In this document: one piece after another, positions 1 to 64,000 of the stretch
How the letters are laid out: the number at the start of each line of letters is the position of its first letter
Position numbering within the stretch: position 1 is the first letter of the stretch
Source of the DNA: Oligoflexia bacterium
GTDB lineage: Bacteria; Bdellovibrionota; UBA1018
Direction: 5' to 3'
DNA length: 64,000 nt
Assembly (NCBI GenBank): GCA_903881565.1
Contig: CAIRTR010000126.1
Location: 15,385 to 79,384 of the forward strand
Translations under genes and position numbers: made by a program
Notes under the pieces: generated by a model
The model's input: the letters and a program-made list of their open reading frames with translations, nothing else
What the model was told of the DNA's origin: nothing
Databases searched by the model: none

Positions 1-349
1 TAAGATTCTCGCTGCCTTCAATGTAGCGAGCCGTTCCATGGCCTTTAGGCTCTTTTCGTACGATGAACGCAGGCCAAAACAAGCCCCTTTTACGGGCCTC
101 TAGCGAGAGCGCGGTGGCCAGCGGATCTGCACCCAGTGTAAGGCCTCCGACGCCGTCCAATTGCATTTCCTTTTCTAAAATAAGGTCACAGGCGACCTCC
201 GCAATCAAAGCGGCGCCATCCGGATGTAACGTCGTGGCCTTTAGATCGATGTAGAGCGAGCTCTTTTGTCCTGAGGACAAAACAAAATCACCCTCATGAT
301 AACTCAATTTGCGAATTAAACTTGCGAGCTTTTGTGTTTTTGAATCCAT
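1..349 (-). CDS. pyrE: Orotate phosphoribosyltransferase, N-terminal 116 codons. The gene runs off the window edge and is not in the ORF track because no stop lies inside the window.
   Basis: Minus-strand translation from the ATG at 349 gives MDSKTQKLASLIRKLSYHEGDFVLSSGQKSSLYIDLKATTLHPDG...GLFWPAFIVRKEPKGHG. This matches the PyrE N-terminus (FGEFTLKSGRKSPYFFN...) and the PRPP-binding region. The start overlaps the 3' end of the upstream hydrolase gene by about 34 nt. Confidence 0.6.
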   Translation of the reverse strand, partial: MDSKTQKLASLIRKLSYHEGDFVLSSGQKSSLYIDLKATTLHPDGAALIAEVACDLILEKEMQLDGVGGLTLGADPLATALSLEARKRGLFWPAFIVRKEPKGHGTARYIEGSENL

Positions 350-1290
350 ACTTTCAAATCCTCAAATGCGAGCTCTTTACCGATTTCGTTAAAAGGCTCG
401 TGATAAAATCCTGGAAGTTGCTTAAGCATCTTGTCTTCCTGCTCAAGTGCTTTGAAAAAATCGATCGCCTTCTCTGAGTCAACGATCTTGTCCTCCATTG
501 AAACGAGGACTAAAAGCGGATATTTAAATCCCGTCTTACGAGCGGCCGTATCGGCAAGCGCCTTGCGCATTTCGGCAAACATCTTGGGCGTCACTTTGCG
601 GTGAACGAGCCGATCAGAGGTGTAGGCCTCGGCCACGGCCGGATCATGGGACAATTGTTGCGGATCCACTTCAGAGGTAAAATGCACGCGACCCCAAATA
701 TGCGAAAGCGCAAGGGCCACCGTCTTCTTGATAAAAGGAACCTGCACTTTCATCCCAATCAAGGGCGAGGAAACCGCAGCAGAGCAAATCGGAAGCTCGG
801 GATTGTTAAACAAGGTCCGGAGCACCACCAGCCCCCCCATGCTATGGCCTAAAATGTGAATCTCGGAGCGACCAAAACGCCGCTTAAGGCTATCATCCAA
901 ACGCTTCACCGTAAGCGCCACGTCTTCAACATACTGATCAAAGCGATCCACATGCCCCCTCAAGCCTTCGCTGCGACCATGGCCTCTTAAATCCAAGGTG
1001 CAAACGGCATCCACGGCAGTGGACAGGTAATGAGGAAAGTGGAGGTAGCGTCCTCCGTGTTCACCAATTCCGTGTACGATGAGCAGAATGCGGCCCGAAC
1101 TCCACTGCTCGGGATGATGGGTGACCGAAAAAAGTTGAACGTCTCCATCTTGAGAAGGAAAAGTTTCCCATTCCGTGACCCAACCTTTTGGAAGTCCCGG
1201 AAAACCTTCAGGGCGAACCGCTCCTAGATCAGCACCGTTTTGGTGTTTATCAGAGACAAGGTGACGAGGTGCTGTTTGTTTTGGGGGCAT
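316..1290 (-). CDS. alpha/beta hydrolase of the lysophospholipase / monoacylglycerol-lipase type
   Basis: 324 aa. Carries the HGxGEHxGRY oxyanion motif and the GHSMGG nucleophile elbow typical of the Hydrolase_4 family. Confidence 0.75.
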   Translation of the reverse strand: MPPKQTAPRHLVSDKHQNGADLGAVRPEGFPGLPKGWVTEWETFPSQDGDVQLFSVTHHPEQWSSGRILLIVHGIGEHGGRYLHFPHYLSTAVDAVCTLDLRGHGRSEGLRGHVDRFDQYVEDVALTVKRLDDSLKRRFGRSEIHILGHSMGGLVVLRTLFNNPELPICSAAVSSPLIGMKVQVPFIKKTVALALSHIWGRVHFTSEVDPQQLSHDPAVAEAYTSDRLVHRKVTPKMFAEMRKALADTAARKTGFKYPLLVLVSMEDKIVDSEKAIDFFKALEQEDKMLKQLPGFYHEPFNEIGKELAFEDLKVWIQKHKSSQV

Positions 1291-1317
1291 GTAAAGGGAT
1301 CTCCTTATATTTTTTCT

Positions 1318-2295
1318 TTAAATTTTCTCGATGTGCGCAATATACGCTTCAATCGATTTTCGCGCTTCATCTGAAAGTTTTTTGAACCGGCAACTGAAGC
1401 CCCACTTGTCTTCAAGCACTCTGACAATCTCTGCTTCAGCAACAAACGGCGAAATGCTCGCGCCCCCAGTCGCTCCCGCAGGCGCGCCTGCGACACTCAC
1501 GTTGAGTCTGACCCTTGCCCCCACGGGGCCCGGAAGGTGATCCGAGAGCACCTGCATTCCGCCCACACTCACGTCACGACAGATTCCGGGGGCTAGCATC
1601 ACACCGTTGGTCATCAAGACTCGAGCAACGAGGGGGCGGCGGGGCGCGCCCCTTCGTTCGTCTGACTTGGCATCTGACTTGGCATCTGACTTGGCCTCGG
1701 GCTTGGCTGCCAGTTTTTCCACGGGCTGAACGGCGGCCATTTTCAATTTCGGAAAAGCAGGTGCGCCTGAAGGCGCGGGTTTGGCAAACGGAGGCGGGGC
1801 AATCGTCTTCGCTGCCGCCGGTGCCCCAAAATCTGCCACGTCTTCCAAACGCTGCCAATCGCTCAAACCATCTCGCCACACATGGACGCGAGGATGAATC
1901 TTCTTAATCGACAAAAGCCGCATCACTTCTGCGTGTGAAAACGGCCCAAACTGAGAGTCGTTATAGAACAAAAACCAATTCGCAGTTTCCTCGGCTTCTT
2001 CGCTATGAGCTCGCGGTGGCGGAGGGGCCGCGCGAGGGGGGGCCTTCTTGACTTCAGGTCGAGACGCTTTTTTGATTTCTACCTGCACTTCTTTGGTGGG
2101 TTCCTCAGGCATCGCCACCTTGAACGCGGGCAGATCACAGATCCGCTTCCACGCCGGTTGGCCTTGCTTCCAAATGTAGTGAGCCAGGGTGATTTCGTTG
2201 GACTCGATTTTTTCGATGACTTCGGTCATCCGCAGCGGCCCAATCCAACGCTCACCTTGTGCGATATACCACTGTGGCTTTTCAGAATTTTCCAT
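1318..2295 (-). CDS. c-di-GMP-binding PilZ-domain protein with two N-terminal GYF-like (DUF4339) domains
   Basis: 325 aa. Two WY...G..GP...E domains with the DUF4339 signature. The C-terminus has RRxxxR followed by DVSVGGMQV, the classic PilZ motifs. A central A/K/P-rich linker contains (AKSD)n repeats. Confidence 0.7.
   Translation of the reverse strand: MENSEKPQWYIAQGERWIGPLRMTEVIEKIESNEITLAHYIWKQGQPAWKRICDLPAFKVAMPEEPTKEVQVEIKKASRPEVKKAPPRAAPPPPRAHSEEAEETANWFLFYNDSQFGPFSHAEVMRLLSIKKIHPRVHVWRDGLSDWQRLEDVADFGAPAAAKTIAPPPFAKPAPSGAPAFPKLKMAAVQPVEKLAAKPEAKSDAKSDAKSDERRGAPRRPLVARVLMTNGVMLAPGICRDVSVGGMQVLSDHLPGPVGARVRLNVSVAGAPAGATGGASISPFVAEAEIVRVLEDKWGFSCRFKKLSDEARKSIEAYIAHIEKI
1659..1706. repeat. 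Tandem 12-bp repeat, about 3.5 copies of CATCTGACTTGG, inside the PilZ gene
   Basis: cgtctgacttgg / catctgacttgg / catctgacttgg / cctcgggcttgg, visible directly in the sequence. It encodes AKSDAKSDAKSD on the minus strand. Confidence 0.8.
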
Positions 2296-2497
2296 ATAAA
2301 ATCAGTGTACGAGGAACATGCCGTTCACACCAGACCCCTGTCAAAGAAATTGACATTTGATCGCTTCTCAAACGCATTCGCACCAGACCCAAAAACATCA
2401 CCAAACACAACCGCTTGTTTTATAAGGACTTTATCAATTGCCGGCCCCCGTGAACTTTGGCACTTTGCTTGCGATACAAGAGTTCAGGATGGCCTAT

Positions 2498-3694
2498 ATG
2501 ATTAAGACAATGAGCAAGGAACTACTGTGTGGAGTGATGGCGCTAGCCGCGACTGCGGGCTGCGGCAAACAAGCGTTTGTCGTCACCTCGAATGTCGAAA
2601 GTCAAAAAGCTCCCGGATTCTTCACGATCGCCCCTAAAGTCGACTTCCTCCTTATTGAAGATGATACGGGTTCAATGCACGAGCCTTTAGCCAATATTCA
2701 AGCCGAAATGCCCCCTTTCCTTAGTGGTCTCGAAGCCAAGGGCTGGAACACCCATTTTGCAACGATCCCTTTGACCACCCCCCGCGCAATCTCTGAAGTC
2801 ATAGCCTCCAAACATGATGGCAACTGGGGTTCGGCGTGGACGAGTCCTTATCCAGGATCTACGATGAGCGATCCAGGAACCCTGCTGGCGTCTGTGTTTC
2901 GCACCGTCGACCAATACGACCAATTTATTACGCAAAAAACGATCACGGCAAACTCAGGCGAAGAAGCGGCGTTTGAGAACATTGCGACAAGCCTGAAAGA
3001 CTCATCCCTGACCCATACAGGGTTTTTAAGAGACGACGCCCTCCTCGTCATGATCGTCCTTGGTAATGGAGACGACACCTCTAAGGTCAAGATGTGCACT
3101 CGCAGCGATGGGTTCAAGGGCCCTTGTGAATACGTGGGCTTTCCGGAGCAAGGAACTCTTCAATCAAGCTTTGATGAATACAAGGCGAAGTTCGCCCAGG
3201 CTAAACCGTCGGCAGATCAGCTCAAATTCTTTTCCATTGTTTCAGCCAACCGAAGCACGACTTGCGCAGGCGGTAATGCCTACCCAGGCCTTCGCTACAT
3301 GCAAATGGCTAAAGAGCTAGGTGGCGCAAGTTACGACGTATGCACAGTGCCGATGAAAGCGATTTTGCAATCCTTGGCTTCTCAGCTTCAAGTCGCAAAG
3401 TATGCCTACAGAACACGTTACTTGCTCTTAGCAAGTGAGCCCAATCCCGCGACCATTGAAGTGACGAAAAACATTGCAGGTGAAACGAGCAACTCGATGG
3501 TCATCGCACAAGACGCTACAAATGGTTGGACCTACAAGGGCCAGATTGTGAGTGAAGCAACGATCGATTCACCGATTTTGATGAACGAAGCCTCAGGCTT
3601 TGCGGTTGAGCTTCACGGCGCTGCGAAGTTGCACGGTGATGACACGGCAACAGTGACATTTAAGCCTGCGGGAGCCGAGAATTCAGCGAAGTAA
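2498..3694 (+). CDS. hypothetical lipoprotein with a possible vWA-like fold
   Basis: The ORF-track ORF begins at 2438. An internal ATG at 2498 has AGGA 7 nt upstream. A signal peptide with a lipobox (LAATAGCG) follows. A DDTGSM motif resembles the vWA MIDAS motif (DxSxS). No confident family assignment. Confidence 0.5.
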   Translation: MIKTMSKELLCGVMALAATAGCGKQAFVVTSNVESQKAPGFFTIAPKVDFLLIEDDTGSMHEPLANIQAEMPPFLSGLEAKGWNTHFATIPLTTPRAISEVIASKHDGNWGSAWTSPYPGSTMSDPGTLLASVFRTVDQYDQFITQKTITANSGEEAAFENIATSLKDSSLTHTGFLRDDALLVMIVLGNGDDTSKVKMCTRSDGFKGPCEYVGFPEQGTLQSSFDEYKAKFAQAKPSADQLKFFSIVSANRSTTCAGGNAYPGLRYMQMAKELGGASYDVCTVPMKAILQSLASQLQVAKYAYRTRYLLLASEPNPATIEVTKNIAGETSNSMVIAQDATNGWTYKGQIVSEATIDSPILMNEASGFAVELHGAAKLHGDDTATVTFKPAGAENSAK

Positions 3695-3813
3695 TCCGCG
3701 ACCTGGACGCGCGAGATACCCGAGCAAACCCTTGCGCTTATCTCGCCGCAACCAACTTTTTTACTCAGGCAACATGCTCAACAAACGCGCGCCTCAAAGC
3801 CACTCGTTAATAA

Positions 3814-3851
3814 GTGGAATAGAGTGGAATTCGATTTCCACCCTATTCCAC
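3814..3851. terminator. Strong inverted repeat (16-bp arms, 6-nt loop) between two convergent genes. Possibly a bidirectional terminator or a protein-binding site.
   Basis: gtggaatagagtggaa-ttcgat-ttccaccctattccac with one mismatch in the arms. There is no U-tract, so intrinsic-terminator function is uncertain. Confidence 0.3.
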
Positions 3852-3892
3852 CCAATGCCTAACGAAACTTGACCCCGCCCCAAACCCCCGAG

Positions 3893-4549
3893 CTAAAACT
3901 TCATTTCAGGTACATCCGCCGGAATAATCAACTTCGCAGCCGTGGCTTTGCGAATATCCTCTGACGATACGCCCGGCGCGCGCTCACGCAACACAAGGCC
4001 ATCCGAAGTGACTTCGATCACAGCCAATTCACTCACAATCTTCTTCACCACACCCACGCCGGTCAAAGGCAGAGAGCAAGCTGGCAATACCTTGCTTGAT
4101 CCGTCTTTAGCGACGTGTTGCATGGCCACGATGACGTTCTTGGCGCCTGCGACCAGATCCATCGCGCCGCCCATTCCTTTGACGACCTTACCAGGAATCA
4201 TCCAATTAGCGATGCTCCCCTTTTCATCCACTTCCATCGCGCCCAATACGGTAAGATCTACATGACCGCCGCGGATCATCGCAAACGAGTCAGCGCTTGA
4301 AAAATAAGAAGCGCCCGCCATCGTCGTCACCGTTTCTTTCCCGGCGTTAATGAGGTCCGCATCGATTTCATCTTCCGAAGGATAGGGCCCAATTCCCAAA
4401 AGCCCGTTCTCACTTTGCAAAATGACGGTCATCCCTTTAGGAATATAATTCGCAACGAGCGTCGGAATCCCAATCCCCAAATTCACGTAATAGCCGTCTT
4501 TAAGTTCCTGCGCGATTCGCATCGCAATTTGTTCACGAGTAAGTGCCAT
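3893..4549 (-). CDS. scoB: 3-oxoacid CoA-transferase subunit B
   Basis: 218 aa. Full-length similarity to the ScoB/AtoA family (NLGIGIPT...SENGLLG...[15 protein letters not shown]). Confidence 0.85.
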
Positions 4550-4564
4550 GATAATTTCTCCCCC

Positions 4565-5260
4565 TCACGCCTTGCGAGTCACGCGTTTTTCGATACGCTT
4601 TTGATAGCCGGAGCCTTGAAAAATACGCTTCACGTAAATTCCAGGCACATGTACCAAGTCTGGATCCAGTTCACCCGCAGGCACCAAGTGCTCAACTTCC
4701 GCAATCGTCACACGCCCTGCAACCGCAACCAAGGGGTTGAAGTTACGCGCGGTTTTTCGGAAAACCAAGTTTCCCATCGTGTCGCCCTTCCAGGCCTTTA
4801 CGATTGAGAAATCCGCTTTGAGCGCCTTTTCCATGATGTATTTTCGGCCATCAAACTCGCGGCACTCTTTGCCTTCAGCAATCAGCGTCCCAACCCCAGT
4901 CGGTGTAAAGAAGGCCGGAATCCCCGCCCCGCCCGCGCGCAGCCGTTCGGCCAGTGTGCCTTGAGGGGTCAACTCCACTTCAAGCCGACCCGACAAAACG
5001 AGGGATTCAAACAATTTATTCTCACCCACATAACTTGAGATCATCTTCTTGACCTGGCCTGCTTGCAGCATGAGTCCAATCCCGAAATCATCTACGCCAG
5101 CGTTGTTGGAGATACAGGTCAAATTCTTCACACCCTTTGCCACCAACGCAGTAATGCAGTCTTCCGGAATCCCGCACAACCCAAATCCCCCAAGCGCAAT
5201 TAGCGCGCCATCAGGGATATCCCTTACTGCTTCGGCAGCATTTTTTACGAGTTTATTCAT
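4565..5260 (-). CDS. scoA: 3-oxoacid CoA-transferase subunit A
   Basis: The ORF-track ORF runs to 5437. The family N-terminus MNKLVKNAAEAVRDIPDGA starts at the ATG at 5260, with GGAG upstream. The rest is ScoA/AtoD-like (GGFGLCGIPE). Confidence 0.8.
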   Translation of the reverse strand: MNKLVKNAAEAVRDIPDGALIALGGFGLCGIPEDCITALVAKGVKNLTCISNNAGVDDFGIGLMLQAGQVKKMISSYVGENKLFESLVLSGRLEVELTPQGTLAERLRAGGAGIPAFFTPTGVGTLIAEGKECREFDGRKYIMEKALKADFSIVKAWKGDTMGNLVFRKTARNFNPLVAVAGRVTIAEVEHLVPAGELDPDLVHVPGIYVKRIFQGSGYQKRIEKRVTRKA

Positions 5261-5274
5261 GATGCACTCCCCAA

Positions 5275-6462
5275 TTAAAGGCGTTCCAAACAGATCGCTG
5301 TGGCTTCGCCGCCACCGATGCAAATTCCGGCCATGCCCTTTTTCACATTGCGATCCTTCATCGCGGACAACAATGTAATCAAGATACGTGCGCCGCTGGC
5401 GCCGATCGGATGGCCCAACGAGATCGCGCCACCCCAAACATTCAATTTGTCAGAAGGCAACTCAAGCTCGCGCTGTGCCGCAAGCGCCACCACTGCAAAC
5501 GCTTCGTTCACTTCAAAAAGGTCCACATCCTTCATTGTCCAGCCGGCCTTCGCTACGGCGCTCTTCATCGCCTGTGCAGGAGCCGTTGTGAACCAGACTG
5601 GATCTTGTGCATGCCATCCCGTGCTCACCACACGTGCCAAAGGTTTCAAACCAAGCGCACGCGCCTTCTCGCCTGACATCAACACCAAAGCTGCCGCGCC
5701 GTCATTAATGGTCGAAGCATTGGCAGCCGTCACGGTGCCGGTTTTATCAAACGCTGGTTTCAAACTAGGAATCTTATCCAACTGGCCCTTCATCGGGCCT
5801 TCATCAAGCTCCACACGTATGATATCGCCTTTTTTGCCCGCGATTTCGACAACGGCGATTTCGTCTTTAAATTTCCCGGCTTTTTGCGCTTCTTGGGAGC
5901 GCTTGAAACTTTGAATGGCGTAATCGTCCTGCTCCTTACGCGTGAAGTTCTTTTCACGAGCGCAAAGCTCCGCGCAATTGCCCATGTGTTGATTGTTGTA
6001 CGGATCCCACAACCCGTCGTTGATCATGGAGTCCACCATATTTTGGTGACCCATGCGGAACCCGTTTCGTGCGCCCTGCAAAAGGTAAGGAGAGTTACTC
6101 ATGCTCTCCATGCCGCCGGCCACGACGACGTCGCTATCGCCGCACAGAATGGATTGGGTGGCGAGCATCACGGCTTTCATTCCACTGCCGCAAACTTTAT
6201 TAATGGTGAGAGCGGGAGTGGCTTTTGAAATCCCGGCGTAAATAGCCGCTTGTCTTGCCGGAGCCTGCCCCACGCCCGCGGTCAACACGTTGCCCATGAT
6301 CACTTCAGAAACCTGATCCACACCGACGCCAGCGCGCTTAAGGGCCGCTTCAATGGCCACGGCGCCAAGTTTAGGTGCGCTCAAAGCAGCCAGTGCGCCT
6401 TGAAAACTTCCGATAGGGGTACGAGCAAATCCTACGATCACGACTTCTTTGTGTTGCGACAT
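5275..6462 (-). CDS. acetyl-CoA C-acetyltransferase (thiolase II)
   Basis: 395 aa. Thiolase signatures are present (VVIVGFARTPIGSF, active-site Cys region VNKVCGSGMKAV, C-terminal GGGEATAICLERL). Confidence 0.9.
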   Translation of the reverse strand: MSQHKEVVIVGFARTPIGSFQGALAALSAPKLGAVAIEAALKRAGVGVDQVSEVIMGNVLTAGVGQAPARQAAIYAGISKATPALTINKVCGSGMKAVMLATQSILCGDSDVVVAGGMESMSNSPYLLQGARNGFRMGHQNMVDSMINDGLWDPYNNQHMGNCAELCAREKNFTRKEQDDYAIQSFKRSQEAQKAGKFKDEIAVVEIAGKKGDIIRVELDEGPMKGQLDKIPSLKPAFDKTGTVTAANASTINDGAAALVLMSGEKARALGLKPLARVVSTGWHAQDPVWFTTAPAQAMKSAVAKAGWTMKDVDLFEVNEAFAVVALAAQRELELPSDKLNVWGGAISLGHPIGASGARILITLLSAMKDRNVKKGMAGICIGGGEATAICLERL

Positions 6463-6545
6463 TCGGGGTCTCCCTGATTTAGAGTTAAAAAAACTTTAAT
6501 GAGCAGGAACTTGAAACAATTCCCGCAACAGATTAATAACTCCCT

Positions 6546-7664
6546 ATGTTGACCTTCGCTACAAGAAACATTAAAAAGTGGATCCCAACCTCGCTCGCGC
6601 TCACGATGGGTTTTGCCGGGGCGCTCCAAAATACGCCCGCAGTGTACGCCGCGCCCCCTCCTCCGGCCCAACTCCCTGATTTGGTCGAAAAAATCCTACC
6701 CGGCGTAGTTAACGTGAGCTCAACGACGATCATGAGTACCCGGGCATACGGGATGGATGACTTCATGCGCTACTGGGGAATCCCTCAAGAACGCAAGCAA
6801 ACATCCCTTGGCACTGGCTTTATTATCGATAAAGACGGCTATATCCTGACGAACAATCACGTCGTCGCCCACGCCACCGAAGTGCTGGTGACCCTGCTCG
6901 ATAAACGCCAGTTTCGGGCGAAAATCATTGGCAAAGACGAAAAGATGGATGTTGCCCTATTGCAAATTCGAGACAAACTCAAACAGGTCCCTGCGGATCT
7001 AAGCCCCGTGCCGCTTGGCGATTCAGAAGCGGTAAGAATTGCGGAATCCGTTTTTGCCGTCGGCAACCCGTTTGGCCTTCAGCACACCGTAACACTGGGG
7101 ATCATCAGCGCGAAGAATCGAACCATTGGACAAGGACCGTTTGATAATTTCCTTCAAACCGACGCTTCGATCAATCCCGGCAACAGCGGCGGCCCCTTAT
7201 TTAATATCCGTGGAGAAGTCATCGGAATCAACACCGTCATCTTCTCAAAGACAGGTCAAAGTGGCGGCTTAGGATTTGCGATCCCCGTAAACGAAGCCAA
7301 AAGCCTGATCCCGGATCTCAAACGCTATGGGCGTGTGCCCAGGCCTTGGATTGGCGTGCTTGCGGAGCGCATGAGCCCCCAGCTTCAACAGTATTATAAC
7401 CTGCCCACCGATACCGGCGTGCTCCTCTATAACTTGATTGAAGGCGGCCCCGCAGACCAAGCCGGCATCAGGCAGGGCGACATTGTAACCGCTGTAGACG
7501 GCACGCTGACAAAAGAGCCCAACGAAGTGGAACGCGCCTTGGTCAAGCATAAGCCCACCGAAACAGCCGTTTTGAAGATCCAGCGCGGCAGAAAAACCCT
7601 AGAAATCAAAATAAAACTTGAAGAACTTCCCAAATTGGAGAATCTCCCTCCTGGTATTCTTTAA
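6546..7664 (+). CDS. periplasmic serine endoprotease of the DegP/HtrA family (trypsin-like domain plus PDZ)
   Basis: 372 aa with a signal peptide. Catalytic motifs TNNHVV and GNSGGPL are present, followed by a C-terminal PDZ region. Confidence 0.85.
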   Translation: MLTFATRNIKKWIPTSLALTMGFAGALQNTPAVYAAPPPPAQLPDLVEKILPGVVNVSSTTIMSTRAYGMDDFMRYWGIPQERKQTSLGTGFIIDKDGYILTNNHVVAHATEVLVTLLDKRQFRAKIIGKDEKMDVALLQIRDKLKQVPADLSPVPLGDSEAVRIAESVFAVGNPFGLQHTVTLGIISAKNRTIGQGPFDNFLQTDASINPGNSGGPLFNIRGEVIGINTVIFSKTGQSGGLGFAIPVNEAKSLIPDLKRYGRVPRPWIGVLAERMSPQLQQYYNLPTDTGVLLYNLIEGGPADQAGIRQGDIVTAVDGTLTKEPNEVERALVKHKPTETAVLKIQRGRKTLEIKIKLEELPKLENLPPGIL

Positions 7665-7679
7665 CGAAAGGTCACTGCC

Positions 7680-8273
7680 ATGGAACGACGCCACCGAACC
7701 GTATCTAAAGCCAGTCCACTCCCCATCGATTTTCGCAAGATGGTTGCAGAGGTTTTCACGACCAACTTCGATGCAGGCCTAAAGCTGCTTCAGAAGATCA
7801 AAGCGGGAAAGCGCCACTTTGAAGTCCGCGGCGATATTTTTGCCGACGAAGTGATGCTCTGTATTTCTCTAGGAACTTCAGGCCACGTTTCCGCTACGAG
7901 CGTTTACGCGAGCTGCGATTTTGACCCTAAGGCGAGCGCGCCAAAAATTGAAGACGTCTTAGGCGCCTGTGTGGATGCGGTGGGCTCCGTTTATATGGAA
8001 CTCTTGGATCCTGAAAATCCCAAGCGCATTGAGCAGATCGCCCAAGAGTCTTTGGCGGCACTTCAGGACATTCCGTACGAGTGGACATCCATGAAAGTCG
8101 ATCGCCATAAAGTTTTTGTCCGAGTCGATAAAACCAATCCTGCGCTGGATGAGCTCGCGGATCAGTGGCTCAAAAAACACGACCCTAAACACAAGGATCT
8201 GGAAAAAGAAGAGCAAGAAGAGGTCGAATCCCTGTTTGTGACGGGACCGAAGGGCAAGAAACAGCTGCACTAG
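7680..8273 (+). CDS. hypothetical protein
   Basis: 197 aa, no recognisable motif. Acidic C-terminus. Confidence 0.4.
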   Translation: MERRHRTVSKASPLPIDFRKMVAEVFTTNFDAGLKLLQKIKAGKRHFEVRGDIFADEVMLCISLGTSGHVSATSVYASCDFDPKASAPKIEDVLGACVDAVGSVYMELLDPENPKRIEQIAQESLAALQDIPYEWTSMKVDRHKVFVRVDKTNPALDELADQWLKKHDPKHKDLEKEEQEEVESLFVTGPKGKKQLH

Positions 8274-8417
8274 AAAAAAACGCCGTTAAGTCCCAAAAAA
8301 AAACCCTCTAATGTACTTTATTGCCTATTAAAAAACAAAATGGGGCTGCAATTAGACATTAAAAATGACTCACTTCTAGAATTCGTTTCCAGAACCTCAT
8401 CGTTAGAAAACAAACAG

Positions 8418-8512
8418 AACCACTGCCAATCGACAAACCATGATTTACAGTGGTTTTGGAGTATACGACGAAAACCACTGCAAATCGCTAAATCGTGATT
8501 TGCAGTGGTTTT
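8418..8512. repeat. Two tandem copies of an approximately 40-bp hairpin element with core ACCACTGCAAATCG
   Basis: Copy 1 (8418-8456): aaccactgccaatcg...tgatttacagtggtt, an imperfect palindrome. Copy 2 (8471-8512): aaaaccactgcaaatc-gctaaatcgt-gatttgcagtggtttt, a 16-bp perfect stem. Both lie in the 400-bp intergenic region upstream of the PHP gene. Confidence 0.6.
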
Positions 8513-8620
8513 CATAAATGCTGCCATTCTAAGGACTCGCCCCGGTGAACCACCCCACCGAGAGGCGATAGAAGCGTATTTTTACAAGCTCATTCGATTT
8601 GAGTATCTTTTGGCCCTAAT

Positions 8621-8638
8621 CCTAACCCACTCCTGACA
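8621..8638 (+). promoter_or_regulatory. Candidate Pho box: 7-bp direct repeats with a 4-bp spacer (CCTAACC-cact-CCTGACA), 37-54 nt upstream of the PHP gene start
   Basis: The same 7-4-7 architecture and near-identical half-sites recur upstream of pstS and in the ppk/PAP2 divergent region. The E. coli Pho box has the same 7-4-7 layout (CTGTCAT-N4-CTGTCAT). Confidence 0.45.
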
Positions 8639-8674
8639 CACAAATCCCAAAATTTCCCCTAATCTCTAATAATC

Positions 8675-9487
8675 ATGAAGCAGCTGGTGCTTGGAGATTT
8701 TCACATCCATTCGACGTTCAGTGACGGCAAACTCACGATCCCTGAGATTGTCGACCTCTACGGTTCATTAGGTTTTGGCGCAATTGCAATCACGGACCAC
8801 CTCTGCGAAAGCCATTCGATGATCGGAAAAGCAGCCCGCTACATTGGCCACACGCTGACGCCTGCGAGCTTTCCTCTTTATATTGAAATCCTCAAATCCG
8901 AAGCCGACCGAGCCATGAAGCAATACCAGATGGTGGTCATCCCAGGAGTTGAGATCTCCAAGAACTCCATCTCCAATCACCGATCCGCCCACATTTTGGC
9001 GCTTGGAATCACGCAGTGGATTTCTGCCGACAAAGACGCTTTAGAGATTGTCCGAGAAATTAAATCCCTCGGCGGGCTATCCGTAGCCGCCCATCCTGTT
9101 TGGACTCGAAAACGTGAGAAACAATCCTATCACCTCTGGGACCGAAGAGAAGAACTTAAATCAGAGATCGACGCTTGGGAAGTCGCCAGTGGCCCCTACT
9201 TCTTTGATGAGGTTCTCCACAGTGGGCTTCCCATGATCGCAAGCAGCGATCTTCATCACAGAAATCAAATCACGTCTTGGAAATCCGTCCTTCATTGCAA
9301 GCGGACCCAAGCCGATGTGTTCATGGCAATCCGTAATCAGGAGCTGTCATTTCAATTCTATCAGGAGGTGAACAATGACTACCCTCGCTCTACTAATGCT
9401 CCTCATTTGGTTCGTAGCCCTAACTCTGACACTTTACGGAACAGCCCTCACAATCAGGGCGATGAATTGCCAACCCCCGCACCTTGA
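8675..9487 (+). CDS. PHP-domain (polymerase/histidinol-phosphatase-like) metal-dependent phosphoesterase
   Basis: 270 aa. N-terminal GDFHIHSTFSDG and ITDH motifs are typical of PHP. The 3' end overlaps the next gene by about 113 nt in another frame. Confidence 0.7.
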   Translation: MKQLVLGDFHIHSTFSDGKLTIPEIVDLYGSLGFGAIAITDHLCESHSMIGKAARYIGHTLTPASFPLYIEILKSEADRAMKQYQMVVIPGVEISKNSISNHRSAHILALGITQWISADKDALEIVREIKSLGGLSVAAHPVWTRKREKQSYHLWDRREELKSEIDAWEVASGPYFFDEVLHSGLPMIASSDLHHRNQITSWKSVLHCKRTQADVFMAIRNQELSFQFYQEVNNDYPRSTNAPHLVRSPNSDTLRNSPHNQGDELPTPAP

Positions 9488-10535
9488 CGCTCCTTTTGGA
9501 CTTTTCCCCGTCTCCATTCTAAAACCCTTAAAAGGCGCAGAAAATGGGATAAAGGAAAACATTCGAAGCTTCTTTGATCTCGATTACCCTCACTTTGAAC
9601 TTCTTTTTTCCATCGCAGAAAATTCTGACCCCGCAAAACATCTTGTCCGTGAACTGATACAGCAATACCCACACGTCAAAGCGAAACTTATCGTAGGCCA
9701 GATTGAAGCAGGCCCCAATCCTAAGGTAAATAACCTCATCAAAAGTTACGAGGCCGCAAGCCATGACCTCATCCTAATTAGTGATAGCAATATCCGCGTA
9801 GAAGCAAACTACCTCAAGCGCCTAGTCGCGCATCTGGATAACGGCGTGGGCGTGATCACGGCAATCGTTGCCGGACGCAATGCTGAGACGTTTGGAGGCA
9901 AACTCGAATCGACCTATCTCAATACTTTTTATGCGCGATGGATGGTTCTTGCCGCTAGATTTGGCAATCCCTGTGTGGTTGGTAAATCCATGCTCTTTAG
10001 TCGCAAAACGGCTGAGCGATTCGGGGGAATCAAAACCCTTGCTAGGTATCTTGCAGAGGATTACATGACGGGCGTTGCGATGTTAAGGCTTGGCCTGCGA
10101 GTCATCATCATGAGTGACCCAGTTCCCCAATTTATTGGGAGTTATCCCATGAGAGATTTTTGGAGTCGACATCTGCGCTGGGGGCGAATCCGAAAATCTC
10201 AAGCAGAGCTCGCTTTTGCTATCGAGCCGCTCTTTGGCTGCTTTGTATCTGGAATTGCAGGATCCTGGGCTACTTCACAACTATTCGATTGCAGCTGGGC
10301 CCCAGTCCTTTTCTTGCATCTTGTCTTCTGGTGCATCAACGATCTTATCCTCCAAATGCGCATTGGCAAGGAACTTAGCCTTTCAGCACCGCTCATGTGG
10401 CTCACTCGTGAAACTCTCTCCTTTCCGATGTGGCTTCATATTGCGCTTGGAAAAACGGTAATGTGGAGAGGGCGAAAATTGGTTTTGCAACCCGGTGGAC
10501 TTTTGGATCCCAAGTGGGGCCAAGCTGATGCGTGA
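9375..10535 (+). CDS. membrane GT2-family glycosyltransferase, like ceramide glucosyltransferase (GT21) or HpnI
   Basis: 386 aa. AGGAGG lies 7 nt upstream of the ATG at 9375. Has an N-terminal TM helix, a catalytic region ending in the RHLRWGRIR ((Q/R)xxRW) motif, and several C-terminal TM helices. Confidence 0.65.
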   Translation: MTTLALLMLLIWFVALTLTLYGTALTIRAMNCQPPHLDAPFGLFPVSILKPLKGAENGIKENIRSFFDLDYPHFELLFSIAENSDPAKHLVRELIQQYPHVKAKLIVGQIEAGPNPKVNNLIKSYEAASHDLILISDSNIRVEANYLKRLVAHLDNGVGVITAIVAGRNAETFGGKLESTYLNTFYARWMVLAARFGNPCVVGKSMLFSRKTAERFGGIKTLARYLAEDYMTGVAMLRLGLRVIIMSDPVPQFIGSYPMRDFWSRHLRWGRIRKSQAELAFAIEPLFGCFVSGIAGSWATSQLFDCSWAPVLFLHLVFWCINDLILQMRIGKELSLSAPLMWLTRETLSFPMWLHIALGKTVMWRGRKLVLQPGGLLDPKWGQADA

Positions 10536-11829
10536 ATTTCTCTGGGGAGCTGCTACGAGTAGTCACCAGATTGAAGGCTACAACGACAAAAATGATTGGT
10601 GGGAATGGGAATTAAAGGGCAACATCGAGGGCAATGCGAGATCGGGCGCTGCGACAGATCACCTGAATCGGTTTCGCGAGGACATAAAACTTGCCGCAGA
10701 CCTAGGACTAAACAGTTACCGCTTTTCAATCGAATGGTCACGACTGGAGCCCCAAGAAGGCCAATGGAGCGATGAGGCCTTTGGGTGGTACAAAGATCTG
10801 CTTTCGGAGTGTGAGAAGCATAAACTAAAGCCTATGCTCACGCTGCACCATTTTACTTCACCTAATTGGTTCGCAAAAAGGGGCGGATTCACAGCTCCTG
10901 ATGCGCCCAACTATTTTTGCGAATTTGTAAAACGAGTCATTCACGAATTAGGCCCCAGAATCCCACTATGGTGCACCTTTAATGAGCCCATGGTTTTACT
11001 AGTCGGTTCCTATTTGGGCAAATTCATGCCTCCTGCCGAGTTCTCACCTCTTAAGTTTTCACAGGCTTGCCAGGGCATCCTTAAATCCCATCAGCAAGCC
11101 TACGAACTCATTCACAACCAACCTCTTCGCAGCGGACCCTGGAAAGATAACCCGATCCAAGTTGGGATCGCGCATAACCTCATTGATTTTTATGCCGACC
11201 GCCACTGGCATCCTCTTGAGCTACTTTTTACCAAACTTCTTCGCAAGTTTTATAACCAAGCGTGGCTTGATGCGATCACAGGAGGAGCGATCAACTTTCG
11301 AATTCCCGGCTTCATCCCTGGCCCAAAACCTGCCGTGAGCATCACCCCAAAAGGATGTGCCGACTTTATTGGAATCAATTATTATACCAAGGCCTACGTC
11401 AAGTGGCGCCCCAGAGACAAAGCGGAGGGAATCTCGCCCGATTTTCCTGTAGGTATTGCATTTTCCAGAAGAAAAGAACCCACCTCAGAAGTGGGATGGG
11501 CAATACATCCCAAAGGACTGGGACGAATGCTTCGGTTTGCATCACACTACAAACTGCCAATCTACATCACTGAAAATGGAATTGCAGATAAGGTAGACAA
11601 AATGCGCGAAGCCTATCTCACATCACACTTAGCCCAGGTCACTCTCGCCATTGAAGGGGGAATTGATGTTCGGGGCTATTACCACTGGTCACTTCTGGAT
11701 AACTTCGAATGGATCAAGGGCTTTGGCCCGCGGTTTGGGCTGTACGAAGTCAACTATGAAACTTTTGAAAGAAAACTTCGAAACTCAGGCAAGTTTTTGA
11801 AGAAAACTATTCTTGAATCTTCGAAATAG
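10528..11829 (+). CDS. GH1 family beta-glucosidase
   Basis: The N-terminus MREFLWGAATSSHQIEG is present, with the acid/base motif TFNEP and the nucleophile motif ITENG. The ORF-track start at 10495 is probably too early. The ATG at 10528 overlaps the GT2 stop by 8 nt. Confidence 0.85.
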   Translation: MREFLWGAATSSHQIEGYNDKNDWWEWELKGNIEGNARSGAATDHLNRFREDIKLAADLGLNSYRFSIEWSRLEPQEGQWSDEAFGWYKDLLSECEKHKLKPMLTLHHFTSPNWFAKRGGFTAPDAPNYFCEFVKRVIHELGPRIPLWCTFNEPMVLLVGSYLGKFMPPAEFSPLKFSQACQGILKSHQQAYELIHNQPLRSGPWKDNPIQVGIAHNLIDFYADRHWHPLELLFTKLLRKFYNQAWLDAITGGAINFRIPGFIPGPKPAVSITPKGCADFIGINYYTKAYVKWRPRDKAEGISPDFPVGIAFSRRKEPTSEVGWAIHPKGLGRMLRFASHYKLPIYITENGIADKVDKMREAYLTSHLAQVTLAIEGGIDVRGYYHWSLLDNFEWIKGFGPRFGLYEVNYETFERKLRNSGKFLKKTILESSK

Positions 11830-11898
11830 ACGTCGAGCAAAACCAAAGCCTGTAAAGGCTTGCTGCGACAAATTTAGTCTGCTATCAAAGGTTTACCC

Positions 11899-13398
11899 AT
11901 GAGAATCGCAATCATCGACTTAGGCACCAATTCAGTTCGTTTCGACATTCATCAGCTGGGGCCCAAGAAGAAGTCGACTCGCCTCCTTCATCGTGAAAAA
12001 ATCATGATCCGACTGGGCCAGGGTGTTTTTACCAAGGGCCAGTTAGATCCGGCTGCGATCCATCGTACGACGCACGCTTTTTCAACGTTTAAGAAGATTT
12101 GCGATGAATTCTTGGTCAACCGCATTATCGCGCTCGGAACAAGTGCATTGCGCGAGGCCACCGATGCTCCGAAGCTTGTGGCCCATATTCGTAAATCAAC
12201 CGGGATCGACGTTCGAGTTATTTCAGGTTCTGAAGAGGCTAAACTCATTGCCCAGGGCATACTCGGAAATATGAAAATGAGAGCGGGCAAAACCGCCTTA
12301 ATTGACATTGGCGGCGGGAGCACAGAAGTCAGTATCATTCACAAAAAGAAGATCCTATTTTGCGAAAGTTTTCCATTAGGCACAGCACGTCTGCAGCAAG
12401 TTTTCCTGAAAGTCAGTCCTCCCCCGCCCGAAGCCATTGGCGAATTGCGCCAATTTATTCGAAATACCTTATTTTCGAAATTCTCTGGTGTACAAATACC
12501 CAAGGTTTCAAAATCCATTGGATCCAGTGGTACGATCAAGGCTTTGGCCCGCATTGAAAAAAAGACGACAGGAGCAAAAACCCTCAAAGCCAAAAACGTC
12601 CAAACTCAGGTCAAAAAAATAAGTCGCATGAACACGACCCAACTTTTGGAGTTGCCGGGACTTGAAGCGAAACGCGTTGACATGATTCTTGCCGGCACGA
12701 TTCTTCTCGAAGAATGTTTGGCGATCTTTGGAATAAAAGAAGTGCTCCCAACGGATTACTGCCTTCGAGATGGCATACTGCTTGAGCAAATTGAGTTGGC
12801 GAAACGCCATATGACCTCCCGCATCGCCTTGCACTTGCCGGATCTGATCGAAAAAGCGAGAAAACTCGGCGGAAAAGAGGCCAATCTAAAATGGGCCAGC
12901 GAGAATGCAAAACTGCTTTTTACTCGATTGCGTCCACTGCATAAACTTGATCAAAACTCGTGTCTCTACCTCCAGGCAGCTGCAGTGCTGCGCAACAGTG
13001 GAAAAGCCGTTTCGTTTGCGGGCCACCCAGAGCACTCCTACTACATCGTCAAGAATGCGAACTTCCCCTTTGTAGAGAGCTGGGAATCCGAACTTGTGGC
13101 GCAACTCTGCCGGCATCATGGCCACGCAAAAATTGAATCAAAAGCCATTCCCTTTGCTAGGGAGAAATCTCGAAGGAATACTTTCCTGAAACTTCTTGGA
13201 ATTTTGAGTTTGCTCGACACCCTAGACAGAGACCCTACCAACCCTCCCCAAATTAAGAGAGTTGTTGTAAAGAAACACGCAGTTCATGTCACATTTACAA
13301 AAGGCTCTCCCTCGAATCTTGAATTTTTTAGAGCCGAGAGCCGAAAACAACTTTTTCAACAGATTTTTGATCGCGAACTGGTCCTGGCTCGAAACTAA
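11899..13398 (+). CDS. ppx: exopolyphosphatase / pppGpp phosphohydrolase (Ppx/GppA family)
   Basis: 499 aa. N-terminal IAIIDLGTNSVRFDI and the ASKHA-fold motifs are present. Confidence 0.85.
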   Translation: MRIAIIDLGTNSVRFDIHQLGPKKKSTRLLHREKIMIRLGQGVFTKGQLDPAAIHRTTHAFSTFKKICDEFLVNRIIALGTSALREATDAPKLVAHIRKSTGIDVRVISGSEEAKLIAQGILGNMKMRAGKTALIDIGGGSTEVSIIHKKKILFCESFPLGTARLQQVFLKVSPPPPEAIGELRQFIRNTLFSKFSGVQIPKVSKSIGSSGTIKALARIEKKTTGAKTLKAKNVQTQVKKISRMNTTQLLELPGLEAKRVDMILAGTILLEECLAIFGIKEVLPTDYCLRDGILLEQIELAKRHMTSRIALHLPDLIEKARKLGGKEANLKWASENAKLLFTRLRPLHKLDQNSCLYLQAAAVLRNSGKAVSFAGHPEHSYYIVKNANFPFVESWESELVAQLCRHHGHAKIESKAIPFAREKSRRNTFLKLLGILSLLDTLDRDPTNPPQIKRVVVKKHAVHVTFTKGSPSNLEFFRAESRKQLFQQIFDRELVLARN

Positions 13399-13892
13399 AA
13401 CTTCTGAATAATTTCAGAAAGCTTGAGGAGATCTGCACCCCCCTCAAATCTCGCCCATGCGCCTTTTTTCAGCTCGACTCTCTCACCCGTTATTCGCTCC
13501 ATAAAAGCCGGGATCCAATCTCCATGAGAACATGCAACAACGACTTGCGCCCGAAAATTCTTAAACGCTTTTAAAAACTCATCCACCTTCTTGTCAATTG
13601 GCTCACCTTCACTCAGGCACTGCAGTTCTTTGATCCGCCCCCGATCGTCTGCCACAAACGGCAACAGCGTCTCAAGGCACCTCTTTTTTGGACTGCTTAG
13701 GAACAGGCAATCTTTCAAACTTGGAAATGTTGAATGAAAGTATTTCGCCGCCTTCAGCGCCTGCTTTCGCCCCTTTGCGCTTAGGCCGTTATCAAATGCA
13801 CTCCCCATCTCTTTATCGCGATGGGCATGTCGAACGATTATTAAGGTTCTATTTGATTTCAAGGGGCGTCCCCGCATATTCTTGCTCCGCAA
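13395..13892 (-). CDS. histidine-phosphatase superfamily protein, similar to the phosphohistidine phosphatase SixA
   Basis: 165 aa. Catalytic RHAHR(D) motif near the N-terminus. It overlaps ppx and ppk1 by a few nt at each end. Confidence 0.6.
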   Translation of the reverse strand: MRSKNMRGRPLKSNRTLIIVRHAHRDKEMGSAFDNGLSAKGRKQALKAAKYFHSTFPSLKDCLFLSSPKKRCLETLLPFVADDRGRIKELQCLSEGEPIDKKVDEFLKAFKNFRAQVVVACSHGDWIPAFMERITGERVELKKGAWARFEGGADLLKLSEIIQKF

Positions 13893-15975
13893 GTTCAGCG
13901 AAAAAAAACTGTGATCTCAAGGAACCCCCCGCCTGTTTTTGGTCAAGGGCACGCCAATGGCCATCAAAGCCTAGCTCCTTAGCCTTGACCCGATCATTCA
14001 TATAAGCAGGGAGCAATACCCCCGATATATAGCGATAAAGTCTTTCATCCAAAACGGGAAAAGCAAGCTCGAGTCTTGAAAAAAAGTTCCGAGGCATCCA
14101 ATCAGCGCTCGATAGGTAAAGTGCTTTTGAATTTTCAAAAAAATAAATTCGACTATGTTCTAAGAATCGATCCACGATACTCACGACACGAATATTCTCG
14201 CTTAACTTTTTCGCCCCAGGGACAAGGGCACAGGCTCCCCGAACGATCAGATCCACTTTAACCCCAGCTGATGACGCCTCATAGAGCTTCACAATCACTG
14301 CATGATCGACCAAAGTATTTACTTTTCCCACTATCCGGGCTGTTTTTCCCGCCTTTGCCGCAGTAATCTCCGCGTCGATTAATTGCAAAATTCTTCGATG
14401 AAGCTTAGCCGGAGCCGGCACAAGCCGTTTGAAAGTTTGGGGAACCTCCCCCTTTGCGACCGTATCGAAAAATTTGAGAGCGTCTTCGCCAATTTCGGGG
14501 TTAGCCGTTAAAATAGCAAGATCGGTATATTGTCTTGCGGTAATGGAGTTATAATTGCCCGTCGAAAGATGCGTGTAGAGCCTCACTCCACCTTCTTCTT
14601 TTCGTGAAACGAGAGCAATTTTGGCGTGAAGCTTAAGCTTTCCAAAGCCAAAAACGACTTCGATCCCCGCGTTTCGAAGCTCCTCGGCCAACCGTAAATT
14701 ATTGAGCTCATCAAACCGCGCCCGAAGTTCAATAACAACTCGAATCTTTTTACGCCCTGCCACTGACTTTAGCGCATCAATCACAGGAGACAACGCATCG
14801 ACTCGATAAACAGTTTGTTGAATCATACTCACGTCACTGTCCGCGCAAGCCTGACGAATCCAATTCACATAGGCATCAAACGAGTCATAGGGGTGATGCA
14901 AGAGCAGATCTCTCTTCTTAAGACTCTCAAATATTTTGTCATCAATGCGAAACTCTCTAGGCACCAGGCCCTTAATCGGAGCATGCAGTAATTCACGCTT
15001 CTTCAAGATCGATTCGGGAATCGTATTTAAAACAGACCAAAGTCCATTCAAACATAACGTTGCAGGCGTCTGAAAAATCTGCTGAGGACTCAGCCTCAGT
15101 GCCTTTTTCAAAAGCTCCTCAAAATGAGGAACCTTTACCCCTCGATGTTGAATTCGCACCGGACGACCTCGATCACGTTTTCTAAGACTGGAAAGCACCA
15201 CATCGGGAACGGATTCAGTGTCTTCCTCCTCAAGATCCACACTCAAGTCCGCATCGCGAGTAAACCGGAGAATTGAGATCTCCTCTTTTAGTCCAAAGGC
15301 TGCAGGAAGAAACTCCTGAAGTAAATGATCCAAAAAGAAAAAATAAACGCATGGTTCATTTTTGCTGTCACTACTCTGTGCCGTGAGAACACTTTTTAAC
15401 TTCTTAGGGATTCGAACAAACGAGCCAGCAGGAAAAACTGCTGCGAGCTGCAAATTATCAATCAATCCAATTTGCGCGGCACTCACCGCTTCTGGAGCGG
15501 ACAATTCGGGGAAAACGGTTTCGTAAAAGGCTTGTTTGGCCAAAGCGTAATAAGAATCAGTCTCACTGAGACTTGTCACAAAATGAAGGTGAAACCTGGA
15601 CAGCTCACGACTCAGGCTCTCAAGGGTTTGCGCTTGCTGCTGCTGAAACCGATTCATTTTGCCAAGAATGACCGAGCGAATGCGCCTAAGACGCCTCAGT
15701 TGCTTTTGTTCTCCGCGCCTAAGAGCGGTTGAAATGGAACGCCCCAGCGAGGCCATCCGGATCATAAAGAATTCGTCCAAGTTTGATGAAGTGATTGAAA
15801 GAAACTTCACCCGCTCAAGCAAAGGATTTTCTTTGAGGTTAGCCTCAGCCAAGACACGCGAATTAAACTCAAGCCAACTCAAATCCCTATGGATGAAGGG
15901 TTGAGCAGCATCAAGCAACATCGGCCGCAATTTGGGAGCAGGAGTAAACGAATCCATATCTGTACCGTGGCTCAT
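13849..15975 (-). CDS. ppk: polyphosphate kinase 1
   Basis: 708 aa. N-terminal RDLSWLEFNSRVLAEA, and two PLD-like HxK(x)4D regions (KLHAKIALV). Full-length PPK1 architecture. Confidence 0.9.
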   Translation of the reverse strand: MSHGTDMDSFTPAPKLRPMLLDAAQPFIHRDLSWLEFNSRVLAEANLKENPLLERVKFLSITSSNLDEFFMIRMASLGRSISTALRRGEQKQLRRLRRIRSVILGKMNRFQQQQAQTLESLSRELSRFHLHFVTSLSETDSYYALAKQAFYETVFPELSAPEAVSAAQIGLIDNLQLAAVFPAGSFVRIPKKLKSVLTAQSSDSKNEPCVYFFFLDHLLQEFLPAAFGLKEEISILRFTRDADLSVDLEEEDTESVPDVVLSSLRKRDRGRPVRIQHRGVKVPHFEELLKKALRLSPQQIFQTPATLCLNGLWSVLNTIPESILKKRELLHAPIKGLVPREFRIDDKIFESLKKRDLLLHHPYDSFDAYVNWIRQACADSDVSMIQQTVYRVDALSPVIDALKSVAGRKKIRVVIELRARFDELNNLRLAEELRNAGIEVVFGFGKLKLHAKIALVSRKEEGGVRLYTHLSTGNYNSITARQYTDLAILTANPEIGEDALKFFDTVAKGEVPQTFKRLVPAPAKLHRRILQLIDAEITAAKAGKTARIVGKVNTLVDHAVIVKLYEASSAGVKVDLIVRGACALVPGAKKLSENIRVVSIVDRFLEHSRIYFFENSKALYLSSADWMPRNFFSRLELAFPVLDERLYRYISGVLLPAYMNDRVKAKELGFDGHWRALDQKQAGGSLRSQFFFAELAEQEYAGTPLEIK

Positions 15976-16016
15976 TGAATCATAAGCGGGGTGTTTGCGC
16001 CATCTTTATACAAATT

Positions 16017-16072
16017 CCTAACCCAATCCTAACAAAGCAACTCTAGGAAAAATTCTTAACCAAGTCCTGACA
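16017..16072 (+). promoter_or_regulatory. Two candidate Pho boxes in the divergent ppk1 / PAP2 intergenic region
   Basis: CCTAACC-caat-CCTAACA at 16017-16034 and CTTAACC-aagt-CCTGACA at 16055-16072, each 7-4-7. The second pair ends 38 nt upstream of the PAP2 ATG. The first begins 42 nt from the ppk1 ATG on the opposite strand. Confidence 0.45.
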
Positions 16073-16109
16073 CTGAAACACAAATGATCTTGCTAAAATC
16101 TAACTCAAG

Positions 16110-16625
16110 ATGAGCGCAATAACCAGAACTCTTGAAAGCATTTTCTATCTCGATCAAATCAGCCTCCGGTGGATCGCCAGCCGAAGGCATCCCCTCACTG
16201 ATCGACTCATGCGAGGTTTTACTCATGCCGGAGACTGGCAAAGTTGGACGGTCCTCATTCTTGCATCCTTCCTAGCAGGTGAACCCTTTCGCCATATCGC
16301 AATTCAAATTACACCCAAACTTCTGCTCACCTTAGCCCTCTGTTACGCCATCAAGGCAATCTCAAGACGTCCAAGGCCTGTGAAATCAATGCAGGGGTTT
16401 TCTTCGCTACTTAAGGATCCCGACCCCTATTCTTTTCCCTCCTCGCACTCCGCTTGTGCGTGGCTCGTATGCATGAGCCTTGCCCTCATGTTTGGAGGAG
16501 GATGGAGTTTATTGTGCCTCTATGCAGCGGCTATCAGTTATTCGCGCGTTCATGTTGGTGCACATTACCCGCTTGATGTGCTGATCGGGAGCGCATTGGG
16601 AATCCTCATTGCTTCGATCTTTTAA
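16110..16625 (+). CDS. PAP2-family membrane phosphatase (undecaprenyl-diphosphatase / PgpB-like)
   Basis: 171 aa, multi-TM. Acid-phosphatase motifs KxxxxxRP (AISRRPRP), PSSHS and SRVHVGAHY are present. Confidence 0.7.
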   Translation: MSAITRTLESIFYLDQISLRWIASRRHPLTDRLMRGFTHAGDWQSWTVLILASFLAGEPFRHIAIQITPKLLLTLALCYAIKAISRRPRPVKSMQGFSSLLKDPDPYSFPSSHSACAWLVCMSLALMFGGGWSLLCLYAAAISYSRVHVGAHYPLDVLIGSALGILIASIF

Positions 16626-16747
16626 TCCGCATCCCACGTCAAAAATTCATCTACCCGATATCCATTCACGATCTATTCACATAAGCAAAGCCGTTCACTT
16701 GTAGCACCCCCATTATCTAGTAATTCTTCTTACAAAATTCATTGCCA

Positions 16748-16763
16748 CCCCCCCCCCCCGGGG
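16748..16763. repeat. Homopolymeric C12 tract followed by G4, about 60 nt upstream of the Cys-rich protein gene
   Basis: attgccaCCCCCCCCCCCCGGGGatt, seen directly. Length is in the range prone to slipped-strand variation. Confidence 0.85.
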
Positions 16764-16822
16764 ATTACCATTTAAACTCACCACGCATCCTATTTAACAA
16801 CAACTCTCAAGGAGGAGTACAA

Positions 16823-17194
16823 ATGTTCAAAAAGTGCATTCTATTAGTTGGATCAATTGCGTTTATTTTTCAGGTTCAAGCCTATGCCGGTGAATGTGTT
16901 CTCTCCATCACCCGCGATGCGTGCCCCGGAAAAGACAAAGAATCTTTTGCCAAGTGTGATGGCAAAGCATCCTGCGATGAATCCAAAAAAACCGGTAGTG
17001 CTGAGGCTTGCGCAAAAGAAGCCATAAAAGCATGCCAAAACAAGCGGCTTGATGTGACCAAAAACAAAACCATCACCGCAAAATTTGGTGGCGCAGCGGT
17101 CGAAGGTGGCAAGGACTTTTGTAAGGACAAAGTCGAAGGCCTCTTTGATCCCGAAAAAGACTTCCCTCATCGCGGCAAAGCTGACTGCAAGTAA
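16823..17194 (+). CDS. small secreted cysteine- and lysine-rich protein of unknown function
   Basis: The ORF-track ORF starts at 16742. GGAGGAG lies 6 nt upstream of the ATG at 16823. Signal peptide [22 protein letters not shown]. The mature protein is about 100 aa with roughly 9 Cys and no known domain. Confidence 0.5.
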
Positions 17195-17226
17195 GAGCCT
17201 CATTAACTAAAGAAGGTGGAGACGAT

Positions 17227-18819
17227 ATGTTAGAAAAATTCGGAATCTGGTTGGATCGGTTTCCAATGAAATCGAAACTGGTCGCCTCCACCTCTTTGTT
17301 CCTTTTGACAACCGTGACGGTGGGTGTGGTGAGCCAGATCGTGATTCGCTCACTTACAAAGTCAGTCTATAGCCTTTCTTCCTCATCGGCCTCAGCCGAT
17401 TGGTTGTCCCAAGCTTCAATCACGAAGCCCGAGATAATTCAAAACCTCTGGATCGCGTCATTTGACTATGATGCGGGGAAAAAAACTTCGGCTTCATCCA
17501 TTAAGGACATTAAGACTTCGAGCGAAAACTTTGCAGACGCATTTCAAAAGTACGCCGTCGAAGCCCCCCTCAATCCCAAAGAAAAAGAATTGTACGATAA
17601 GCTAGAGAAGACCTGGGCCCCCATTAATCTCAAGATAAAGAACCTAACCGAGGCGCTCACCGAAGCCAAACTAAGCCGCGCGGAGATGAGTAAGCAAGTC
17701 GCCACCTTAAGTGACGAATGCCTTGGATTAAGCGATATCCTGTCGGAACTTGGGACGATCGTGAAGCAAAAGGGGACTGAGGCAGCGAATCAAGCTGCAG
17801 CACTTCAAAAGAAGAACTCGATCTTTGCCATCCTCATTGCAATCCTTGCCCTGGCCGTTGCAGCACTTTCATTTGGCATCGTTTCCAAGATTTCTCGCTG
17901 GCTGGGAGATATCGCAAAACGCCTTGTGCGTGAAGCCCAAGAAGTCGCCTCCGCATCAACCAGCATCTCGGCCTCAGCTGAAAAGCTTTCATCTGGCTCA
18001 ACTGAGCAAAGCGCAGCAGTTCAAGAAACGGTTTCGTCTCTTGAAGAAGTAGGCTCTATGATCGAGAAAAACGCTGATAACTCCAATCGCTCAAAAGAGC
18101 GCTCTGAGGAATGCTCTAAAGCTGCATGCCAAGGAAAAGTAGCCGTAGAAAAAGTCATTCTCGCGATGGACGAAATCAATCGAAGTAACAGCGAGATCAT
18201 TGAACAAGTCAAGAAGGGCAATCAAGAAATTTCAGACATCGTAAAGGTTATCGCTGAAATCGACACCAAGACCAAGGTCATCAACGACATCGTCTTCCAA
18301 ACCAAACTCCTGTCCTTCAACGCATCAGTTGAAGCAGCGAGAGCGGGAGATCACGGCAAGGGTTTCGCAGTCGTCGCTGAAGAAGTTGGGAAACTAGCCC
18401 AAATGAGCGGAAATGCCGCCAAAGACATTTCGGAAATGCTGGACGCCAGCATCAAGAAGGTTGAATCTATCGTTACGGGCAATCGTTCTAGAGTTGATCA
18501 ATTTATCGTTTTGGGACGCCAAAAAGTCGACGCGGGTATACAGACCGCAAAAGATTGCGGGAGTGTTCTTGAGAACATTGTCATGAATGTGGACGAGGTC
18601 AACAATATGATCTCGGAGATCGCGATCGCCACCAAAGAGCAGGCATTGGGCGTAGGTCAAATAAAGCAGGCCATGAATCAGATTGAGCAGGCAACCGTTC
18701 AGAGCGCTGATGTTTCACATCAGTCTGCAACAATGGCAAAACAACTGACCGGGCAATCGGAGAATTTGAAAACAATCGTTAGCGATTTAGAATCACTCGT
18801 TAACGGACAATCGGAATAA
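17227..18819 (+). CDS. methyl-accepting chemotaxis protein
   Basis: 530 aa. Has an N-terminal TM helix, a periplasmic region, a second TM helix, a HAMP-like region, and the highly conserved MCP signalling domain ([26 protein letters not shown]). Confidence 0.85.
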
Positions 18820-18835
18820 CGATCGCCTGGGGTTT

Positions 18836-20626
18836 TTAACCCAACGCCCCCGGAAACCGACACACAAAACTCGCCCCCTGCCCCACCGTACTCTCAACCC
18901 ACACGGCGCCGCCGTGGCGTTGCATGATGTGTTTGACAATGGCAAGCCCTAGTCCCGTTCCCCCTAACTCACGAGAGCGGGCTTTATCGACTCGGTAAAA
19001 GCGCTCAAAAAGCCTTTCATGATGCTCTGGAGGGATCCCGGGTCCTGAATCAGAAACCTTCAATAGGACTTCATTTGAAGGCGTCCTCTCCCAACTCAAA
19101 CTAATCTGTCCTCCCGAGGGAGTGTATTTGGCGGCGTTGTCCAGGAGATTAACCAGCACTTGCTCCAAGCGAGTGGCATCAGCGTAAACATTTGAAACAC
19201 CGGCGTGTAAAATGACATTTTGCTTTTTAGTTTCAAAAGCACCGCTTAACTGTTTAAGCACCCGGGCACTGATTTCTTCAGTACTCAATTCAATCCTCTG
19301 CAAATTATCCGCATTGGCATCTAAAGAAGACAGATCTAGCAGATCATTGATCAGACTCATCAGGCGCGCCGTATTGCGACTGATCACTTCAACAAATTCC
19401 TTGGAGATCGCCCGCCCCTGCCCAATGTCCTGCTCCAGGGTGTCCGTATAACCCTTAATCGCCGTCAGAGGAGTACGAAGTTCATGAGAAACGTTAGCCA
19501 CAAAATCGATTCGAATTTGTTCAGCCTTTTTTAAGGCCGTCACATCATGAAACACCCCAACGGCGCCGTAGACTCCTCCAATTGTACTTCTACGCAGGGG
19601 CGCCACCGACAGTGAGAAGAATTTTTGCCCTTCACTATGAGCAAAAGCATGCGCGCTGATCGCGGTATTCTTCCCCCCTTTCAAAGCCGCCCGAAAGGCA
19701 TCAAGTACTTCAGGATCCCGAAAAAGTTCCCAAAGCCTGGCGTTGCCAGTCCGCAGCACCGCCTGCCCACCAAAAAGCACGGCAAAACGGCTATTATAAA
19801 AAAGCGGCGTTCCCTCCAAATCGACAGCAATGATCGCATCCGATATGGCACTCATGAGAGTCGCTTGCTCTTCGCGCTCGCGATTGAGGTTCTCAGCTTT
19901 GGCTTCTAGATCACGTCGAATATCCTCAAGCGATGAATCCAGTTCAGATAATTCCCCAAAGGAGTCTTCTTCAAACTCCTGCTCACTTGCTTGATGATGA
20001 GCTACATTCTCAGCTTTGAGCAAAATGCGCCCCAACGGTAATGCCAATTTTCGCCCCGACCATAGCGCAAAGCCACCCAGAACGAGCGCAATCAAAACCA
20101 AAAATCCAATCAACGACGAATCCAAAATCTGAAGGCTCGCAATGAGATTTGAAAGTGGGATGGCTCCTCTTAGAAACACGCCCTTGCTTTTTACATTCAG
20201 CGCTCCATAAAGCATGTTCTCGCTTAGGGTCTCACTATAGCGAACGCTCTGCCCAAATCCAGATGTAGAACCAAGCGCAGCCTGTACTTCAGTCCTACCC
20301 AGATGATTCTCCATGGTTTGCACTTGATGGTGCGAATCACAAAGGACTAAGCCACTTGACGCAATAAGTGTGAGACGAAAAGAAGAATCATGAGAATGAG
20401 TCGCGCACCATGACGGGGTAACATTCGCGGGCAAATCCCCGGGTAGATCTTGAGTCAAACTCTTCAAAGTGACATGAAGCTGGGACTCGACTTGAGCGAT
20501 AAACTGCTGCTTGTAAAAATAGCGGGCAGCAACCCCCGAAGCGGCAACCGCCACAAGAACGAGAAGGGCTTGAATCAGGACAATTCGTGAAAACAGCCGC
20601 CAGGGAAATCTCTTTGGAATTGTCAT
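18836..20626 (-). CDS. phoR: phosphate-regulon sensor histidine kinase
   Basis: 596 aa. Two TM helices, a PAS-like region, the HisKA H-box SHELRTPLTAI and HATPase_c motifs. It sits immediately downstream of phoB. Confidence 0.8.
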   Translation of the reverse strand: MTIPKRFPWRLFSRIVLIQALLVLVAVAASGVAARYFYKQQFIAQVESQLHVTLKSLTQDLPGDLPANVTPSWCATHSHDSSFRLTLIASSGLVLCDSHHQVQTMENHLGRTEVQAALGSTSGFGQSVRYSETLSENMLYGALNVKSKGVFLRGAIPLSNLIASLQILDSSLIGFLVLIALVLGGFALWSGRKLALPLGRILLKAENVAHHQASEQEFEEDSFGELSELDSSLEDIRRDLEAKAENLNREREEQATLMSAISDAIIAVDLEGTPLFYNSRFAVLFGGQAVLRTGNARLWELFRDPEVLDAFRAALKGGKNTAISAHAFAHSEGQKFFSLSVAPLRRSTIGGVYGAVGVFHDVTALKKAEQIRIDFVANVSHELRTPLTAIKGYTDTLEQDIGQGRAISKEFVEVISRNTARLMSLINDLLDLSSLDANADNLQRIELSTEEISARVLKQLSGAFETKKQNVILHAGVSNVYADATRLEQVLVNLLDNAAKYTPSGGQISLSWERTPSNEVLLKVSDSGPGIPPEHHERLFERFYRVDKARSRELGGTGLGLAIVKHIMQRHGGAVWVESTVGQGASFVCRFPGALG

Positions 20627-20633
20627 ATGACGC

Positions 20634-21317
20634 TCACTCGGCCTTCACGCGATAGCCCACGCCTCGAATCGTCTCAATGATTTCGGCACACACTCCCAGT
20701 TTTTTTCGCAAACCAAAAACATGGGTATCCACGGTACGATCCGTCACACTGACTCCCTCGCCCTGCACGTGTTCAATTAGTTTATCGCGCGAAAGGACCC
20801 GACCCCGATTCTCTAGGAGCGCCACAAGAAGCTTAAATTCAGACGTCGTGAGCTGAATTTCTTCAGTCGCACACCATACTTTATGCTCGCCTAAACTCAC
20901 TTTAAGGTCTCCAATACTAAATCCCGCAGCCGTAGATCCCCTAGCGGCCATGGAGACCTCCTGAGTCCTTCTTAGCAGCGCCTTTACTCGCGCCAGAAAC
21001 ACAGCGATTTCAAATGGCTTGGTGACATAATCATCCGCACCCGACTCAAGGCCTCGAACAATATCAGCCGAATCCGCGCGTGCAGTGACCATGAGAATAG
21101 GCAGCTTTCCTGAAAAGGCCTTGCAGAGTTCCAATCCCGAGATTCCGGGAAGCATCCAATCTAATATAGCCAGTTCAAATTTGCCTTCAGAAAAAAGCTT
21201 AAGGCCCAACTCCCCGTTTTCGGCCCCCACTGCATCAAAGCCCTCACGCTTAAGATGCATGAGCATCAGCGTTCGAATGTCCGCTTCGTCTTCGACAACC
21301 AGAATTCGAGCGTTCAT
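20634..21317 (-). CDS. phoB: phosphate-regulon response regulator of the OmpR/PhoB family
   Basis: 227 aa. Receiver domain (ILVVEDE...D) plus a winged-helix domain. Located between phoU and phoR. Confidence 0.85.
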   Translation of the reverse strand: MNARILVVEDEADIRTLMLMHLKREGFDAVGAENGELGLKLFSEGKFELAILDWMLPGISGLELCKAFSGKLPILMVTARADSADIVRGLESGADDYVTKPFEIAVFLARVKALLRRTQEVSMAARGSTAAGFSIGDLKVSLGEHKVWCATEEIQLTTSEFKLLVALLENRGRVLSRDKLIEHVQGEGVSVTDRTVDTHVFGLRKKLGVCAEIIETIRGVGYRVKAE

Positions 21318-22006
21318 TTTGACTCCAACGCCTTTTTGATTGTCTGCATACTCCCCGAATGCCTAATATCTTCGCCTGTGATCGCAAAAACCACGTCCTC
21401 TGCAATATTGGTCGCGTGATCCCCAAGGCGCTCTAAGTTTCTCGCGATCAAGATGAGGGTTAGGCCCTGCTCAATCATTTCGGGTTGATCCTTCAAATGC
21501 TCCAGTACATCCCTGAAAATCTTATTCTTAAGAGCATCCACTTTATCATCACGACTCAGAACCTCGCGTGCCAGCCCCTCATCGGTCTTTACAAATGAAT
21601 CAATTGCAGCCCTTACCATGACACGCACTTCTTCAGCCATCACCGGTAAATCAATGAGCGGCTTAAGAGGCAGACCTCTTAAATAGCGATCACTATTATA
21701 AGCGATATTTTCAGCCTGATCGCCCATCCGCTCTAAATCCGTGTTGATCTTGATAATTGCAACAATTAGCCTGAGATCGGCAGCCAGGGGCTGCTGAAGG
21801 GCCAATAGCTTCAGACAGGAATTATCCACCGCTTTATGAGCTAGATTCACCTTCTTTTCCATCTCATGAACATGCGCAATCTTGGTCAGATCCCGTTTCT
21901 GAAGCGCCTGAGTCGCATCATCAATCGCGCGCTCCACCAGCCCCGCCATCGCCACCAACTGTTCTTTTAACTCTCTTAAGGAAACATCAAAATGCCGTTC
22001 CATCAC
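21314..22006 (-). CDS. phoU: phosphate signalling complex protein PhoU
   Basis: 230 aa. Two PhoU repeats, each with a DxxERxxD motif ([30 protein letters not shown]). Confidence 0.85.
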
Positions 22007-22761
22007 CCAAACCTCCCCGTAATGTATCGCTCCGTTCTTTGGTCCTTGGGAGCAGTAAATAGTTCTGACGTCTCACCGTACTCAATCATTTCACCTAAAA
22101 GAAAAAAGGCCGTCTTATCTGAAATCCGCGCGGCCTGCTGCATATTATGTGTCACAATCACGATCGTGACTGTTTTCTTAAGCTCTGTCATGAGTTCTTC
22201 GATCTTCGCCGTCGAAATCGGATCCAGCGCGCTCGTGGGCTCATCCATAAGCAAAACAGAGGGCTCCACGGCCAAAGCGCGCGCAATGCAGAGTCGCTGT
22301 TGCTGTCCCCCTGAGAGACTCGTGCCTTGTGAGTTTAACTTATCCTTCACTTCTTCCCATAGGGCCGCAAGCTTTAGGCTGCGCTCAACGGTCTCACGAA
22401 GGATGGCCCCCCGTCTCACTCCTGCCAATTTTAAACCAATTGCAACGTTATCAAAGATTGAGAGCGAGGGAAAAGGATTGGGTTTTTGAAAGACCATCCC
22501 GATCTTGCGACGAATGGCCACGGGATCAACATCGGAGGCATAAATATCATGCCCTTGAAGCAAGACTTTACCCGTGGCTGAGGCCTCCGCCACTTCTTCA
22601 TGCAATCGATTGAGGCATCGAATAAACGTTGATTTGCCACAACCCGAAGGCCCGATGATCGCCGACACCGTGAATTCATCAAAATCCATTTGAATGTTTT
22701 TCAGAACCTGAGTTGACCCAAATGAAGCACTGAGATTTTGAGTTGAAAGCAAAGAATACAT
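22003..22761 (-). CDS. pstB: phosphate ABC transporter ATP-binding protein
   Basis: 252 aa. Walker [13 protein letters not shown] signature LSGGQQQRL, Walker B LLMDEP. Confidence 0.9.
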
Positions 22762-23657
22762 TAGTTTCCACCCTGTTTTTTTGAATTCCCGCCAGAATTA
22801 AATACCACTCGAGTCAACAAATTCATAGCAAACACGAGCATCACCAGGAGCAGGGCTCCCGCCCATGCCTGCCGATGCCAATCGTCATAAGGACTAATGG
22901 CGTACGTGTAGATTTGAACAGGGAGAGATGCAATCGGTTGATCCAATCCGCTTTGCCAAAAGCGATTATTAAAAGCGGTAAATAAAAGAGGTGCGGTTTC
23001 ACCCGAGACTCTCGCAATTGAGAGCATGATGCCCGTCGTGATCGGCCCGCGACTCCCCTTGAGAATAATCCACAAAATAACTTTCCACCGAGGGAGCCCC
23101 AAAGCCAAGCCCGCCTCCCGAATGTGCTCGGGGATCATTCTAAGAAGCTCCTCAGTCGTCCGACAAACCGTCGGGATCATCAAGATCCCAAGAGCCAGGC
23201 CTCCCGCAACGGCTGAGAATCTCCTCATGGTTATAACCACAAGCGCGTAAACAAAAAGCCCCACAATAATTGAAGGAATACTCGAAAGCATGTCCGCACT
23301 AAAGCGCACAACGCCAGCGAACCTGCCCCGCCCTTGCTTTCCCCCGTATTCGGACAAATACAACGCAACCGATACGCCCCAGGGGATCCCAATCAATGAG
23401 GCCAACGCGACCAACGTACAAGTGCCCAAAAGTGCATTGGCCATCCCACCGCCGATCTCACCCACAGGCTTCGGAACCGCGGTAAAAAACTCCCAATTAA
23501 GCGCAGAATACCCTTGCGCCACGACATAGCCAAAAACACTAAAGAGGGGAAAAATCGCGAGGGTAGCAGCCAACACCAAAAGCCCACACATCAAGGCATT
23601 GATGGCTTTTCTTTTTCGGTAACTGCGAAAAATGTAGTCTGCAAAATGCCGCTGCAT
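22761..23657 (-). CDS. pstA: phosphate ABC transporter permease PstA
   Basis: 298 aa. Polytopic membrane protein with the ABC permease EAA-like loop. Position in the pst operon supports the call. Confidence 0.85.
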
Positions 23658-24622
23658 TATTTAGCGCCTCCAGGCGAATTGGAAGGAGCGCCCCAACGAA
23701 AGCCCCGAGAAATAAATAATCGAGCAAGGCTGTTGATGACGAACGTCACCGCAAAAAGCAAAAGCCCGACTTCAACAAGTGCTGCAACATGAACGTCACT
23801 GGTCGCCTCGGCATACTCATTGGCGATGATACTGGCCATCGTCGATCCAGGCGCAAACAAAGAGGCGGAAACCTCATGGCGATTGCCAATAAGCATCGTG
23901 ACCGCCATCGTCTCCCCCAACGCTCGTCCCAAACCTAAAATCACGGCGCCGATGATTCCGCGCCTTGCACTTTGTAAAACAGATAATCGCATCATCTCCC
24001 AGCGAGTCGAGCCCAGAGCCAATGCCGCCTCACGCTGCACGCGAGGGATTGCATTGAAGATCTCGCGCGAAATACTTGAGATCGTCGGCGTAATCATGAT
24101 GGCCAGAATAATCCCCGCAGCCAACATCCCTACCCCGTAAGGAGCGCCCTGAAAAAATGGCAAAAAACCCATAGTTTTGGCCAAAAAAGGCTCCACCGTC
24201 GTCCTGAGCCAAGGCGCCAGGACGAAGATTCCCCATAAGCCATAAACCACACTCGGAATCGCAGCCAGCATCTCGACAAGAAATCCCACAACCCGCCCCA
24301 CTCGCGTGGGGGCAATCTCGGTCAGAAACAAGGCGACGCCCACACTCAAAGGCGTTGAGATGAGTATAGCAATAAAAGAAGAAACCACGGTTCCGTAGAC
24401 CACGGGAAGCGCGCCATAAACGTCATTAACCGGATCCCAAACAGAGGTCGTGACAAAACTCCAGCCCTGCTTGTGAATCACGGGCAAAGCGTTGCGGAAA
24501 AGATAGTAGGCTATAGAAACGAGAAGCAAAACTAAGGCGACCGAGGGCACCTTCAAAATGAAGGCAAACACTCGATCGCCTAAGTGAACTTCACGTTTTT
24601 TTCTATTTAGCTTGAATCTCAT
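23657..24622 (-). CDS. pstC: phosphate ABC transporter permease PstC
   Basis: 321 aa membrane permease. The ORF start overlaps the pstS 3' end by about 20 nt, so the true start may lie slightly downstream. Confidence 0.8.
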   Translation of the reverse strand: MRFKLNRKKREVHLGDRVFAFILKVPSVALVLLLVSIAYYLFRNALPVIHKQGWSFVTTSVWDPVNDVYGALPVVYGTVVSSFIAILISTPLSVGVALFLTEIAPTRVGRVVGFLVEMLAAIPSVVYGLWGIFVLAPWLRTTVEPFLAKTMGFLPFFQGAPYGVGMLAAGIILAIMITPTISSISREIFNAIPRVQREAALALGSTRWEMMRLSVLQSARRGIIGAVILGLGRALGETMAVTMLIGNRHEVSASLFAPGSTMASIIANEYAEATSDVHVAALVEVGLLLFAVTFVINSLARLFISRGFRWGAPSNSPGGAK

Positions 24623-25631
24623 TAATCTTGGCCTCTACCTTGCTCAGCATGGCTTTGGGCAGTGGCGCGTAGAACAGAGGTTCAGCACTCGCTTGTCCCT
24701 CTTTGATAGCCCAATGCAGAAATTTCACAATTTTTGCCCCTTTATCCTTAAACTGCTCTGGAGCCATTGTCTTATAGACCAGCAAATAAGTGAAGCCGCT
24801 TATTGGATAAGAATCCTTGCCCTCAGCGTCGGTAATGGAAACGCGGAAATCAGCAGGCATAGATTTCAATGATCCTGCTGCAGCAGCGCTCACACTTTTC
24901 GTATTAGGTTCCACCACACTTCCGGCCTTGTTCTTCACCCAAGCGTAAGTGAGCTGATTGTTCTTGGCGTAAATCAACTCGACGTATCCAATCGCACCGG
25001 GCGTTTGTTTTACGAGACCCGTGACGCCTTCATTGCCTTTTCCCCCTAAACCCACAGGCCAATTAACGGCCGTTCCCGCTCCCACTTTGGTTTTCCATTC
25101 GGGACTGACTTTCGCTAGATAATCGGTGAAAATTCCAGAAGTGCCACTCCCATCCGAGCGATGCACGACGAGGACCGCGTCCTCTGGCAGTTTCAAGCCG
25201 GGATTAAGTGTCACAAGCTTAGGGTCGTTCCACTTGGTGATTTTTCCCAAAAATATTTCTGAAACGATCTCAGCACTCAACTTAAGCCCCGTTGCAAGTC
25301 CCGGGACGTTATAAGTCAAAACGACGGCGCCCAAGACCGTTGGAATATGAACAACCGGAATCGAAGACTTGCTCAACTGCTCATCCGTCATCGGAGAATC
25401 GGTTGCACCAAAATCCACGGTTTTTTCCAAAAACTGGCGAATGCCCCCACCGCTACCGATAGACTGATAATTGATCTGGGTTTCAGGATCGATCTTTTGA
25501 TAATCCGAGAACCATTTTGAATACAGAGGATAGGGAAAGGTTGCCCCCGCGCCGTTGATCATATTTGCCGCAAAGGCGGATGTGCCCAGCGAGAAAGCGA
25601 GTGTCAGAACCAATGCACTAAATTTTTTCAT
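24603..25631 (-). CDS. pstS: phosphate-binding periplasmic protein PstS
   Basis: 342 aa with a signal peptide. PBP superfamily (GAGATFPYPLYSKW, SDGSGTSG). Confidence 0.85.
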   Translation of the reverse strand: MKKFSALVLTLAFSLGTSAFAANMINGAGATFPYPLYSKWFSDYQKIDPETQINYQSIGSGGGIRQFLEKTVDFGATDSPMTDEQLSKSSIPVVHIPTVLGAVVLTYNVPGLATGLKLSAEIVSEIFLGKITKWNDPKLVTLNPGLKLPEDAVLVVHRSDGSGTSGIFTDYLAKVSPEWKTKVGAGTAVNWPVGLGGKGNEGVTGLVKQTPGAIGYVELIYAKNNQLTYAWVKNKAGSVVEPNTKSVSAAAAGSLKSMPADFRVSITDAEGKDSYPISGFTYLLVYKTMAPEQFKDKGAKIVKFLHWAIKEGQASAEPLFYAPLPKAMLSKVEAKINEIQAK

Positions 25632-25682
25632 AAAGCCTCCATTTTGTTTGGCCTGATTCTATCGCAATAGAGGGCTTTCGTT

Positions 25683-25700
25683 TGTCAGGATTGTGTTAGG
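25683..25700 (-). promoter_or_regulatory. Candidate Pho box 52 nt upstream of pstS. On the minus strand it reads CCTAACA-caat-CCTGACA.
   Basis: It is the reverse complement of tgtcagg-attg-tgttagg. A TAGAAT -10-like hexamer lies between the box and the pstS ATG. Confidence 0.5.
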
Positions 25701-25705
25701 AACTG

Positions 25706-26155
25706 CTAATTCGGGTATTTTCCCTCAATATAGTCTCGAAGCATCCGGTTTTCATGTGCGTGTTCATGGATCAAGGATTTGATCACATCGCCGATGGAGA
25801 CCAACCCCACCATCACGCCGCTCTGCATGACAGGGAGGTGGCGAACTCGGTTCTTCGTCATGGTCGACATAACATAAGAGAGATCGTCACTTGGAAATGC
25901 AATAATCAGATCCTTACTCATCACATCAGCGACCAGCAAACTCTCAAGCTTTGAGCCCCCTTTTTGGGTCGCCCGAAGGATATCCCGTTCGGTGACGATT
26001 CCGACCGGGTACTCTCCTGATTTTTCTGCCACGACCACCAATGCGCCGATATTGCGTTTTATAAGCATCTCGATGGCATCAGCCACTCGTGCTCCCGATA
26101 GAATCGTAACGACATCGCTTCCCTTGGTTTTTAAGAGATCTTTGACATGAGGCAT
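25706..26155 (-). CDS. CBS-domain pair protein
   Basis: 149 aa. Two CBS motifs (the HLPV and GLVSIGDV regions). Confidence 0.7.
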   Translation of the reverse strand: MPHVKDLLKTKGSDVVTILSGARVADAIEMLIKRNIGALVVVAEKSGEYPVGIVTERDILRATQKGGSKLESLLVADVMSKDLIIAFPSDDLSYVMSTMTKNRVRHLPVMQSGVMVGLVSIGDVIKSLIHEHAHENRMLRDYIEGKYPN

Positions 26156-26199
26156 AGTGCCTCACTAAAGTGCAAGAACGGTGCGCACTGGATCGAGCG

Positions 26200-27660
26200 C
26201 TAACGAGCGAGGGGCTGATACATCGCCAAGGCTTTAAGCCTGCGCGAACTATGCTCTACGATCGGCTCAATGGGCTCATGAAGCGCGCGCCCTTTTAGAT
26301 GAGCGCGCTCCGGCAACCATTGTTTCAAATAGACGCCATCACGATCAAATTTTCGACTCTGAAGAGTCGGGTTAAAGATTCGAAAATAAGGCTGAGGATC
26401 ACACCCAGTCGAGGCCGCCCATTGCCAACCCCCGTTATTGGCGGCCAAATCTCCATCCAAAAGCTGCTCCATAAAATACCGCTCGCCCCAACGCCAATCA
26501 ATGAGCAGGTCTTTGGTCAGAAACGAAGCGACAATCATCCGCACCCGATTATGCATCCAACCCGTTTGTCTAAGCTGCCGCATTCCCGCATCGACGATGG
26601 GGTAGCCAGTGCGGCCTTCTTTCCAGGCTTCAAAAAGATCCTCTCGATTCTCCCATTTGATGTTGCGGTATTTTTCCAAAAAAGCCTGATTCTCAACCCA
26701 GGGGCAATGCCACAGGATGTGAATGTAAAACTCACGCCAGACGAGTTGTTTTAAGAATTGGGTAGCGCCCATCTTTTGGGGAACCGCTTTAAAACGGGCA
26801 TTTTCGAGTCCGAGCATCGCAATCACCTGAGCAGACGTGAGCGATCCGTTCTTCAAATACATACTCAGCTGTGACGTTCCCGAGACACCCGGAAAATCTC
26901 GCTGGTCACTATAATCATCAAGCTCGTCATCAAACTCATCAAGCAAGGCAAGAGCTGCTTTAGAGCCCGCTTTGGGGATCGGAACACTCACCTGCTTTGA
27001 ATTCTTTGCTCTAAAATGCTCAAGTCGATCAGCATAAATGTCCGTTACTCCCAAAAGATCACGCCAACGGAGTCCAAAATGCGTTTGCTTAGCTTCAGCC
27101 GGGCAAACCCGCCCCCGAATCTCCCTACGCCCCAACAGCTCAAACCACTTGCGCGCAAACGGAGAATACACCTGATAAAAGGACTTTTCACCACTCTCCT
27201 TTTTCAACTCATGAGGTTCTATGACTAAGTGATCCCGCTCCGTGTGAACCTCCACGCCCCAACCGTGCACCAACATTTCGCTAACCCCCTCATCACGCGC
27301 ACGCGCAAAGGGTTCATAATCACGATTGAAACTCACGACCGAAGGCTTGCCCTTCTTTGATTTTTTAAGCTGCGTGAGCAGCGCCGAAAAACCCTTTTTT
27401 GGAATTTCATCCAAGACGAGCAAATCGCCCCCCAAGGCGCGCAACTCCTCACGCAAGGCCTCCAGCGTATTTAGGAGAAACGCAAATCGATTGGGCGAAA
27501 AATCGGGCCGCGATAAAAATGTCGAATCAACAAAAAAGATCCCCACGACTTTTCCTCCATTGCGTGCGAGGTTCCACTCCAAGGCGGGATTGCCCAAGAC
27601 TCTTAAATCACGACGAAACCAATGAATGCCATAGCCACCCATAACCGGCCCCCCCTCCAT
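26200..27660 (-). CDS. phrB: deoxyribodipyrimidine photolyase (CPD photolyase / cryptochrome family)
   Basis: 486 aa. N-terminal photolyase alpha/beta domain (IHWFRRDLR) and the FAD-binding signature DGDLAANNGGWQWAASTG. The start abuts the stop of the upstream ybgA-like gene. Confidence 0.85.
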   Translation of the reverse strand: MEGGPVMGGYGIHWFRRDLRVLGNPALEWNLARNGGKVVGIFFVDSTFLSRPDFSPNRFAFLLNTLEALREELRALGGDLLVLDEIPKKGFSALLTQLKKSKKGKPSVVSFNRDYEPFARARDEGVSEMLVHGWGVEVHTERDHLVIEPHELKKESGEKSFYQVYSPFARKWFELLGRREIRGRVCPAEAKQTHFGLRWRDLLGVTDIYADRLEHFRAKNSKQVSVPIPKAGSKAALALLDEFDDELDDYSDQRDFPGVSGTSQLSMYLKNGSLTSAQVIAMLGLENARFKAVPQKMGATQFLKQLVWREFYIHILWHCPWVENQAFLEKYRNIKWENREDLFEAWKEGRTGYPIVDAGMRQLRQTGWMHNRVRMIVASFLTKDLLIDWRWGERYFMEQLLDGDLAANNGGWQWAASTGCDPQPYFRIFNPTLQSRKFDRDGVYLKQWLPERAHLKGRALHEPIEPIVEHSSRRLKALAMYQPLAR

Positions 27661-28599
27661 CTACAAACGAATATGCGCGCCCAGTGCCCGGGGATAGGGC
27701 GCAAAAAAGAGCTGCTCCTGCAGATACGCGATCTCAAATTTTTGAATCAGGTGATTCGCAAGAGTCAGTGGCGCAATAAAAGGCAATTCCCCTTTGAGAT
27801 ACTCCTTAATTGACTCTCGCAACTGCTTGCGATCCGTCTCATCGGCCTTGCCCCGCAAATATCCCATAGCATGCTCAAGCACGTTGGTTCGGGTCTTGGC
27901 GGTAGGCATAACCGCCAGAGCCTCCATGAAAAGCACCGAATACTTTTCCAAGACCTCCCGCACGGATAGACCTTCGGGATTTGCAACAATCCGACCCAAG
28001 CGAGAGTAGTGACGAGGACTATGCTCCATCAAGATCAGCTTGTGCTTTTTGTGCAGGTCCTGAATGGCACTCAACTTTATGCGCAGGGGAGCTTCGGGAG
28101 TAAGCGCCCTGAGGCGAGAATAGGCAAAAATCTGATTTAAAAAATTCTCACGCTGCTCCGAATCCATCAGTCGCCCTTCTTCAATCATCGGCAGAAGAGG
28201 ATAGGATTCACACATCGCTTTTGCAAAAAAGCCTTGCCCCGTCTTATTCGGAATGCCTTTGGCCGAATAATCCTTCACCCGCTCCAACCCACAGCTGGGC
28301 GAGTCCTTTTTTAAAATAAACCCATCTAGGCCTGCGGCAGTCTGAGCGAGTTTAATAAAGCACGATGTCGCTTTTTCACTCAAATCCAACTTCGTACTCG
28401 GTTGCACAAGCCTTCCCTGATTCAATCGGAGCGTGGGACGCGGAACCCCCAATCCCAAAGAAACCTCGGGACAAAAAGGAACAAGCTTTGCGTGCTTGCC
28501 CAAAATATCCGTAATCCAAGGCTGACGCTTGTGATCGCCGTTGAAGCGTACGGCATGACCTAAGAGACAAGCGCTCACTCCGACTTGAGGTTTACTCAT
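27661..28599 (-). CDS. DUF523 + DUF1722 fusion protein (YbgA-like, TudS-type Fe-S family)
   Basis: 312 aa. The N-terminus VGVSACLLG...FCPEV matches the DUF523 Cys pattern. E. coli ybgA is likewise co-operonic with phr. Confidence 0.7.
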   Translation of the reverse strand: MSKPQVGVSACLLGHAVRFNGDHKRQPWITDILGKHAKLVPFCPEVSLGLGVPRPTLRLNQGRLVQPSTKLDLSEKATSCFIKLAQTAAGLDGFILKKDSPSCGLERVKDYSAKGIPNKTGQGFFAKAMCESYPLLPMIEEGRLMDSEQRENFLNQIFAYSRLRALTPEAPLRIKLSAIQDLHKKHKLILMEHSPRHYSRLGRIVANPEGLSVREVLEKYSVLFMEALAVMPTAKTRTNVLEHAMGYLRGKADETDRKQLRESIKEYLKGELPFIAPLTLANHLIQKFEIAYLQEQLFFAPYPRALGAHIRL

Positions 28600-29966
28600 C
28601 TCTTGAAAATCTCCGCGACTTTGTTTCGCCTATAGGAGAAAATCCGATTGATATCTCTCCTTACAAAATACCCCAGCGCGGCTTTCCCGAGCAGCCCACC
28701 CGGAATCTGATATTCGACGTCGTCATGAACGAGCGTTCCCCCGGGAACTTCTTCAAAACGATGCGTGTGGTGCCACTTTGAGTAAGGGCCCTTGAGCTGC
28801 GTATCCATGAATTCGTGCCCGGGGGCCCATCTTTCGATGCGAGAGCGCCAATGCAGGGGCAATCCATGAATGCGCAGCCGGTAATCGATTTCAGTCTGAT
28901 CTTGGATTTGGAGCGTGGAGACTTTCAAAATATGAAAATCCAGCCAAGGCGGTGTCAGCTCCTCCAGATTCTTAGCCTCACTGAAAAACTCAAAAACCTC
29001 ACTCAAAGGTCGGGCCACAAATTGAGAAGCCGAGAACTTTTCTTCATTAGGGTTATCCACCGAGTATATCTCAGCCAATGCCGAATCGAGAGTGGGATAC
29101 AAAAATGTAAAACCGCAACCCAGAGTGCGCTCCGGCATCACCTTTTGGCTCGCCAGCAGAAGCTGTGACATTTCGCCCAGGGCTACACGAAGAATTGAAG
29201 CGGGCGTTTTCAAAATAGGAAAAAGCATCGAAGGAACCCCGATGGCGCGCGCATAGGCTTTGGTAAAATCCTTGTTCGTCACGGGCTCGGGCGAAACCAA
29301 GTTAAACGCGCCTCTTATTTCGTTTGTAAGCGCATAACTAAAGAAACGAACTTCATCCTCCAGATGAATCCAGCTCATCCATTGATGGCCAGATCCCAAA
29401 ACCACGGGCTGCATCTTCTCCAAGGCGCCCCCACCCTGCCCCAGCACCACGCCGGTCCTTAACAAAACCACGCGAACTCCCAAGCGTTCAGCTTCCAGCG
29501 TCTGGGCCTCCCACTGTGCAGTCACATCGGCTAAGAATCCATCTCCCGAGGCGCTCAGCTCTGTAAGCACCTCGTCGCCGCGATCACCGTAAAGTCCGAT
29601 GGCTGAAGCACATAGCATGGTCTTGGGACGAGTCTCTGGGCTGAGCAAAGCCAAGGCTTCAACGATCTGCCGGGTCCCCACCACGCGCGAATCCAAAATT
29701 CTTTTCTTAACCGGCTTACTCCAGCGTCGAGCGGCGATCGGCTCGCCTGCTAGATGAATGATGGCGTCAACGCCTTTGAGCATTTCACTAAGCTCATTGA
29801 TCGGGGTTTTTCCAGGTATCCAAAGATGCGCCTTGCACGGCAAGTCTTTTGCACTCGCGCTCTCGGGGTTTCGCACAAGCGCCGTGAGCTGATGCCCCTC
29901 GCGCACGAGTTCCAGAATGGCAGCTTGGCCGATAAAACCTGTGGCACCCGTGATTACGCATTTCAT
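28596..29966 (-). CDS. NAD-dependent epimerase/dehydratase of the YfcH type (TIGR01777-like) with a C-terminal SRPBCC-like extension
   Basis: 456 aa. Begins with the Rossmann motif ITGATGFIG. The C-terminal 150 aa or so, beyond the usual DUF1731 end, resemble a cyclase/dehydrase (SRPBCC) fold. This is a low-confidence domain call. Confidence 0.65.
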   Translation of the reverse strand: MKCVITGATGFIGQAAILELVREGHQLTALVRNPESASAKDLPCKAHLWIPGKTPINELSEMLKGVDAIIHLAGEPIAARRWSKPVKKRILDSRVVGTRQIVEALALLSPETRPKTMLCASAIGLYGDRGDEVLTELSASGDGFLADVTAQWEAQTLEAERLGVRVVLLRTGVVLGQGGGALEKMQPVVLGSGHQWMSWIHLEDEVRFFSYALTNEIRGAFNLVSPEPVTNKDFTKAYARAIGVPSMLFPILKTPASILRVALGEMSQLLLASQKVMPERTLGCGFTFLYPTLDSALAEIYSVDNPNEEKFSASQFVARPLSEVFEFFSEAKNLEELTPPWLDFHILKVSTLQIQDQTEIDYRLRIHGLPLHWRSRIERWAPGHEFMDTQLKGPYSKWHHTHRFEEVPGGTLVHDDVEYQIPGGLLGKAALGYFVRRDINRIFSYRRNKVAEIFKR

Positions 29967-29982
29967 AAAAACCTCCTGTTTT

Positions 29983-30035
29983 ATCTAATCATAGTCTAAC
30001 ACCTTGTCTCTTATTTGTCTAACTTCTGTCACATT
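29983..30035 (+). promoter_or_regulatory. Five tandem direct repeats with 11-bp periodicity (core TGTCT/TGTCA) in the divergent regulator/photolyase-operon intergenic region. Candidate CarH-type operator.
   Basis: tATCTaatca tAGTCTaacacc tTGTCTctta tTTGTCTaac tTCTGTCAcat. Cores fall at 29983, 29994, 30006, 30017 and 30028. The reverse complement of TGTCTA is TAGACA, which fits the T-nn-ACA half-site recalled for CarH operators. Confidence 0.45.
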
Positions 30036-30041
30036 AGAAGT

Positions 30042-30069
30042 TTGACAAAATCGACACAAATGATATGAT
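30042..30069 (+). promoter_or_regulatory. sigma70-like promoter TTGACA-16 nt-TATGAT. It would give a leaderless or near-leaderless mRNA for the carH-like gene, whose ATG is 8 nt after the -10.
   Basis: Consensus -35 at 30042-30047 and -10 at 30064-30069, read directly. The operator repeats abut the -35. Confidence 0.5.
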
Positions 30070-30077
30070 CTCAGTGC

Positions 30078-31079
30078 ATGCAAAAGCGACTCACTGCCTC
30101 TCCCCTGGCCCAGGGCCTCTCCGTCAAAGCCGTCTCCCTTTTTACAGGACTTACGGCGCATACCCTCAGGGCCTGGGAAAGAAGGTATGCACTCATTAAG
30201 CCACGGCGAACCCCAACGGGCCGCCGGATCTACACGATGGCAGATGTCGAAAAACTAAAACTCTTAGGCAGCCTCACCCAGCAAGGTCATTCCATCGGAA
30301 ATCTCGTGCAGCATTCACTCAAGGATCTCGAGAAACTCGCAAGGCAAACACAAGACGCGAGCCGCGAGCTCAACGCAGGAATCATCGCCGAGCACGCCAC
30401 TCATTCAGACACCGCCGCCTCTGTCAGCGTCATTATTGGCGCTCTACGTTCCATGAACCTTGAAGCACTGGATCGCCACATTCTCAAAGCGCGACTCTCC
30501 GCGCCCGCCCGAGTTTTTGCGCTGGAGATCATCAGCCCCCTGCTCAGCGAAGTGGGCGCGCTTGTCGCACGTCATGAACTCGACATCGCGCAAGAGCATG
30601 GACTCTCCGTGATTCTCAGAACTCACTTAGGAGAAGTCCTGGCGCAGATGCAAAGAACCACACAAGGCGAGAATCTCGAATCCAAATCGCTTCCCAGGTT
30701 TTTGTTCTCAACGCCCGAAGGTGACCTTCATGAATTTGGAATCCTCTTAGCCGCGATCCTCGCAGGCAGCCGAGGATTAAGCTTCAGCTACTTAGGCCCC
30801 AATATGCCTGCCGAAAACCTGGCAAAAGCTGCGGCAACGACCGGGGCAAAGATTATCGTCCTAGGCTCTGTTCCTGCTGATGACCGCAGACTTGCCATGC
30901 CCCTTCGAAAATATATCGAAGTCCTCTCCCAAAGTCTCTCGAAGGTCGCTTATGGCACTTCAATTTGGATCGGGGGATCCTGCAGCTTTGATCTCCAAAA
31001 GGAAAAATTAAAATGCCCCACAAAACAGCTGAAATCGCTGAGCGATTTTGACCAGGAGCTTGAAAAGCTCACCGAGTAA
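30078..31079 (+). CDS. MerR-family HTH regulator with a C-terminal cobalamin-binding domain. Candidate CarH/LitR-type B12-dependent photoreceptor.
   Basis: 333 aa. N-terminal MerR HTH (LSVKAVSLFTGLTAHTLRAWERRY). The C-terminus has the canonical B12-binding DxHxxG motif (DLHEFG) followed by SxL (SFSYL) and GG (IWIGG) motifs. Confidence 0.65.
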   Translation: MQKRLTASPLAQGLSVKAVSLFTGLTAHTLRAWERRYALIKPRRTPTGRRIYTMADVEKLKLLGSLTQQGHSIGNLVQHSLKDLEKLARQTQDASRELNAGIIAEHATHSDTAASVSVIIGALRSMNLEALDRHILKARLSAPARVFALEIISPLLSEVGALVARHELDIAQEHGLSVILRTHLGEVLAQMQRTTQGENLESKSLPRFLFSTPEGDLHEFGILLAAILAGSRGLSFSYLGPNMPAENLAKAAATTGAKIIVLGSVPADDRRLAMPLRKYIEVLSQSLSKVAYGTSIWIGGSCSFDLQKEKLKCPTKQLKSLSDFDQELEKLTE

Positions 31080-32982
31080 AATCCACGTCAAAGGTTTCCT
31101 GAAGCCGCTTGCGCACCATATAGTTCACCACAAACGCCATACACGTCGGAGTAAAAGCCTTGATCCCGGCAACGGCCTCGCCCTCTTGCCCGGTCCGAAT
31201 GGCGCGAGCGACCGCAGAAGAATCCGCGATTGTGATCACTTTAGGGACCATTCCAGCCTTCTTACTCTCCGTCATGCGTTTGAAAAACAAATCCATGCGA
31301 TCCCTGATGAGGCCAAACTCTTTTGTCGTAACAGCGATATTCGGATCTGATTCGGTATTCTGCGCATGAGATCCATGAGGACCATATTCACGATCATGGC
31401 TCTTGGAGCGCTCCCAGGAGATCGGCTCCACCAATCCCCCATGTCCCTCTGAAACAAAGACATCAAGATCAATATCCAGGAGATACCCCTTCTTCTTGTC
31501 TTGCGCAGGAAAATAGTCCGCAAGCGGAGCGGGAGGAGTTGATTTCTGCCTCACTTCAAACATCTGCTCACCGCTGGAGTTCTTAAATGTTTCCACCCGC
31601 TCCTCATTGTTGCAATCCACGATCTGAAAGCGCGAGGGCGCTAGAACCTTCACCGTTCCCGCCTGAAGTTCATCCGGCGTAAATGTAGGAATATTCCAAT
31701 CCCCCTGTGGTGCGTCTTTTGCGGCCATTTCAAACCCCAACTCTTCGCTCCCTTTTGTTCCGCGCTCAATAAAATTAAAAGCAAGTGCGGCAGGCTTGCT
31801 CGTCCCATCTGCCTGCTTCACATACTGAGTTCGAGGCAACTCCTTGGACCAGGGGGGCATGCACATGATAAAATCACCACTCGAAACTCCGGTAGCCTGG
31901 GACGCCGCAAGGGGTTGGGCAATGTGATGTACCGACTTTCGAATCTGCATTTCGAGTTCCGCTCGAATCTGCAATTCGGGTTGGGCGGCAATACGAGCCA
32001 CGAGACTTTGTCTTTCAGGAGCCGTCAAGACCGCGCTCGCATTGATTTTCTCAACGAGAAACCGAGACAACTCCCCTTCGGACTTAAGCAGCGCCTGATG
32101 TGTCTCCTTGAAATCCAGCACATGAGAAGACCAATGCCCATGCGTGTGGGTATGGACGTCCCCCATATCCGTATGAGTGTCTGCATGAAAAACCGTAAGT
32201 CCTTCGGCCGGTACGTTGCCCTTTTGCTGCTCCTTCGCCCAGTAGTAGTAAGATGCATTGTGATCATTCACGTTATAGACCGGAATCTTTTTTGACGAGG
32301 CACTCAGATTAGCGCGATTTTCGCCATCGTAGAACGACGACCACACCGAATAGGCGTTCCGCAAGACCGCACAGTCTTCGTCCGTGAGATTGGGCTTTTT
32401 CCAATAGTGATCAAACAGATCTTCGAAAAAACCGGCGAACGTTCCTTTTATTCGCGAGTTACGAAGTGGCGACGAGGTCGAAAGGCACTGTGTGACTTTT
32501 TCAAGCCCCCGAAGAAGGGCTTGGTTTTTTGCATCTTTTGCCAGATCGCGGGTCGCCACGGCCAGGTCCAGCTTAAAAACACAGAACTCGGAGTCGCGCG
32601 CGGATCCAAAATATTTGTCGTAGACGCCCTGTAGTTGCTGTTTAATCTCGAGGAAATCTTTTTGATCTTTTACCGCCGTCTCAGAAACCAGCTGCTCCTG
32701 CTGGCTTTTCAAATATTTAAGAGTGTGCTTGGCATTTTCCATGCGATCTTTATGAGCTTCAATCACTTTGGGATCTTCTAGGCAGGGAATTCTAGCCCCG
32801 TGCACGCTTTCGAAACTCTTAAGCTCACTTGCGATGGTGTCGCGATACGCCCGAGAATTGAAGACGGAGATTTCGCGAGCGTTTGGATCATAACCCAGGG
32901 GCTCTGAGGCCAAGGAAAAAGACTCGCTGGCTACGAGCGAAAATGTCGAAAGTGTGATGACAAGCGGTGCGACAAATCTCAT
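31069..32982 (-). CDS. secreted hypothetical protein, possibly arginase/deacetylase-fold (UPF0489-like)
   Basis: 637 aa with a signal peptide. Has a His-rich cluster FHADTHTDMGDVHTHTHGH and a later DIDLDVF, resembling arginase-fold metal-site motifs (DAHxD, SxDxDxxDP). Weak assignment. Confidence 0.4.
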   Translation of the reverse strand: MRFVAPLVITLSTFSLVASESFSLASEPLGYDPNAREISVFNSRAYRDTIASELKSFESVHGARIPCLEDPKVIEAHKDRMENAKHTLKYLKSQQEQLVSETAVKDQKDFLEIKQQLQGVYDKYFGSARDSEFCVFKLDLAVATRDLAKDAKNQALLRGLEKVTQCLSTSSPLRNSRIKGTFAGFFEDLFDHYWKKPNLTDEDCAVLRNAYSVWSSFYDGENRANLSASSKKIPVYNVNDHNASYYYWAKEQQKGNVPAEGLTVFHADTHTDMGDVHTHTHGHWSSHVLDFKETHQALLKSEGELSRFLVEKINASAVLTAPERQSLVARIAAQPELQIRAELEMQIRKSVHHIAQPLAASQATGVSSGDFIMCMPPWSKELPRTQYVKQADGTSKPAALAFNFIERGTKGSEELGFEMAAKDAPQGDWNIPTFTPDELQAGTVKVLAPSRFQIVDCNNEERVETFKNSSGEQMFEVRQKSTPPAPLADYFPAQDKKKGYLLDIDLDVFVSEGHGGLVEPISWERSKSHDREYGPHGSHAQNTESDPNIAVTTKEFGLIRDRMDLFFKRMTESKKAGMVPKVITIADSSAVARAIRTGQEGEAVAGIKAFTPTCMAFVVNYMVRKRLQETFDVDFTR

Positions 32983-33141
32983 GCGCGAGGGCTCCCTTTA
33001 ATAAGGATAACACAGCTCGTGCGCCGTGAGCAGATTCCCAACTCGTCGCGCGACAGGAGTGGTTGCGCTATTCGCAACACATCGAAATTAATAGGAATTT
33101 AAACACACCATCTGAACAACCACATCGATCAGGCCCGCCCC

Positions 33142-33528
33142 TCACTCCAGCAGCTCAATCTCATACCCATCCGGGTCATCGACAAAAGCCATCGCGCCCT
33201 TTTTGCTCGGCGTGAGACCCGGACCCCAGCTCAAATCATAGCCATGGGCTTTGAGGCGCTCACGTACTTTTTCAACAGACTCCACTCGATAAGCCATGTG
33301 GCCATAGCCATCGCCACGCACATATTCAGTCACGCCCCAATTGTGGGTCAGTTCCAGAAGCGCCGAATCATCGCCCCCACCCTCCGGTGACGCGCTCAAA
33401 AAAACGAGGGTAAACTTCTCTTCTGGAAAATCATTGCGCTTAACCACCCGAAAACCCAAGCCTTGAGTATAGAAGTGCAGTGACTTCTCAAGGTCTGTAA
33501 CTCGAATCATCGTATGGAGATATTGCAT
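33142..33528 (-). CDS. gloA: lactoylglutathione lyase (glyoxalase I, VOC family)
   Basis: 128 aa. N-terminal HTMIRVTDLEKSLHFYT and C-terminal GYEIELLE. Confidence 0.8.
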   Translation of the reverse strand: MQYLHTMIRVTDLEKSLHFYTQGLGFRVVKRNDFPEEKFTLVFLSASPEGGGDDSALLELTHNWGVTEYVRGDGYGHMAYRVESVEKVRERLKAHGYDLSWGPGLTPSKKGAMAFVDDPDGYEIELLE

Positions 33529-33551
33529 GAGGGCACCGCCAGACTTAAAGA

Positions 33552-34391
33552 CTAGAAGCCGTCCCCGTCATCATCAAAGTCGCGCTTAATCGAATCAATC
33601 AGCGAATCCACGGACTCGCCCTCGACGTCAAAGTCTTCTGCGTTTTCATCCAGATCAAGATCGTGAATGACTTTGGAAAACTCTTTTTCCGAGGCCAAAT
33701 CTCCACGAATCGCTTCGATATAACGATCCGGATATTTTGCGACAAGCTCTTCGATATACTGATTGAGTTTGCCTTCTTTTAGAATCAGTTCTTTACGCTT
33801 AATCTTTTTCCAATTCTTGATGTAATGAAGTCGGCAATATCCGTGCGTGGTCGCCAATCCTTCACAAGCCACTTCACGGCAAACACTCTCGTCAGACGCG
33901 TAATCTGCGCCAGATCTTTTGCCCGTCTTAAAGCCTAATGCGCTTTTCCCTTTTCCCTTGGCTTGAACCCTCAAAAGGGGCGCAGCTGGCAAAACAGGAG
34001 CAACCACAACGGCCTTTTTGGTCGGTTTTTCTGAAGCTTTAACTTTTTCGACAACCGCGGCCTTCGGAGTAGGCACTGCCTTACCTGTCGCAAGTTTAGC
34101 AATCTTTGCATCTGCTTTTGGCGCTTTTGGCGCCTTCGCAACTTCTTTAATCGGCTTGGCCGGTTTTTTCTTTCCACCGAAAAGTGCGTCTTTGATCGAA
34201 CTTAAAGTGGAGGGCTTTTCTTTAACCTTCGAGACTTTCGGGGCCTTTGCGGCTTTAGCGGCCTTCACGGGCAACGCTTTTTTAGCGGGAGCACTCTTGT
34301 GTTGAGCGCCCTTCTTGAGGGGCTTTGCAGCCTTGGCTCCCATATGAGCTGTTTTTTTCTTTTGAGTCGCACCTTTTTTCGAAGCCGGCAT
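33552..34391 (-). CDS. histone-H1-like lysine/alanine/proline-rich basic protein with a Cys-containing motif and an acidic C-terminal tail
   Basis: 279 aa. The N-terminal 170 aa or so is low-complexity K/A/P-rich (AKKALPVKAAKAAKAPKV...), like the eukaryotic H1 tail or the Hc1/AlgP proteins. This is followed by C-x4-C-x9-C-x2-H (CREVACEGLATTHGYCRLH) and a DE-rich tail. Confidence 0.5.
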   Translation of the reverse strand: MPASKKGATQKKKTAHMGAKAAKPLKKGAQHKSAPAKKALPVKAAKAAKAPKVSKVKEKPSTLSSIKDALFGGKKKPAKPIKEVAKAPKAPKADAKIAKLATGKAVPTPKAAVVEKVKASEKPTKKAVVVAPVLPAAPLLRVQAKGKGKSALGFKTGKRSGADYASDESVCREVACEGLATTHGYCRLHYIKNWKKIKRKELILKEGKLNQYIEELVAKYPDRYIEAIRGDLASEKEFSKVIHDLDLDENAEDFDVEGESVDSLIDSIKRDFDDDGDGF

Positions 34392-34426
34392 TCCTTAGTC
34401 TCCCATCTTTGTGGTACCTTAGGTAG

Positions 34427-35515
34427 GTGCCACACCGCAAAAACGACGTCAACATCAAACATCACTCACCAGGCTTTGTCGACCTTCACTTTCACGGCGG
34501 CTTTGGCGTGGATTTGATGCGCGCCGATGAGGATGACCTGAACCGCCTGGCCCAGCACCTCGCAAAAGCGGGCGTTTCTGGGTTCTGCCTCTCCACCCTT
34601 TCGGAGCATCCCAAACAACTCCTCGAAGCCGTGACCCGCCTAGGCCGCTGGACAAGCGAAGTGCACGAACAGCGCAAACTCCCATCTGCCCTCCCCTTAG
34701 GAATCCACCTTGAAGGCCCATTTTTAAGCCCCTCTTTTGCTGGCGCCCATCCTGGAAAAACGATCAGGCGCGCTACCTTGAACGAACTCGAAGCCCTCCG
34801 AATCGCATCGTTGGGGATGATCCGCATGATCACGCTTGCGCCTGAGGAGATTCCTCCAAAGCTCCTCACGCCCCTTTGCCGCTGGGCACTCAAACACAAG
34901 ATCAAGCTGTTTGCGGGCCACACAGCTGCAACAACTGAACAAGCGCACCACGCATTTGAAGCGGGGTTTTCGGGGGTCACACACGCTTGGAACGCCATGA
35001 AGTTTCATCACCGCTCGCCTGGGCTCATGGGCGCCGCCCTGGGAAACGAGGCCGTTTACCTCGAGCTGATCGCCGATCAGATTCACGTTTCCAAAGAGAC
35101 CTTGGCTTGGAGCCTAGCCCTGCACCCCAAACACCTGAGTTACTTTGTTTCGGATGCGGCCCCTTGCGCAAATCACCGCCAAAGCTGTTCATTTGATACC
35201 CTCCAAGTGGCAAACACAAAAAACCAGGGAGGGGGATTTTCCGCCCGGATTAGCGACGGCCCCCTCAAAGGGACTTTGGCCGGCGGGGGCGAACTCCTCC
35301 CCCAGAGTTTCCTACGCTGGGTGCAGGCTTGCTCGCCTGGGTCGGCTCAGGAAAATATGAAATTCCTTAGGAATTTTCTCCCCCAGGTTACCCAAAACCC
35401 CCTGCGCGCCCTGACTCTCCCGCCTCGGAGCCTCAAGCACTGCCTCAAGAAAAGACTCGAGTGGCAGATTTTTTCGAAAGGGAAACTAGCCTTTTTCGTT
35501 GACTCACCGAGGTAA
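34427..35515 (+). CDS. amidohydrolase-superfamily enzyme, N-acetylglucosamine-6-phosphate deacetylase-like
   Basis: 362 aa. N-terminal metal-binding motif GFVDLHFHGGFGVDLM, as in NagA. Confidence 0.6.
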   Translation: MPHRKNDVNIKHHSPGFVDLHFHGGFGVDLMRADEDDLNRLAQHLAKAGVSGFCLSTLSEHPKQLLEAVTRLGRWTSEVHEQRKLPSALPLGIHLEGPFLSPSFAGAHPGKTIRRATLNELEALRIASLGMIRMITLAPEEIPPKLLTPLCRWALKHKIKLFAGHTAATTEQAHHAFEAGFSGVTHAWNAMKFHHRSPGLMGAALGNEAVYLELIADQIHVSKETLAWSLALHPKHLSYFVSDAAPCANHRQSCSFDTLQVANTKNQGGGFSARISDGPLKGTLAGGGELLPQSFLRWVQACSPGSAQENMKFLRNFLPQVTQNPLRALTLPPRSLKHCLKKRLEWQIFSKGKLAFFVDSPR

Positions 35516-35542
35516 GGCCGTTAAGGTCGCCGGACTGAACTT

Positions 35543-36217
35543 ATGAAAGTATTTTTACGCGAAATCAATGAAAACGGAACCGACCTCCACTTCACCCACG
35601 AAGAACCTTGGGTATTGGAGTCCATTAAGCGTGTCGATGAAACATCGCACGACGACGCATCCGCCCTTGATCTCTCTTCTTTGCGCTCAAATTTGCACGC
35701 AAATGCCGCTCATATTGACAAGAATCTTGGCAGCCGTGAAGCGCGCGTCTCTTTCAATATTCGCATGGTCGATGAAGTCGTCTTGGCCAATGGAAAACTC
35801 TCAACGCACTTGAACCTTTTATGCAGTCGTTGTGGCTCCCCGTTTGAGTTTGGTTGCGATGCTACAATTTCGGCGCTTTTTTGCAAAGACCCCGTCATGG
35901 CGGGTGTGGGCTACTTGAATCAAAGTGGCAAACCCTCCGGGCAAATTCAGGGTTTTGCACGCCACGCTCACGATATGGCCGCCGGCGAGCCGGGCCAGGA
36001 TCTCGACATTACTTATATTACCCAAGATTTTATTGATTTAGGGGAACTACTCACCGAGCAAGTTCAACTCCAAGTCCCCTTTCAGCCCCTTTGTACCGAG
36101 GAGTGCAAAGGCCTGTGCGTCACCTGTGGAACTGATCTGAATTCAGGTCGATGCGGATGCGCGAAAATTCAAAAGTCCTCACCATTCACAGCTTTAAAGG
36201 ATTTAAAGCTTTCTTAA
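35543..36217 (+). CDS. yceD: YceD/DUF177 family protein (large-subunit ribosomal assembly-associated, precedes rpmF)
   Basis: 224 aa. C-terminal Cys pairs (CTEECKGLCVTCGTDLNSGRCGC) and conserved synteny directly upstream of rpmF. Confidence 0.8.
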   Translation: MKVFLREINENGTDLHFTHEEPWVLESIKRVDETSHDDASALDLSSLRSNLHANAAHIDKNLGSREARVSFNIRMVDEVVLANGKLSTHLNLLCSRCGSPFEFGCDATISALFCKDPVMAGVGYLNQSGKPSGQIQGFARHAHDMAAGEPGQDLDITYITQDFIDLGELLTEQVQLQVPFQPLCTEECKGLCVTCGTDLNSGRCGCAKIQKSSPFTALKDLKLS

Positions 36218-36241
36218 GAACAGTTCACAAGGAGAATTTCA

Positions 36242-36445
36242 ATGGCAACCCCGAAGAAAAAAGTATCTCGCAGTCGCAGAAACATGCGTCGTTTCGCCGC
36301 GGGCAATCAACTCGATAAGCCGACGACGACAACCTGCCCAGCCTGCAGTGAACCGACTCGTCCTCATCGCATCTGCAATTGTGGCTTTTATGCCGGGAAA
36401 GCCGTATTGCCCGCTCGCCACGTGGAGGAGCCGGCTCAAAAATAA
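36242..36445 (+). CDS. rpmF: 50S ribosomal protein L32
   Basis: 67 aa. MATPKKKVSRSRRNMRR... with the C-terminal CxxC...C pattern typical of L32. Confidence 0.85.
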   Translation: MATPKKKVSRSRRNMRRFAAGNQLDKPTTTTCPACSEPTRPHRICNCGFYAGKAVLPARHVEEPAQK

Positions 36446-37465
36446 ATGGGCTCCGCTCGTTTTGCTTCGCGAATTTCAGGGATCGGATCTCACTTTCCCT
36501 CGCGCAAAGTCACCAACCTAGACCTTGCTCAAATGTATCCCTCATTGGAAACCTCCGATGAGTGGATTCGCGAACGTACGGGAATTTCCGAGCGCCGGAT
36601 CGCTGTGCCCGGAAAGCTTGAGGACCGAAACTCCTCACTCGCCTGCCAAGCTGCACTCCGAGCGCTGGAAATGGCTGGAAAAAAGGCCTCAGACCTTGAT
36701 CAAATCCTCGTCGCCACCTGCACGCCCGACACCCTGATCCCCTCTACTGCGTGTTGGCTCCAACAAAAACTGGGTGCGACCCGTGCGTGGACGATGGATA
36801 TTAATGCCGCCTGCAGCGGCTTTGTTTACGCGCTAGCGACGGCCGATCAATTCATTCAAAACGGCCAAATCAAAACTTCGCTCGTGGTAGGCTCCGACGT
36901 CTTGAGTGCATTCACGAACTGGGATGACCGATCTTCGTGCATTCTTTTTGGTGACGGAGCAGGCGCGGTGATTGTCGAGCAAACGGCGGCGGATTCGCCT
37001 CAGAGACTCCTTTCGCATCACCTGCACTCCGATGGCTCGCTTTGGGATCTGTTTCACATCGAAGCGGGGGGCTCAAATCTCCCGGGCAACCCGGATGTGT
37101 ACGCGGGCAAGCTTGATAAGATGCAAATGAAGGGGCGCGAAATTTTCAAATCCGCAGTGCGAACGCTGGCAGACTACGCGGTGATGGCTCTTGAAGAAAA
37201 CGGATTGAGCGTTTCAGATCTGGATTGGTTTGTGCCTCATCAAGCTAATTTGCGCATCATTGAAGCCGTGGCAAAACGCCTGGGTTTTCCAATGTCCAAA
37301 GTACTCTTGAACATTGATCGCTTCGGCAACACTTCGTCCGCAACCATTCCCACTGCCTTGGATGAAGCCGTTCGTGATCACCGCGTAAAACCGGGACAAC
37401 TGGTTCTGCTCGATGCCTTTGGCGCGGGCTTGACCACAGGCTCATTGCTCTTGCGATGGGGATAG
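36446..37465 (+). CDS. fabH: 3-oxoacyl-ACP synthase III
   Basis: 339 aa. Active-site Cys motif NAACSGF, with conserved His/Asn regions near the C-terminus. Confidence 0.9.
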   Translation: MGSARFASRISGIGSHFPSRKVTNLDLAQMYPSLETSDEWIRERTGISERRIAVPGKLEDRNSSLACQAALRALEMAGKKASDLDQILVATCTPDTLIPSTACWLQQKLGATRAWTMDINAACSGFVYALATADQFIQNGQIKTSLVVGSDVLSAFTNWDDRSSCILFGDGAGAVIVEQTAADSPQRLLSHHLHSDGSLWDLFHIEAGGSNLPGNPDVYAGKLDKMQMKGREIFKSAVRTLADYAVMALEENGLSVSDLDWFVPHQANLRIIEAVAKRLGFPMSKVLLNIDRFGNTSSATIPTALDEAVRDHRVKPGQLVLLDAFGAGLTTGSLLLRWG

Positions 37466-37481
37466 GAACTGGAGCACTCAT

Positions 37482-38510
37482 ATGACAAAGACGGCAGCCG
37501 TTTTTCCAGGACAAGGATCGCAGCAAGTCGGAATGGGTCGCGATCTTTATGAAAATTTCAGAGTCGCCCGCGAGGTTTTTGAAGAAGCCTCGGATGCAAT
37601 TAGTGTGAATCTCAAAAAACTTTGTTTCGATGGCCCTGAATCTGACTTGACCCTCACGGAAAACACCCAGCCCACCTTGCTCACTGTCAGTGTGGCCGCG
37701 TTTCGCGTGCTTCAAGCCGAGCGCGAATTTAAACCGCAAGTCGTCGCAGGCCATTCTTTGGGTGAGTATTCGGCCCTGGTTTGCGCAGGCTCAATCAGCC
37801 TTTCAACCGCAGTGACTTGGGTGCGTGCGCGGGGACAAGCCATGCAACTAGCCGTCCCCAAAGGGCAAGGCGGCATGGCTGTTGTGTTAAATCTTGATGA
37901 CGCAAAAGTCGGTGCACTCTGCACTCAGGCGCTTGCGATTGCTCGCGAAAAACGAGCTCACGGCGAGGCCCCCGAAATGGAAGTCGATCTCGCTTTAGAA
38001 CCTGCCAACTTCAATGCCCCGGGGCAGGTTGCGATTTCTGGCTCTAAAGACGCGGTGGATGAAGCGATCAAACTCGTAAGCACCGATCCTCAAAATCTTT
38101 TCAAGGGCGCCAAAGTCCTTGCACTTCCTGTAAGCGCACCTTTTCATTGCTCGCTAATGGCCCCTGCAAAAGATAAAATGGCGGATATTTTTGCAAAAAC
38201 TTTGCCCGAGCATGCCCCTCGTGCGCTTCTCATCCCCTACGTTCCCAACGTCACGGCCAGGATTAACAAGGAGCACTCGCTGGTTTTGGAGTTCCTGACC
38301 TCTCAGGTGACCCATCCCGTATTGTGGAAACAATCAATCGCCACCCTTCTTGAATCAGGCTTTGATACCTTTGTCGAATGCGGCTCCGGCCGAGTCTTGA
38401 CGGGATTGACGAAACGAATTGCCCCCAAAGCCATCGCCCCTGCAGAGGCTCCGAGACTTTTTGCCGTCGGCGATACCGAAGGCCTCAAGGCATTGGCCAA
38501 GAACATTTGA
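37482..38510 (+). CDS. fabD: malonyl-CoA:ACP transacylase
   Basis: 342 aa. FPGQGSQ and GHSLGEYSAL motifs. Confidence 0.9.
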   Translation: MTKTAAVFPGQGSQQVGMGRDLYENFRVAREVFEEASDAISVNLKKLCFDGPESDLTLTENTQPTLLTVSVAAFRVLQAEREFKPQVVAGHSLGEYSALVCAGSISLSTAVTWVRARGQAMQLAVPKGQGGMAVVLNLDDAKVGALCTQALAIAREKRAHGEAPEMEVDLALEPANFNAPGQVAISGSKDAVDEAIKLVSTDPQNLFKGAKVLALPVSAPFHCSLMAPAKDKMADIFAKTLPEHAPRALLIPYVPNVTARINKEHSLVLEFLTSQVTHPVLWKQSIATLLESGFDTFVECGSGRVLTGLTKRIAPKAIAPAEAPRLFAVGDTEGLKALAKNI

Positions 38511-38556
38511 AGGAATCAAAACCAGGAAAAAATCCAGGACATTAACGGGACATAAT

Positions 38557-39309
38557 ATGATGGAAAATCAAATCGACAACTCTAAACCCAGCGCACTCAT
38601 TACCGGTGCATCACGCGGGATCGGCTCCAGCGTTGCCCTAAGACTGGCCCGCGAGGGGTTTCACGTCTTCATCAACTTTTCATCGCGCGAAGATCTTGCC
38701 CGCGGCGTCTGCGAAGGCATTCGGTCATTCGGGGGTTCAGCCGAATTGTTGCGTTTCGATGTCTCCTCGTCTGAAGAAGTGGATAAGGCCTTTGAGAGCC
38801 TTAAAGATCGTAGACTCGCGGTGCTTGTCAATAACGCCGGCATCAATAAGGATGGCTTGCTTGCCCGACTCAAAGACGAAGACCTCGAGCATACCTTAGA
38901 TGTGGACCTTAAGGGCGCCATCTACTGTACACGCGCTGCGTCACGCCTCATGATGCGGGCACGGTTTGGGAGCATTATTCAAATCGGCTCGGTTATTGGT
39001 GAAATGGGAAATGCCGGACAAAGCGCCTACGCAGCCGCAAAATCCGGGTTGATCGGATTCTCCAAGAGCGTCGCCCGGGAGCTGGCGAGCCGAAACGTCC
39101 GCGTCAATGTTGTAAACCCAGGATATATCAAGACCGAGATGACTGGGGCCTTGACGGATGACCAAAAAGAGGCGATTCTGCGCAGCATCCCGCTAGGATT
39201 TTTTGGGGAGGGAGAGGACGTCGCGTCGTTAGTCGCGTTTCTTGCATCCCCTGGGAGCCGCTATGTCACCGGTCAAGTGATCGGGATCAACGGCGGAATG
39301 TACATGTAA
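38557..39309 (+). CDS. fabG: 3-oxoacyl-ACP reductase
   Basis: The ORF-track ORF starts at 38419. The family N-terminus MMENQ...ALITGASRGIGS starts at the ATG at 38557. SDR motifs NAG and YxxxK are present. Confidence 0.9.
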   Translation: MMENQIDNSKPSALITGASRGIGSSVALRLAREGFHVFINFSSREDLARGVCEGIRSFGGSAELLRFDVSSSEEVDKAFESLKDRRLAVLVNNAGINKDGLLARLKDEDLEHTLDVDLKGAIYCTRAASRLMMRARFGSIIQIGSVIGEMGNAGQSAYAAAKSGLIGFSKSVARELASRNVRVNVVNPGYIKTEMTGALTDDQKEAILRSIPLGFFGEGEDVASLVAFLASPGSRYVTGQVIGINGGMYM

Positions 39310-39352
39310 ACTACGTTTAAACTACCTGTAGTTTAAACGTAGTTTACATGTA
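39301..39352. repeat. Perfect 52-bp palindrome (25-bp arms, 2-nt centre) overlapping the fabG stop codon
   Basis: tacatgtaaactacgtttaaactac-ct-gtagtttaaacgtagtttacatgta. The arms are exactly reverse-complementary, AT-rich, and contain two PmeI-like GTTTAAAC sites. Confidence 0.85.
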
Positions 39353-39408
39353 GTTTGAGACAAAGAATTAGAGATTAAGCTTAGAGAACAAGAAGGAGAG
39401 CAACGCTC

Positions 39409-39651
39409 ATGTCAGCATCAGTCGAAGAAAGAGTTCGAACCATTATTTGTGATCAACTTGCCGTGGAACCTGAAAAGGTTGTTCAAACCTCATCCTTCAT
39501 CGATGATTTAGGTGCAGACAGTCTTGATATCGTCGAGCTCGTCATGACGATGGAAGAAGAGTTTGATCTCGACATTCCAGATGAAGATGCCGAAAAGATG
39601 AAAACGGTTGGCGATGTAGTTAAATACATCACCTCCAAAGCAACCGCTTAA
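39409..39651 (+). CDS. acpP: acyl carrier protein
   Basis: 80 aa. Phosphopantetheine attachment motif [14 protein letters not shown]. Confidence 0.9.
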
Positions 39652-39669
39652 TTTTAGCGGTCTTTCCCC

Positions 39670-40995
39670 ATGCCTTCTCAATCTTCTCGCCGTGTCGTGA
39701 TCACGGGCTTAGGCGCCGTGACTCCGCTTGGCCTTAATGCATCCGAAACTTGGGAAAACGCGATCCAAGGAAAAAGCGGCATAAGCGCCATCACGCTTTT
39801 TGAAACCACCCCAGATTGCCCCGTACGCATCGCGGGTGAGGTTCATGGTTTTGAAGTCGGACGTGCCATGGGCCCGTTTCATCCAAGGGGAAAAGACGCC
39901 CCAGCCGTTACTCAACCTGCAAATTCAAAAGAAGCCAGACGCGTCGGACGTTTTGTTCATCTTGCGCTTGCCGCAGGTCTTGAAGCGTATGGAGATTCGG
40001 GGCTCGATCTTTGCCGCTCAAGTATAGCGCCCGAGCGCATTGGCGTGAACATCGGTGTAGGCATGGGCGGACTGCCAGAAATCGAAGAGGTCCACAATGA
40101 CTTCTTGGCCAAGGGGTATAAGCGAGTCACGCCATTTTTTATTCCACAAGTGATCCCCAATATGGCTTCAGGCCAACTCAGTATTTTGCTCAATCTACGC
40201 GGACCCAATCTCTGCAATGTCACCGCCTGTACTTCAAGTGCACACAGCCTGGGCGAATCGCTGGAATTAATTCGCCGAGGCACGGCAGACATCATGCTTG
40301 CAGGCGGCGCAGAAGCGGTCGTGTGCAAACTCGGCATTGCGGGCTTCGCCTCCATGCGCGCGCTCTCCGTACGAAACAATGAACCGACTCGTGCCTCACG
40401 CCCTTTTGATATCGGGCGCGATGGATTTGTGATGGGTGAAGGCTCCGTGGTGATGGTGCTCGAAGAGTTTGAACATGCACGGCGCAGAGGAGCAAAAATT
40501 TACGCTGAACTTGTGGGTTATGGGATGTCAGGAGACGCCTATCACATGACCTCGCCCTCATCTGAGGGCGAAGGCGGCGGACGCTCTATGAGCATGGCGC
40601 TGGGAGATGCCGGGCTTACGCCTGATCAAATCGGTTACGTCAACGCGCACGGGACTTCAACCCCAGCAGGGGACGCCGAAGAAGCAACCGCAATTGCAAA
40701 AGTAGTGGGAAGTGGGACCAGGAGTGATGGTCCACTGCTGGTGAGTTCCACTAAATCAATGACAGGACATTTACTAGGAGCAGCGGGCGCATTAGAGGCC
40801 ATGTTCTGCATAAACGCGTTAAGGTACGGGATTATTCCGCCCACCATTAACCTTGAGCAGCTGGACCCAGCGGTGGCTCACTTAGGTTTGGATTTTACGG
40901 CCAACACGGCCCGTGAGAAGAAAATTTCAGCGGCGCTTTCCAATAGTTTCGGCTTTGGCGGCACCAACGCGACTCTTGCCTTCAAGCGGGTTTAA
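39670..40995 (+). CDS. fabF: 3-oxoacyl-ACP synthase II
   Basis: 441 aa. Conserved His and Lys regions of KAS I/II (YVNAHGTSTPAGD, NSFGFGGTNA). Confidence 0.85.
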   Translation: MPSQSSRRVVITGLGAVTPLGLNASETWENAIQGKSGISAITLFETTPDCPVRIAGEVHGFEVGRAMGPFHPRGKDAPAVTQPANSKEARRVGRFVHLALAAGLEAYGDSGLDLCRSSIAPERIGVNIGVGMGGLPEIEEVHNDFLAKGYKRVTPFFIPQVIPNMASGQLSILLNLRGPNLCNVTACTSSAHSLGESLELIRRGTADIMLAGGAEAVVCKLGIAGFASMRALSVRNNEPTRASRPFDIGRDGFVMGEGSVVMVLEEFEHARRRGAKIYAELVGYGMSGDAYHMTSPSSEGEGGGRSMSMALGDAGLTPDQIGYVNAHGTSTPAGDAEEATAIAKVVGSGTRSDGPLLVSSTKSMTGHLLGAAGALEAMFCINALRYGIIPPTINLEQLDPAVAHLGLDFTANTAREKKISAALSNSFGFGGTNATLAFKRV

Positions 40996-41007
40996 GCTCA
41001 TAATCCG

Positions 41008-41469
41008 GTGACTATGCCGAAGAATCCAAAATCCAAGATTTTGATCGCCTCTGATCACGCAGGCCTTGAGCTCAAAAAAGCCCTTCAAGAATCGCTTACC
41101 GATTGGCAATGGGAGGATTTGGGTCCGATCAACGATGACAGTGTTGACTACCCGGACTTTGCAGAACCCTTGGCCAATAGAGTGCAGCAAGACGGGGTTC
41201 GAGGAATTCTCATCTGCGGAAGCGGAATCGGAATGTCGATTGCCGCAAACAAAGTCGCAGGCGTTAGAGCCGCAGTCGTTGAAAACCCCGTGGCTGCCCG
41301 ACTTTCGCGCGAGCATAATGATGTTAACGTTTTGTGCTTAGGTTCGCGTTTCATCGCTCCCGCGTATGGCGTGGAGATCGCACGCGTCTGGCTTGAAACT
41401 CCGTTTTCCAATGATCCGCGCCACCAGAGACGAAATGCCAAAGTGGCGGCGCTTGAAAAAAAGAAGTAG
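41008..41469 (+). CDS. rpiB: ribose-5-phosphate isomerase B
   Basis: 153 aa. ASDHAGLELK...ICGSGIGMSIAANK, RpiB/LacAB family. Confidence 0.85.
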   Translation: MTMPKNPKSKILIASDHAGLELKKALQESLTDWQWEDLGPINDDSVDYPDFAEPLANRVQQDGVRGILICGSGIGMSIAANKVAGVRAAVVENPVAARLSREHNDVNVLCLGSRFIAPAYGVEIARVWLETPFSNDPRHQRRNAKVAALEKKK

Positions 41470-41510
41470 AAAAGAAAAAATAGCCAAAAGAAATACAAAG
41501 GAAAAAACCC

Positions 41511-42779
41511 ATGTCCCAACTCAATCTTGATTTTAATCAGTCACTCGCCAACGCTGACTCTGATATTTTTTCGGTCATTGGACGTGAAGCGCGCAGGCAG
41601 GATGAAGGCGTGGAGCTCATTGCTTCGGAAAATTATGTGAGCCGTGCGGTCTTGGACGCGCAGGGATCGGTGCTCACCAATAAATACGCTGAAGGCTATC
41701 CGGGCAAGCGCTACTACGGCGGCTGTGAATTCGTGGATCAGGCTGAAGCGCTTGCAATCTCCAGGGCGTGCAAACTCTTCTCAGCCGAGGCCGCAAACGT
41801 ACAACCTCATTCAGGCTCGCAGGCCAATATGGCCGTTTATATGAGCCTCCTGAACCCAGGCGATACGCTCATGGGAATGAGTCTCTCTCACGGCGGACAT
41901 CTCACCCACGGCAGCCCCGTGAACTTCAGCGGAAAACTTTACAAAGTTGTGAGCTATGGGCTTCACCCCGAGACGCATCGGATCGACTTTAACTTGGTTC
42001 GTGAACTTGCGCTTAAAGAAAAACCCAAAGTCATCGTCGCGGGGGCCAGCGCCTACCCTCGGACAATTGATTTTCAAACATTCTCCGAAATCGCCAAAGA
42101 AGTCGGCGCTTCATTCGTCGTGGACATGGCCCATATTGCGGGTCTCGTTGCAGCGGGGCTGCACCCCTCACCGATTCCGTTTGCCACCTATACCACCTCG
42201 ACCACGCACAAAACGTTGCGGGGGCCGCGCGGAGGCTTGATCCTTTCATCGAGCGAGCGAATCAAAGCCGTGAATTCGCAGATTTTCCCAGGCATTCAAG
42301 GCGGACCACTGATGCACGTGATCGCGGCCAAAGCCGTCGCCTTTGGCGAAGCGCTGAAACCTTCGTTTATCACTTATCAAAAACAAGTCGTGGAAAACGC
42401 CCGCACTCTTGCAAACGAGCTCACCCAGCACGGAGTGAAACTCGTCACCGATGGAACCGACAACCATCTGATGCTCGTGAATCTTCCGGAAACTGGCGAC
42501 GGCAGTGTCTCGGGCAAAGACGCCGAAACCTGGCTTGATTTGGCCGGGATCACGGTGAACAAGAATACGATTCCCAATGAAAAAAGAAGCCCCTTTGTCA
42601 CTAGCGGAATCCGGATCGGCGTTCCTGCCGTCACGACGCGCGGCTTTGGTACTTCGGAGATGAAACTACTTGCGGGCTGGATTCACCAAGTTTTAGAGAG
42701 TCGCGGCGACGAAAAGGTCTTGAACAAGGTGCATGCTCAGGTCAAGGAACTGTGCCGGCAGTTCAAGCTGTATACTTGA
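41511..42779 (+). CDS. glyA: serine hydroxymethyltransferase
   Basis: 422 aa. PLP-lysine region [14 protein letters not shown], with highly conserved SHMT sequence throughout. Confidence 0.9.
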
Positions 42780-42780
42780 A

Positions 42781-43548
42781 TTAGTGAGCGATTGTCGCAC
42801 CTGCGTCCTTCGGCAGTGGTACGGGATCGTTAGGGCCACGCAAAGCCTCAGGCGCAACACCTAAGTCCTTCTCAGCGTTTTGAGCGTTTCGAGGCGATTG
42901 CGCGCGTTTAGCATAAACGCCATCCCCATTGACCCTGTCCTTAATTTTCTGAAAAACTCCATCTAGCCCCTCATAATGGCCTTTGAGTTGTTCGGTGCGC
43001 ACAGCCCGCATCGCACGGGCGTGCTCTTTGTCTTTTTCTCTTAAGATATAAACATCCAAAGGAATTGTCGATTTATCGCGCGGATCAAAAACATTGATAT
43101 CGCGTGAATAATAATATCCTCGAAGTTCTACCTCTGCATTTTTGCCGTCTGGCGTTCTGATATACGATCGACCCCCGCCACTGGCCCAGTTCGCTAGGAG
43201 TTCGATATTGGCATTAGGCCTTGCTAGCGCCCTTTTGAAGGCATCTGCATCTTCTTGATCGACCATGACCAGTTTTCGAAATGGAGGTTGATTGGGGGCT
43301 TGCGAGTTTACCCCCAAAATGATGACTTTGGGATCATCCGAATCGCGTTCAACCGAGGTAACTGTCCCCCGGTCCGTGGGTTTGAGGCCGTCGTATTGAG
43401 CGGAGTATGGGGCGAATTGGACGAGCGTTTGTCTTGATACTGGTTTCGCTTTGGGCTCTTCTGCGCCTGCGGGAAAAGACACGAGATAGATCCCGAAATA
43501 GACTCCAAGAATTCCAGCCCACAACAGTGCACACTTTGAATAAGTCAT
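42781..43548 (-). CDS. hypothetical exported protein
   Basis: 255 aa, N-terminal signal or anchor, no recognisable domain. Confidence 0.4.
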   Translation of the reverse strand: MTYSKCALLWAGILGVYFGIYLVSFPAGAEEPKAKPVSRQTLVQFAPYSAQYDGLKPTDRGTVTSVERDSDDPKVIILGVNSQAPNQPPFRKLVMVDQEDADAFKRALARPNANIELLANWASGGGRSYIRTPDGKNAEVELRGYYYSRDINVFDPRDKSTIPLDVYILREKDKEHARAMRAVRTEQLKGHYEGLDGVFQKIKDRVNGDGVYAKRAQSPRNAQNAEKDLGVAPEALRGPNDPVPLPKDAGATIAH

Positions 43549-43709
43549 CTCAAGAGTAGTTTCTCACGAAGCGATATCCCTGTCGCTGGGCAAGAATTGC
43601 CGTCATAACGTCCTCGAGGAAACCTCTCTCAAATCCGAATAACGAACGAAGAAGTCTGCAACTGCTTAATATTTAAGACTATAAATACCGTATTGAAACT
43701 GTCAACTAA

Positions 43710-44474
43710 GTGAGGTATAACGCCCTCCAGCAAAGGAAGCAATCAATGGCAATCAAGTTTTCAAATTTTCGCAAAAGCAGTCTCAAACAAAGACCCATTC
43801 TCGCAACTTCTCTCGTTCTGCTGGTTCTGAGTTTTTCGCAAATCGTTCGCGCAAACACACCAGAGAATCTGACCCAAAAATGGCAGCAAGAAAAAACAAG
43901 AATTTCGATACGACAAAAACTCCTCTACCGTTTCTATCTAGACCACTTCGAAGTGCGGCGTGAACTGACCCGAGACCTGGACGCTATTGATACCGCAGAT
44001 CTTATTAGAGGTGCCCAGCTCCTCACCAGCGCACTCGTTACGGGTGGCGGCGCTATCTATATCGGCGGTGAAGCGTATCTTGTCGGAACAATTCCCTCCT
44101 TTGTCTTTTTGGGCGCAGGAGGGAATGCGGCCGCAGGCGCCCTAGGGTCTCATACTCCGATCAAGGAAAATGAGCCGTACTTCATTCAAGAGAACCCCTC
44201 CCTTTGCCGTGGTGAGATCTCTGAAGAATGCCTGAATCTATTTTCGGCCGCTTTTGAGAAGATCCAGGCCGATTATGAAAAAGCTGAAACCGAAGTGTCT
44301 CACTCCATCAGCCAGCAAATCACCGCGATTGGAGACCCGGGCAACGGCTATTTTGTTTCAACCGACAAACTCAATCGAACGATCCAACTCCAGCTCTACC
44401 GAGTCGAGGCCATCGCAAAATTAAATCTGCTTGAATCCGTGGAACTCGAGAAGCTCTTGGAAAAGATGTACTGA
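43710..44474 (+). CDS. hypothetical exported protein
   Basis: 254 aa. A hydrophobic segment follows a basic N-terminus. No recognisable domain. The true start is uncertain. Confidence 0.35.
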   Translation: MRYNALQQRKQSMAIKFSNFRKSSLKQRPILATSLVLLVLSFSQIVRANTPENLTQKWQQEKTRISIRQKLLYRFYLDHFEVRRELTRDLDAIDTADLIRGAQLLTSALVTGGGAIYIGGEAYLVGTIPSFVFLGAGGNAAAGALGSHTPIKENEPYFIQENPSLCRGEISEECLNLFSAAFEKIQADYEKAETEVSHSISQQITAIGDPGNGYFVSTDKLNRTIQLQLYRVEAIAKLNLLESVELEKLLEKMY

Positions 44475-44489
44475 CAAAATGCAACGGGC

Positions 44490-45827
44490 TTACCACCTCA
44501 GCGCAGGATCGACCCAAGGCTCCACATACGAATGAAGTCCTCCCGTAGGCTGCGTCCCCAGCACCCGATAAGGGTCGTCAGCGACATCCAACATATAGAG
44601 GCAAGGATTGAGATTGTCTTGAAACACTTTATCAATCACTTTCGCGCCAGGATAAAACCCTCCCCCACTCCAGCCATCAGAGGGTGAGAGTTCAAAGGTA
44701 AAAGCAAATATTCCGTGTGCGCCGTACGCCCAATCCGTCGTATCGCCGCTGGCGATATACAAGGAGCTGGATTGCTCTGGCGTATATCCGTTCCACTTAG
44801 CCATCGTCGTGGCCATCTTAGTGAACACGTCATGATCGCGCGTGTTTTCAATCGGATTATACTTATGCCCCCAGGGATAAAGGATCAATTCACTGTAACT
44901 ATGAAACGTGAGCAAAACTTTTGTATTCAAATGCGCGTCCACAAAGTCGCGCACCGCCTGAGTCTCAGGTTCTGAAAAAGCGGTTTTCCCTTTGAACACA
45001 TCGCTCGTAGCGTCCGAAGAGGAACCACCGGTCCCCCACTTGAAACCATAGTTGCGATTCAAATCGACGCCAAAAACTCCACTGCCGTTATCCCGTCGAT
45101 TCTTACGCCAGGAACGGTAGCTTCCTGAAGCAATATCCCACTCCGCACCATCGGGATTCACCATGGGGATCACCCAGATATCGCGCGAATCCAAAAGCGC
45201 CGCGATCTTTGGATCCTTGCGATTGGTGAGCAAATACTCCGCCAGCATCAGAGGCACTTCAAGACTCAAATGCTCCCGCGCGTGATGGTTGCCCATGAAG
45301 ATGGCGCCAGGCTTCCCACTCACGCCACTGGCAAGCGCCTCGGGAGTCGTATTGATATGAAAGGCCCACAGGTCGCGCCCCTCAACCGATTTGCCAATGC
45401 TTTGAATTCGCGTGATGTCCGGATTCTTGGCATTGAGATCTTGAAGGGCTGCAAGCGCTTCTTGATAGTTATGAAAACGCGCATCTTGTGAGGGAAAATC
45501 AAGCAAGTGTGCGGGTGTATGGGAGAGCACTTTGAAGTGAGCGGCCTTGACCCGCGCGAGAACCGAAGGGCTTGCAAAACCCCAGACGCTATCGGAGCGT
45601 AAAGACTCGATGCTCACACCGAGATCCGCAAGCCGTGAGCGCGCTTCTTTGGTCGAGGCCCCAATTTGGACAAAAGCCTGCTCCGCAGAAGCCACGCCAG
45701 GCGAAGCCCCTCCTACGTCGCTTGCATTGGCGTAGCTAACAGCCTGAACCGAGCTACCGGCCGCGAGAAGAATTGAGGTAATAAAAAGCGTGCGGGTTTT
45801 CCGCGAGAGTGCATTCCGTAGCAACAT
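44490..45827 (-). CDS. secreted M14-family zinc carboxypeptidase
   Basis: 445 aa with a signal peptide. Zinc-binding HxxE (GNHHAREH) and downstream His/Glu positions are typical of the M14 family, which includes gamma-D-Glu-mDAP peptidases. Confidence 0.65.
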   Translation of the reverse strand: MLLRNALSRKTRTLFITSILLAAGSSVQAVSYANASDVGGASPGVASAEQAFVQIGASTKEARSRLADLGVSIESLRSDSVWGFASPSVLARVKAAHFKVLSHTPAHLLDFPSQDARFHNYQEALAALQDLNAKNPDITRIQSIGKSVEGRDLWAFHINTTPEALASGVSGKPGAIFMGNHHAREHLSLEVPLMLAEYLLTNRKDPKIAALLDSRDIWVIPMVNPDGAEWDIASGSYRSWRKNRRDNGSGVFGVDLNRNYGFKWGTGGSSSDATSDVFKGKTAFSEPETQAVRDFVDAHLNTKVLLTFHSYSELILYPWGHKYNPIENTRDHDVFTKMATTMAKWNGYTPEQSSSLYIASGDTTDWAYGAHGIFAFTFELSPSDGWSGGGFYPGAKVIDKVFQDNLNPCLYMLDVADDPYRVLGTQPTGGLHSYVEPWVDPALRW

Positions 45828-45959
45828 GAGAAGTCTCCTTCATGAGAGTTCTGGGACATGAGATTTCTAAAAATGATTTAGATACGGCTTCAGTCTAACA
45901 CCCAGGCCCAGTTGCACAAGATGGGCCCGAAAATAAAGCCGTTCACTCTACTCTATGAC

Positions 45960-48122
45960 TTAATTCATCGGCTCAGGACCATGCTCCGTCTTCAGCTGCG
46001 CCCAGAGGGTGGCTCGCAAAGTTTCCATTTTACGATCCCACTTTGCCCAGTCCAATTCACCCGAAAGGTCTTGGCGTACATGCACTTGCGATTCGTCCCA
46101 AAGCCTGACCAGCGCCCAAAGCTCGCTCGGGTTTACGCTCTGCGCCCCCCCGCCTTCAATGGACTTTATATGCCCATTTTCAGGCCAAAACGTTTCCAAG
46201 AAGGTCCATCCTGACTTTAAACTCAGCTTCAACACCGGCATTTGGGAGCGTTCATAGGCCCGAACCAAAGCGCGAAGACCCCAGATATTCGAAGACAGCG
46301 TCCGAGAGTTCGCTTGAGGGACATCCAACCGGTCGTAGAACCCACCGTCTGGGGCTTGCCCCTTGGCCGACATTTCTAAGGCCCCAACTTGCAAGGCATC
46401 GCCCAGCTTTGGAAGCACGGCAAGCAACTCAGCCGGCACGGCCGGATCATCACCTAATGTTGAATCCAACTCCGAAGCGGCAAGCAGCATCTTTGATACT
46501 CCACGCACCGACACACCCACCGGATCACGACCCGAGAGCCGCACGATCTCGTGAAACAAGACGCCCAGTGCCCCTTGTGCACTCCCAGGATCAGTCATCT
46601 CGACGTGCCCCTGCTGAGGTGCAATCAGATTTTTCAAAGCCCCTGCGAGAAGTCCGACCGCGAGCATTCGTCCATCACTTGGAAAAAGAATCGGGCTGGA
46701 TGCTTCGAGAATTTTTTCAAGTTGATCTGCGCCGCCAAAATGCTCCCAAAATGGCGTTCCGGGGCGAGTCAGCTTTAAAAAATCCAGCGACATCATCACC
46801 AGGTCCGCAACATCTCCGATGGCTTCATAAGGAGAGGAGCCGGGAGTGGCCTTTGGAATTCCCCTGGGCCCCATCATGAAAAGCGAAGGGAAAACGCGAA
46901 AGGCAGTAGGATGCGCTTCAGACGTCGGATCGTAGGCAGCAAAATCCCAAGGTGAAAACGAAAAGTCACCCGCCGATCCCTGCGCGCCCCAACCGCCAAA
47001 ATTGCCGGTTAAAAGTGGAGGGGCTTTTTCAGGATGTGAGAAATCCGCACCACCCCCTTGCGCAAATTCGATTCGCCCGCCCCGAATCACCGCCTCTTCG
47101 CCCCCATTGAGCACCAAAAGCTTATTGGCGGCTGAATAAAAGAGCGCGCCCGAGAGACCGCGCATTTTTGGGTCATCAGAACCCACAAGAAGCGCGGCAA
47201 GGCCCATGTCGGCGCGAACGCTCGAAGTATATTCCTTGAGACTTAGTTTTCCAAAGGAGGTGGGATCTAACTCAATCAAAGGCGTATGATCGGACCAGAT
47301 CGGATCCTCCTCGCCTTTGAACTTTTGAGAAACAAGCGCAGGAAAACCCGCAATTCGGCCTGCAATTTCATCTAAAAATCCCACTCTGAAAAGCGGGGGG
47401 AACTTCTTGGAAAATTCACGGCCCACTTGCTCCAGCACTTTGGGATCGCGACGGGCAGCCATCAGTTGTTCTTTGGCGGCGTTGAAAATGACTTTCCTTG
47501 CCTTGCAATTACTCGGTTCCAACCATGAATGGCCGCAGGTCAACTTGACCCAGGCTTTCGAAAATATACTGGGACTTTTAATTTTATCGGACTCGTCTAA
47601 TTCGCACTGCGGAGATTTTCCAGCCGCAATTTTCTTGGCCAGACAAAGTCCAATTTGATCAGCCGTCTCTTTTTGATCGGCCGGAACGGTCCCATTGACA
47701 ATGTTCGAGATCAGCCCTTCATCAAAGAGGGTTTCAAGATGAATCCGTTTCACCTCTTTTTCAAAATTCTCCTGATACGATTTTGCGTAAGCGGCGGGAT
47801 AAATATCCCCCATCTTCTGATTGAGCACGACGCCTAAAAAGGGAGCGGTTTTAATTTCGATGCTGCCTTCTGAAAAGGGCGCGGACAGTGGTCCAAGCGA
47901 TCCGCCTTTTCGGTAAGAACGCAAAAGGTTCGCGGCAAAGGCCTGCCGTTCTGTTGCACTCTCTCCCTTGGATTCAGGGTGAAGTCGCGCGTCTTCTAAA
48001 ATTCGATTCAACACCTCGCGCGCTTCACTCACGGAAACGCGAAGGTCATAGCCAAACGCCAAACTTGAAGCCAAAAACAGCGAAAATAGAGTGAAAAGGG
48101 GTAGAACCTGATATTTTTTCAT
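45960..48122 (-). CDS. large secreted hypothetical protein (720 aa)
   Basis: Has a signal peptide and is Gly/Ala-rich. No confident family. A possible all-alpha, glycosidase-like fold is only a guess. Confidence 0.4.
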   Translation of the reverse strand: MKKYQVLPLFTLFSLFLASSLAFGYDLRVSVSEAREVLNRILEDARLHPESKGESATERQAFAANLLRSYRKGGSLGPLSAPFSEGSIEIKTAPFLGVVLNQKMGDIYPAAYAKSYQENFEKEVKRIHLETLFDEGLISNIVNGTVPADQKETADQIGLCLAKKIAAGKSPQCELDESDKIKSPSIFSKAWVKLTCGHSWLEPSNCKARKVIFNAAKEQLMAARRDPKVLEQVGREFSKKFPPLFRVGFLDEIAGRIAGFPALVSQKFKGEEDPIWSDHTPLIELDPTSFGKLSLKEYTSSVRADMGLAALLVGSDDPKMRGLSGALFYSAANKLLVLNGGEEAVIRGGRIEFAQGGGADFSHPEKAPPLLTGNFGGWGAQGSAGDFSFSPWDFAAYDPTSEAHPTAFRVFPSLFMMGPRGIPKATPGSSPYEAIGDVADLVMMSLDFLKLTRPGTPFWEHFGGADQLEKILEASSPILFPSDGRMLAVGLLAGALKNLIAPQQGHVEMTDPGSAQGALGVLFHEIVRLSGRDPVGVSVRGVSKMLLAASELDSTLGDDPAVPAELLAVLPKLGDALQVGALEMSAKGQAPDGGFYDRLDVPQANSRTLSSNIWGLRALVRAYERSQMPVLKLSLKSGWTFLETFWPENGHIKSIEGGGAQSVNPSELWALVRLWDESQVHVRQDLSGELDWAKWDRKMETLRATLWAQLKTEHGPEPMN

Positions 48123-48299
48123 AACTCTTGAGCGCGCTCCTTCGTGACGCGTATTGTTATCACATTGCGACGCGCATGGCCATGAGCTTTTCGCAATAAT
48201 CAGAGAATGTTTTTTCCATAGGACCAGGTGAATTCGCTATTGACGCGGCGCGTATAATATGAGAAATACTGACCTGCGAATTTAACCGGAGAACTCGAG

Positions 48300-49649
48300 A
48301 TGCCCCCCCAGAACAGCGCCCGCAGAATTTTGACTGCTGCAGCATTAAGTCTTGGATTTTCCACGTCTTTATTCGCCGAAAGCGCTGCCGTGCTGCCTGA
48401 GGGGCGCTCCCGGATGACCTTCGTCTATGCGCAAGCCACCGGAATTACACAGACTTTCGATAATGACGGCAACATCCAAGGCCTAACCAAAGACTATAAT
48501 TTTGAGCTCAGTTCCTCGAAACTTAAGGACTTTGACTCTCGCCTCTCCAAGCTCGTTAACTTCTTAAATGCGACGGGTAAACGCTACGATACAAAGGTGC
48601 GTGAAAACGGCTTTTTCGGTATCACCCAGGATCCCACAGCCCCCCTGCTTGGGGATGCGCTCTCCTTGGGATATCTTAACGTCGGCGTCGAAGCCCAACG
48701 CCAAGAAGGAGTAGTCTCTCTTCAACATGGCGTGACCGATCAACTTACCGTTGCCATCATCGTCCCCACCCTTCGAACAAAAGTACACGTCACCCACTCG
48801 ATCACGGGAAACAACACGGCCAACGACATTTACAACGGATTTGTTTCAAACAACGCAGGCGTCTTACCTGATCTGCGAGACGCCCTGAATCTGGTCCGCA
48901 ACTTATCGGATGAAACTTTTCAATCCGTGCTTACCGATAAAGGATACGCGCGCGTTGAAGACTGGCAAGGCACAGGGTTAGGAGATATTCAGCTCCTCTC
49001 ACGCTACAATTGGCTAAAACTAGGAGCGGACAAAGATGTCCCGACCCAACCCGCAACATTCTTAGCGTCGTTTCAGGCCACCACGACCGCGCCTACGGGC
49101 AAGACCAAAGACCCTTCTGTTCTTACCCAAACCGATTTTGGGCAAGGATCTTGGGACACGGGCATCGCCCATATCATTAATGTGACCCCGTGGAACTGGA
49201 TCACGCTCTCGCAAGGAGTTCATTACACCCAACCCCTCTTTGGTCACAGGCTCCTTCGGGTCCGGGCAACTCCAGACGCCTTCATCCCTGATGCAGCCGA
49301 CGAAGAAGACGTCATTCAAAAATTAGGGACAAAAGAATCGCTCACTCTCGGCGGAGAACTTCATCTGACTTCATCACTAAGTTTAAGCTCAGATTACGAA
49401 TGGGCTTGGAAGCAACAAGATCGCTATACAGGCTCCAAAACAGATCGAGACTACACGTATCTCTCCGAAAAAACCGATACCTACACTGAAACGTTTGTCG
49501 TCGGGGTTTCGTTTTCAACCATCCCTGCGTTCTTAAAAAATGATTTCCCGCTGCCGCTTCAAATGGGCATCACAATCAATCTCCCTCACGTCGGTCGCAA
49601 TACGACGCTTGCGCCTTATGGGATGGCTGAATTGTCGATGGTGTTCTAG
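48300..49649 (+). CDS. putative outer-membrane beta-barrel protein
   Basis: 449 aa. Signal peptide, alternating amphipathic strands, and a C-terminal aromatic residue (…LSMVF), as seen in OMPs. Confidence 0.45.
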   Translation: MPPQNSARRILTAAALSLGFSTSLFAESAAVLPEGRSRMTFVYAQATGITQTFDNDGNIQGLTKDYNFELSSSKLKDFDSRLSKLVNFLNATGKRYDTKVRENGFFGITQDPTAPLLGDALSLGYLNVGVEAQRQEGVVSLQHGVTDQLTVAIIVPTLRTKVHVTHSITGNNTANDIYNGFVSNNAGVLPDLRDALNLVRNLSDETFQSVLTDKGYARVEDWQGTGLGDIQLLSRYNWLKLGADKDVPTQPATFLASFQATTTAPTGKTKDPSVLTQTDFGQGSWDTGIAHIINVTPWNWITLSQGVHYTQPLFGHRLLRVRATPDAFIPDAADEEDVIQKLGTKESLTLGGELHLTSSLSLSSDYEWAWKQQDRYTGSKTDRDYTYLSEKTDTYTETFVVGVSFSTIPAFLKNDFPLPLQMGITINLPHVGRNTTLAPYGMAELSMVF

Positions 49650-50266
49650 GTAAACCGCTGCCAAACAGCAGCCACGATCCACACAAAACCGATCAAGGCC
49701 GCAAAAGCCGCATAAGCCTCGTAAGCTTTGTTTTTCATCGTGATCGAATACGAGTACGCGCGATGCGTTCGATCGGGATTTACGAGGTCTAACTCTGTGG
49801 CCTTCGGTGGCAACACACGAGGGACAAACCGAGGCACCAACTTGCAATAATGCACATACGGCTCGCCAAAAATCCGCTGCAACTTCTCTTCTTCATCCAA
49901 AATAATATAATGATAAATGACGGCAAAGAGCGCAGAGCTCACCCCGAATAGCACATAATTCTCAATGGCAAGGGCCGTCCCGATGGCCATGAGAAACGTT
50001 CCCAGATAAAGAGGGTTCCGCACGAACGCATAGGGCCCGCCCACGGCAGGGCGCGAATCCTTGCGTAAGTATCCGCTCGCCCAAAAACGAATCGTGGCTC
50101 CGATGAAACAAACGCCGATCCCGGGCCATGAAGGAAAATGCCGAGCCGACAAGACGAGCGCAATCCCAAAAATCCAAGCCAACAGAATCCGGGTTTTCCC
50201 CCGAATGGCGGATCTAAAGTGGGCGTTCCAACTTTGTTTTTGACCAAGATTACCTTGTACGTCCAT
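49646..50266 (-). CDS. isoprenylcysteine carboxyl methyltransferase / phospholipid methyltransferase family membrane protein
   Basis: 206 aa, multi-TM. RNPLYLG motif and a C-terminal EE…L region typical of the ICMT/PEMT family. Confidence 0.55.
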   Translation of the reverse strand: MDVQGNLGQKQSWNAHFRSAIRGKTRILLAWIFGIALVLSARHFPSWPGIGVCFIGATIRFWASGYLRKDSRPAVGGPYAFVRNPLYLGTFLMAIGTALAIENYVLFGVSSALFAVIYHYIILDEEEKLQRIFGEPYVHYCKLVPRFVPRVLPPKATELDLVNPDRTHRAYSYSITMKNKAYEAYAAFAALIGFVWIVAAVWQRFT

Positions 50267-50300
50267 GTTTTACCTTTACGATTTACCTTTATATCTATCG

Positions 50301-50777
50301 TTATGATTTATCTGGCGACGTCGCAATTGCGAACTTATCGGCCCCCGCTTTTCGCGCATGATCCATGACTTCGATAGCCGCTCCCAGGAAAGCCTGCTTA
50401 TCGCCCTCCAAGATCACAAGGCGAGATTTCATTTTCTTAAACGTCTCGCGCAAAACGCTCTCAAATGCAACATAATCTCCAGAAGAAACGGACGTGTTAT
50501 TCACTCGAAGCGCCCCACCGGGAAGTAAAGTCACGACCAAGCCCTCGGGCTGAGCTTGCGCGGTCGCATTGCTGGCCGCTGGCAAATTCACATCGACGCC
50601 CAGCTGGGACATCACGGAACTGGTCACCATAAAAATAATCAAAAGGACCAAGAAAATATCAGTCAAAGGCGTGATATTAATTTCGGCGAAAATAGCACCC
50701 TCGCCGCCCGAATCGTCCGAAGAAGTGGGCTTAATTGCCATTTCCGGAGCTTTCCGAGCTTTCAATAAGTTCCACAA
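50301..50777 (-). CDS. exbD: biopolymer transport protein ExbD/TolR
   Basis: 158 aa with a single N-terminal TM helix (EINITPLTDIFLVLLIIFMV). Confidence 0.75.
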   Translation of the reverse strand: MWNLLKARKAPEMAIKPTSSDDSGGEGAIFAEINITPLTDIFLVLLIIFMVTSSVMSQLGVDVNLPAASNATAQAQPEGLVVTLLPGGALRVNNTSVSSGDYVAFESVLRETFKKMKSRLVILEGDKQAFLGAAIEVMDHARKAGADKFAIATSPDKS

Positions 50778-51417
50778 GCTCTTCGGCCTGCAGCTTGATA
50801 ATCAGCACGAACCGACTCAATCGCGTCTGGAAAGCGTTGTACGACATGACGGCGATCACCGCGACGATAATTCCTGCAGCAGTCGCAATGAGGGATTCTG
50901 AGATCCCCGAAGCCACCACGGCAAACCCGCCCGATCCCGTCTTTGCCATTTCTTGAAAAGAGCGCAAAATCCCAATAACCGTTCCAAAAAGTCCGATAAA
51001 CGGCGAGGCACTTCCGATTGTTCCCAAGACCCAAAGGCTCCCCTTCAACTCTTGGTTAACCAACTGCCGTCTGCGCTCCATCGCTTCTTGCCAGCGCTGC
51101 CTGAGTCTTTGGTCTTTTGAATTTAGGCGTTCAAGGGCGATACTCACCAATGACGCCGTGGGGAGGCTCTTGTTTTCCCGACATAAACGCTCCAAAGCTT
51201 CGCGATCGTTTCTCAAAAGAAGGTTCATCGCATTCAAATGAAACGCGTGTAAAGTGTGACCCAATCTTCGATAGTTCCAGAGTCGCTCAAAAATAACGCC
51301 CCAGGAAAGCAGCGAACACAAAAGCAGCGGGTACATGGCAAAACCGCCACTCCGAATCATATCCCAGATACTTTGCGATGCGAGACTCGACATAGTGCTT
51401 GCCAGGCTATCGAGCAC
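50731..51417 (-). CDS. exbB: MotA/TolQ/ExbB proton-channel protein
   Basis: 228 aa with three TM helices. The conserved C-terminal region is GLFGTVIGI. Confidence 0.75.
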   Translation of the reverse strand: MLDSLASTMSSLASQSIWDMIRSGGFAMYPLLLCSLLSWGVIFERLWNYRRLGHTLHAFHLNAMNLLLRNDREALERLCRENKSLPTASLVSIALERLNSKDQRLRQRWQEAMERRRQLVNQELKGSLWVLGTIGSASPFIGLFGTVIGILRSFQEMAKTGSGGFAVVASGISESLIATAAGIIVAVIAVMSYNAFQTRLSRFVLIIKLQAEELVELIESSESSGNGN

Positions 51418-51454
51418 TCCTTAGTATGTCAACCGAGGAGTAGGGCAACCCCGC

Positions 51455-52468
51455 ATGTCAAAACGAACTCGACTCATGGCTTCTTTCGTCATTTTTCCAA
51501 TGCTCGCTACGCTTTGCGGATGCCTGGAAAACACGCCATTTTCCTCCAGTACATCCTCCAATATCTCTGGCAATATCTCTGGCAAAAAACCCGGCAGTTC
51601 TTTTTTTAAATTTGACTACAAAACGGTAACGCGAATAAGCATCGCACGAAACGATCCCACCACGGGAGAGCCTTTTTCGGCGCAGGTCGAACGAAGCAAG
51701 TCTGGAGCCGACACTTATTCCTGGCAAATCGTTTCCCAAGAATTAACGGATCGCCTGGCCTACTCCAATTTTGTTGAGCACCTCCTGGACACCTTAAGCA
51801 CCCTTCAAATCCAAGACGAGGCGCCCAACGGGCCGCTCGAATCTTACGGTCTAACCCCCCCCCACTTTGCGATTCGATTCAGCACCGAAAGCCCTGAAAA
51901 AGTGGGTTCGCAGACCGAATTCGAAATTCACCTGGGGTCCGGCGACGAAACGCTGTTTGCCTATGACCCCCGTGAGCCTAAAGCCATTTTTCGGGTCCAT
52001 GGGGCGCTGATCGGGATGCTAAATCATTTACGTAACTTTGAAACCCTTCGAAGAAAAACCCTGCTGACTTTTGAATCAGACGACATTGACGAAATCGAAT
52101 TTTGGAAGGGGTCAAAAAAGACGCTGCACATTGAGCGACACGGAGAGACGTGGAAATCAATGGCGTCGGCAGGCTCCGAGAAAACCTCCCCGGTGTTTAA
52201 AAAAGACATTCAGGCCTACCTTGAGCGAATCACGCACCTCCAGATCCAGAAGTTTCCCGATGATCCTACCTGGGAAAAAGCTGCGATGGAAACTCTGAAA
52301 AACTCACCCCAGTTCAGGATTGTCTTCAAGGATCGCAAAAACATGCCTACCGAGCTTAGAGCGAGCTTTCAGCCTCACTCAAAAATCTTGACCGCCTCTT
52401 TGAGTTCCCGGGCAGGTTCCGTGTTTGTAATTCCGCAAGAGGTCACTAAAGACCTTAATGGCCCTTGA
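51455..52468 (+). CDS. hypothetical lipoprotein
   Basis: 337 aa. Signal peptide with a lipobox-like LATLCGC. Contains a duplicated SGNISGNISG. No confident family. Confidence 0.4.
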   Translation: MSKRTRLMASFVIFPMLATLCGCLENTPFSSSTSSNISGNISGKKPGSSFFKFDYKTVTRISIARNDPTTGEPFSAQVERSKSGADTYSWQIVSQELTDRLAYSNFVEHLLDTLSTLQIQDEAPNGPLESYGLTPPHFAIRFSTESPEKVGSQTEFEIHLGSGDETLFAYDPREPKAIFRVHGALIGMLNHLRNFETLRRKTLLTFESDDIDEIEFWKGSKKTLHIERHGETWKSMASAGSEKTSPVFKKDIQAYLERITHLQIQKFPDDPTWEKAAMETLKNSPQFRIVFKDRKNMPTELRASFQPHSKILTASLSSRAGSVFVIPQEVTKDLNGP

Positions 52469-52503
52469 AACCGCCAGGCCCTGAGTGTTACTCTAAGTTC
52501 AGG

Positions 52504-53274
52504 ATGCTACCCATTTACGTAAAAGGATCTCTCGAGTTCACATTTGAAGGGCATTTTCATACCTACGATAAGCAAAATCTGTCTGCCTACGGCGTCAGCG
52601 GTCTGCAATGGGGAGAGTTAGATCCAGAGCGTCATTTTTCAAAAAAACTCAAGGTCACCGTTAAACTAGACACTCCTGAGCCCTTTACCTTCACGGCCGA
52701 GGCTCAGATCATTCGAGAAGCCACTCAAGTTTCGGAACACATGGGACTAAAATTCAGTTTGGCCCCCGAACAAGCAAAAAGAGTGAACGCCTTGATTGCG
52801 AAATATGGGTTTTTCCCTACCGAATATATTCGCAAATACCCAAGAATCCCCTCCCTTTCCGTGATTCAAACTTTTCCGCTACGCGTCCAGGCGACCACAC
52901 TGGTGACTGCCACGAAAGCCAATCCTAAAGTTAAACCCGTTGATCATATATTTGATGTCGGAAACCTGAGCCCGAACGGCATTCTTTTGTCCACGGAAAG
53001 CCTACCCGCACAAACTCTGATGCCCGGACAACGCCTTCTGCTACGAATGGAACCTCGCGGCTGGTTTCCCGTCGGAATCGAAATGGAAGGCGTCATCTGC
53101 CGCGTGGTCGACGACATCAACACCCGCAATGGAAATATCATTCGCTACATCGGGATCAAATTCACCAAAGTGGATGAAATAAATAAAACGATTTTCCTGG
53201 ATCTCCTCAAAGACATCCTCGAGCGCCTCAAAACACTTTCGCCTGAGACCAAAAATGAGCGCAGGAGAGTCTAG
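52504..53274 (+). CDS. PilZ-domain protein, possibly a tandem PilZ of the YcgR type
   Basis: The ORF-track ORF begins at a TTG at 52465; the first ATG is at 52504. The C-terminal half has a DVGNLSPNGILLST PilZ-like motif. An upstream RxxxR equivalent is weak. Confidence 0.45.
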   Translation: MLPIYVKGSLEFTFEGHFHTYDKQNLSAYGVSGLQWGELDPERHFSKKLKVTVKLDTPEPFTFTAEAQIIREATQVSEHMGLKFSLAPEQAKRVNALIAKYGFFPTEYIRKYPRIPSLSVIQTFPLRVQATTLVTATKANPKVKPVDHIFDVGNLSPNGILLSTESLPAQTLMPGQRLLLRMEPRGWFPVGIEMEGVICRVVDDINTRNGNIIRYIGIKFTKVDEINKTIFLDLLKDILERLKTLSPETKNERRRV

Positions 53275-53956
53275 CGTGATTAAAGCCATCTTTTTTGACC
53301 TGGATGGAACGATTATCGACACCGAACCCGCTGCAGGCAGAGCTATTGAAAAATGCTTTGAAAAAGCCGGAATCAAACTCAAAGCGGGCGACGCAGACTT
53401 CATCACCGGGCGAACCTGGGAGTCCGCGTTTGAGTATTTATTTTCAGTTTACGCCGTCCCCTTTCCTCATGAAAGACTTAAAGAGAACGTGCTGCGCACC
53501 TATCGCCAGGAACTTCAGCGCGAACTCCCCCAGGTCGCCGGGAGTGCTGAGGCCGTAAAAAGTCTGGCCGCAAAATTTCCCTTAGCCCTTGTCAGTGGCT
53601 CTACCCGCTCTGATATTCTGTGGGCGCTGGATCATTTGAAAATCAGGCACTGCTTCAAGACCGTCGTCGGAGCCGAAGACTATCCAAACAGCAAACCCTC
53701 ACCCGACCCCTATCTCACCGCGATGAAAGAACTCGGAATAAATCCAGGACAAGGACTCGCCTTTGAAGACTCCCTTGCCGGGATCACCTCCGCTAACGCA
53801 GCGGGACTATATGTCGTGGCGATTTCATCAACGAATCACCTGGGTCAGGATACGACGCAAGCTCAAGCCAAGATCAAGGACTTGCAGGGGATTACTCCTA
53901 AATGGATTGAGGAATTTTCTTCCGGAAATCTCAAACCCATGCCATCCTACGGCTAA
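53255..53956 (+). CDS. HAD-superfamily hydrolase (beta-phosphoglucomutase / phosphatase subfamily IA)
   Basis: 233 aa. Motif I FFDLDGTIIDT. Motifs II and III are consistent with HAD-IA. Confidence 0.75.
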   Translation: MSAGESSVIKAIFFDLDGTIIDTEPAAGRAIEKCFEKAGIKLKAGDADFITGRTWESAFEYLFSVYAVPFPHERLKENVLRTYRQELQRELPQVAGSAEAVKSLAAKFPLALVSGSTRSDILWALDHLKIRHCFKTVVGAEDYPNSKPSPDPYLTAMKELGINPGQGLAFEDSLAGITSANAAGLYVVAISSTNHLGQDTTQAQAKIKDLQGITPKWIEEFSSGNLKPMPSYG

Positions 53957-53985
53957 ACCTGTAGGCTAATAAAGGAGATCCTATC

Positions 53986-54465
53986 GTGAAATCGTTTCGA
54001 AATATTTTCGTTCTTATTGCATCAATGTTAACTCTCGTTTCATGCTTTGAAAAAGACAAGGCACCTGAAACCGCTGCCGCACCAGCTGCTACGGCAGAAG
54101 CTCAAAAAGGAGCGCCCGTGACCCAAGCTCAAACCGGAAATCCTGAACTCAAAAGTGAAGACCTCAAAGTCGGCACCGGGGCTGAAGCCGTGACGGGTAA
54201 AACCGTCTCCGTTCATTATACGGGCTGGCTCACGGATGGCAAAAAATTTGATTCTTCTTTGGACCGCAAAGAACCTTTCAAATTTCCACTCGGCGCAGGA
54301 CAAGTCATTCAAGGCTGGGACAAAGGCGTCGTCGGTATGAAAGTCGGCGGGAAACGTAAACTGACGATCCCTTCTGAAATGGGCTATGGCGCACAAGGCG
54401 CGGGCGGCGTGATTCCGGCTAACGCTACTTTGGTATTTGAAGTTGAACTTTTGGGGGTAGAATAA
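53986..54465 (+). CDS. FKBP-type peptidyl-prolyl cis-trans isomerase lipoprotein
   Basis: 159 aa. Lipobox LTLVSC. The FKBP domain includes [18 protein letters not shown]…[20 protein letters not shown]…GYG. Confidence 0.8.
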
Positions 54466-54466
54466 A

Positions 54467-54706
54467 ATGTCCGAAGCAGAAGCACCAAAAAATGAATGTC
54501 TTGTAGTGGCATCAAAAGTGAAGAATTACATTCGCGAAAGCTCGCAGCTCAACACTTCGGCTGCCGTGATGGATATTCTTTCGGCTCAGGTTAAATCCCT
54601 GTGCGATAAAGCCGTCGAAAATGCAAAAAAAGACGGAAGAAAAACGGTGATGGACCGAGATTTTCCCGGCTTTGGAGGCAGTGAAGAACCCGCCGCTTCT
54701 TGCTAA
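54467..54706 (+). CDS. histone-fold DNA-binding protein (archaeal HMf-like / bacterial histone)
   Basis: 79 aa. It aligns by eye to archaeal HMfB: LVVASKVKNYIRE with LPIAPIGRIIKDA, and CDKAVENAKKDGRKTVMDRDF with ASEAIKLARHAGRKTIKAEDI. The alpha3 helix looks truncated, as reported for Bdellovibrio histones. It starts 2 nt after the FKBP stop and is followed by a strong terminator. Confidence 0.65.
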   Translation: MSEAEAPKNECLVVASKVKNYIRESSQLNTSAAVMDILSAQVKSLCDKAVENAKKDGRKTVMDRDFPGFGGSEEPAASC

Positions 54707-54715
54707 ATGAATTGT

Positions 54716-54752
54716 GACCCGTTCCGGGATTCCGGGACGGGTCTTTTTTTTT
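54716..54752 (+). terminator. Rho-independent terminator after the histone-fold gene
   Basis: gacccgttccgg-gat-tccgggacgggtc followed by T9, read directly from the sequence. Confidence 0.75.
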
Positions 54753-54782
54753 GCGGTTTCTTTAAAACTCACCCAAAATCTC

Positions 54783-55826
54783 ATGACCTTTACCTTAATT
54801 CTCTTCATCACCGTCGCCGTTTTGTTTGACTTCATGAACGGCTTCAACGACAGCGCCAATATCGTTTCAACGATGATCTCCTCTCGCGCGCTTTCTCCCC
54901 GGCAAGCCCTCACCATCACGGCCATCGCTGAATTTATCGGGCCCTTTTTATTTGGGGTGGCGGTTGCTAAAACGATTGGTTCCGGTGTCCTTACCTTGCC
55001 CTCTGACGCTGCCACAGCCCTGCCCCTGATTCTCTCCTCCCTCGTGGCAGCCGTGTGCTGGAACATCCTGACGTGGCACTCTGGCATACCGTCAAGTTCC
55101 TCCCATGCGCTCATTGGCGGACTGCTCGGCGCTGCGATCTCGCACAGTACCATTGTTCACCTGGAAAAAGGGATCGTGACGTTGCAGGATTTTTACAGTA
55201 TTTTTGAAGTTGTCAAAATTTCAGGCCTCATCAAAATCGTGACCTCGCTGCTTATTTCTCCGGCTGTGGGATTTATTGCGGGATTTTTACTCCTCAAGCT
55301 TTTTCGTTTTCTAGCGCGAGGCTCTAGCCCCGCGATCAATGTATTTTTCAAAAAAGGCCAAATCATAACTGCCGTCGGTCTTGCGCTCTCTCATGGCACC
55401 AACGACGCGCAAAAGACGATGGGGATCATCACCATGGGACTCTTGGCTACGGGCCAGATCCATGAGTTTCAGGTGCCCATGTGGGTCGTCGCTTTGAGTG
55501 CAAGCGCCATCGCTTTAGGAACCTCCGTGGGTGGCTGGAGACTCATTCGCACTCTTGGCTCCGGATTCTTTAGAATTCGTCCCATCGATGGGTTTTCCAC
55601 CCAAATTGGCTCAGGCTTGGTGATTGTTTGCGCCTCTCTCTTAGGCGGTCCCGTGAGCACCACACAAGTGGTGTCCACCGCCATCATGGGGGTGGGAAGC
55701 GCGGACCGGATGTCGAAAGTCCGCTGGGGCGTGAGCAAGCAAATCATTATTACTTGGATTATTACCATTCCCTGCACTTCGGTTCTTGCAGGGCTACTCT
55801 ATCTTGCAATGAGGAAAACACTATGA
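54783..55826 (+). CDS. inorganic phosphate transporter of the PiT family
   Basis: The family N-terminus MTFTLILFITVAVLFDFMNGFNDSAN (GxNDxAN signature) starts at the ATG at 54783, not the ORF-track start at 54714. A second GTNDAQK repeat is present. Confidence 0.8.
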   Translation: MTFTLILFITVAVLFDFMNGFNDSANIVSTMISSRALSPRQALTITAIAEFIGPFLFGVAVAKTIGSGVLTLPSDAATALPLILSSLVAAVCWNILTWHSGIPSSSSHALIGGLLGAAISHSTIVHLEKGIVTLQDFYSIFEVVKISGLIKIVTSLLISPAVGFIAGFLLLKLFRFLARGSSPAINVFFKKGQIITAVGLALSHGTNDAQKTMGIITMGLLATGQIHEFQVPMWVVALSASAIALGTSVGGWRLIRTLGSGFFRIRPIDGFSTQIGSGLVIVCASLLGGPVSTTQVVSTAIMGVGSADRMSKVRWGVSKQIIITWIITIPCTSVLAGLLYLAMRKTL

Positions 55827-56452
55827 GTTGGTTCAATGATTTTCTAAAACCCCGAAAAGACAATTTTCGCGAATACCTGATTCAACAAGCGCAAATCGGA
55901 GTCGTGGGACTTGAGGGCCTGGTCGCCTATATGAAGAACCCGACCCCCGAAAACGAAGAGCGCGTGAATCGGGCCGAAAAAGATGGCGACGAAGTCAGGC
56001 GTATTCTCATCGATGATTTGTCCCGCACCTTTGTCACCCCCATTGACCGCGAAGATATCTTCAAACTTTCGCGCGCCGTGGATGATTTGCTGGATTATGC
56101 CCACTCCACCGTGGACGAAATGGTCGTTTTAAATGTGAGTCCCACCGAACATCTCGTCAGCATGGCCACCATGCTGCTTGAAGCTTCGCGGGAAATTCTA
56201 TTGGCCCTCCAACGCATTGAGCGTCACCCGGCGGTCGCCAGCGAGCATGCTCGCAAAGCCAAGCGTTTTGAGAACAACGTCGAAAAAACCTATCGCAAAG
56301 CCATTGCGGAGCTCTTTACCGAAACTGAAAACGCACCCGAAATCGTGCGCATGTTAAAGAAGCGTGAAGTCTACCGGCATCTTTCCAATGCGGCGGACAG
56401 AGCGGATGAGGCGGCGAACATTATCGCGGATATCGTGGTTAAAACGACATGA
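55823..56452 (+). CDS. DUF47 / PhoU-like PiT accessory protein (TIGR00153 family)
   Basis: GAGG-N8-ATG at 55823 overlaps the pit stop (ATGA). The ORF-track ORF extends upstream in an overlapping frame. The sequence is helical and PhoU-like, and this family is typically pit-adjacent. Confidence 0.7.
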   Translation: MSWFNDFLKPRKDNFREYLIQQAQIGVVGLEGLVAYMKNPTPENEERVNRAEKDGDEVRRILIDDLSRTFVTPIDREDIFKLSRAVDDLLDYAHSTVDEMVVLNVSPTEHLVSMATMLLEASREILLALQRIERHPAVASEHARKAKRFENNVEKTYRKAIAELFTETENAPEIVRMLKKREVYRHLSNAADRADEAANIIADIVVKTT

Positions 56453-56910
56453 ATCACGCGGTCAATCCAAAGATCGCTGAGTGGATTCGCAGCGAGGCTC
56501 ATAACCTCTTAGCCCCCCCTCCCCTAGCTCTCGCGATTTTCGGCTCTTTCGCTAGAGGTGACCAGGGACCCGATAGTGACCTAGATATATTGCTTGTATG
56601 CGATGAGATCGGACGCAGCCCCTCCCTCCGATCTAAATGGTTTTTCCCCTTAAGCAAGAAGTTGCGTGAGCAAACTCAATTCCCTGAGCTTCCAAAGGCG
56701 ATTTCACCCCTGATTTTAAGTTCTCAAGGATGGCAAGATGCCCTCCATCTGCAACTCTCTCTATGCACAGAGGCTTGTGTTTTGTTGGATTCTGGGTTGC
56801 TCAGTTCGACATTTGCAAGTGCGCAGGAACTCATTCGCAAAGGCGAATGGAAAAGGGTTCCAACACCCGATCACGGCTTCTTTTGGATCCCTAAGGATAA
56901 AATCGCATGA
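56449..56910 (+). CDS. minimal nucleotidyltransferase (MNT) antitoxin of a HEPN/MNT module
   Basis: 153 aa. GSFARGDQGPDSDLDILLV, the Pol-beta-type NTase motif GS-x9-DxD. Overlaps the upstream stop (ATGA). Confidence 0.75.
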   Translation: MNHAVNPKIAEWIRSEAHNLLAPPPLALAIFGSFARGDQGPDSDLDILLVCDEIGRSPSLRSKWFFPLSKKLREQTQFPELPKAISPLILSSQGWQDALHLQLSLCTEACVLLDSGLLSSTFASAQELIRKGEWKRVPTPDHGFFWIPKDKIA

Positions 56911-57278
56911 CGCCTTCACAGAAAACCCGGGCTGATTATTTGCACCGCTCGGCAATCCGGGTTGCGCTTGAAGCCAAGGAAAATGCAGTAAAAAAAGAGT
57001 TCGATCGAGTCATCCGAAAGACGCACGAGGCACTCGAACTTTTGTTTAAGGGGCTTTTAATTGAACAAGGTATAGAACCCGCCAAAACTCATGATCTAAG
57101 TCAACTCTACCAGCGAATTGCCAATCCAAAATTTCAACTTCAGGAAGATGATCTTACCTTCCTGACGGAACAACGCATCCCTGCGTTCTATGGCGCGCCC
57201 GATTTTGTCCCAGACGAAGATTATAGCGATGAAGATTGTAGCCGCTGCTTGTCTTTGCTGGCTGCTGCGGGGCTTTAA
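56907..57278 (+). CDS. HEPN-domain toxin of the HEPN/MNT module
   Basis: 123 aa, all-alpha. R-x5-H (RVIRKTHEA) fits the HEPN Rx4-6H motif. A 4-nt overlap with the MNT gene is the typical TA gene arrangement. Confidence 0.65.
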   Translation: MTPSQKTRADYLHRSAIRVALEAKENAVKKEFDRVIRKTHEALELLFKGLLIEQGIEPAKTHDLSQLYQRIANPKFQLQEDDLTFLTEQRIPAFYGAPDFVPDEDYSDEDCSRCLSLLAAAGL

Positions 57279-57847
57279 TACCGAAAACAGCCCACCCAAT
57301 GATCATTCACCATCCCCACGGCTTGCATGTGAGCATAGATGATCGTGGACCCCACGAACTTAAACCCACGCTTCTTCAAATCCTTGCTGAAAGCGTCTGA
57401 CTCAGGAGTGGTTGCCGGTATATCTCCCAGGCCGCGACGTCGATTAACAATCGGCGCGCCCTTCACAAAACTCCAACCATAAGCATCAAATGAGCCAAAT
57501 TCTTTTTGGACTTTTATGAACGCCTGGGCGTTTGTGATCGCGGATCTGATCTTAAGCTGGTTGCGAATAATCCCAGGATCCTTCATGAGTCGCTGCACAT
57601 CGCGCTCCCCAAGGCGCGCGACTTTTTCAACTTTAAAATCACAGAAGGCCTTGCGATACCCCTGCCGCCTTTTCAAAATCGTAAACCAACTCAAGCCCGC
57701 TTGCGCCCCTTCTAAGATAAGAAACTCAAAGAGTTTACGATCGTCATGAACAGGAACGCCCCATTCTTCATCATGATACTTGATGTAAAGAGGATCTGAG
57801 AGGCACCAGCGGCAGCGTTTAAGATCAATTCGTTTTTTTGTGGCCAT
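57275..57847 (-). CDS. tag: DNA-3-methyladenine glycosylase I
   Basis: The ORF-track ORF extends to 58030. The family N-terminus MATKKRIDLKRCRWCLSDPLYIKYHDEEWGVP (Zn-binding CxxC) starts at the ATG at 57847. The downstream motif is LILEGAQAGLSW. Confidence 0.8.
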   Translation of the reverse strand: MATKKRIDLKRCRWCLSDPLYIKYHDEEWGVPVHDDRKLFEFLILEGAQAGLSWFTILKRRQGYRKAFCDFKVEKVARLGERDVQRLMKDPGIIRNQLKIRSAITNAQAFIKVQKEFGSFDAYGWSFVKGAPIVNRRRGLGDIPATTPESDAFSKDLKKRGFKFVGSTIIYAHMQAVGMVNDHWVGCFRY

Positions 57848-58114
57848 GCGTCTCTTAACCTTTCCGATTGCCTTGATAGATTGGGTCCAAATTACAAAAG
57901 CGTCAACCTTTTCAACGCCAGTGCAGAAACTCTCGGTGAGAGCTGTCGGGGACACCCTCTCTGGGGCCCGTTCAATCGGTGTCGGCAAATATTTTCTGAA
58001 AAACGAATACGACGCTCTACATATTCTCACCCTAACAGCTGGGCAGACGGAACTTTGAACGACACCCGAGCCTCCCCGGGCTAAATCGCGCCACAGGCAG
58101 ACAGTTAAACGATA

Positions 58115-58143
58115 TTGACATCGATAACGATCTCGTTTAACAT
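58115..58143 (+). promoter_or_regulatory. sigma70-like promoter TTGACA-17-TAACAT for vapBC, embedded in a 9-bp inverted repeat (GTTAAACGA…TCGTTTAAC). It would give a leaderless or near-leaderless transcript, with the ATG 6 nt after the -10.
   Basis: Read directly from the sequence. The inverted repeat spanning the -35 and spacer is the kind of operator bound by antitoxin-toxin complexes. Confidence 0.45.
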
Positions 58144-58149
58144 GTATCC

Positions 58150-58362
58150 ATGACAGTCAAAGTCTCTCCCAAGTACCAAGTCGTCATCCCCGAAGCAGTC
58201 CGAACTGCCCTGGGCATTCGCGCTGGATCTCAAATCGAAGTGATCGCCAAAGGGAAAGTGGCTTACCTCGTGCCTCTTCAAAGTCTTGAAGACTTGCAGA
58301 CCGAACTTGCAAATAGTTTGAACAATAAAAACCTTCGTGAAAAGAAGGACCGCGCGTTGTGA
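58150..58362 (+). CDS. vapB: AbrB/MazE/SpoVT-family antitoxin (VapB-like)
   Basis: 70 aa. MTVKVSPKYQVVIPEAVRTALGIRAGSQIEV has the swapped-hairpin beta-barrel signature. Overlaps vapC by 4 nt. Confidence 0.7.
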   Translation: MTVKVSPKYQVVIPEAVRTALGIRAGSQIEVIAKGKVAYLVPLQSLEDLQTELANSLNNKNLREKKDRAL

Positions 58363-58739
58363 GCTTGTGCTTCGTCTTGGATTCTTCAGTTTGGATTGAA
58401 CTGCTCAATAAAGGCCCACTCCTCAAGGAATGCACAAAAGTCCTGAAGAATGCTCAGCGAATTATCGTACCTACTCTCGTTCTTTTCGAGGTTTATAAGA
58501 AAATAGCCGCGTGCCACACAGAAGACCAGGCCCTCTCCGCAATCGCACTTTTGAGTCAACACGAGGTGATGGACATGACTCGTGAAATCGCATTAGCCGC
58601 AGCTGACCTCTCGCTCCAAAAGCGATTAGCGATGGCCGATAGCATTGTCCTTGCACATGCGCAACAGAGCGGAGCCGTACTTGTTACCCTGGACAATGAT
58701 TTTGTGGGCATTTCAGATACCCAGGTTATTCGAGGCTAA
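58359..58739 (+). CDS. vapC: PIN-domain ribonuclease toxin VapC
   Basis: 126 aa. Acidic PIN residues are present (LDSSVWIE…, …LAMADSIVLAHA…, TLDNDF). Confidence 0.75.
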   Translation: MSLCFVLDSSVWIELLNKGPLLKECTKVLKNAQRIIVPTLVLFEVYKKIAACHTEDQALSAIALLSQHEVMDMTREIALAAADLSLQKRLAMADSIVLAHAQQSGAVLVTLDNDFVGISDTQVIRG

Positions 58740-58745
58740 TAAAAG

Positions 58746-59921
58746 CTAGACGTAATCCCCGCGCTTGATCTTCTCCAAGATAATCTTCTCAGGCATGATC
58801 GGATCCCTGGGATCAACAGTAAAATAAGCCTGCTGCTCACAACGACGTTTATGCGTCAGCAACCATTTTAAGATCGCGGCCAATCCTTTGTTACGCTTAT
58901 CTTTGAAGAACGGATCGTTCGCGAGCGCATCCGAGGCCTTTTTCAGAGCGCGCACTTCTTGAGCGTCGTTTTCTTTTACCGGATAATCGGCCAGATCGTA
59001 CTTCTTAATATCTTCGGGCAACACGCCCAGGAACTTCACATCGGGCGCGCTAAAATCCGAGTTTCGAATCAAGCTTGAGGCCGAACCGGCCTTCAGGGTT
59101 CTGAAAATGTTCTGCATGGTGTACGCGTCGAGATCCCCCCAGAAAAAGAGCGGGATTTTGAGCTGATCTTGAATCGTCTTACTCCAGGCGCGCACGGCGT
59201 TTGAAGGAACCCCCCCCGAACCAATGAGAATACAATTGTTGCGCTTCGTAAACCCGTTGACGACCAACGTATTGGCCGTACCTTCGGATTCAATAATGAT
59301 GGCGAAATCAATTTTCTTTTTAGCCGTGAGCTTCAACTTCTGCGGCCTATTTTTGGGCTGAAAGGGTGAAGTCCCCATCTTGGACAAATCAATCACAGCC
59401 TTCTCACCATCGGACATCGTCTCGGTGACGATCAAATGCTGAGAATAGGTCTGCCCGCCACGATCGTTGGCGTAGCAATTAAACTCTTCGCGATAACACT
59501 CCAGCATCTCACAGATGAAGTCGATGATCTCATCGGACTCATCTTGCGAACCAAAGTCCAAAGGCCTAAGGCTCGGATTATGCTTAATTTCCCCTTTGGA
59601 CATGTAGTACAATTCGCGTTTCGTATTAACGGCGCCGGTTTCAATGTTTCGCAGCAGAATCTCAAGGAGGAAAATTGCTCGCGACATCTTCTTCACCGAA
59701 CTCACATTGAGCTCGGTCGCCACTTTTTTAGGACCTGGCGTGAGATAACCCACCTTAAAATCATAGCGTGAGTTATCCAGCGAACACTTGGTCGCCCTCA
59801 GCACCGGGCGCTTTGCTTTTTCGAGATCCGCTAAAAGCAGGCTGCACATCTCACGGCTTAAATTTGGAATACTATCTTCGGATTTATGCGACTTATTGGA
59901 TCGCGATGATTCAAGAGCCAT
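58746..59921 (-). CDS. type IIB DNA topoisomerase subunit A (Top6A/Spo11 homologue) with a winged-helix and a Toprim domain
   Basis: 391 aa. The catalytic-Tyr motif RELYYMS fits Top6A (R-E-[IL]-Y-Y). The Toprim acidic residues are in IIIESEGT and GDLDAYT (DxD). It lies 5 nt downstream of the Top6B gene. Confidence 0.8.
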   Translation of the reverse strand: MALESSRSNKSHKSEDSIPNLSREMCSLLLADLEKAKRPVLRATKCSLDNSRYDFKVGYLTPGPKKVATELNVSSVKKMSRAIFLLEILLRNIETGAVNTKRELYYMSKGEIKHNPSLRPLDFGSQDESDEIIDFICEMLECYREEFNCYANDRGGQTYSQHLIVTETMSDGEKAVIDLSKMGTSPFQPKNRPQKLKLTAKKKIDFAIIIESEGTANTLVVNGFTKRNNCILIGSGGVPSNAVRAWSKTIQDQLKIPLFFWGDLDAYTMQNIFRTLKAGSASSLIRNSDFSAPDVKFLGVLPEDIKKYDLADYPVKENDAQEVRALKKASDALANDPFFKDKRNKGLAAILKWLLTHKRRCEQQAYFTVDPRDPIMPEKIILEKIKRGDYV

Positions 59922-59926
59922 GAATT

Positions 59927-61714
59927 TTATTTCCCCTTAGCCTTTTTTGAGACTTTTTTCTTGGATTCTTTTGCGGATTCTTTTTTGCCCTTTTTAACAG
60001 GCTTATCTTCAGAACCCTCCAACTCCTCAGCGCCTTCTGAGTCTGGCCCCTCCGATGGCGCCGGCGGCGGCGGAAGTGATGGCGCCTCCGTGACCTTCGC
60101 AGCCTCGAGCAGCGCGTGCGCTTTATCAAGTTCCTGTTGAGTCGCGTGAGCGTCGCGTCCAAGCAACTTCAACAACCCCTCTTCGGCGCGTTTTTTGCGC
60201 GCTTCTGATGCCGAAGTTATCCTGCACAACCCCTCCACCAAAATCGGCCCAAACTGCTCGATGTGGCGAATCTTCTCTTCCAGCTCGTTCGCCTTGACTT
60301 CGCGACGGATATGCTTAGAGAGCCGTTGCCCGGCTTGAATCAAGGCTCGGCGAATCTCTTCAACGAGTTCGTCTGATCCATCAATCGTTTCTTTAGAGGC
60401 ATTCTTAAACTTGATGAACGGCGAGACCACGCTCACCGCCATAATATAGGGACCTAAGGGGAGCCCATCTTTGGGTTGCGCAAGACCATAGGCACGCCAA
60501 TTTACGGACTCAATGGCGTGAACAATGGCGCAAGCGGATTTATCAAACTGCAACGGCACTCGGTTGGCAAAGCGCAAAATCTGCGCGGGCGTTTCATGCT
60601 CCTGCGCTTTTTCTTCAAGCCGAGCCACCGCCACTTCAATCTGCACGGGTTTGAAATCACAAATCGTAGGTTTACGAGAAACCACCGCGAAAAAATCCAC
60701 GGCGCCCAATCGCTTGATACTCTTAGCCAGCGTTTCTTCGCCAACCGAAAGCACCGACTTCGTCGAAGGCGCCATGAGCTTCAGATTTTGGAGGGCAATA
60801 AAAAGTTCCTTAAAATCCGCGTCGCCGATCGCGTCCACCGATTTATCCAGCACGCCTCTCTTGATCCCGGCCTTCACCAGGTCATTCAAAACACCTTCAT
60901 GAATCCGGGAAAATCCCTTCTTGAGCCAGGCTTCGATTTTGACTCGCCCAAATAAATGGGAGTGGGACATGAACTCTCCCAGCTTCATCGTATGCGGGTG
61001 CGGCGCCGTGGCTTCAGGGAGTTCCGGGATCGCATCACTCACTCGCGTAACGGTATGGGGCTCAAGCTCGGGCAACTTATAATGCAAGGTCAGATGAGGA
61101 TTCACGAGCGCGGTGCCATTCAAATAATTAAGCAAACCCGCATCGCCATTAAGCTGAACGCGACCATCCACCAAGAACTCAACGGATGTGCCATGAGGCC
61201 TGTCCCAATCAATGGTTTCTTTTTCTTTAAGGTGTCCCCGATTATTTTTGATATCGACTTCAACCAGACAGGACATCGCTTTGCGCATCGACTCAGTTTT
61301 CGTAATCACTCTTGCGCCCACGGCACTGGTCAATTGCGCCCAAGTCGTCGCCGCTGAAATCCCGATCCCTTGCTGTCCACGGGAGCAGCGACCCTTGCCA
61401 AATTTTGAGGAGGCCAAATACTCGCCAAACACTTTGGGGACGTCATCCACGTCGATCCCAGGCCCGTTGTCTACGACGCGAATTCGAATCTGATCCGCAT
61501 TCTTAAGAGATCCCTGCCCCACTTTTTCAACGAGAACAGAAACCTCAGGGAGAATTCCCGACTCTTCGCAGGCATCAAGCGCGTTATCGACCGATTCTTT
61601 TAAGGTCGTCAACACCGCTTTCGTTTGTGAAGAGAAGCCGACTTGTTGTAAGTTTTTTGAGAAATATTCCGCCGTACTACTCGAGGTAATTTTTGCATTT
61701 GCCTTGCTTGCCAT
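59927..61714 (-). CDS. type IIB DNA topoisomerase subunit B (Top6B homologue), a GHKL/Bergerat-fold ATPase with a transducer domain and a K-rich C-terminal tail
   Basis: 595 aa. N-box ESVDNALDACEE, G1 box VVDNGPGI, G2 box SRGQQGIGIS. Overall length and order match Top6B. The last 50 aa or so are P-, E- and K-rich (KKGKKESAKESKKKVSKKAKGK). Confidence 0.8.
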   Translation of the reverse strand: MASKANAKITSSSTAEYFSKNLQQVGFSSQTKAVLTTLKESVDNALDACEESGILPEVSVLVEKVGQGSLKNADQIRIRVVDNGPGIDVDDVPKVFGEYLASSKFGKGRCSRGQQGIGISAATTWAQLTSAVGARVITKTESMRKAMSCLVEVDIKNNRGHLKEKETIDWDRPHGTSVEFLVDGRVQLNGDAGLLNYLNGTALVNPHLTLHYKLPELEPHTVTRVSDAIPELPEATAPHPHTMKLGEFMSHSHLFGRVKIEAWLKKGFSRIHEGVLNDLVKAGIKRGVLDKSVDAIGDADFKELFIALQNLKLMAPSTKSVLSVGEETLAKSIKRLGAVDFFAVVSRKPTICDFKPVQIEVAVARLEEKAQEHETPAQILRFANRVPLQFDKSACAIVHAIESVNWRAYGLAQPKDGLPLGPYIMAVSVVSPFIKFKNASKETIDGSDELVEEIRRALIQAGQRLSKHIRREVKANELEEKIRHIEQFGPILVEGLCRITSASEARKKRAEEGLLKLLGRDAHATQQELDKAHALLEAAKVTEAPSLPPPPAPSEGPDSEGAEELEGSEDKPVKKGKKESAKESKKKVSKKAKGK

Positions 61715-61747
61715 GGGGCTGATTCAAACAGACAAAGGGGTGGTATG

Positions 61748-62785
61748 TCAATGAACGTCAGAGGGAGATTGGTCAGGACCCAAAAGAATTTCGAGCGTCA
61801 CGACAAAAAGCGCCGCGACAATAGGGCCCAAAAAAATCCCCATGAAACCCAGAGTCTGTATGCCCCCTAATGCGGCAATAAAAGCGAGCATCGGGTGAAG
61901 GTTGGCCGAGCCTCGCAAGAACATCGGACGAATCAAATTATCAATCGCGGTAATGAAAAAAGAAGCAATCAGAAGTGCCACTGCAGCCCCTGTCCGACCC
62001 TCAATAAATTGTTGAGCCGCCACCCCCAAGGTTACCGGCGCGCTCCCCACCACAGGGATAAACGAGGAAACAAAAACCAACAGGGCAATCAAAAACACAT
62101 TGGGAGTCCCCGTCGAAACACAAACAATCGATTCAAGAACAGCTTGAATGCCCCCTGATACGATGGAGGCCAAAATCACGGATCGGCAAGTTCCCGCCAA
62201 AACATCCAGCAGTCGCTCGGTTTCACGCGCACTGAAAACCGAATTGCTGCGAAAAAAACTCACCAGCCGCGGACCATCTGCCAGGAAAAAATAGAGACTC
62301 ACTACCGTCACCGCAAACCCCATGGCCATCCCGGGAAGCTGTGTCACCAGCGCGCCCAACATATCGGCAAGTTTAACGCCAACACTTCGAGTCAGTTCCT
62401 GCGCGGTTTCGATGAAACTTTCTTTATCTACCGGGAGCCAGGAGCTCGAAATATCAATCATCTGCTGAATTCGGGGCGTATTCATCAATGCTTCAACCCA
62501 GCTTCCACCTGACCTTGGGGTATCTTTCCAGGCTTGCAATTCATGCACGCCCGATTTAGCGCCAAAAAAGAGAAGCGACGCACTTGGAAAAAGAATCAGG
62601 AGTGTAATACTGGACGTCAAAAGTGCGGAACCGGTGGCGCGGGAAATTTTGAAGCGAGACATCCAATCCAAAGTGGAAAGAAACAAGACTGCAAGAACAG
62701 CTCCCATAATAACGGGAATAATGAGCGGTGATCCTACATAGAGGAAAAGACAAAGCACGACTACGGCGAAAAGCTTGCGTTGCAT
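61748..62785 (-). CDS. AI-2E family transporter (PerM/YhhT/UPF0118)
   Basis: 345 aa with about eight TM helices. Typical AI-2E topology and a Gly-rich C-terminal helix. Confidence 0.65.
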   Translation of the reverse strand: MQRKLFAVVVLCLFLYVGSPLIIPVIMGAVLAVLFLSTLDWMSRFKISRATGSALLTSSITLLILFPSASLLFFGAKSGVHELQAWKDTPRSGGSWVEALMNTPRIQQMIDISSSWLPVDKESFIETAQELTRSVGVKLADMLGALVTQLPGMAMGFAVTVVSLYFFLADGPRLVSFFRSNSVFSARETERLLDVLAGTCRSVILASIVSGGIQAVLESIVCVSTGTPNVFLIALLVFVSSFIPVVGSAPVTLGVAAQQFIEGRTGAAVALLIASFFITAIDNLIRPMFLRGSANLHPMLAFIAALGGIQTLGFMGIFLGPIVAALFVVTLEILLGPDQSPSDVH

Positions 62786-62840
62786 CGAAGACCTATCCTA
62801 GCTTAGGGATTGCCAGGGAACAAGATCGGAGTTAGTCTTT

Positions 62841-62866
62841 GTTTACTTGGGTTTACTTGGGTTTGC
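62841..62866. repeat. Tandem 10-bp direct repeat (GTTTACTTGG, two full copies plus a partial one) in a divergent promoter region
   Basis: gtttacttgg gtttacttgg gtttgc, seen directly. About 27 nt upstream of the 62893 gene start. Confidence 0.8.
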
Positions 62867-62892
62867 AGTTAGACGATAACAGGAGGGTCATC

Positions 62893-63540
62893 ATGTTCTC
62901 AAAATATAGCCACTTAGGTTTCGTTTTTCTTTTTGCTCTTTGCATTAATTCCACTCAGGTAAAAGCGGCTGCAGGTACAGACGACACGCCCCCTGAAGAA
63001 ACAGTCATGGCGCACGTTGCCACGTCTTATCCTGAAAACTACACCGGTCTCATCACGGTTCAATGGGAAGGCGAAGCTCTCAGGAGCAAAATTGCCCGCT
63101 TTGTTTTTTCAGATAGTCGAAATACCCACATCGTTTACACCCCTGAAGATCTTAACAAAGGTGTCATTCTGGTACATACCCTTGGAAAAGACATCCTCTT
63201 CATCAAAGGGACAACCTTTTCGGCCGAGGTGGGCGGGCCCATGGTCCTTACGTTCTCCAAAACTTTTTTTGCCAACGACCAGAGAACGGTGACCTTCGAC
63301 TTCGTTCGCACGAATCGGCAGCCTCCTGAAGAGGGCCGCGAAGAGTCTCCGACTTGGGTTCTCCAAACGGATGACCGCGAGGGTCATGACCCCTTTGACT
63401 CACTTTTCATCGAAGTCTACAAGAAGCTCGGGATCCCAAGCGGGGTTTCGAAAATACAACTTATTGATCGAGGGAGCCTGATCCGAAATTATGATCCCCA
63501 AAATCTTCCCAGAGTGGGACGCCTCCGCCGCCGCCGATAA
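62893..63540 (+). CDS. hypothetical secreted protein
   Basis: AGGAGGG lies 6 nt upstream of the ATG at 62893. The ORF-track start at 62839 is probably too early. Signal peptide MFSKYSHLGFVFLFALCINSTQVKA. The C-terminus is Arg-rich (RLRRRR). Confidence 0.45.
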   Translation: MFSKYSHLGFVFLFALCINSTQVKAAAGTDDTPPEETVMAHVATSYPENYTGLITVQWEGEALRSKIARFVFSDSRNTHIVYTPEDLNKGVILVHTLGKDILFIKGTTFSAEVGGPMVLTFSKTFFANDQRTVTFDFVRTNRQPPEEGREESPTWVLQTDDREGHDPFDSLFIEVYKKLGIPSGVSKIQLIDRGSLIRNYDPQNLPRVGRLRRRR

Positions 63541-63665
63541 TCAGTCACAAGTGCCGGCCGTCAATTTTTTGACCCCCAACGGCCCCAACCTTCTTCACTC
63601 GAGCAAGCTTCGGGATTGTGCCCGAAAACGGCTATGCTACACTTCAAAAAAGGATAACGAACCCT

Positions 63666-64000
63666 ATGGCACGCGCTACCCCAATTGATCAAGAAAGCCC
63701 TTTTTCGCTCGATGAACTTTTCTTTTCCCGAACGGATACCCGAGGCATCATCATCTCGGGAAACGAAGTTTTTGTCCGTGTCAGCAAACACCCAAGAACA
63801 ACGCTTATTGGGAGTCCCCACAATATCATCCGCCACCCGGACATGCCCAAGGCCGTGTTTTTCCTTCTCTGGAAAACCATTCAGGCCGGACGCCCCCTTT
63901 GCGCTTATGTAAAGAATATGGCCGCTGATGGCTCCTTCTACTGGGTTTTTGCTTCCATATTTCCGATTGAAGAGGGTTATCTTTCGATACGAATCAAACA
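63666..64000 (+). CDS. PAS-domain sensor, N-terminal part, like the Aer/aerotaxis-receptor PAS. It is truncated by the window end and absent from the ORF track.
   Basis: Translation from the ATG at 63666: MARATPIDQESPFSLDELFFSRTDTRGIIISGNEVFVRVSKHPRTTLIGSPHNIIRHPDMPKAVFFLLWKTIQAGRPLCAYVKNMAADGSFYWVFASIFP… It matches the Aer-type PAS signature (RHPDMP…LW…G.P…VKN…G..YWV). Confidence 0.55.
   Translation, partial: MARATPIDQESPFSLDELFFSRTDTRGIIISGNEVFVRVSKHPRTTLIGSPHNIIRHPDMPKAVFFLLWKTIQAGRPLCAYVKNMAADGSFYWVFASIFPIEEGYLSIRIK

Follow-up and report, generated by a model that had tools for sequence, protein, structure and literature searches.

The 64,000-nucleotide stretch of DNA analyzed here (the window) belongs to an uncultured bacterium of the Bdellovibrionota and carries one direct repeat upstream of several phosphate-related genes. 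Directly after pstSCAB-phoU, the window also encodes a response regulator and a histidine kinase. We asked whether a Bdellovibrionota PhoR-PhoB two-component system uses this repeat as its operator (Pho box); in a literature search, we found no Pho box described for Bdellovibrionota. Judging from sequence comparison, we consider this reading very probable (roughly 0.85).

Four copies of a direct repeat with 11-bp period

We found three exact copies of CCTRACM-N4-CCTRACA in the window (8621-8638 and 16017-16034 on the plus strand, 25683-25700 on the minus strand), against 0.00 expected and with no copy in any of 100 shuffled windows. With up to two mismatches allowed, the sole addition is a plus-strand site at 16055-16072, and a relaxed regular expression run over the window returned precisely these four sites. 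The preliminary description had reported a 7-4-7 repeat at all four positions, which is exact for three; the copy at 16055-16072 (CTTAACC in the upstream half-site) departs from the consensus given there by one mismatch, because it has T rather than C at position 2. When a 22-bp matrix was used for ranking, these sites obtained 24.1-31.1 bits, and the runner-up position in the window reached 11.0 bits.

Each 11-bp unit follows the pattern T-C-C-T-(A/G)-A-C-(C/A)-n-A-n, with preferences of TCCTAACC in the upstream and TCCTGACA in the downstream unit. The 34 aligned units repeat at exactly 11 bp; all of them have T4 and A6, and C7 and C2 are present in 33/34 and 32/34 units. In the upstream unit (n = 17), C2, T4, A6, and C7 are invariant, A10 is found in 17/17, and C3 in 15/17. 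Direct repeats of seven conserved and four less conserved positions, as found here, are characteristic of the Pho box class. Most promoters contain two units, because the flanking units score at background, and three tandem units occur in L096, L101, and L088. In short form, the motif can be presented as CCTAACC-N4-CCTGACA, an 18-bp direct repeat.

Genes downstream of the boxes

Domain searches (Pfam and NCBIfam unless stated otherwise) upheld the gene assignments of the preliminary description, namely PHP, GT21, GH1, Ppx, ppk1, PAP2, PhoR, PhoB, PhoU, and PstBACS. The minus-strand box (25683-25700, CCTAACA-caat-CCTGACA, preceded by T at 25701; 31.1 bits) lies 51 nt upstream of the start codon of pstS (ATG at 25631). 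It precedes pstS-pstC-pstA-pstB-phoU-phoB-phoR (18836-25631, minus strand), whose genes abut or overlap and probably form a single autoregulated operon; the same order is found in L095, L097, L098, L101, L103, and L104. The presumed box-binding regulator is encoded by phoB (20634-21317, minus strand).

The box at 8621-8638 (plus strand, CCTAACC-cact-CCTGACA, preceded by T at 8620; 29.7 bits) lies 37-54 nt before the ATG, at 8675, of a candidate Pho-regulated operon (8675-13398, plus strand). This operon encodes a PHP phosphoesterase (8675-9487), a GT21 glycosyltransferase (9375-10535), a GH1 glycosidase (10495-11829), and a Ppx/GppA exopolyphosphatase (11899-13398).

The remaining two boxes, both on the plus strand, lie between the divergent genes ppk1 (13849-15975, minus strand; Pfam) and a PAP2-family phosphatase (16110-16625, plus strand; Pfam PF01569). 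The latter is a candidate regulon member whose protein matches the NCBIfam undecaprenyl-diphosphatase models below cut-off. Box 2b (16055-16072, CTTAACC-aagt-CCTGACA; 24.1 bits) belongs to the PAP2 promoter. Box 2a (16017-16034, CCTAACC-caat-CCTAACA; 30.8 bits) has no -10 at 21 nt downstream and is 6 nt from the ppk1 TATAAA (16010-16005, minus strand). It may be an auxiliary upstream site of the PAP2 promoter; alternatively, it may overlie the ppk1 promoter as an operator in reverse orientation.

Conservation across Bdellovibrionota

The box precedes pstS in 9/10 Bdellovibrionota lineages (kept in L095, L097, L098, L004, L005, L018, L047, and L101), the PHP operon in 5/5, and the PAP2 gene in 2/2, counts that overstate independence because the compared promoters are related by descent. 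The spacers between box and -10 are fully diverged among these promoters. At the PHP operon, the box occupies the same place in the orthologous promoters of L096, L099, L100, and L101. The PAP2 box is kept in L095, where ppk1 does not adjoin and the neighboring gene differs. The one pstS locus of the ten without a canonical forward dimer is L003 (35% G+C), which has a reverse-oriented dimer over the start codon. No box was found at the separately encoded phoBR and PHO4/PhoU_div pair of L096.

Using a matrix built solely from the four window sites, we scanned two sets of Bdellovibrionota loci, of 136 kb and about 50 kb (186 kb in all), in which nine sites reached 17 bits or more, all directly upstream of pstS, PAP2, or PHP and oriented toward the gene. 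Loci of other phyla, 1.23 Mb in total, gave nothing above 16.8 bits with the same matrix; neither these loci nor the rest of the window contain a match of comparable strength. Unbiased k-mer counts in the 200 nt upstream of pstS (10 lineages) ranked TCCTAA (9/10), TCCTAAC (8/10), and CCTGACA (6/10) at the top, while control regions reach 3-4; the pstS promoters contain no second conserved element that competes with the box.

Location at phosphate-acquisition promoters and retention at their orthologues thus agree with the Pho box class, ppk1 being the exception. Among three ppk1 orthologues, L102 and L103 have no box and that of L104 is reverse-oriented and ambiguous, which leaves membership of ppk1 in the regulon uncertain. 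The preliminary description had proposed a candidate organism-specific Pho box with every downstream gene a plausible regulon member. The Pho box reading gains from the presence of the motif upstream of pstS in relatives and from its retention at their PHP and PAP2 promoters. The conserved boxes favor membership of pstS, PHP, and PAP2, but the regulation of ppk1 finds no support in conservation. Rather than organism-specific, the box is phylum-wide, being common to all Bdellovibrionota classes in our sample, namely Oligoflexia, Bacteriovoracia, and Bdellovibrionales or Bdellovibrionia.

PhoB and its recognition helix

PhoB and the OmpR family are known to bind DNA at paired direct repeats spaced by an 11-bp period (PMC4415409; PMC3973317). 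The window regulator has TIGR02154 as its best NCBIfam match, at 207.6 below the equivalog cut-off of 296.2. The best match of the kinase is PnpS (324.4, below the cut-off of 400), and TIGR02966 PhoR ranks third (280.6, below 334.2). For the DNA-binding domain of the window PhoB, the best named structure is E. coli PhoB. The two domains share T194 and R219 and differ in the recognition helix (V197T, R200F, R201G) and in the transactivation loop (W184Q, E191T); V197T and R201G fall on residues that contact bases. The helix of the window PhoB reads DRTVDTHVFGLRKK, and the form DTH[VI]FG[LI]R[KRQ]K, including Gly at 201, is present in 112/120 of the closest homologues.

In E. coli PhoB, Arg201 hydrogen-bonds a guanine (PMC3973317). 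The PhoB homologues of phyla with TGTAACA-type pstS repeats keep Arg at this aligned position, where Bdellovibrionota have Gly: the motif is RRLR in Verrucomicrobia and a number of further phyla, and TRLR in Geobacter. Upstream of pstS, Acidobacteria and Geobacter carry TGTAAC and Verrucomicrobia GTAACA or TGTCAC repeats. These TGTAACA-type repeats resemble the Bdellovibrionota box in core (TAACA), 11-bp repetition, and location upstream of pstS, but they begin with TG and those of Bdellovibrionota with CC. Aligned across lineages in this way, regulator helix and box half-site co-vary.

These comparisons bear on whether a different transcription factor, such as another OmpR-family response regulator, uses the repeat while PhoB binds elsewhere. 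We consider this unlikely. The sub-threshold PhoB assignment, a half-site unlike the E. coli box, and a box-to--10 distance of 21 rather than 10 nt would all be compatible with another factor. However, the canonical target of PhoB is pstS, whose promoters have the box as their most conserved element with no competitor, phoBR is probably co-transcribed with pst in most loci, and a lineage-specific helix co-varies with a lineage-specific half-site. We therefore retain PhoB as the probable regulator, and infer from these sequences that it binds the box, that it activates rather than represses, and that phosphate is the signal.

Promoter geometry

In the conserved promoters the box is always oriented toward the gene. 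A -10-like hexamer beginning with TA lies 21-22 nt downstream of the box in 14/16 promoters (binomial probability 2e-11 at p = 0.125, for promoters that share descent). In the window, the inferred -10 hexamers are TAATCT (8660-8665, plus strand; 9 nt before the PHP ATG), TAAAAT (16094-16099, plus strand; 10 nt before the PAP2 ATG at 16110), and TAGAAT (25656-25661, minus strand; pstS), located 21 nt past the PHP box, box 2b, and the pst box, respectively. A search for a canonical -35 partner of each hexamer found none at these three promoters. A box in the -35 region of -10 promoters, at fixed distance and in a single orientation, is again what the Pho box class displays. Compared with E. coli, the distance between box and -10 is 11 bp longer, and the gap contains no third, degenerate unit, so the E. 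coli activation geometry is not simply transferable.

The fixed spacing also raises the possibility that the downstream CTGACA is a -35-like element for sigma-70 or an alternative sigma factor, with the upstream repeat incidental. The downstream unit does favor G at position 5, giving a TGACA that resembles TTGACA, and its spacing to a -10-like hexamer is fixed. Yet the gap of 21-22 nt is beyond the sigma-70 range of 16-18 nt, the upstream unit is conserved at least as well as the downstream unit, the element is confined to phosphate-related promoters, and some promoters (L096, L101) contain three tandem units, which together make a promoter element very improbable. Coincidence, or a dispersed repeat without regulatory role, has next to no probability: it could appeal to just four sites in one window and a consensus set after seeing them, but 100 shuffles gave zero matches, a window-only matrix predicts orthologous-promoter sites in independent genomes, orientation and -10 spacing are conserved, and a chance origin of the four sites is excluded.

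Under the PhoB operator reading, phosphate limitation would place phosphorylated PhoB on the two units as a head-to-tail dimer. With the start site placed from the -10, the box would span about -51 to -34. Since these promoters lack a -35, bound PhoB would recruit sigma-70 RNA polymerase. The predicted targets would be pstSCAB-phoU-phoBR, for autoregulation and high-affinity uptake; PHP-GT21-GH1-ppx, for a phosphoesterase, a glycosyltransferase, a glycosidase, and the breakdown of polyphosphate; and the PAP2 phosphatase gene.

Comparison with known Pho boxes

In the E. coli Pho box (CTGTCAT-N4-CTGTCAT), as in the window, a 4-bp linker separates two 7-bp direct repeats; the E. coli box replaces the -35 of pstS-type promoters and is likewise accompanied by phoB and phoR. 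The likeness to E. coli drawn in the preliminary description is sound for the 7-4-7 architecture and 11-bp period and does not extend to the promoter, where the E. coli box is 10 bp upstream of the -10 and the Bdellovibrionota box 21-22 nt. The half-sites also differ, CCT(A/G)AC(C/A) against CTGTCAT. Assignment to the E. coli-type consensus, in which CTGTCAT is read by Arg201, Thr194, and Val197, was rejected, as the window PhoB has Gly201 and Thr197. The Bdellovibrionota element would work like the E. coli Pho box but stands outside its sequence class.

The cyanobacterial SphR Pho box of Synechocystis, CTTAACCT, has 8 bp and a 3-bp linker in at least 3 repeats (PMC1906773). Like the Bdellovibrionota box it comprises 11-bp periodic direct repeats upstream of pst genes, and its half-site is matched 7/7 by CTTAACC at 16055 and 6/7 by CCTAACC, a comparison made at the level of the box sequence. 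Differences are that the Bdellovibrionota downstream unit favors CCTGACA, that the phyla are unlike, and that two units usually suffice, against a reported requirement for at least three in Synechocystis. In Bacillus subtilis, the PhoP box consists of TT(A/T/C)ACA repeats about 11 bp apart, and core Pho promoters contain four repeats from about -60 to -20. In both systems the coding strand of Pho promoters carries a TAACA core in direct repeats of 11-bp period, but Bdellovibrionota have two units at about -51 to -34 rather than four. The Streptomyces coelicolor PHO box has GTTCACC direct-repeat units of 11 nt (PMC4415409); it shares the 11-nt units, varies in unit number per operator, and differs in core sequence and high-G+C context.

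Specificity and a candidate lipid module

As a very probable PhoB site, the Bdellovibrionota box represents a familiar switch in a version specific to the lineage and therefore no new mechanism; how Pho regulation works is understood as before. We tentatively propose a broader reading, possible but rather doubtful as a whole, in which Bdellovibrionota PhoB forms a distinct specificity class and controls a lipid-remodeling module. R201G and V197T would have shifted PhoB from TGTxA-type to CCT(A/G)AC half-sites, and the whole dimer would sit one helical turn farther upstream than in E. coli. PhoB and sigma region 4 might together read the downstream CTGACA half-site by way of the altered transactivation loop (W184Q, E191T). 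Because R201G tracks the change from TG to CC half-sites, the lineages offer a natural test of PhoB helix specificity.

PHP-GT21-GH1 may be an unrecognized module for membrane-lipid remodeling in phosphate starvation, in which the phosphoesterase would strip phospho-head groups and the family-21 glycosyltransferase would make glycolipid. The gene order adjoins pst or phoBR genes in L096, L100, L101, and the context of P0229, and L099 keeps PHP-GT21 without GH1 and without adjoining pst or phoBR genes. PlcP/Agt and Caulobacter Sgt1/Sgt2 would be analogous to the proposed module but enzymatically different. The conserved operon is flagged as a candidate core phosphate-starvation target.

For a largely predatory and mostly uncultured phylum, the matrix, orientation, and promoter geometry provide a usable model of the probable PhoB operator, with which phosphate regulons can be predicted straight from metagenome-assembled genomes. 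A metagenome-wide scan for box plus -10 matched about 9 independent places, most of them without recognizable phosphate genes alongside. Two matches lie immediately upstream of pstS (L086) and of pstC (L094), and L094 encodes a PhoB with the recognition helix of the window.

A conserved box upstream of phosphate genes

We found that all four sites named in the preliminary description are present in the sequence. The box of the PHP phosphoesterase operon (CCTAACC-cact-CCTGACA, 8621-8638, plus strand), box 2a in the ppk1/PAP2 intergenic region (CCTAACC-caat-CCTAACA, 16017-16034, plus strand) and the pstS box (CCTAACA-caat-CCTGACA, 25683-25700, minus strand) fit the proposed consensus CCTRACM-N4-CCTRACA exactly, while box 2b (CTTAACC-aagt-CCTGACA, 16055-16072, plus strand) departs from it at position 2. 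A T precedes every 7-mer, so that the true unit of the repeat is an 11-mer that opens with TCCT. The consensus had three exact matches in the window versus none in 100 dinucleotide-preserving shuffles, and permitting up to two mismatches added just one further match in the window, box 2b. With a 22-bp matrix of two units, the four sites scored 24.1-31.1 bits and no other position in the window exceeded 11.0 bits, which answers the question raised earlier of whether the motif is equally frequent in random sequence. The box is thus a real feature.

Pfam and NCBIfam upheld the annotation of the phosphate-related genes. These comprise a PHP phosphoesterase, a family-21 glycosyltransferase (GT21), a GH1 glycosidase and a Ppx/GppA exopolyphosphatase (8675-13398, plus strand); a His_Phos_1 protein and ppk1 (13395-15975, minus strand); a PAP2 phosphatase (16110-16625, plus strand); and pstS-pstC-pstA-pstB-phoU-phoB-phoR (18836-25631, minus strand), which contains the phoB and phoR genes that had been noted in the window. 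The best NCBIfam model for PhoB is TIGR02154 (PhoB), under its curated cut-off (207.6 versus 296.2), and the closest named structure to its DNA-binding domain is E. coli PhoB. Named PhoB homologues come from Bdellovibrionota, Oligoflexia, Bacteriovoracia and Bdellovibrionia, with one from 'Bdellovibrionota bacterium FG-2' at 88% identity; the nearest relatives of PstS are encoded by MAGs of Bacteriovoracaceae (70%), Oligoflexia (64%), Bdellovibrionales and Bacteriovorax. Together with a match of the window to a metagenome contig, this places the source organism among the uncultured Bdellovibrionota.

Since the matrix was built from the four window sites alone, relatives provide an independent test. 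We scanned Bdellovibrionota loci totalling 186 kb (136 kb plus about 50 kb) and, from other phyla, 75 loci that add up to 1.23 Mb; comparison loci from other genomes and metagenomes carry L numbers. In Bdellovibrionota, nine sites scored at least 17 bits, all directly upstream of pstS (L004, L005, L018, L095, L097, L098), PAP2 (L095) or PHP (L099, L101) and oriented toward the gene. Weaker boxes lie upstream of pstS in L047 (16.9 bits) and L101 (14.5 bits) and, with position unchanged, upstream of PHP in L096 (15.5 bits) and L100 (14.6 bits). The top score in other phyla was 16.8 bits, and two of the six hits there of at least 14 bits (L016, L039) read GTAAC and sit immediately upstream of pstS. 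An unbiased k-mer count of pstS upstream regions (200 nt each) from ten Bdellovibrionota lineages placed TCCTAA (9/10), TCCTAAC (8/10) and CCTGACA (6/10) at the top, compared with highest counts of 3-4 in a control region. The box therefore does occur upstream of pstS orthologues in relatives, and the proposal that it is organism-specific fails, as eight other Bdellovibrionota loci share the pstS box. The exception is L003, a Bacteriovoracaceae MAG locus with 35% G+C, where isolated good units stand 23 bp apart upstream of pstS and the sole good dimer, CCCTAACAGAATCTTGACAG (3564-3583, minus strand), is reverse-oriented and spans the pstS start codon.

The 11-bp direct-repeat architecture, which the preliminary description likened to the E. 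coli PhoB box, matches the established mode in which PhoB binds head-to-tail on direct repeats of 7 + 4 bp (PMC4415409; PMC3973317). We consider a Pho box, that is, a predicted PhoB operator, the best explanation of the repeat, with a probability of roughly 85%. On this reading, the repeat is a lineage version of a well-known operator; we found no described Pho box for Bdellovibrio or Bdellovibrionota in the literature searched.

Box anatomy and promoter geometry

Base counts over 34 units, numbered 1-11 from the T of TCCT, were T28, C32, C30, T34, A21/G13, A34, C33, A17/C11, n, A26 and n. Upstream and downstream units differ, the former reading TCCTAACC-nA-n (A5 in 15/17, A10 in 17/17) and the latter TCCTGACA (G5 in 11/17, A8 in 14/17). 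Outside L096 and L101, both with three tandem units at the PHP box, flanking units do not rise above background, and two units are thus the rule.

We found a hexamer starting with TA exactly 21 nt past the box in 9 of 16 promoters and at 22 nt in 5 more (14/16; binomial probability 2e-11 at p = 0.125), while the spacers between box and hexamer share no sequence. In the window, the inferred -10 hexamers are TAATCT for PHP (8660-8665, plus strand), TAAAAT for PAP2 (16094-16099, plus strand) and TAGAAT for pstS (25661-25656, minus strand). With a start about 7 nt past the hexamer, the box would lie at about -51 to -34. The E. coli Pho box is 10 bp from the -10 (PMC1906773), whereas the Bdellovibrionota box, at 21-22 bp, is one repeat unit further upstream. 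A third degenerate unit bridging this 21-nt gap was rejected, as unit scores there equal background. Canonical sigma-70 promoters were likewise rejected at the three window promoter sites, where no -35/-10 pair employs the inferred -10.

The inferred -10 ends 6-10 nt before the start codon at two window promoters (8660-8677, 16094-16112) and in L004, L005, L086, L094 and L095 (PAP2), with no Shine-Dalgarno sequence in between. Both points suggest that several Pho promoters give mRNAs that are leaderless or nearly so. In contrast, 25 nt separate the -10 from the ATG at the window pstS, with GGAGG within.

PhoB recognition helix and probable Pho boxes of other phyla

In the E. coli PhoB complex, Thr194 and Val197 contact thymines, Arg201 forms a hydrogen bond with a guanine, and the bases that separate the half-sites are read by Arg219 (PMC3973317). 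Alignment of the window PhoB (20634-21317, minus strand) to E. coli PhoB (1GXP/3T72) indicates that T194 and R219 are retained, while V197 is replaced by Thr, R200 by Phe and R201 by Gly. In the transactivation loop, W184 is replaced by Gln and E191 by Thr. Positions 184 and 191 of E. coli PhoB matter for sigma-70 contact. VQG is conserved in 110 of the 120 closest PhoB homologues and the helix DTH[VI]FG[LI]R[KRQ]K in 112. The L094 pst operon encodes a PhoB with this same helix. The main rival explanation, that a different regulator binds these promoters, seems to us improbable.

Several other phyla in this data set retain Arg where Arg201 aligns in their PhoB homologues, within RRLR for Verrucomicrobia and others and within TRLR for Geobacter. 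Within 260 nt upstream of pstS, TGTAAC occurs in 23/27 Acidobacteria (L012-L082) and 5/5 Geobacter loci (L009, L016, L022, L024, L025), often as an 11-bp direct repeat; examples of repeats are TGTAACA-tggc-TGTAACA in L026 and TTTAACA-ctga-TTTAACA in L021. Verrucomicrobia pstS promoters contain GTAACA or TGTCAC repeats (L011, L036, L039). In those phyla, such TGTAAC-type repeats probably serve as the Pho box. The change from TG to CC at the half-site start coincides with loss of the arginine that reads guanine, a correlative link. The closest known half-site to the Bdellovibrionota box is that of the cyanobacterial SphR box, CTTAACCT, and the TTAACA repeat of B. subtilis PhoP is also close. Under the Pho-box reading, PhoB may have been retargeted and its activation geometry shifted.

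PAP2, ppk1 and other candidate targets

The preliminary description placed the box at three phosphate-related promoters; this stands for pstS, PHP and PAP2, conserved in relatives, and lacks support from conservation for ppk1. Among three orthologous ppk1 loci, L102 and L103 have no box, and L104 has just TCTGACA-taat-CCTGACG, weak and reverse-oriented, where the contig ends; we therefore rejected conserved regulon membership for ppk1. We assigned box 2b to PAP2 because the PAP2 box is kept in L095, where ppk1 is not adjacent. For box 2a, no -10 follows at the usual spacing. A TATAAA on the ppk1 strand is 6 nt away from this box, which is reversed relative to ppk1; box 2a may be an auxiliary PAP2 site or an operator overlapping the ppk1 promoter. 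Stand-alone phoBR autoregulation was rejected, as L096 has no box there, as was regulation of the PitA-type PHO4 transporters, with no box in L096 or upstream of the window gene (54714-55826).

The window (11899-15975), L102 (10001-14064), L103 (10001-14056) and L104 (116-4168) share a conserved three-gene arrangement in which a small His_Phos_1 gene comes after ppk1 and overlaps it, with ppx converging on the pair. L103 also has a weak box-like dimer, TCCTAATCAAACCCTGGCTT (16202-16221, minus strand; 11 bits), 36-55 nt upstream of a run of genes (118, 453 and 111 aa) leading into ppx, which may be the counterpart of the window's candidate box-controlled ppx.

The PHP-GT21-GH1 operon

The PHP-GT21-GH1 order of the window (8675-11829) recurs in L096 (11840-15081), L100 (8001-11220) and L101 (8001-11194), and the reading frames overlap, as in a conserved operon. 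L099 (8001-9990) retains PHP-GT21, with no GH1 and no neighbouring pst or phoBR genes. Each of the five lineages with DNA has a box upstream of the operon. The operon comes after phoBR in L096, where a Metallophos gene comes after it, and after pstSCAB-phoU-phoBR in L101; on another contig, P0229, its neighbours are PhoX, a phosphonate ABC system and a regulator/kinase pair. By analogy with the PhoB-dependent glycosyltransferases of Caulobacter (PMC6445935), PHP-GT21-GH1 may be a phosphate-starvation glycolipid remodelling module, putatively Pho-controlled.

Metagenome-wide scan

Scanning metagenomes with TCCTAACM-N3-TCCTGACA-N21-TANNNT yielded 12 stretches, about 9 of them independent. Matches lie 6 nt upstream of the pstS start in L086 and 7 nt upstream of pstC in L094; L083 and L090 are a duplicate pair, and some other matches are without clear genes. 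The scan is consistent with the Pho-box hypothesis and too sparse for an enrichment statistic.

Two marine contigs, L085 (6171-6352) and L093 (32-200), carry the full search pattern within the unit of a tandem repeat (about 136 bp), which is probably unrelated to Pho regulation. In L088, a contig with 55% G+C, three units in tandem, TTTTAACAAAT-TCCTAACAAAT-TCCTGACAA, together with the hexamer TACTAT (6286-6327, minus strand), lie upstream of a 1744-aa Cys-rich protein. The homologous loci L087 (4397-4442, minus strand) and L092 (4190-4235, minus strand) have a full box and TATCGT 100-150 nt upstream of proteins of about 877 aa, which, from their sequences, resemble N6-adenine DNA methylases. 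Elsewhere in the window, adjacent genes (58746-61714, minus strand) encode Topo VI A/Spo11 and Topo VI B, the two subunits of a type IIB topoisomerase, an uncommon find in bacteria.

Follow-up and report, generated by a model that had tools for sequence, protein, structure and literature searches.

The locus considered here raises the question of whether a MerR-type regulator encoded divergently from a photolyase operon is a B12-dependent, light-relieved repressor, although residues by which CarH photoreceptors are recognised have been lost from it. The window (the whole 64-kb stretch of DNA that was analysed) holds all four open reading frames on which an earlier note had based its proposal of a light-driven circuit, each where that note had placed it, and the claimed divergent intergenic region of 111 bp corresponds to the gap 29967-30077. 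The genes are as follows.

30078..31079, + strand: regulator of 333 aa, divergent from the operon
26200-29966, - strand: operon epimerase-RudS-photolyase, predicted to be translationally coupled
29972..29977, - strand: AGGAGG ribosome-binding site, 5 nt 5' of the epimerase ATG (sequence reading)
28596..29966, - strand: YfcH/SDR39U1-type NAD epimerase with DUF1731 and a fused C-terminal SRPBCC/Polyketide_cyc domain (profile matches)
27661..28599, - strand: RudS (TudS desulfidase plus DUF1722), predicted tRNA 4-thiouridine desulfidase (PF04463, PF08349)
26200..27660, - strand: class I-type CPD photolyase (DNA_photolyase and FAD_binding_7 domains)
25706..26155, - strand: after a 44-nt gap, gene of a CBS-pair protein with which the operon possibly ends

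The operon content read earlier from the letters was recovered by profile matches, with an epimerase (TIGR01777, 283 bits, exceeding the cut-off) carrying the Polyketide_cyc/SRPBCC domain, a TudS plus DUF1722 protein whose gene shares the 4 nt at its start with the end of the epimerase gene, and a class I-type photolyase. The second of these had been called a YbgA-like DUF523/DUF1722 protein, and while the domain content stands (PF04463, 6.5e-34; PF08349, 6.9e-36), it is better described as RudS (PMC11417400). In a by-eye match its C11, C43, C103, E45, R54, S100 and S102 correspond to C17, C49, C114, E51, R60, S111 and S113 of RudS_KT, and residues equivalent to these have been shown to be essential (PMC11417400). 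The protein thus has the TudS-DUF1722 fusion, the three cluster cysteines and the catalytic Glu/Ser/Ser/Arg set, and desulfidase activity is predicted. Because the gene encodes a RudS, the output of the module would widen from photorepair to include protection of tRNA against UVA. In E. coli ybgA-phr a DUF1722 gene also lies directly upstream of the photolyase, but YbgA consists of DUF1722 only and leaves the tRNA s4U content unchanged (PMC11417400), whereas the gene in the window is a full RudS with all catalytic residues under a CarH-like candidate operator. The photolyase has both domains and is closest to characterised class I enzymes (E about 3e-91 to 1owl/1tez, the top PDB matches, and 1e-86 to 1dnp of E. 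coli), which points to a class I CPD photolyase; its NCBIfam equivalog scores are under the cut-offs and so assign it no type of antenna chromophore. A public gene call for the photolyase begins at Met7 (nt 27642). No terminator-like site was found in the 44-nt gap between the photolyase and the CBS-pair gene, which is possibly co-transcribed. Light operons under LitR control have been reported to include both RudS and photolyase (PMC11417400).

The regulator can be divided into domains and motifs as follows.

Regulator, about residues 15-75, + strand: MerR winged-helix DNA-binding domain with recognition helix LRAWERRY (PF13411)
Regulator, residues 109-198 and 208-318: four-helix bundle and five-stranded Rossmann domain, after a long linker helix (predicted structure)
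30564..30599, + strand: codons of the Vx9EH motif (V163...E173-H174), counterpart of Wx9EH in TtCarH (W131, E141, H142), from a gapless TtCarH alignment
30723..30740, + strand: DxHxxG motif (D216-L-H218-E-F-G221) with His218 as putative lower axial cobalt ligand (homologue alignment)

The MerR HTH proposed earlier is borne out by PF13411 (E 5.9e-14), and the recognition helix (residues 30-37) carries the RxWERRY sequence expected of CarH and class I LitR, which is kept in 83-84 of 85 related proteins with valine in the same position (the Val-type set, 30-55% identical). The AF2 model (pLDDT 93) places a bundle of four helices and a five-stranded Rossmann domain behind it. The top 50 Foldseek matches of the regulator are all CarH, LitR or CtMerR proteins (domain TM 0.77-0.80), with the cobalamin-binding domain (CBD) of TtCarH at TM 0.77-0.80 and rmsd about 3.6 A, and the best PDB matches are the TtCarH structures 5c8d/5c8e/5c8f. 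The NCBIfam CarH model matches with E 5e-30 and TtCarH itself with E 2e-23 across residues 15-271. The Pfam search that the earlier note had named as a check gave sub-threshold matches only (PF02310, 21.2 bits against a GA of 32.1; PF02607, 20.7 bits against a gathering threshold of 23), and the CarH equivalog NF052513 reached 104.7 bits, below its cut-off of 400. Lack of a B12-binding fold, which that note held would overturn its reading, is not what we observed, as profile, AF2 and Foldseek indicate a CarH-type cobalamin-binding fold. Class II LitR (PplR1/PmlR) of Pseudomonas, which governs a phrB-litR-rudS light operon, is likewise a repressor beside photolyase and RudS genes, with the light-induced photoprotection output that we propose for this module. 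However, class II proteins have the four-helix bundle only, are thought to be B12-free and are effectors of short LOV photoreceptors, while in the regulator, which does not belong among them, the five-stranded Rossmann domain is complete and carries a His ligand.

The cobalamin pocket is partly kept and partly changed. According to the classic B12 motif used here (D/ExHxxG-x41-SxT/V-x22-27-GG), the claim of a canonical DxHxxG…SxL…GG motif holds for DLHEFG (216-221) and for the GG pair at residues 299-300, but at the aligned Ser of SxV/T the regulator has Gly263 ('GSV', Ser264 being the next residue), and this is clade-wide, with Gly in 77/85 members. His218 is invariant in sets of 102 and 120 aligned homologues. 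In the Wx9EH motif, which caps the adenosyl group in CarH, EH is present and Trp is absent: the EH columns of 120 homologues hold E in 120/120 and H in 112/120, and the Val163 column has V in 85 and W in 18. The valine in place of this Trp had been overlooked in the earlier note. Ala164 stands where TtCarH has His132, and the Arg176-Asp201 dimer salt bridge of TtCarH is Leu/Asn. Trp131 is crucial for AdoCbl-dependent assembly and moves after photolysis (PMC8221060), and loss of the Trp is the criterion by which CarA is called B12-independent (PMC9304148). CarH is defined in the field by two motifs together (PMC8156234), and with Val163 for Trp and Gly263 for Ser the regulator falls, by sequence, outside that definition. 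The "architecture of CarH/LitR photoreceptors" is therefore right as to fold, and membership was overstated.

Compared with Thermus thermophilus CarH/LitR (class I; PDB 5C8D, 5C8E, 5C8F, 3WHP), the regulator has the same order of MerR wHTH, four-helix bundle and Rossmann domain, and shares the RxWERRY helix, the His lower-ligand motif, EH, GxxxP, GG and the Gly at the 192 position, at about 25% identity and with a longer linker (333 aa vs about 285 aa). Trp131, His132, Arg176, Asp201 and Ser222 of TtCarH are replaced by Val, Ala, Leu, Asn and Gly. Both proteins go with 11-bp TnnACA repeats in tandem that overlap the -35, and with autoregulation and photoprotection targets, which are predicted for the regulator; TtCarH targets carotenoid genes, whereas the predicted target here is the photolyase/RudS operon.

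The valine is not a peculiarity of one genome. It is fixed in a large clade of Bdellovibrionota that falls into at least about 100 clusters at 50% identity and in which the cobalt-ligand His, EH, GxxxP and GG are invariant. In the 85 Val-type homologues, the CBD columns that are at least 95% identical are P154, G160, V163, E173, H174, S177, T212, H218, E219, G240, N242, P244, G299 and G300, and most of them map to the published AdoCbl-contact signature GxxW / EH / GxxH / GxxxP plus GG (PMC11796333). Members are annotated only as MerR regulators, and no experimental study of any of them was found in the literature. Among 19 members with sufficient flank, 15 have photoprotection genes adjoining the regulator (photolyase, carotenoid, furan fatty acid-like CMAS/amine-oxidase/DUF1365, SnoaL/DUF2358 or ferrochelatase genes), and the commonest divergent neighbour is the epimerase-SRPBCC gene. 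The suggested link of these regulators to light is thus backed by synteny. No B12 uptake or adenosylation gene was seen among the genes annotated within about 10 kb either side, and no B12 riboswitch in the whole 64 kb (Rfam).

The intergenic region contains the following elements.

30042..30069, + strand: predicted regulator promoter, -35 TTGACA (30042-47), 16-nt spacer, -10 TATGAT (30064-69)
29993..30021, - strand: predicted operon promoter, -35 TAGACA (30021..30016), 17-nt spacer, TG-extended -10 TAGACT (29998..29993)
29981..30025, - strand: four 11-bp repeats in tandem, spacing 11/12/11, forming a putative operator array
30025..30015, - strand: operator repeat AAGTTAGACAA
30014..30004, - strand: operator repeat ATAAGAGACAA
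30002..29992, - strand: operator repeat GTGTTAGACTA
29991..29981, - strand: operator repeat TGATTAGATAA
30038..30048, + strand: CarH-type 11-bp repeat AAGTTTGACAA over the regulator -35 (matrix match)

The TTGACA-16-TATGAT promoter had been recognised earlier and matches 11/12 consensus positions. With the regulator ATG at 30078 the leader would be 0-4 nt, and since the 5' region lacks a Shine-Dalgarno as well as any further in-frame start ahead of the HTH, a leaderless or near-leaderless mRNA, as put forward before, is plausible. The operon-side promoter, TAGACA-17-TAGACT, lies under the repeats and had escaped the earlier note; it matches 9/12 positions, with the TG present, and both of its hexamers fall inside operator repeats. 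Two back-to-back predicted promoters thus share the 111-bp spacer, overlaid by CarH-type TnnACA repeats, and their optimal spacers of 16-17 nt fit repression and not MerR-style activation.

Four of the five direct repeats claimed before are real and non-random, and the fifth (GTGACA, 30033..30028) misfits the motif; the fit to T-nn-ACA is perfect in one repeat only (TAGACA), the other three being pseudo-repeats (GAGACA, TAGACT, TAGATA), and one or two of the spacings are 12 bp and not 11. On the other side, AAGTTTGACAA repeats the best operon-side site in inverted orientation and is part of a 24-nt inverted repeat (30004-27 / 30036-59). With one perfect repeat and three pseudo-repeats on one side and an inverted repeat on the other, the operator differs from that of TtCarH. 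When about 128,000 positions of the window were scored with a position matrix derived, with the window left out, from the relatives' sites alone, the best match fell at 30013-30026 (-) and the second-best at 30037-50 (+). The four-site phased chain scores 38.9, compared to 18.8 for the best elsewhere in the 64-kb window and a maximum of 23.1 over 2000 dinucleotide shuffles. Upstream regions of orthologues contain TTGACA/TAGACA pairs and arrays of 3-4 repeats with a modal spacing of 11 bp (5.5-fold enriched). The CarH operator design consists of 11-bp nnnnTnnACAn repeats across -35/-10, including a '1 DR plus pseudo-repeats' type (PMC9304148), and the candidate sites, kept in relatives, follow it.

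We lean towards the reading that the regulator is a dark-state repressor of the CarH/LitR type, relieved by light, with a variant cobalamin domain that probably holds adenosyl-B12 in a remodelled pocket. In the dark, it would oligomerise with a bound corrinoid. This is most likely adenosylcobalamin, for which His218 would be the lower ligand and whose adenosyl ribose Glu173/His174 would hold. The MerR-type domains may then occupy the tandem repeats of TnnACA, which lie over both the -35 and the -10 of the operon promoter and over the regulator's own -35, so that both promoters would be shut. Near-UV to green light would cleave the Co-C bond, the oligomer would lose its DNA affinity and both promoters could fire, giving CPD photolyase for DNA repair, RudS for removing UVA-sensitive 4-thiouridine from tRNA, the epimerase-SRPBCC protein and more repressor. 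As Trp131, His132 and Arg176-Asp201 of Thermus CarH are here Val, Ala and Leu/Asn, the coupling of photolysis to disassembly must be wired differently. Because Trp loss marks the B12-independent CarA, the proposed course from light through AdoB12 to derepression is plausible, although unsecured by sequence.

The same repeats could instead be bound constitutively by a B12-independent repressor resembling CarA of Myxococcus xanthus, with a cobalamin fold but no cofactor, from which a separate factor would release the DNA in light. Such a factor might, for instance, be an antirepressor in the manner of CarS, or a partner photoreceptor comparable to the short LOV proteins by which class II LitR is controlled. 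We regard this as unlikely, even though Trp loss is the published marker of B12 independence and CarA, a paralogue of CarH that binds CarH-type operators such as the candidates found here, keeps EH and the classic His motif (PMC9304148; PMC8156234), so that conservation of these alone is no proof of cofactor binding. The regulator has also lost the salt bridge and the Ser of SxV, and class II LitR provides a family precedent for the effector of another photoreceptor (PMC9758184). CarA, however, has a five-residue deletion of the Trp and four neighbours (PMC9304148), whereas the gapless TtCarH alignment has no deletion around position 163 but a one-for-one Val substitution, and CarA is a recent branch in Cystobacterineae, in contrast to the deep and large Val-type clade of Bdellovibrionota; by these features the regulator does not match the CarA type. 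That His218, Glu173, His174, GxxxP and GG stay invariant over a deep clade of 30-55% identity is difficult to account for unless a cofactor is bound. CarA also needs CarS and a singlet-oxygen pathway, of which no counterpart was seen at this locus; no LOV, BLUF or small antirepressor-like genes were called within 10 kb either side, and as the neighbours differ among relatives, the epimerase-SRPBCC protein is the sole conserved candidate partner.

Less probable still is a cobalamin regulator with another upper ligand or logic, in which methyl-, hydroxo- or another corrinoid, or the photoproduct, is bound and corrinoid state or availability is the signal. AerR binds the photoproduct. With Val for Trp the pocket would be enlarged, and in all four residues close to the upper ligand and the dimer interface have changed (W131V, H132A, R176L, D201N); MeCbl binds TtCarH yet fails to bring about assembly for want of bulk against Trp131 (PMC8221060), so a smaller cap residue could shift the ligand preference. 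Against this, conservation of Glu173 and His174 reaches 100% among the Val-type proteins and their equivalents in CarH and CtMerR hydrogen-bond the adenosyl group, position 132 offers no conserved His as upper ligand, and the genomic context is that of light stress and not of B12 metabolism. Finally, it is very improbable that the protein is a classical MerR-type activator, or unrelated to the operon, and that the repeats are AT-rich promoter elements like TTGACA. The TTGACA/TAGACA core does resemble the sigma-70 -35 hexamer, and part of the matrix signal could therefore come from promoters; Tandem Repeats Finder also reported nothing on the repeats. Yet MerR-activated promoters have spacers of 19-20 nt and not 16-17 nt, phased chains of 3-5 sites are absent elsewhere in the 64 kb and in the 2000 shuffles, the flanks AAGTT- and -AA are conserved outside the hexamer in the matrix, and the 11-bp phasing is seen again in relatives.

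Returning to the preferred reading of a light-relieved cobalamin repressor, we suggest tentatively, and with slightly less than even confidence, that the 'Vx9EH' proteins form a distinct Bdellovibrionota-wide class of B12 photoreceptors that sense light without the Trp relay, bis-His switch and Arg-Asp bridge and have a new means of linking Co-C photolysis with the release of DNA. If this is true, motif-based surveys now miss a substantial fraction of B12 photoreceptors, among them those of predatory bacteria whose corrinoid may come from prey. CtMerR of Chloracidobacterium thermophilum (PDB 8JBS/8JBT), a MerR-CBD protein divergent from TtCarH, is light-responsive without a His132 equivalent, which the regulator also lacks, and GxxH, EH and GxxxP are common to both, but CtMerR retains the Trp (W156) of GxxW. 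Of the light-responsive CBD signature of SignatureFinder, which requires all four elements, the regulator has three (E173-H174, G215-D-L-H218 and G240-P-N-M-P244); the fourth reads G160-A-L-V163, and with this GxxV signature-based mining would miss the regulator.

The four open reading frames of the putative light-responsive module were found as the earlier note had described them, at the following coordinates in the window.

30078-31079, plus strand: regulator, ORF of 333 aa
28596-29966, minus strand: operon gene 1, ORF for a 456-aa protein
27661-28599, minus strand: operon gene 2, ORF for a 312-aa protein
26200-27660, minus strand: operon gene 3, ORF for a 486-aa protein

The three operon genes look translationally coupled, as genes 1 and 2 overlap by 4 nt and gene 2 abuts gene 3. 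In the public gene call the photolyase (gene 3) starts at Met7. A CBS-pair gene lies 44 nt beyond the photolyase gene, with no terminator-like site between the two in the terminator search, and directly downstream of it, on the same strand as the operon, is a complete phosphate-uptake and regulation block (18836-25631, minus strand: pstSCAB, phoU, a phoB-like response regulator and a PAS histidine kinase). The regulator gene is monocistronic, since its 3' end overlaps by 11 nt a convergent gene for a 637-aa protein (31069-32982, minus strand), which gives a weak UPF0489 / peptide-arginase (FlmR/OhkR) N-terminal-like match. At 33552-34391 (minus strand) a 279-aa protein is Lys/Ala/Pro-rich and histone-H1-like over its long N-terminal half and ends in an acidic tail; it has no recorded Pfam family. 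The contig derives from an ENA metagenome. Neither Rfam nor the tRNA scan gave a match in the window, which thus is without a B12 riboswitch.

Gene 1 encodes a YfcH/SDR39U1-type epimerase with DUF1731 (TIGR01777, 283 bits, above the cut-off) fused to an SRPBCC/Polyketide_cyc domain, and gene 3 has its nearest matches among class I CPD photolyases (1owl/1tez, E about 3e-91; E. coli 1dnp, 1e-86). Gene 2 joins PF04463 (2-thiouracil desulfurase, TudS) to DUF1722, a fusion that was described in 2024 as RudS, an enzyme for the removal of 4-thiouridine from tRNA (PMC11417400), and it has all three RudS cluster cysteines (C11, C43, C103) as well as the catalytic E45, S100, S102 and R54. The comparison with the ybgA-phr pairing made earlier is a fair analogy but understates gene 2, because E. 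coli YbgA corresponds to the DUF1722 half only (PMC11417400).

In the regulator, Pfam clearly detected the MerR HTH, and the two B12 families by which the earlier note had proposed to check the protein stayed below their gathering scores (PF02310, 21.2 against 32.1; PF02607, 20.7 against 23). We take the matches to the NCBIfam CarH model (E 5e-30; 105 bits, equivalog cut-off 400) and, with phmmer against the PDB, to TtCarH (Thermus thermophilus CarH)/LitR (E about 2e-23, regulator residues 15-271) to be stronger evidence of the fold than the sub-threshold Pfam families. The AlphaFold2 model (102 homologues, pLDDT 93) predicts, besides the winged helix and a long linker helix, a four-helix bundle at residues 109-198 and a Rossmann domain of five strands at 208-318, and all of its top 50 Foldseek matches in the PDB were CarH, LitR or CtMerR, with a TM-score of 0.77-0.80 over the cobalamin domain. 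NCBIfam, phmmer, AlphaFold2 and Foldseek alike thus support a B12-binding fold, the lack of which had been named earlier as one observation that would overturn the reading.

CarH homologues are defined jointly by the motifs ExHx2G-x41-SxV/T-x22-27-GG and Wx9EH, according to reviews by the group that established the CarH definition (PMC8156234; PMC9304148). In a gapless alignment, VGALVARHELDIAQEH of the window protein stands opposite VGEAWHRGEIGVAEEH of TtCarH: Trp131 is replaced by Val163 and His132 by Ala164, and Glu141/His142 are retained. Gly263 takes the place of the SxV/T Ser, and the pair that forms the head-to-tail dimer salt bridge in TtCarH, Arg176 with Asp201, corresponds to Leu217 and Asn242. 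The regulator retains DLHEFG with His218, GxxxP (G240...P244), GG (299-300) and the equivalent of Gly192, and it carries three of the four elements (GxxW, EH, GxxH, GxxxP) in the SignatureFinder signature of light-responsive cobalamin domains (PMC11796333). It is alike to class I LitR/CarH in architecture and operator grammar, but it is not strictly counted among CarH homologues because, by the published criteria, it lacks Wx9EH and the classic-motif Ser. Class II LitR is ruled out, the Rossmann domain being complete. Trp131 sterically contacts the adenosyl group, giving the upright conformation needed for dimers, and after photolysis it enters the vacated space and the bundle is displaced (PMC8221060). 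This relay cannot work in the same way in the regulator. Phe220 (HEFG) was considered as a candidate compensation for the lost Trp; Phe is also found there in 7 of the 18 Trp-type sequences (homologues with Trp at the Trp131 column).

The closest relatives of the regulator are from Bacteriovoracaceae, Bdellovibrionales and Oligoflexia MAGs, the best identity found being 55%. Among the 120 best homologues, the Trp131 column holds Val in 85, Trp in 18 and Ser, Cys, Thr, Ile or Gly in the remainder, and Glu141 (120/120), His142 (112/120) and His177 (120/120; TtCarH numbering) are conserved. By tblastn-based typing of the loci, Val-type genes, with Val at this column, were found in Bdellovibrionota-like genomes (L001-L009, L011), and Trp is present in Gemmatimonadota, Bacteroidota, Chloroflexota and others. 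Because the shared DNA-binding helix served as one of its search patterns, a metagenome scan yielded mainly Trp-type relatives; it added only 8 new Val-type loci. With 50 Val-type sequences as the profile, a search of 1.84 billion cluster representatives gave 126 new representatives among its best 150 matches (E <= 2e-79), with Val in 91, Ile in 8 and Trp in none. The clade proteins have generic 'MerR family' names in databases, and the literature searched held no paper tying Bdellovibrio to CarH or to a MerR-controlled photolyase.

Ser stands at the Trp position in the aligned homologues P0081-P0101 and Cys in P0092/96/102/106/117, with ligand-motif variants of their own (DLHEFN, QWHELG), and across the wider MerR-CBD (cobalamin-binding domain) family this column is more variable than the CarH reviews describe. 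CarH-like MerR regulators of Lewinellaceae, Saprospiraceae and Chitinophagales (L034, L039, L042, L048, L049, L056, L062, L075; about 6001-6680) have Tyr or Phe in the column, EA/ES/ET for EH and 'ERQ', without His, for ExH; they would be a Bacteroidota branch that appears to have lost every B12 ligand.

Two back-to-back promoters were predicted in the spacer (29967-30077, 111 bp). Published CarH operators are built of 11-bp repeats of the form nnnnTnnACAn, three or four in tandem, over the -35 or -10; they may include pseudo-repeats, and function has been demonstrated for operators in which only one repeat is perfect (PMC9304148). Upstream of the Val-type orthologues, TAGACA/TTGACA sites are 5.5-fold enriched with a modal same-strand spacing of 11 bp, usually as two diverging pairs, each opening with a TTGACA that doubles as the -35; some loci (L082, L090, L099) have 3-4 tandem repeats in place of the pairs. 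A position matrix made from the orthologues' sites, the window excluded, was used to score ~128,000 window positions, and its top two scores were at 30013-30026 (minus strand, GAAGTTAGACAAAT) and 30037-30050 (plus strand, GAAGTTTGACAAAA). Linking sites at 10-12-bp steps gave an array of four repeats.

Plus strand: predicted regulator promoter, TTGACA-16-TATGAT (promoter scan)
Minus strand: predicted operon promoter, TAGACA-17-TAGACT with a TG extension (promoter scan)
30025 (5' coordinate), minus strand: repeat AAGTTAGACAA, chain score 15.8
30014 (5' coordinate), minus strand: repeat ATAAGAGACAA, chain score 7.8
30002 (5' coordinate), minus strand: repeat GTGTTAGACTA, chain score 8.0
29991 (5' coordinate), minus strand: repeat TGATTAGATAA, chain score 7.3

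The array totals 38.9, against 18.8 for the best other chain in the window, and none of 2000 dinucleotide-preserving shuffles reached this total (mean -1.4, maximum 23.1). The -35 and the -10 of the operon promoter both fall within the array, and an inverted copy lies on the regulator -35. A fifth repeat proposed earlier (GTGACA) does not fit the motif, and the second plus-strand site (TCGACA), at a distance of 9 bp from the first, is therefore out of phase. Tandem Repeats Finder (29900-30150, minimum score 30) reported nothing; a generic finder misses repeats this degenerate, and the signal is therefore motif-dependent. The exact pattern TNGACA-N5-TNGACA had 0 matches in the window, and TTAGACAA alone had 2 against 1.4 expected and is not enriched. 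The operator argument is carried by phased chains and conserved flanks, not by single matches. Isolated matrix matches without phased partners (11589-11602, plus strand, 14.7; 55208-55221, minus strand, 13.9; 26564-26577, minus strand, 12.1), one of which falls within the photolyase gene, are probably chance or ordinary -35 elements.

Synteny was counted in the 19 Val-type loci whose flanks reached 3 kb or more. At least one photoprotection-panel gene adjoins the regulator in 15 of them and in 36 of 71 Trp-type loci (mainly crtI and photolyase), counts that are descriptive and not a test, as the panel was partly drawn from the same loci. Of the neighbours in the 19 loci, epimerase(-SRPBCC) was the commonest (7 loci), followed by a CMAS / amine-oxidase / DUF1365 / DUF1295 set (5-6), SnoaL_2/DUF2358 (4), ferrochelatase (3), photolyase (2) and crtE/crtI-like genes (1); RudS adjoins a Val-type regulator in the window only. 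These families match the light-induced LitR regulons reported in Pseudomonas, which include phrB, ufaM and others (PMC9758184).

The best-supported reading is that the regulator would be a dark-state repressor bound to the tandem TnnACA repeats and released by light. In our subjective judgement, which applies to the rival readings as well, it very probably represses the divergent operon through the repeats, the system is probably light-responsive, directly or indirectly, and a protein-bound adenosylcobalamin is a somewhat better than even candidate for the sensor. That the protein is a MerR-type activator, or the repeats mere promoter elements, is highly improbable: the matrix core does resemble the sigma-70 -35 hexamer, but the phasing statistics speak against it, as do the 16-17-nt promoter spacers, on account of which MerR-type activation was rejected.

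Another rival is a cofactor-independent repressor like CarA, freed by another factor. The B12 independence of this paralogue is largely explained by Trp loss (PMC8156234; PMC9304148), and its case shows that the His and EH can persist for a while without function (PMC9304148). Unlike CarA, the regulator has no deletion, and its lineage differs. The CBD columns at least 95% identical in the Val-type clade (P154, G160, V163, E173, H174, S177, T212, H218, E219, G240, N242, P244, G299, G300) fall mostly in published cofactor-contact elements (GxxV for GxxW, EH, ligand His, GxxxP, GG), which we read as purifying selection on corrinoid binding, specifically on residues that would hold the adenosyl ribose, and we consider a CarA-like repressor unlikely. 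Leu217, Asn242, Gly263 and Asp216 co-vary with Val and cluster at the upper-ligand pocket and the dimer interface, which suggests a pocket remodelled and not decayed. A corrinoid-binding regulator with another upper ligand or logic is conceivable on the same pattern, although the conserved ribose-holding residues would argue for adenosylcobalamin, and we regard it as quite doubtful.

The Val-type clade is a large, overlooked natural variant and not a new principle, and it directly tests the accepted role of Trp. It keeps all the other cofactor contacts, the CarH operator grammar and the photoprotection neighbours, with Val at the Trp position, and so offers a natural test of the CarH model centred on Trp131 (adenosyl-driven assembly and tetramer breakup after photolysis), the residue on which motif surveys rely to decide B12-photoreceptor membership. 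If the Trp relay is dispensable, with another arrangement in its place, this would bear on the mechanism and on the engineering of light-responsive materials and CarH-based optogenetic tools; in the other case, the B12 domain may have been put to a different use in a deep lineage that kept the light-related targets. RudS, a tRNA s4U eraser, would fall under a CarH-like operator, which fits a proposed light-induced de-modification response.

The YfcH/SDR39U1-type epimerase is the commonest gene divergent from Val-type regulators and is SRPBCC-fused in Bdellovibrionota (28596-29966 in the window; L001-L004, L009, L082, L086, L093, L099). In Pedobacter loci (L014, L020, L023, L027, L035, L038) it lies between a Trp-type regulator and the photolyase, and this epimerase is a cross-phylum link to light regulons. 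In Oligoflexales-like loci (L005-L008, about 7290-8400) ferrochelatase (hemH) comes after the Val-type regulator, an arrangement that hints at light control of porphyrin handling; L007 has a small DUF1636-like gene between the two, and L005 a 724-aa protein with cyclic-nucleotide-binding domains upstream. A Gemmatimonadota MAG (L010, 2963-9534) has two Trp-type CarH paralogues about 2.6 kb apart, with a divergent operon upstream that contains a group-1/3-like sigma factor, SnoaL_2 and a photolyase.

Follow-up and report, generated by a model that had tools for sequence, protein, structure and literature searches.

The window, that is, the whole 64,000-nucleotide stretch of contig CAIRTR010000126.1 that was analysed, carries a small ORF for a histone-fold protein, and this ORF is a real gene (Table 1). 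It is the last of five genes that run on the same strand in the order DUF4340, PilZ-like, HAD hydrolase, FKBP and histone, with gaps of -20 to +29 nt. The TAA of the FKBP gene occupies 54463-54465 and is followed by a one-base spacer (54466) and then by the histone ATG, which agrees with the earlier description of a gene that "begins 2 nt after" the FKBP gene, with 1 nt between the two. The 3' end of the FKBP gene contains a run of five guanines, a putative Shine-Dalgarno site, and related loci have AAGGAG or GGAG at the equivalent position. Ten bases past the histone stop codon, a hairpin starts that is followed by a run of thymines. The folding energy of this region is -26.9 kcal/mol (z = -4.4), a value equalled by none of 200 shuffles, and the region is the only terminator-like site on the + strand between 50800 and 56000. 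A heuristic scan found a hairpin of at least -20 kcal/mol strength and a T-run 3' of the histone gene in about ten related loci. Both the ORF and the terminator had been placed and described accurately by the sequence-only reading, which was made from the letters of this DNA.

Table 1. Features of the histone locus (positions in the window) and of the histone it encodes (residue numbers of the window protein, with the corresponding HBb residues where given)
Feature	Position	Strand	Details
H1-like ORF	33552-34391	-	Lys/Ala/Pro-rich composition
Weak sigma-70-like promoter match	51399-51427	+	9/12 match, ahead of the DUF4340-PilZ-HAD-FKBP-histone run
FKBP-type peptidyl-prolyl isomerase gene	53986-54465	+	Pfam FKBP_C, E 7e-40
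Shine-Dalgarno-like GGGGG	54453-54457	+	9 nt 5' of the histone ATG, inside the FKBP 3' end
Histone ORF	54467-54706	+	ATG to TAA, 79 aa
Intrinsic terminator	54716-54752	+	12-bp stem, 9 G-C pairs, GAUU loop, T9
Stem-loop of the terminator	54716-54743	+	4-nt loop
T9 of the terminator	54744-54752	+	
Top6A	58746-59921	-	Pfam TP6A_N and TOP6A Toprim
Top6B	59927-61714	-	Pfam Topo-VIb_trans
Acidic N-tail	residues 1-9		
Histone fold	residues 10-66		
alpha1	residues 15-26		
L1			
alpha2	residues 33-55		
L2			with R58-K59-T60
alpha3	residues 63-65		one turn
Disordered acidic Gly-rich C-tail	residues 67-79		
RD clamp	R58-D65, D56		HBb R51-D58, reinforced by D49
Positions of DNA contacts	N29, R64, S16, T60, A15, S31, K17, K19, K59, R23		HBb N22, R57, S9, T53, T8, S24, K10, K12, K52, K16
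Positions of the Bd0055 tetramerising mutations (to Phe/His/Leu)	N52, K55, G68		HBb S45, A48, I61

A promoter and terminator scan of the region found no recognisable promoter belonging to the histone gene itself. The transcription unit closed by the histone terminator could begin at the weak sigma-70-like match ahead of the gene run, and no terminator was found on the + strand between this match and 54716. The FKBP and histone genes are probably co-transcribed, and the histone gene would be transcribed last in a multi-gene unit that the strong intrinsic terminator closes. An Rfam search of 53000-56000 (E <= 0.1) gave no RNA element. An antisense ORF of 213 aa (54512-55153, - strand) overlaps two conserved genes of the + strand and was treated as spurious. 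The GC content of the histone gene is 46.7%, and that of the window is 50.5%. A foreign or phage origin was also considered and rejected, since the neighbours are ordinary chromosomal genes (fab, pst, ppk) and nothing points to a mobile element. The remaining genes of the window, including a fab cluster, rpmF, SHMT, pstSCAB-phoU, phoBR, ppk and a photolyase gene, are those of an ordinary chromosome.

NCBI, ENA and Logan already contain the identical protein, and its metagenome scaffold is ERZ18641359 / SAMEA6872864. The protein matched 238 sequences at E <= 1e-3 in a database clustered at 90%, and in a 50% representative library its matches came to 557 clusters at E <= 1e-3, of which 181 reached E <= 1e-10. 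The homologues come overwhelmingly from Bdellovibrionota, and homologues of Bd0055 have been reported in 67% of the genomes of this phylum (PMC10627809). The closest named relative is the Bdellovibrionota bacterium FG-2, whose orthologue is 82% identical. Third codon positions hold 34 of the 55 base differences between the two genes, and the codon changes are synonymous in 25 cases and non-synonymous in 14. A search of all six-frame ORFs with the family HMM found this gene and no second histone gene in the window. FG-2 and FG-1, the named genomes nearest to the window, are magnetotactic MAGs in the GTDB class UBA1018, for which the name 'Bdellonasia' has been proposed, and another genome with the gene order of the window (L026) belongs to the UBA1018 genus JAMPXJ01. 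The source of the window is probably an uncultured member of Bdellovibrionota in the class UBA1018/'Bdellonasia'; no magnetosome genes were seen in the window.

The characterisation of bacterial histones dates only from 2023-2024, and to our knowledge the only ones with solved structures are HBb from Bdellovibrio and HLp from Leptospira. In a phmmer search of the PDB, residues 10-66 of the window protein aligned without gaps to HBb/Bd0055 (8cmp, 8fvx, 9ezz, 9f0e; E 1.1e-15, 60.6 bits), and identity over these residues is about 60%. HTkC scored 30.8 bits (E 3e-6) and HLp 26.7 bits (E 6e-5), so the proposed comparison with Bd0055 and the Leptospira histone came out in favour of HBb, whose match is 30 bits stronger than the better of these two. 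A profile of 116 homologues gave the same ranking of HBb over the others (HBb 2.8e-24, HLp 7.8e-11, HTkC 1.6e-9) and reached only 1e-3 to 1e-5 with archaeal histones of the nucleosome type. The histone models of curated databases do match the window protein, all below their cut-offs: Pfam CBFD_NFYB_HMF (PF00808) at 18.4 bits against 21.4, and NCBIfam archaea_histone (NF043032) at 21.2 bits against 50. Among the family members, 96 of 116 matched PF00808 at E < 0.01, the best at 6e-5. The curated models alone would leave the call ambiguous, and the sequence and fold searches against the PDB settle it.

The sequence-only reading had called the protein HMf-like. This is right at the level of the superfamily and does not extend to closer kinship, because the Pfam and NCBIfam scores are below cut-off and the protein has neither the full alpha3 nor the tetramerisation histidine for wrapping of the HMf type. 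The L2/alpha3 junction GRKTVMDRDF had been said to match that of HMfB, which we take to be GRKTIKAEDI, "nearly residue for residue". The match is there, with five identical and two conservative positions out of ten, and the wording was somewhat overstated.

Clustering with Bd0055 by sequence is the operational definition of the 'bacterial dimer' class (Schwab et al. 2024), and the window protein clusters in this way. By hand count over 57 residues, it is identical to Bd0055 at 34 positions and to the histone domain of a 164-aa protein of B. bacteriovorus (strains Bd5 and kdesi) at 36, and since the two are equally similar, it need not be a strict orthologue of Bd0055. The 164-aa protein has its fold at the C-terminus and exactly the same DGRKTVMDRDF end, but it also has a Cys/His-rich N-terminal domain, whereas only nine residues precede the fold in the window protein. 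The scan of the B. bacteriovorus genome retrieved the locus of this paralogue and not bd0055. Presumably this paralogue is the 'ZZ histone' Bd3044 described by Schwab et al.; Pfam gave no ZZ domain for it at E < 0.01. The window protein has no ZZ-type zinc finger and no further Pfam domain.

The AlphaFold2 model of the window protein, built on the alignment of the 116 homologues, has a mean pLDDT of 83.6; the fold exceeds 90 throughout, whereas the tail is at about 50. The model shows the alpha1-L1-alpha2-L2-alpha3 order of a histone fold. The best five Foldseek matches in the PDB were all HBb, with an rmsd of 0.5-0.6 Å over 55-57 residues (0.5 Å over 57 residues for 9ezz_A) and a target-normalised TM score of 0.88-0.94. 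HTkC and HLp came next, at 1.1-1.4 Å, and the eukaryotic and archaeal nucleosomal histones were far behind. The alpha2 helix of the model is 23 residues long. In the HMMER alignment it has a gap of four residues against HmvA, and residues 16-66 span 55 residues in HmvA and HHoB. This four-residue deletion is diagnostic of the bacterial singlet and alpha3 histones (PMC10627809), and the 'bacterial dimer' class has an alpha2 that lacks 4-5 residues of the nucleosomal one and an alpha3 of 3-4 residues. According to DSSP, the alpha3 helix of the model consists of residues 63-65 alone, followed by Pro67-Gly68. The histone fold proposed earlier is thus borne out by sequence searches, predicted structure and motifs, and the model, the alignment and the motifs likewise agree on the truncated alpha3 known from Bdellovibrio histones.

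Two database relatives, P0003 and P0004, are tandem doublets of this fold. The model of P0003 (pLDDT 82) has paired L1/L2 beta-bridges, and its best Foldseek match was the M. kandleri doublet 1f1e. Single-chain H2A-H2B came next, and Melbournevirus doublets and the SOS histone domain were also among the best matches. A single chain that is predicted to form a handshake pseudo-dimer speaks indirectly for the canonical dimer in this family. In crystals of HBb, the canonical handshake dimer has been seen directly.

The HMMER alignment places each residue of the window protein at the HBb number plus 7, and the roles of the residues were taken from PMC11317129 and PMC10627809. Eight of the ten DNA-contact residues of HBb are identical in the window protein; K16 is conservatively replaced by R23, and T8 by A15, which is the family consensus. 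The clamp segment D56-G57-R58-K59-T60-V61-M62-D63-R64-D65 is present. V14, S16, K17 and the residues from G57 to D65 are invariant across the 116 homologues, and K19 is invariant or nearly so. S16, K17, K19 and R23, the contact set at the start of alpha1, correspond to S9, K10, K12 and K16 of HBb. With HBb/Bd0055 of B. bacteriovorus HD100, another member of Bdellovibrionota, the window protein therefore shares the short alpha2, the one-turn alpha3, the RKT...D clamp with its extra Asp, the Ser-Lys-x-Lys of alpha1, a nearly identical backbone in the model and the lack of tetramerisation residues. The differences are a less basic core (K13 and K18 of HBb are N20 and S25), the net acidic charge of the protein, longer tails, the genetic context of the gene, and a source in a UBA1018-like class and not in Bdellovibrionia.

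These residues also bear on two other histone types. A nucleosomal histone of the HMf type would wrap DNA into hypernucleosome-like particles. The window protein belongs to the same superfamily as HMfB, HTkA and Asgard HHoB (PF00808), shares the RKT...D motif of L2 and the RD clamp with them, and weakly matches HHoB and HmvA. However, its alpha2 is four residues shorter, its alpha3 has a single turn and not about ten residues, and none of N52, K55 and G68 is a histidine, with K55 at the position equivalent to H49 of HMfB. The archaeal Pfam and NCBIfam models stay under their cut-offs, and Bd0055 itself brought DNA ends together only after three engineered substitutions (PMC10627809). No wrapping is expected from the window protein, and we consider a histone of the HMf type hardly conceivable here.

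The other type is the face-to-face alpha3 histone, exemplified by HLp (Leptospira, 9qt0) and HTkC (Thermococcus, 9f2c), whose tetramers bridge or wrap DNA. These proteins are of similar length, have the same truncation of alpha3 and the short alpha2, and were matched in the PDB search as given above; moreover, face-to-face histones occur in the sister class Bacteriovoracia. On the other hand, their identity to the window protein is 35-38% and the match to HBb is the stronger one. The R48/N52 pair (HMM-logo numbering), which makes up the interface between dimers in the face-to-face type, is absent from the window protein, which has N52 and D56 where HLp has R and N. The Lys of the RKT motif, which is weak in face-to-face histones, is present in the window protein and invariant in its family. 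A face-to-face histone is therefore extremely unlikely. The window protein has each sequence and structure feature of the 'bacterial dimer' class and lacks those of the nucleosomal, face-to-face and ZZ histones. Very probably, it is an alpha3-truncated 'bacterial dimer' histone from an uncultured member of Bdellovibrionota and a close relative of HBb/Bd0055.

By homology with HBb, two chains of the window protein would pair by the histone handshake, and the dimer would grip DNA of any sequence at its backbone through the paired L1-L2 loops (N29, S31, K59, T60 and R64), with the first turn of alpha1 (S16, K17, K19 and R23) as a further predicted contact. The R58-D65 clamp and D56 would shape L2. 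Stacking of the dimers into tetramers or hypernucleosomes would not be expected, since alpha3 is a single turn and N52, K55 and G68 stand in place of Phe, His and Leu. The protein may be an abundant nucleoid-associated protein whose effect is to bend DNA locally or, at high density, to coat it, without wrapping.

Two modes of DNA binding have been described for HBb. HBb-DNA crystals, tethered-particle and circularisation experiments and MD point to bending by about 84 degrees with involvement of the alpha1 N-terminus (PMC11317129), whereas the Bd0055-DNA crystal showed end-on dimers that sheathe straight DNA (PMC10627809, Hocher et al.). In such a 'nucleohistone filament', each dimer meets the straight DNA with one L1-L2 face and the dimers together form a sheath around it, and the window protein does retain the L1-L2 residues. 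However, the bending data for HBb are the later ones, and the conservation of S16, K17 and K19 is hard to explain by the L1-L2 face alone. The acidic tails at both ends of the window protein would also be expected to disfavour tight packing of dimers on DNA. The end-on filament is thus unlikely, although it has the best claim among the readings that we do not prefer. We favour bending for the window histone, because the alpha1 contact residues are used only in the bent model and are invariant in the family.

The C-tail sets the window protein apart from most of its relatives. It consists of 13 residues, is acidic and Gly-rich, ends in Cys (PGFGGSEEPAASC) and is predicted to be disordered. It is shared by just the two nearest relatives, FG-2 (EVAGGSEEPPASC) and, in part, GWB1_55_8, while 86 of 101 homologues end 0-2 residues past RDF. 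The sequence-only reading had taken a short C-terminal tail as a reported feature of Bdellovibrio histones; the truncated alpha3 is such a feature and the tail is not. Together with the nine-residue N-tail, the C-tail differs from the 2 and 5 extra residues of HBb. Acidic N-tails are common among the metagenomic family members, with a median length of 13 residues and a median charge of -4, and HBb has no such tail. Owing to these N-tails, about half of 101 family members have a pI below 7. The whole window protein has a pI of 5.4 and a charge of about -1.5, and its core has a pI of 8.7 and a charge of about +2, compared with about +3 for the core of HBb and a family median of +4. Since the protein is net acidic and its core only about +2, it could bind DNA more weakly or under the control of its tails.

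The charge raises the question of whether the protein acts on DNA at all. It could be a histone-fold protein that has become a scaffold for protein-protein contacts, or one that is mostly auto-inhibited by its tails. The net negative charge, the acidity of both tails and the low pI of many family members are in line with this, and for coiled-coil histones Schwab et al. suggest that the DNA face may be blocked by negatively charged tails. Nevertheless, the residues that contact DNA and shape L2 are all strongly conserved, the folded core is still basic, and the tails are short and predicted to be disordered. Therefore, we regard a loss of the role on DNA as very unlikely, and the DNA-bending dimer remains the preferred reading.

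The FKBP encoded next to the histone is a predicted exported lipoprotein with the lipobox LVSC at residues 17-20, and its NCBIfam matches are FkpA/FklB-like. In yeast, the FKBP Fpr4 acts as a histone chaperone and proline isomerase. A similar role is unlikely for the FKBP of the window and was rejected, since a lipoprotein of this kind leaves the cytoplasm, where the histone resides, and most of the linked loci likewise encode an FKBP with a signal peptide or lipobox. Of 80 related genome loci, 24 have an FKBP gene directly 5' of the histone gene; most of the gaps measure 9-85 nt, and the ribosome-binding sites are good. Thus, the cluster of a lipoprotein FKBP gene and a histone gene, with the histone gene last, is conserved and clade-specific. 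Genes for alpha3 histones have been stated in general to be single-gene operons, and the polycistronic histone gene of the window contradicts this statement. It would differ in this respect from the gene of HBb/Bd0055 as well. In one genome of 3.1 Mb, a histone homologue of 61 aa is encoded by a gene that does stand alone.

The sequence-only reading had further pointed to a concentration of archaeal- or eukaryote-like chromatin proteins in the window, namely the histone, topoisomerase VI (Topo VI) at 59 kb and an H1-like protein at 33.5 kb. Subunits A and B of Topo VI are genuine by Pfam, and Topo VI was already known in B. bacteriovorus (PMC11302465). The H1-like ORF has the composition of an H1-like protein and matched nothing in Pfam, NCBIfam or the PDB, so its family and structure find no backing. 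The concentration as a whole has some support from the proximity of the histone and Topo VI genes, which is conserved in the clade, and none from the H1-like ORF beyond its composition. The Topo VI genes are convergent with the histone gene, lie 4.0 kb downstream and are outside its transcription unit. Among the 24 FKBP-linked loci, 10 have Top6A/B at most 4 kb from the histone gene, and among the 56 others there is no such case. The two are also linked in FG-1 (0.4 kb apart) and on the P0073 contig (4.5 kb), and they are not linked in GWB1_55_8.

The common gene order is ExbB< DUF4340> (PilZ>) HAD> FKBP> histone> (globin>) <Top6A <Top6B <AI-2E RmuC>. The genes inserted between histone and Top6A vary, and in the window they are PHO4-PhoU_div, NTase-HEPN, Tag and MazE-PIN. 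In one genome (L021), the order is Top6B-Top6A-FKBP-histone, all on one strand, and the linkage of histone and Topo VI thus survives rearrangement of the block in the clade. The simplest explanation of the linkage is inherited synteny, because unrelated genes share the block. A functional or historical coupling of histone and Topo VI, the two archaeal-type functions in chromatin and topology, in the UBA1018-like clade, with lineage-specific acidic tails that tune or auto-inhibit DNA binding, is more speculative and seems improbable. According to a figure legend in PMC11390915, Topo VI-like genes adjoining histones of the IHF type provide a precedent. If the coupling were true, the histone and Topo VI would have been acquired together or kept together, and the reason for keeping them could be that a histone that constrains supercoils needs a dedicated type IIB relaxase/decatenase. 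If the tuning by tails were true, the protein would be a regulated variant of a bacterial histone.

The window histone is real but was to be expected: it belongs to a known family and is nothing categorically new. What is new is an unannotated member of this family whose tails, charge and operon context vary in minor, lineage-specific ways and which documents the family in the recently described and partly magnetotactic class UBA1018. As a gene that is polycistronic and linked to Topo VI, it runs counter to the stand-alone rule for alpha3 histone genes. Moreover, the protein is a naturally occurring variant whose tails are acidic and whose core is weakly basic, and such a variant could help to resolve whether HBb bends DNA or coats it.

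Among the top metagenomic representatives, there are numerous tandem doublets of the HBb-type fold, named after the crystallized B. bacteriovorus histone HBb (Bd0055). They are 126-274 aa long and each contains two matched stretches. The structure model of one doublet, P0003, is a single-chain handshake pseudo-dimer that resembles the M. kandleri HMk doublet. We found no discussion of HBb-type tandem doublets in two surveys of the literature on these histones. Metagenomic HBb-like singlets typically carry short acidic N-terminal tails rich in Ser, Thr, Glu, and Gly (alignment A2, 116 homologues of the window histone). These tails have a median length of 13 residues and a median charge of -4, and thus about half of these singlets are net acidic. 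No tail of this kind is present in Bd0055, the model protein.

Two B. bacteriovorus strains, Bd5 and kdesi, encode a 164-aa protein whose N-terminal region is rich in Cys and His and whose C-terminal HBb-like fold ends in DGRKTVMDRDFEFLKK. The window histone resembles this protein (36/57 identical residues) as closely as it resembles Bd0055 (34/57). The 164-aa protein presumably corresponds to Bd3044, known as the "ZZ histone"; no ZZ domain was detected in it by Pfam at E<0.01.

The nearest named genomes, FG-2 (L003) and FG-1 (L087), are from magnetotactic Bdellovibrionota of class UBA1018 or "Bdellonasia" (PMC13200544), and no magnetosome genes were seen within the annotated parts of the window. 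The window also contains a 279-aa ORF whose N-terminal ~150 residues are rich in Lys, Ala, and Pro, a composition that is H1-like or AlgP-like, and whose C-terminal region combines an acidic end with a CxxxxC...CxxH motif. This ORF had no match in Pfam, NCBIfam, or PDB.

Coordinates of the features (window positions unless a locus or protein is named)
Feature	Location	Strand
Lipoprotein-FKBP and histone gene pair	53986-54706; examples L003-L007, L013-L015, L019-L022	+
Histone-Topo VI proximity	54467-61714; L013, L014, L015, L018, L019, L021, L026, L031, L032, L041, L087	
PHO4 transporter, public call (GTG 54714)	54714-55826	+
PHO4 transporter, ATG 54783	54783-55826	+
Nucleotidyltransferase + HEPN, toxin-antitoxin-like pair	56449-57278	+
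MazE-like antitoxin + PIN domain, toxin-antitoxin-like pair	about 58150-58739	+
279-aa ORF	33552-34391	-
164-aa histone-fold protein	L037, L038, about 3500-4195	
Tandem doublets of HBb-type fold	P0003, P0004; P0121-P0139 and others	

In many genomes of the clade, the histone gene is 0.4-4.5 kb from the topoisomerase VI A/B genes. This proximity was found at 10 of the 24 loci where an FKBP gene is directly upstream of the histone gene, but at none of the 56 other loci. The Topo VI genes are usually convergent with the histone gene; they are co-directional only once, in L021 (Top6B-Top6A-FKBP-histone). The insert between them differs among loci. In the window, this variable zone contains two small toxin-antitoxin-like pairs and a gene for the 3-methyladenine glycosylase Tag, and in relatives a globin or methyltransferase gene takes their place. 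The public call starts the phosphate transporter gene PHO4 at a GTG within the histone terminator hairpin, whereas its Pfam match starts near a downstream ATG, which is the more plausible start.

The lipoprotein-FKBP gene followed by the histone gene is conserved in the window and at 24 of the 80 genome loci compared. A truncated-globin gene often comes next, overlapping or abutting the histone stop codon. In the published view alpha3 histone genes are monocistronic, and the conserved pair contrasts with this view.
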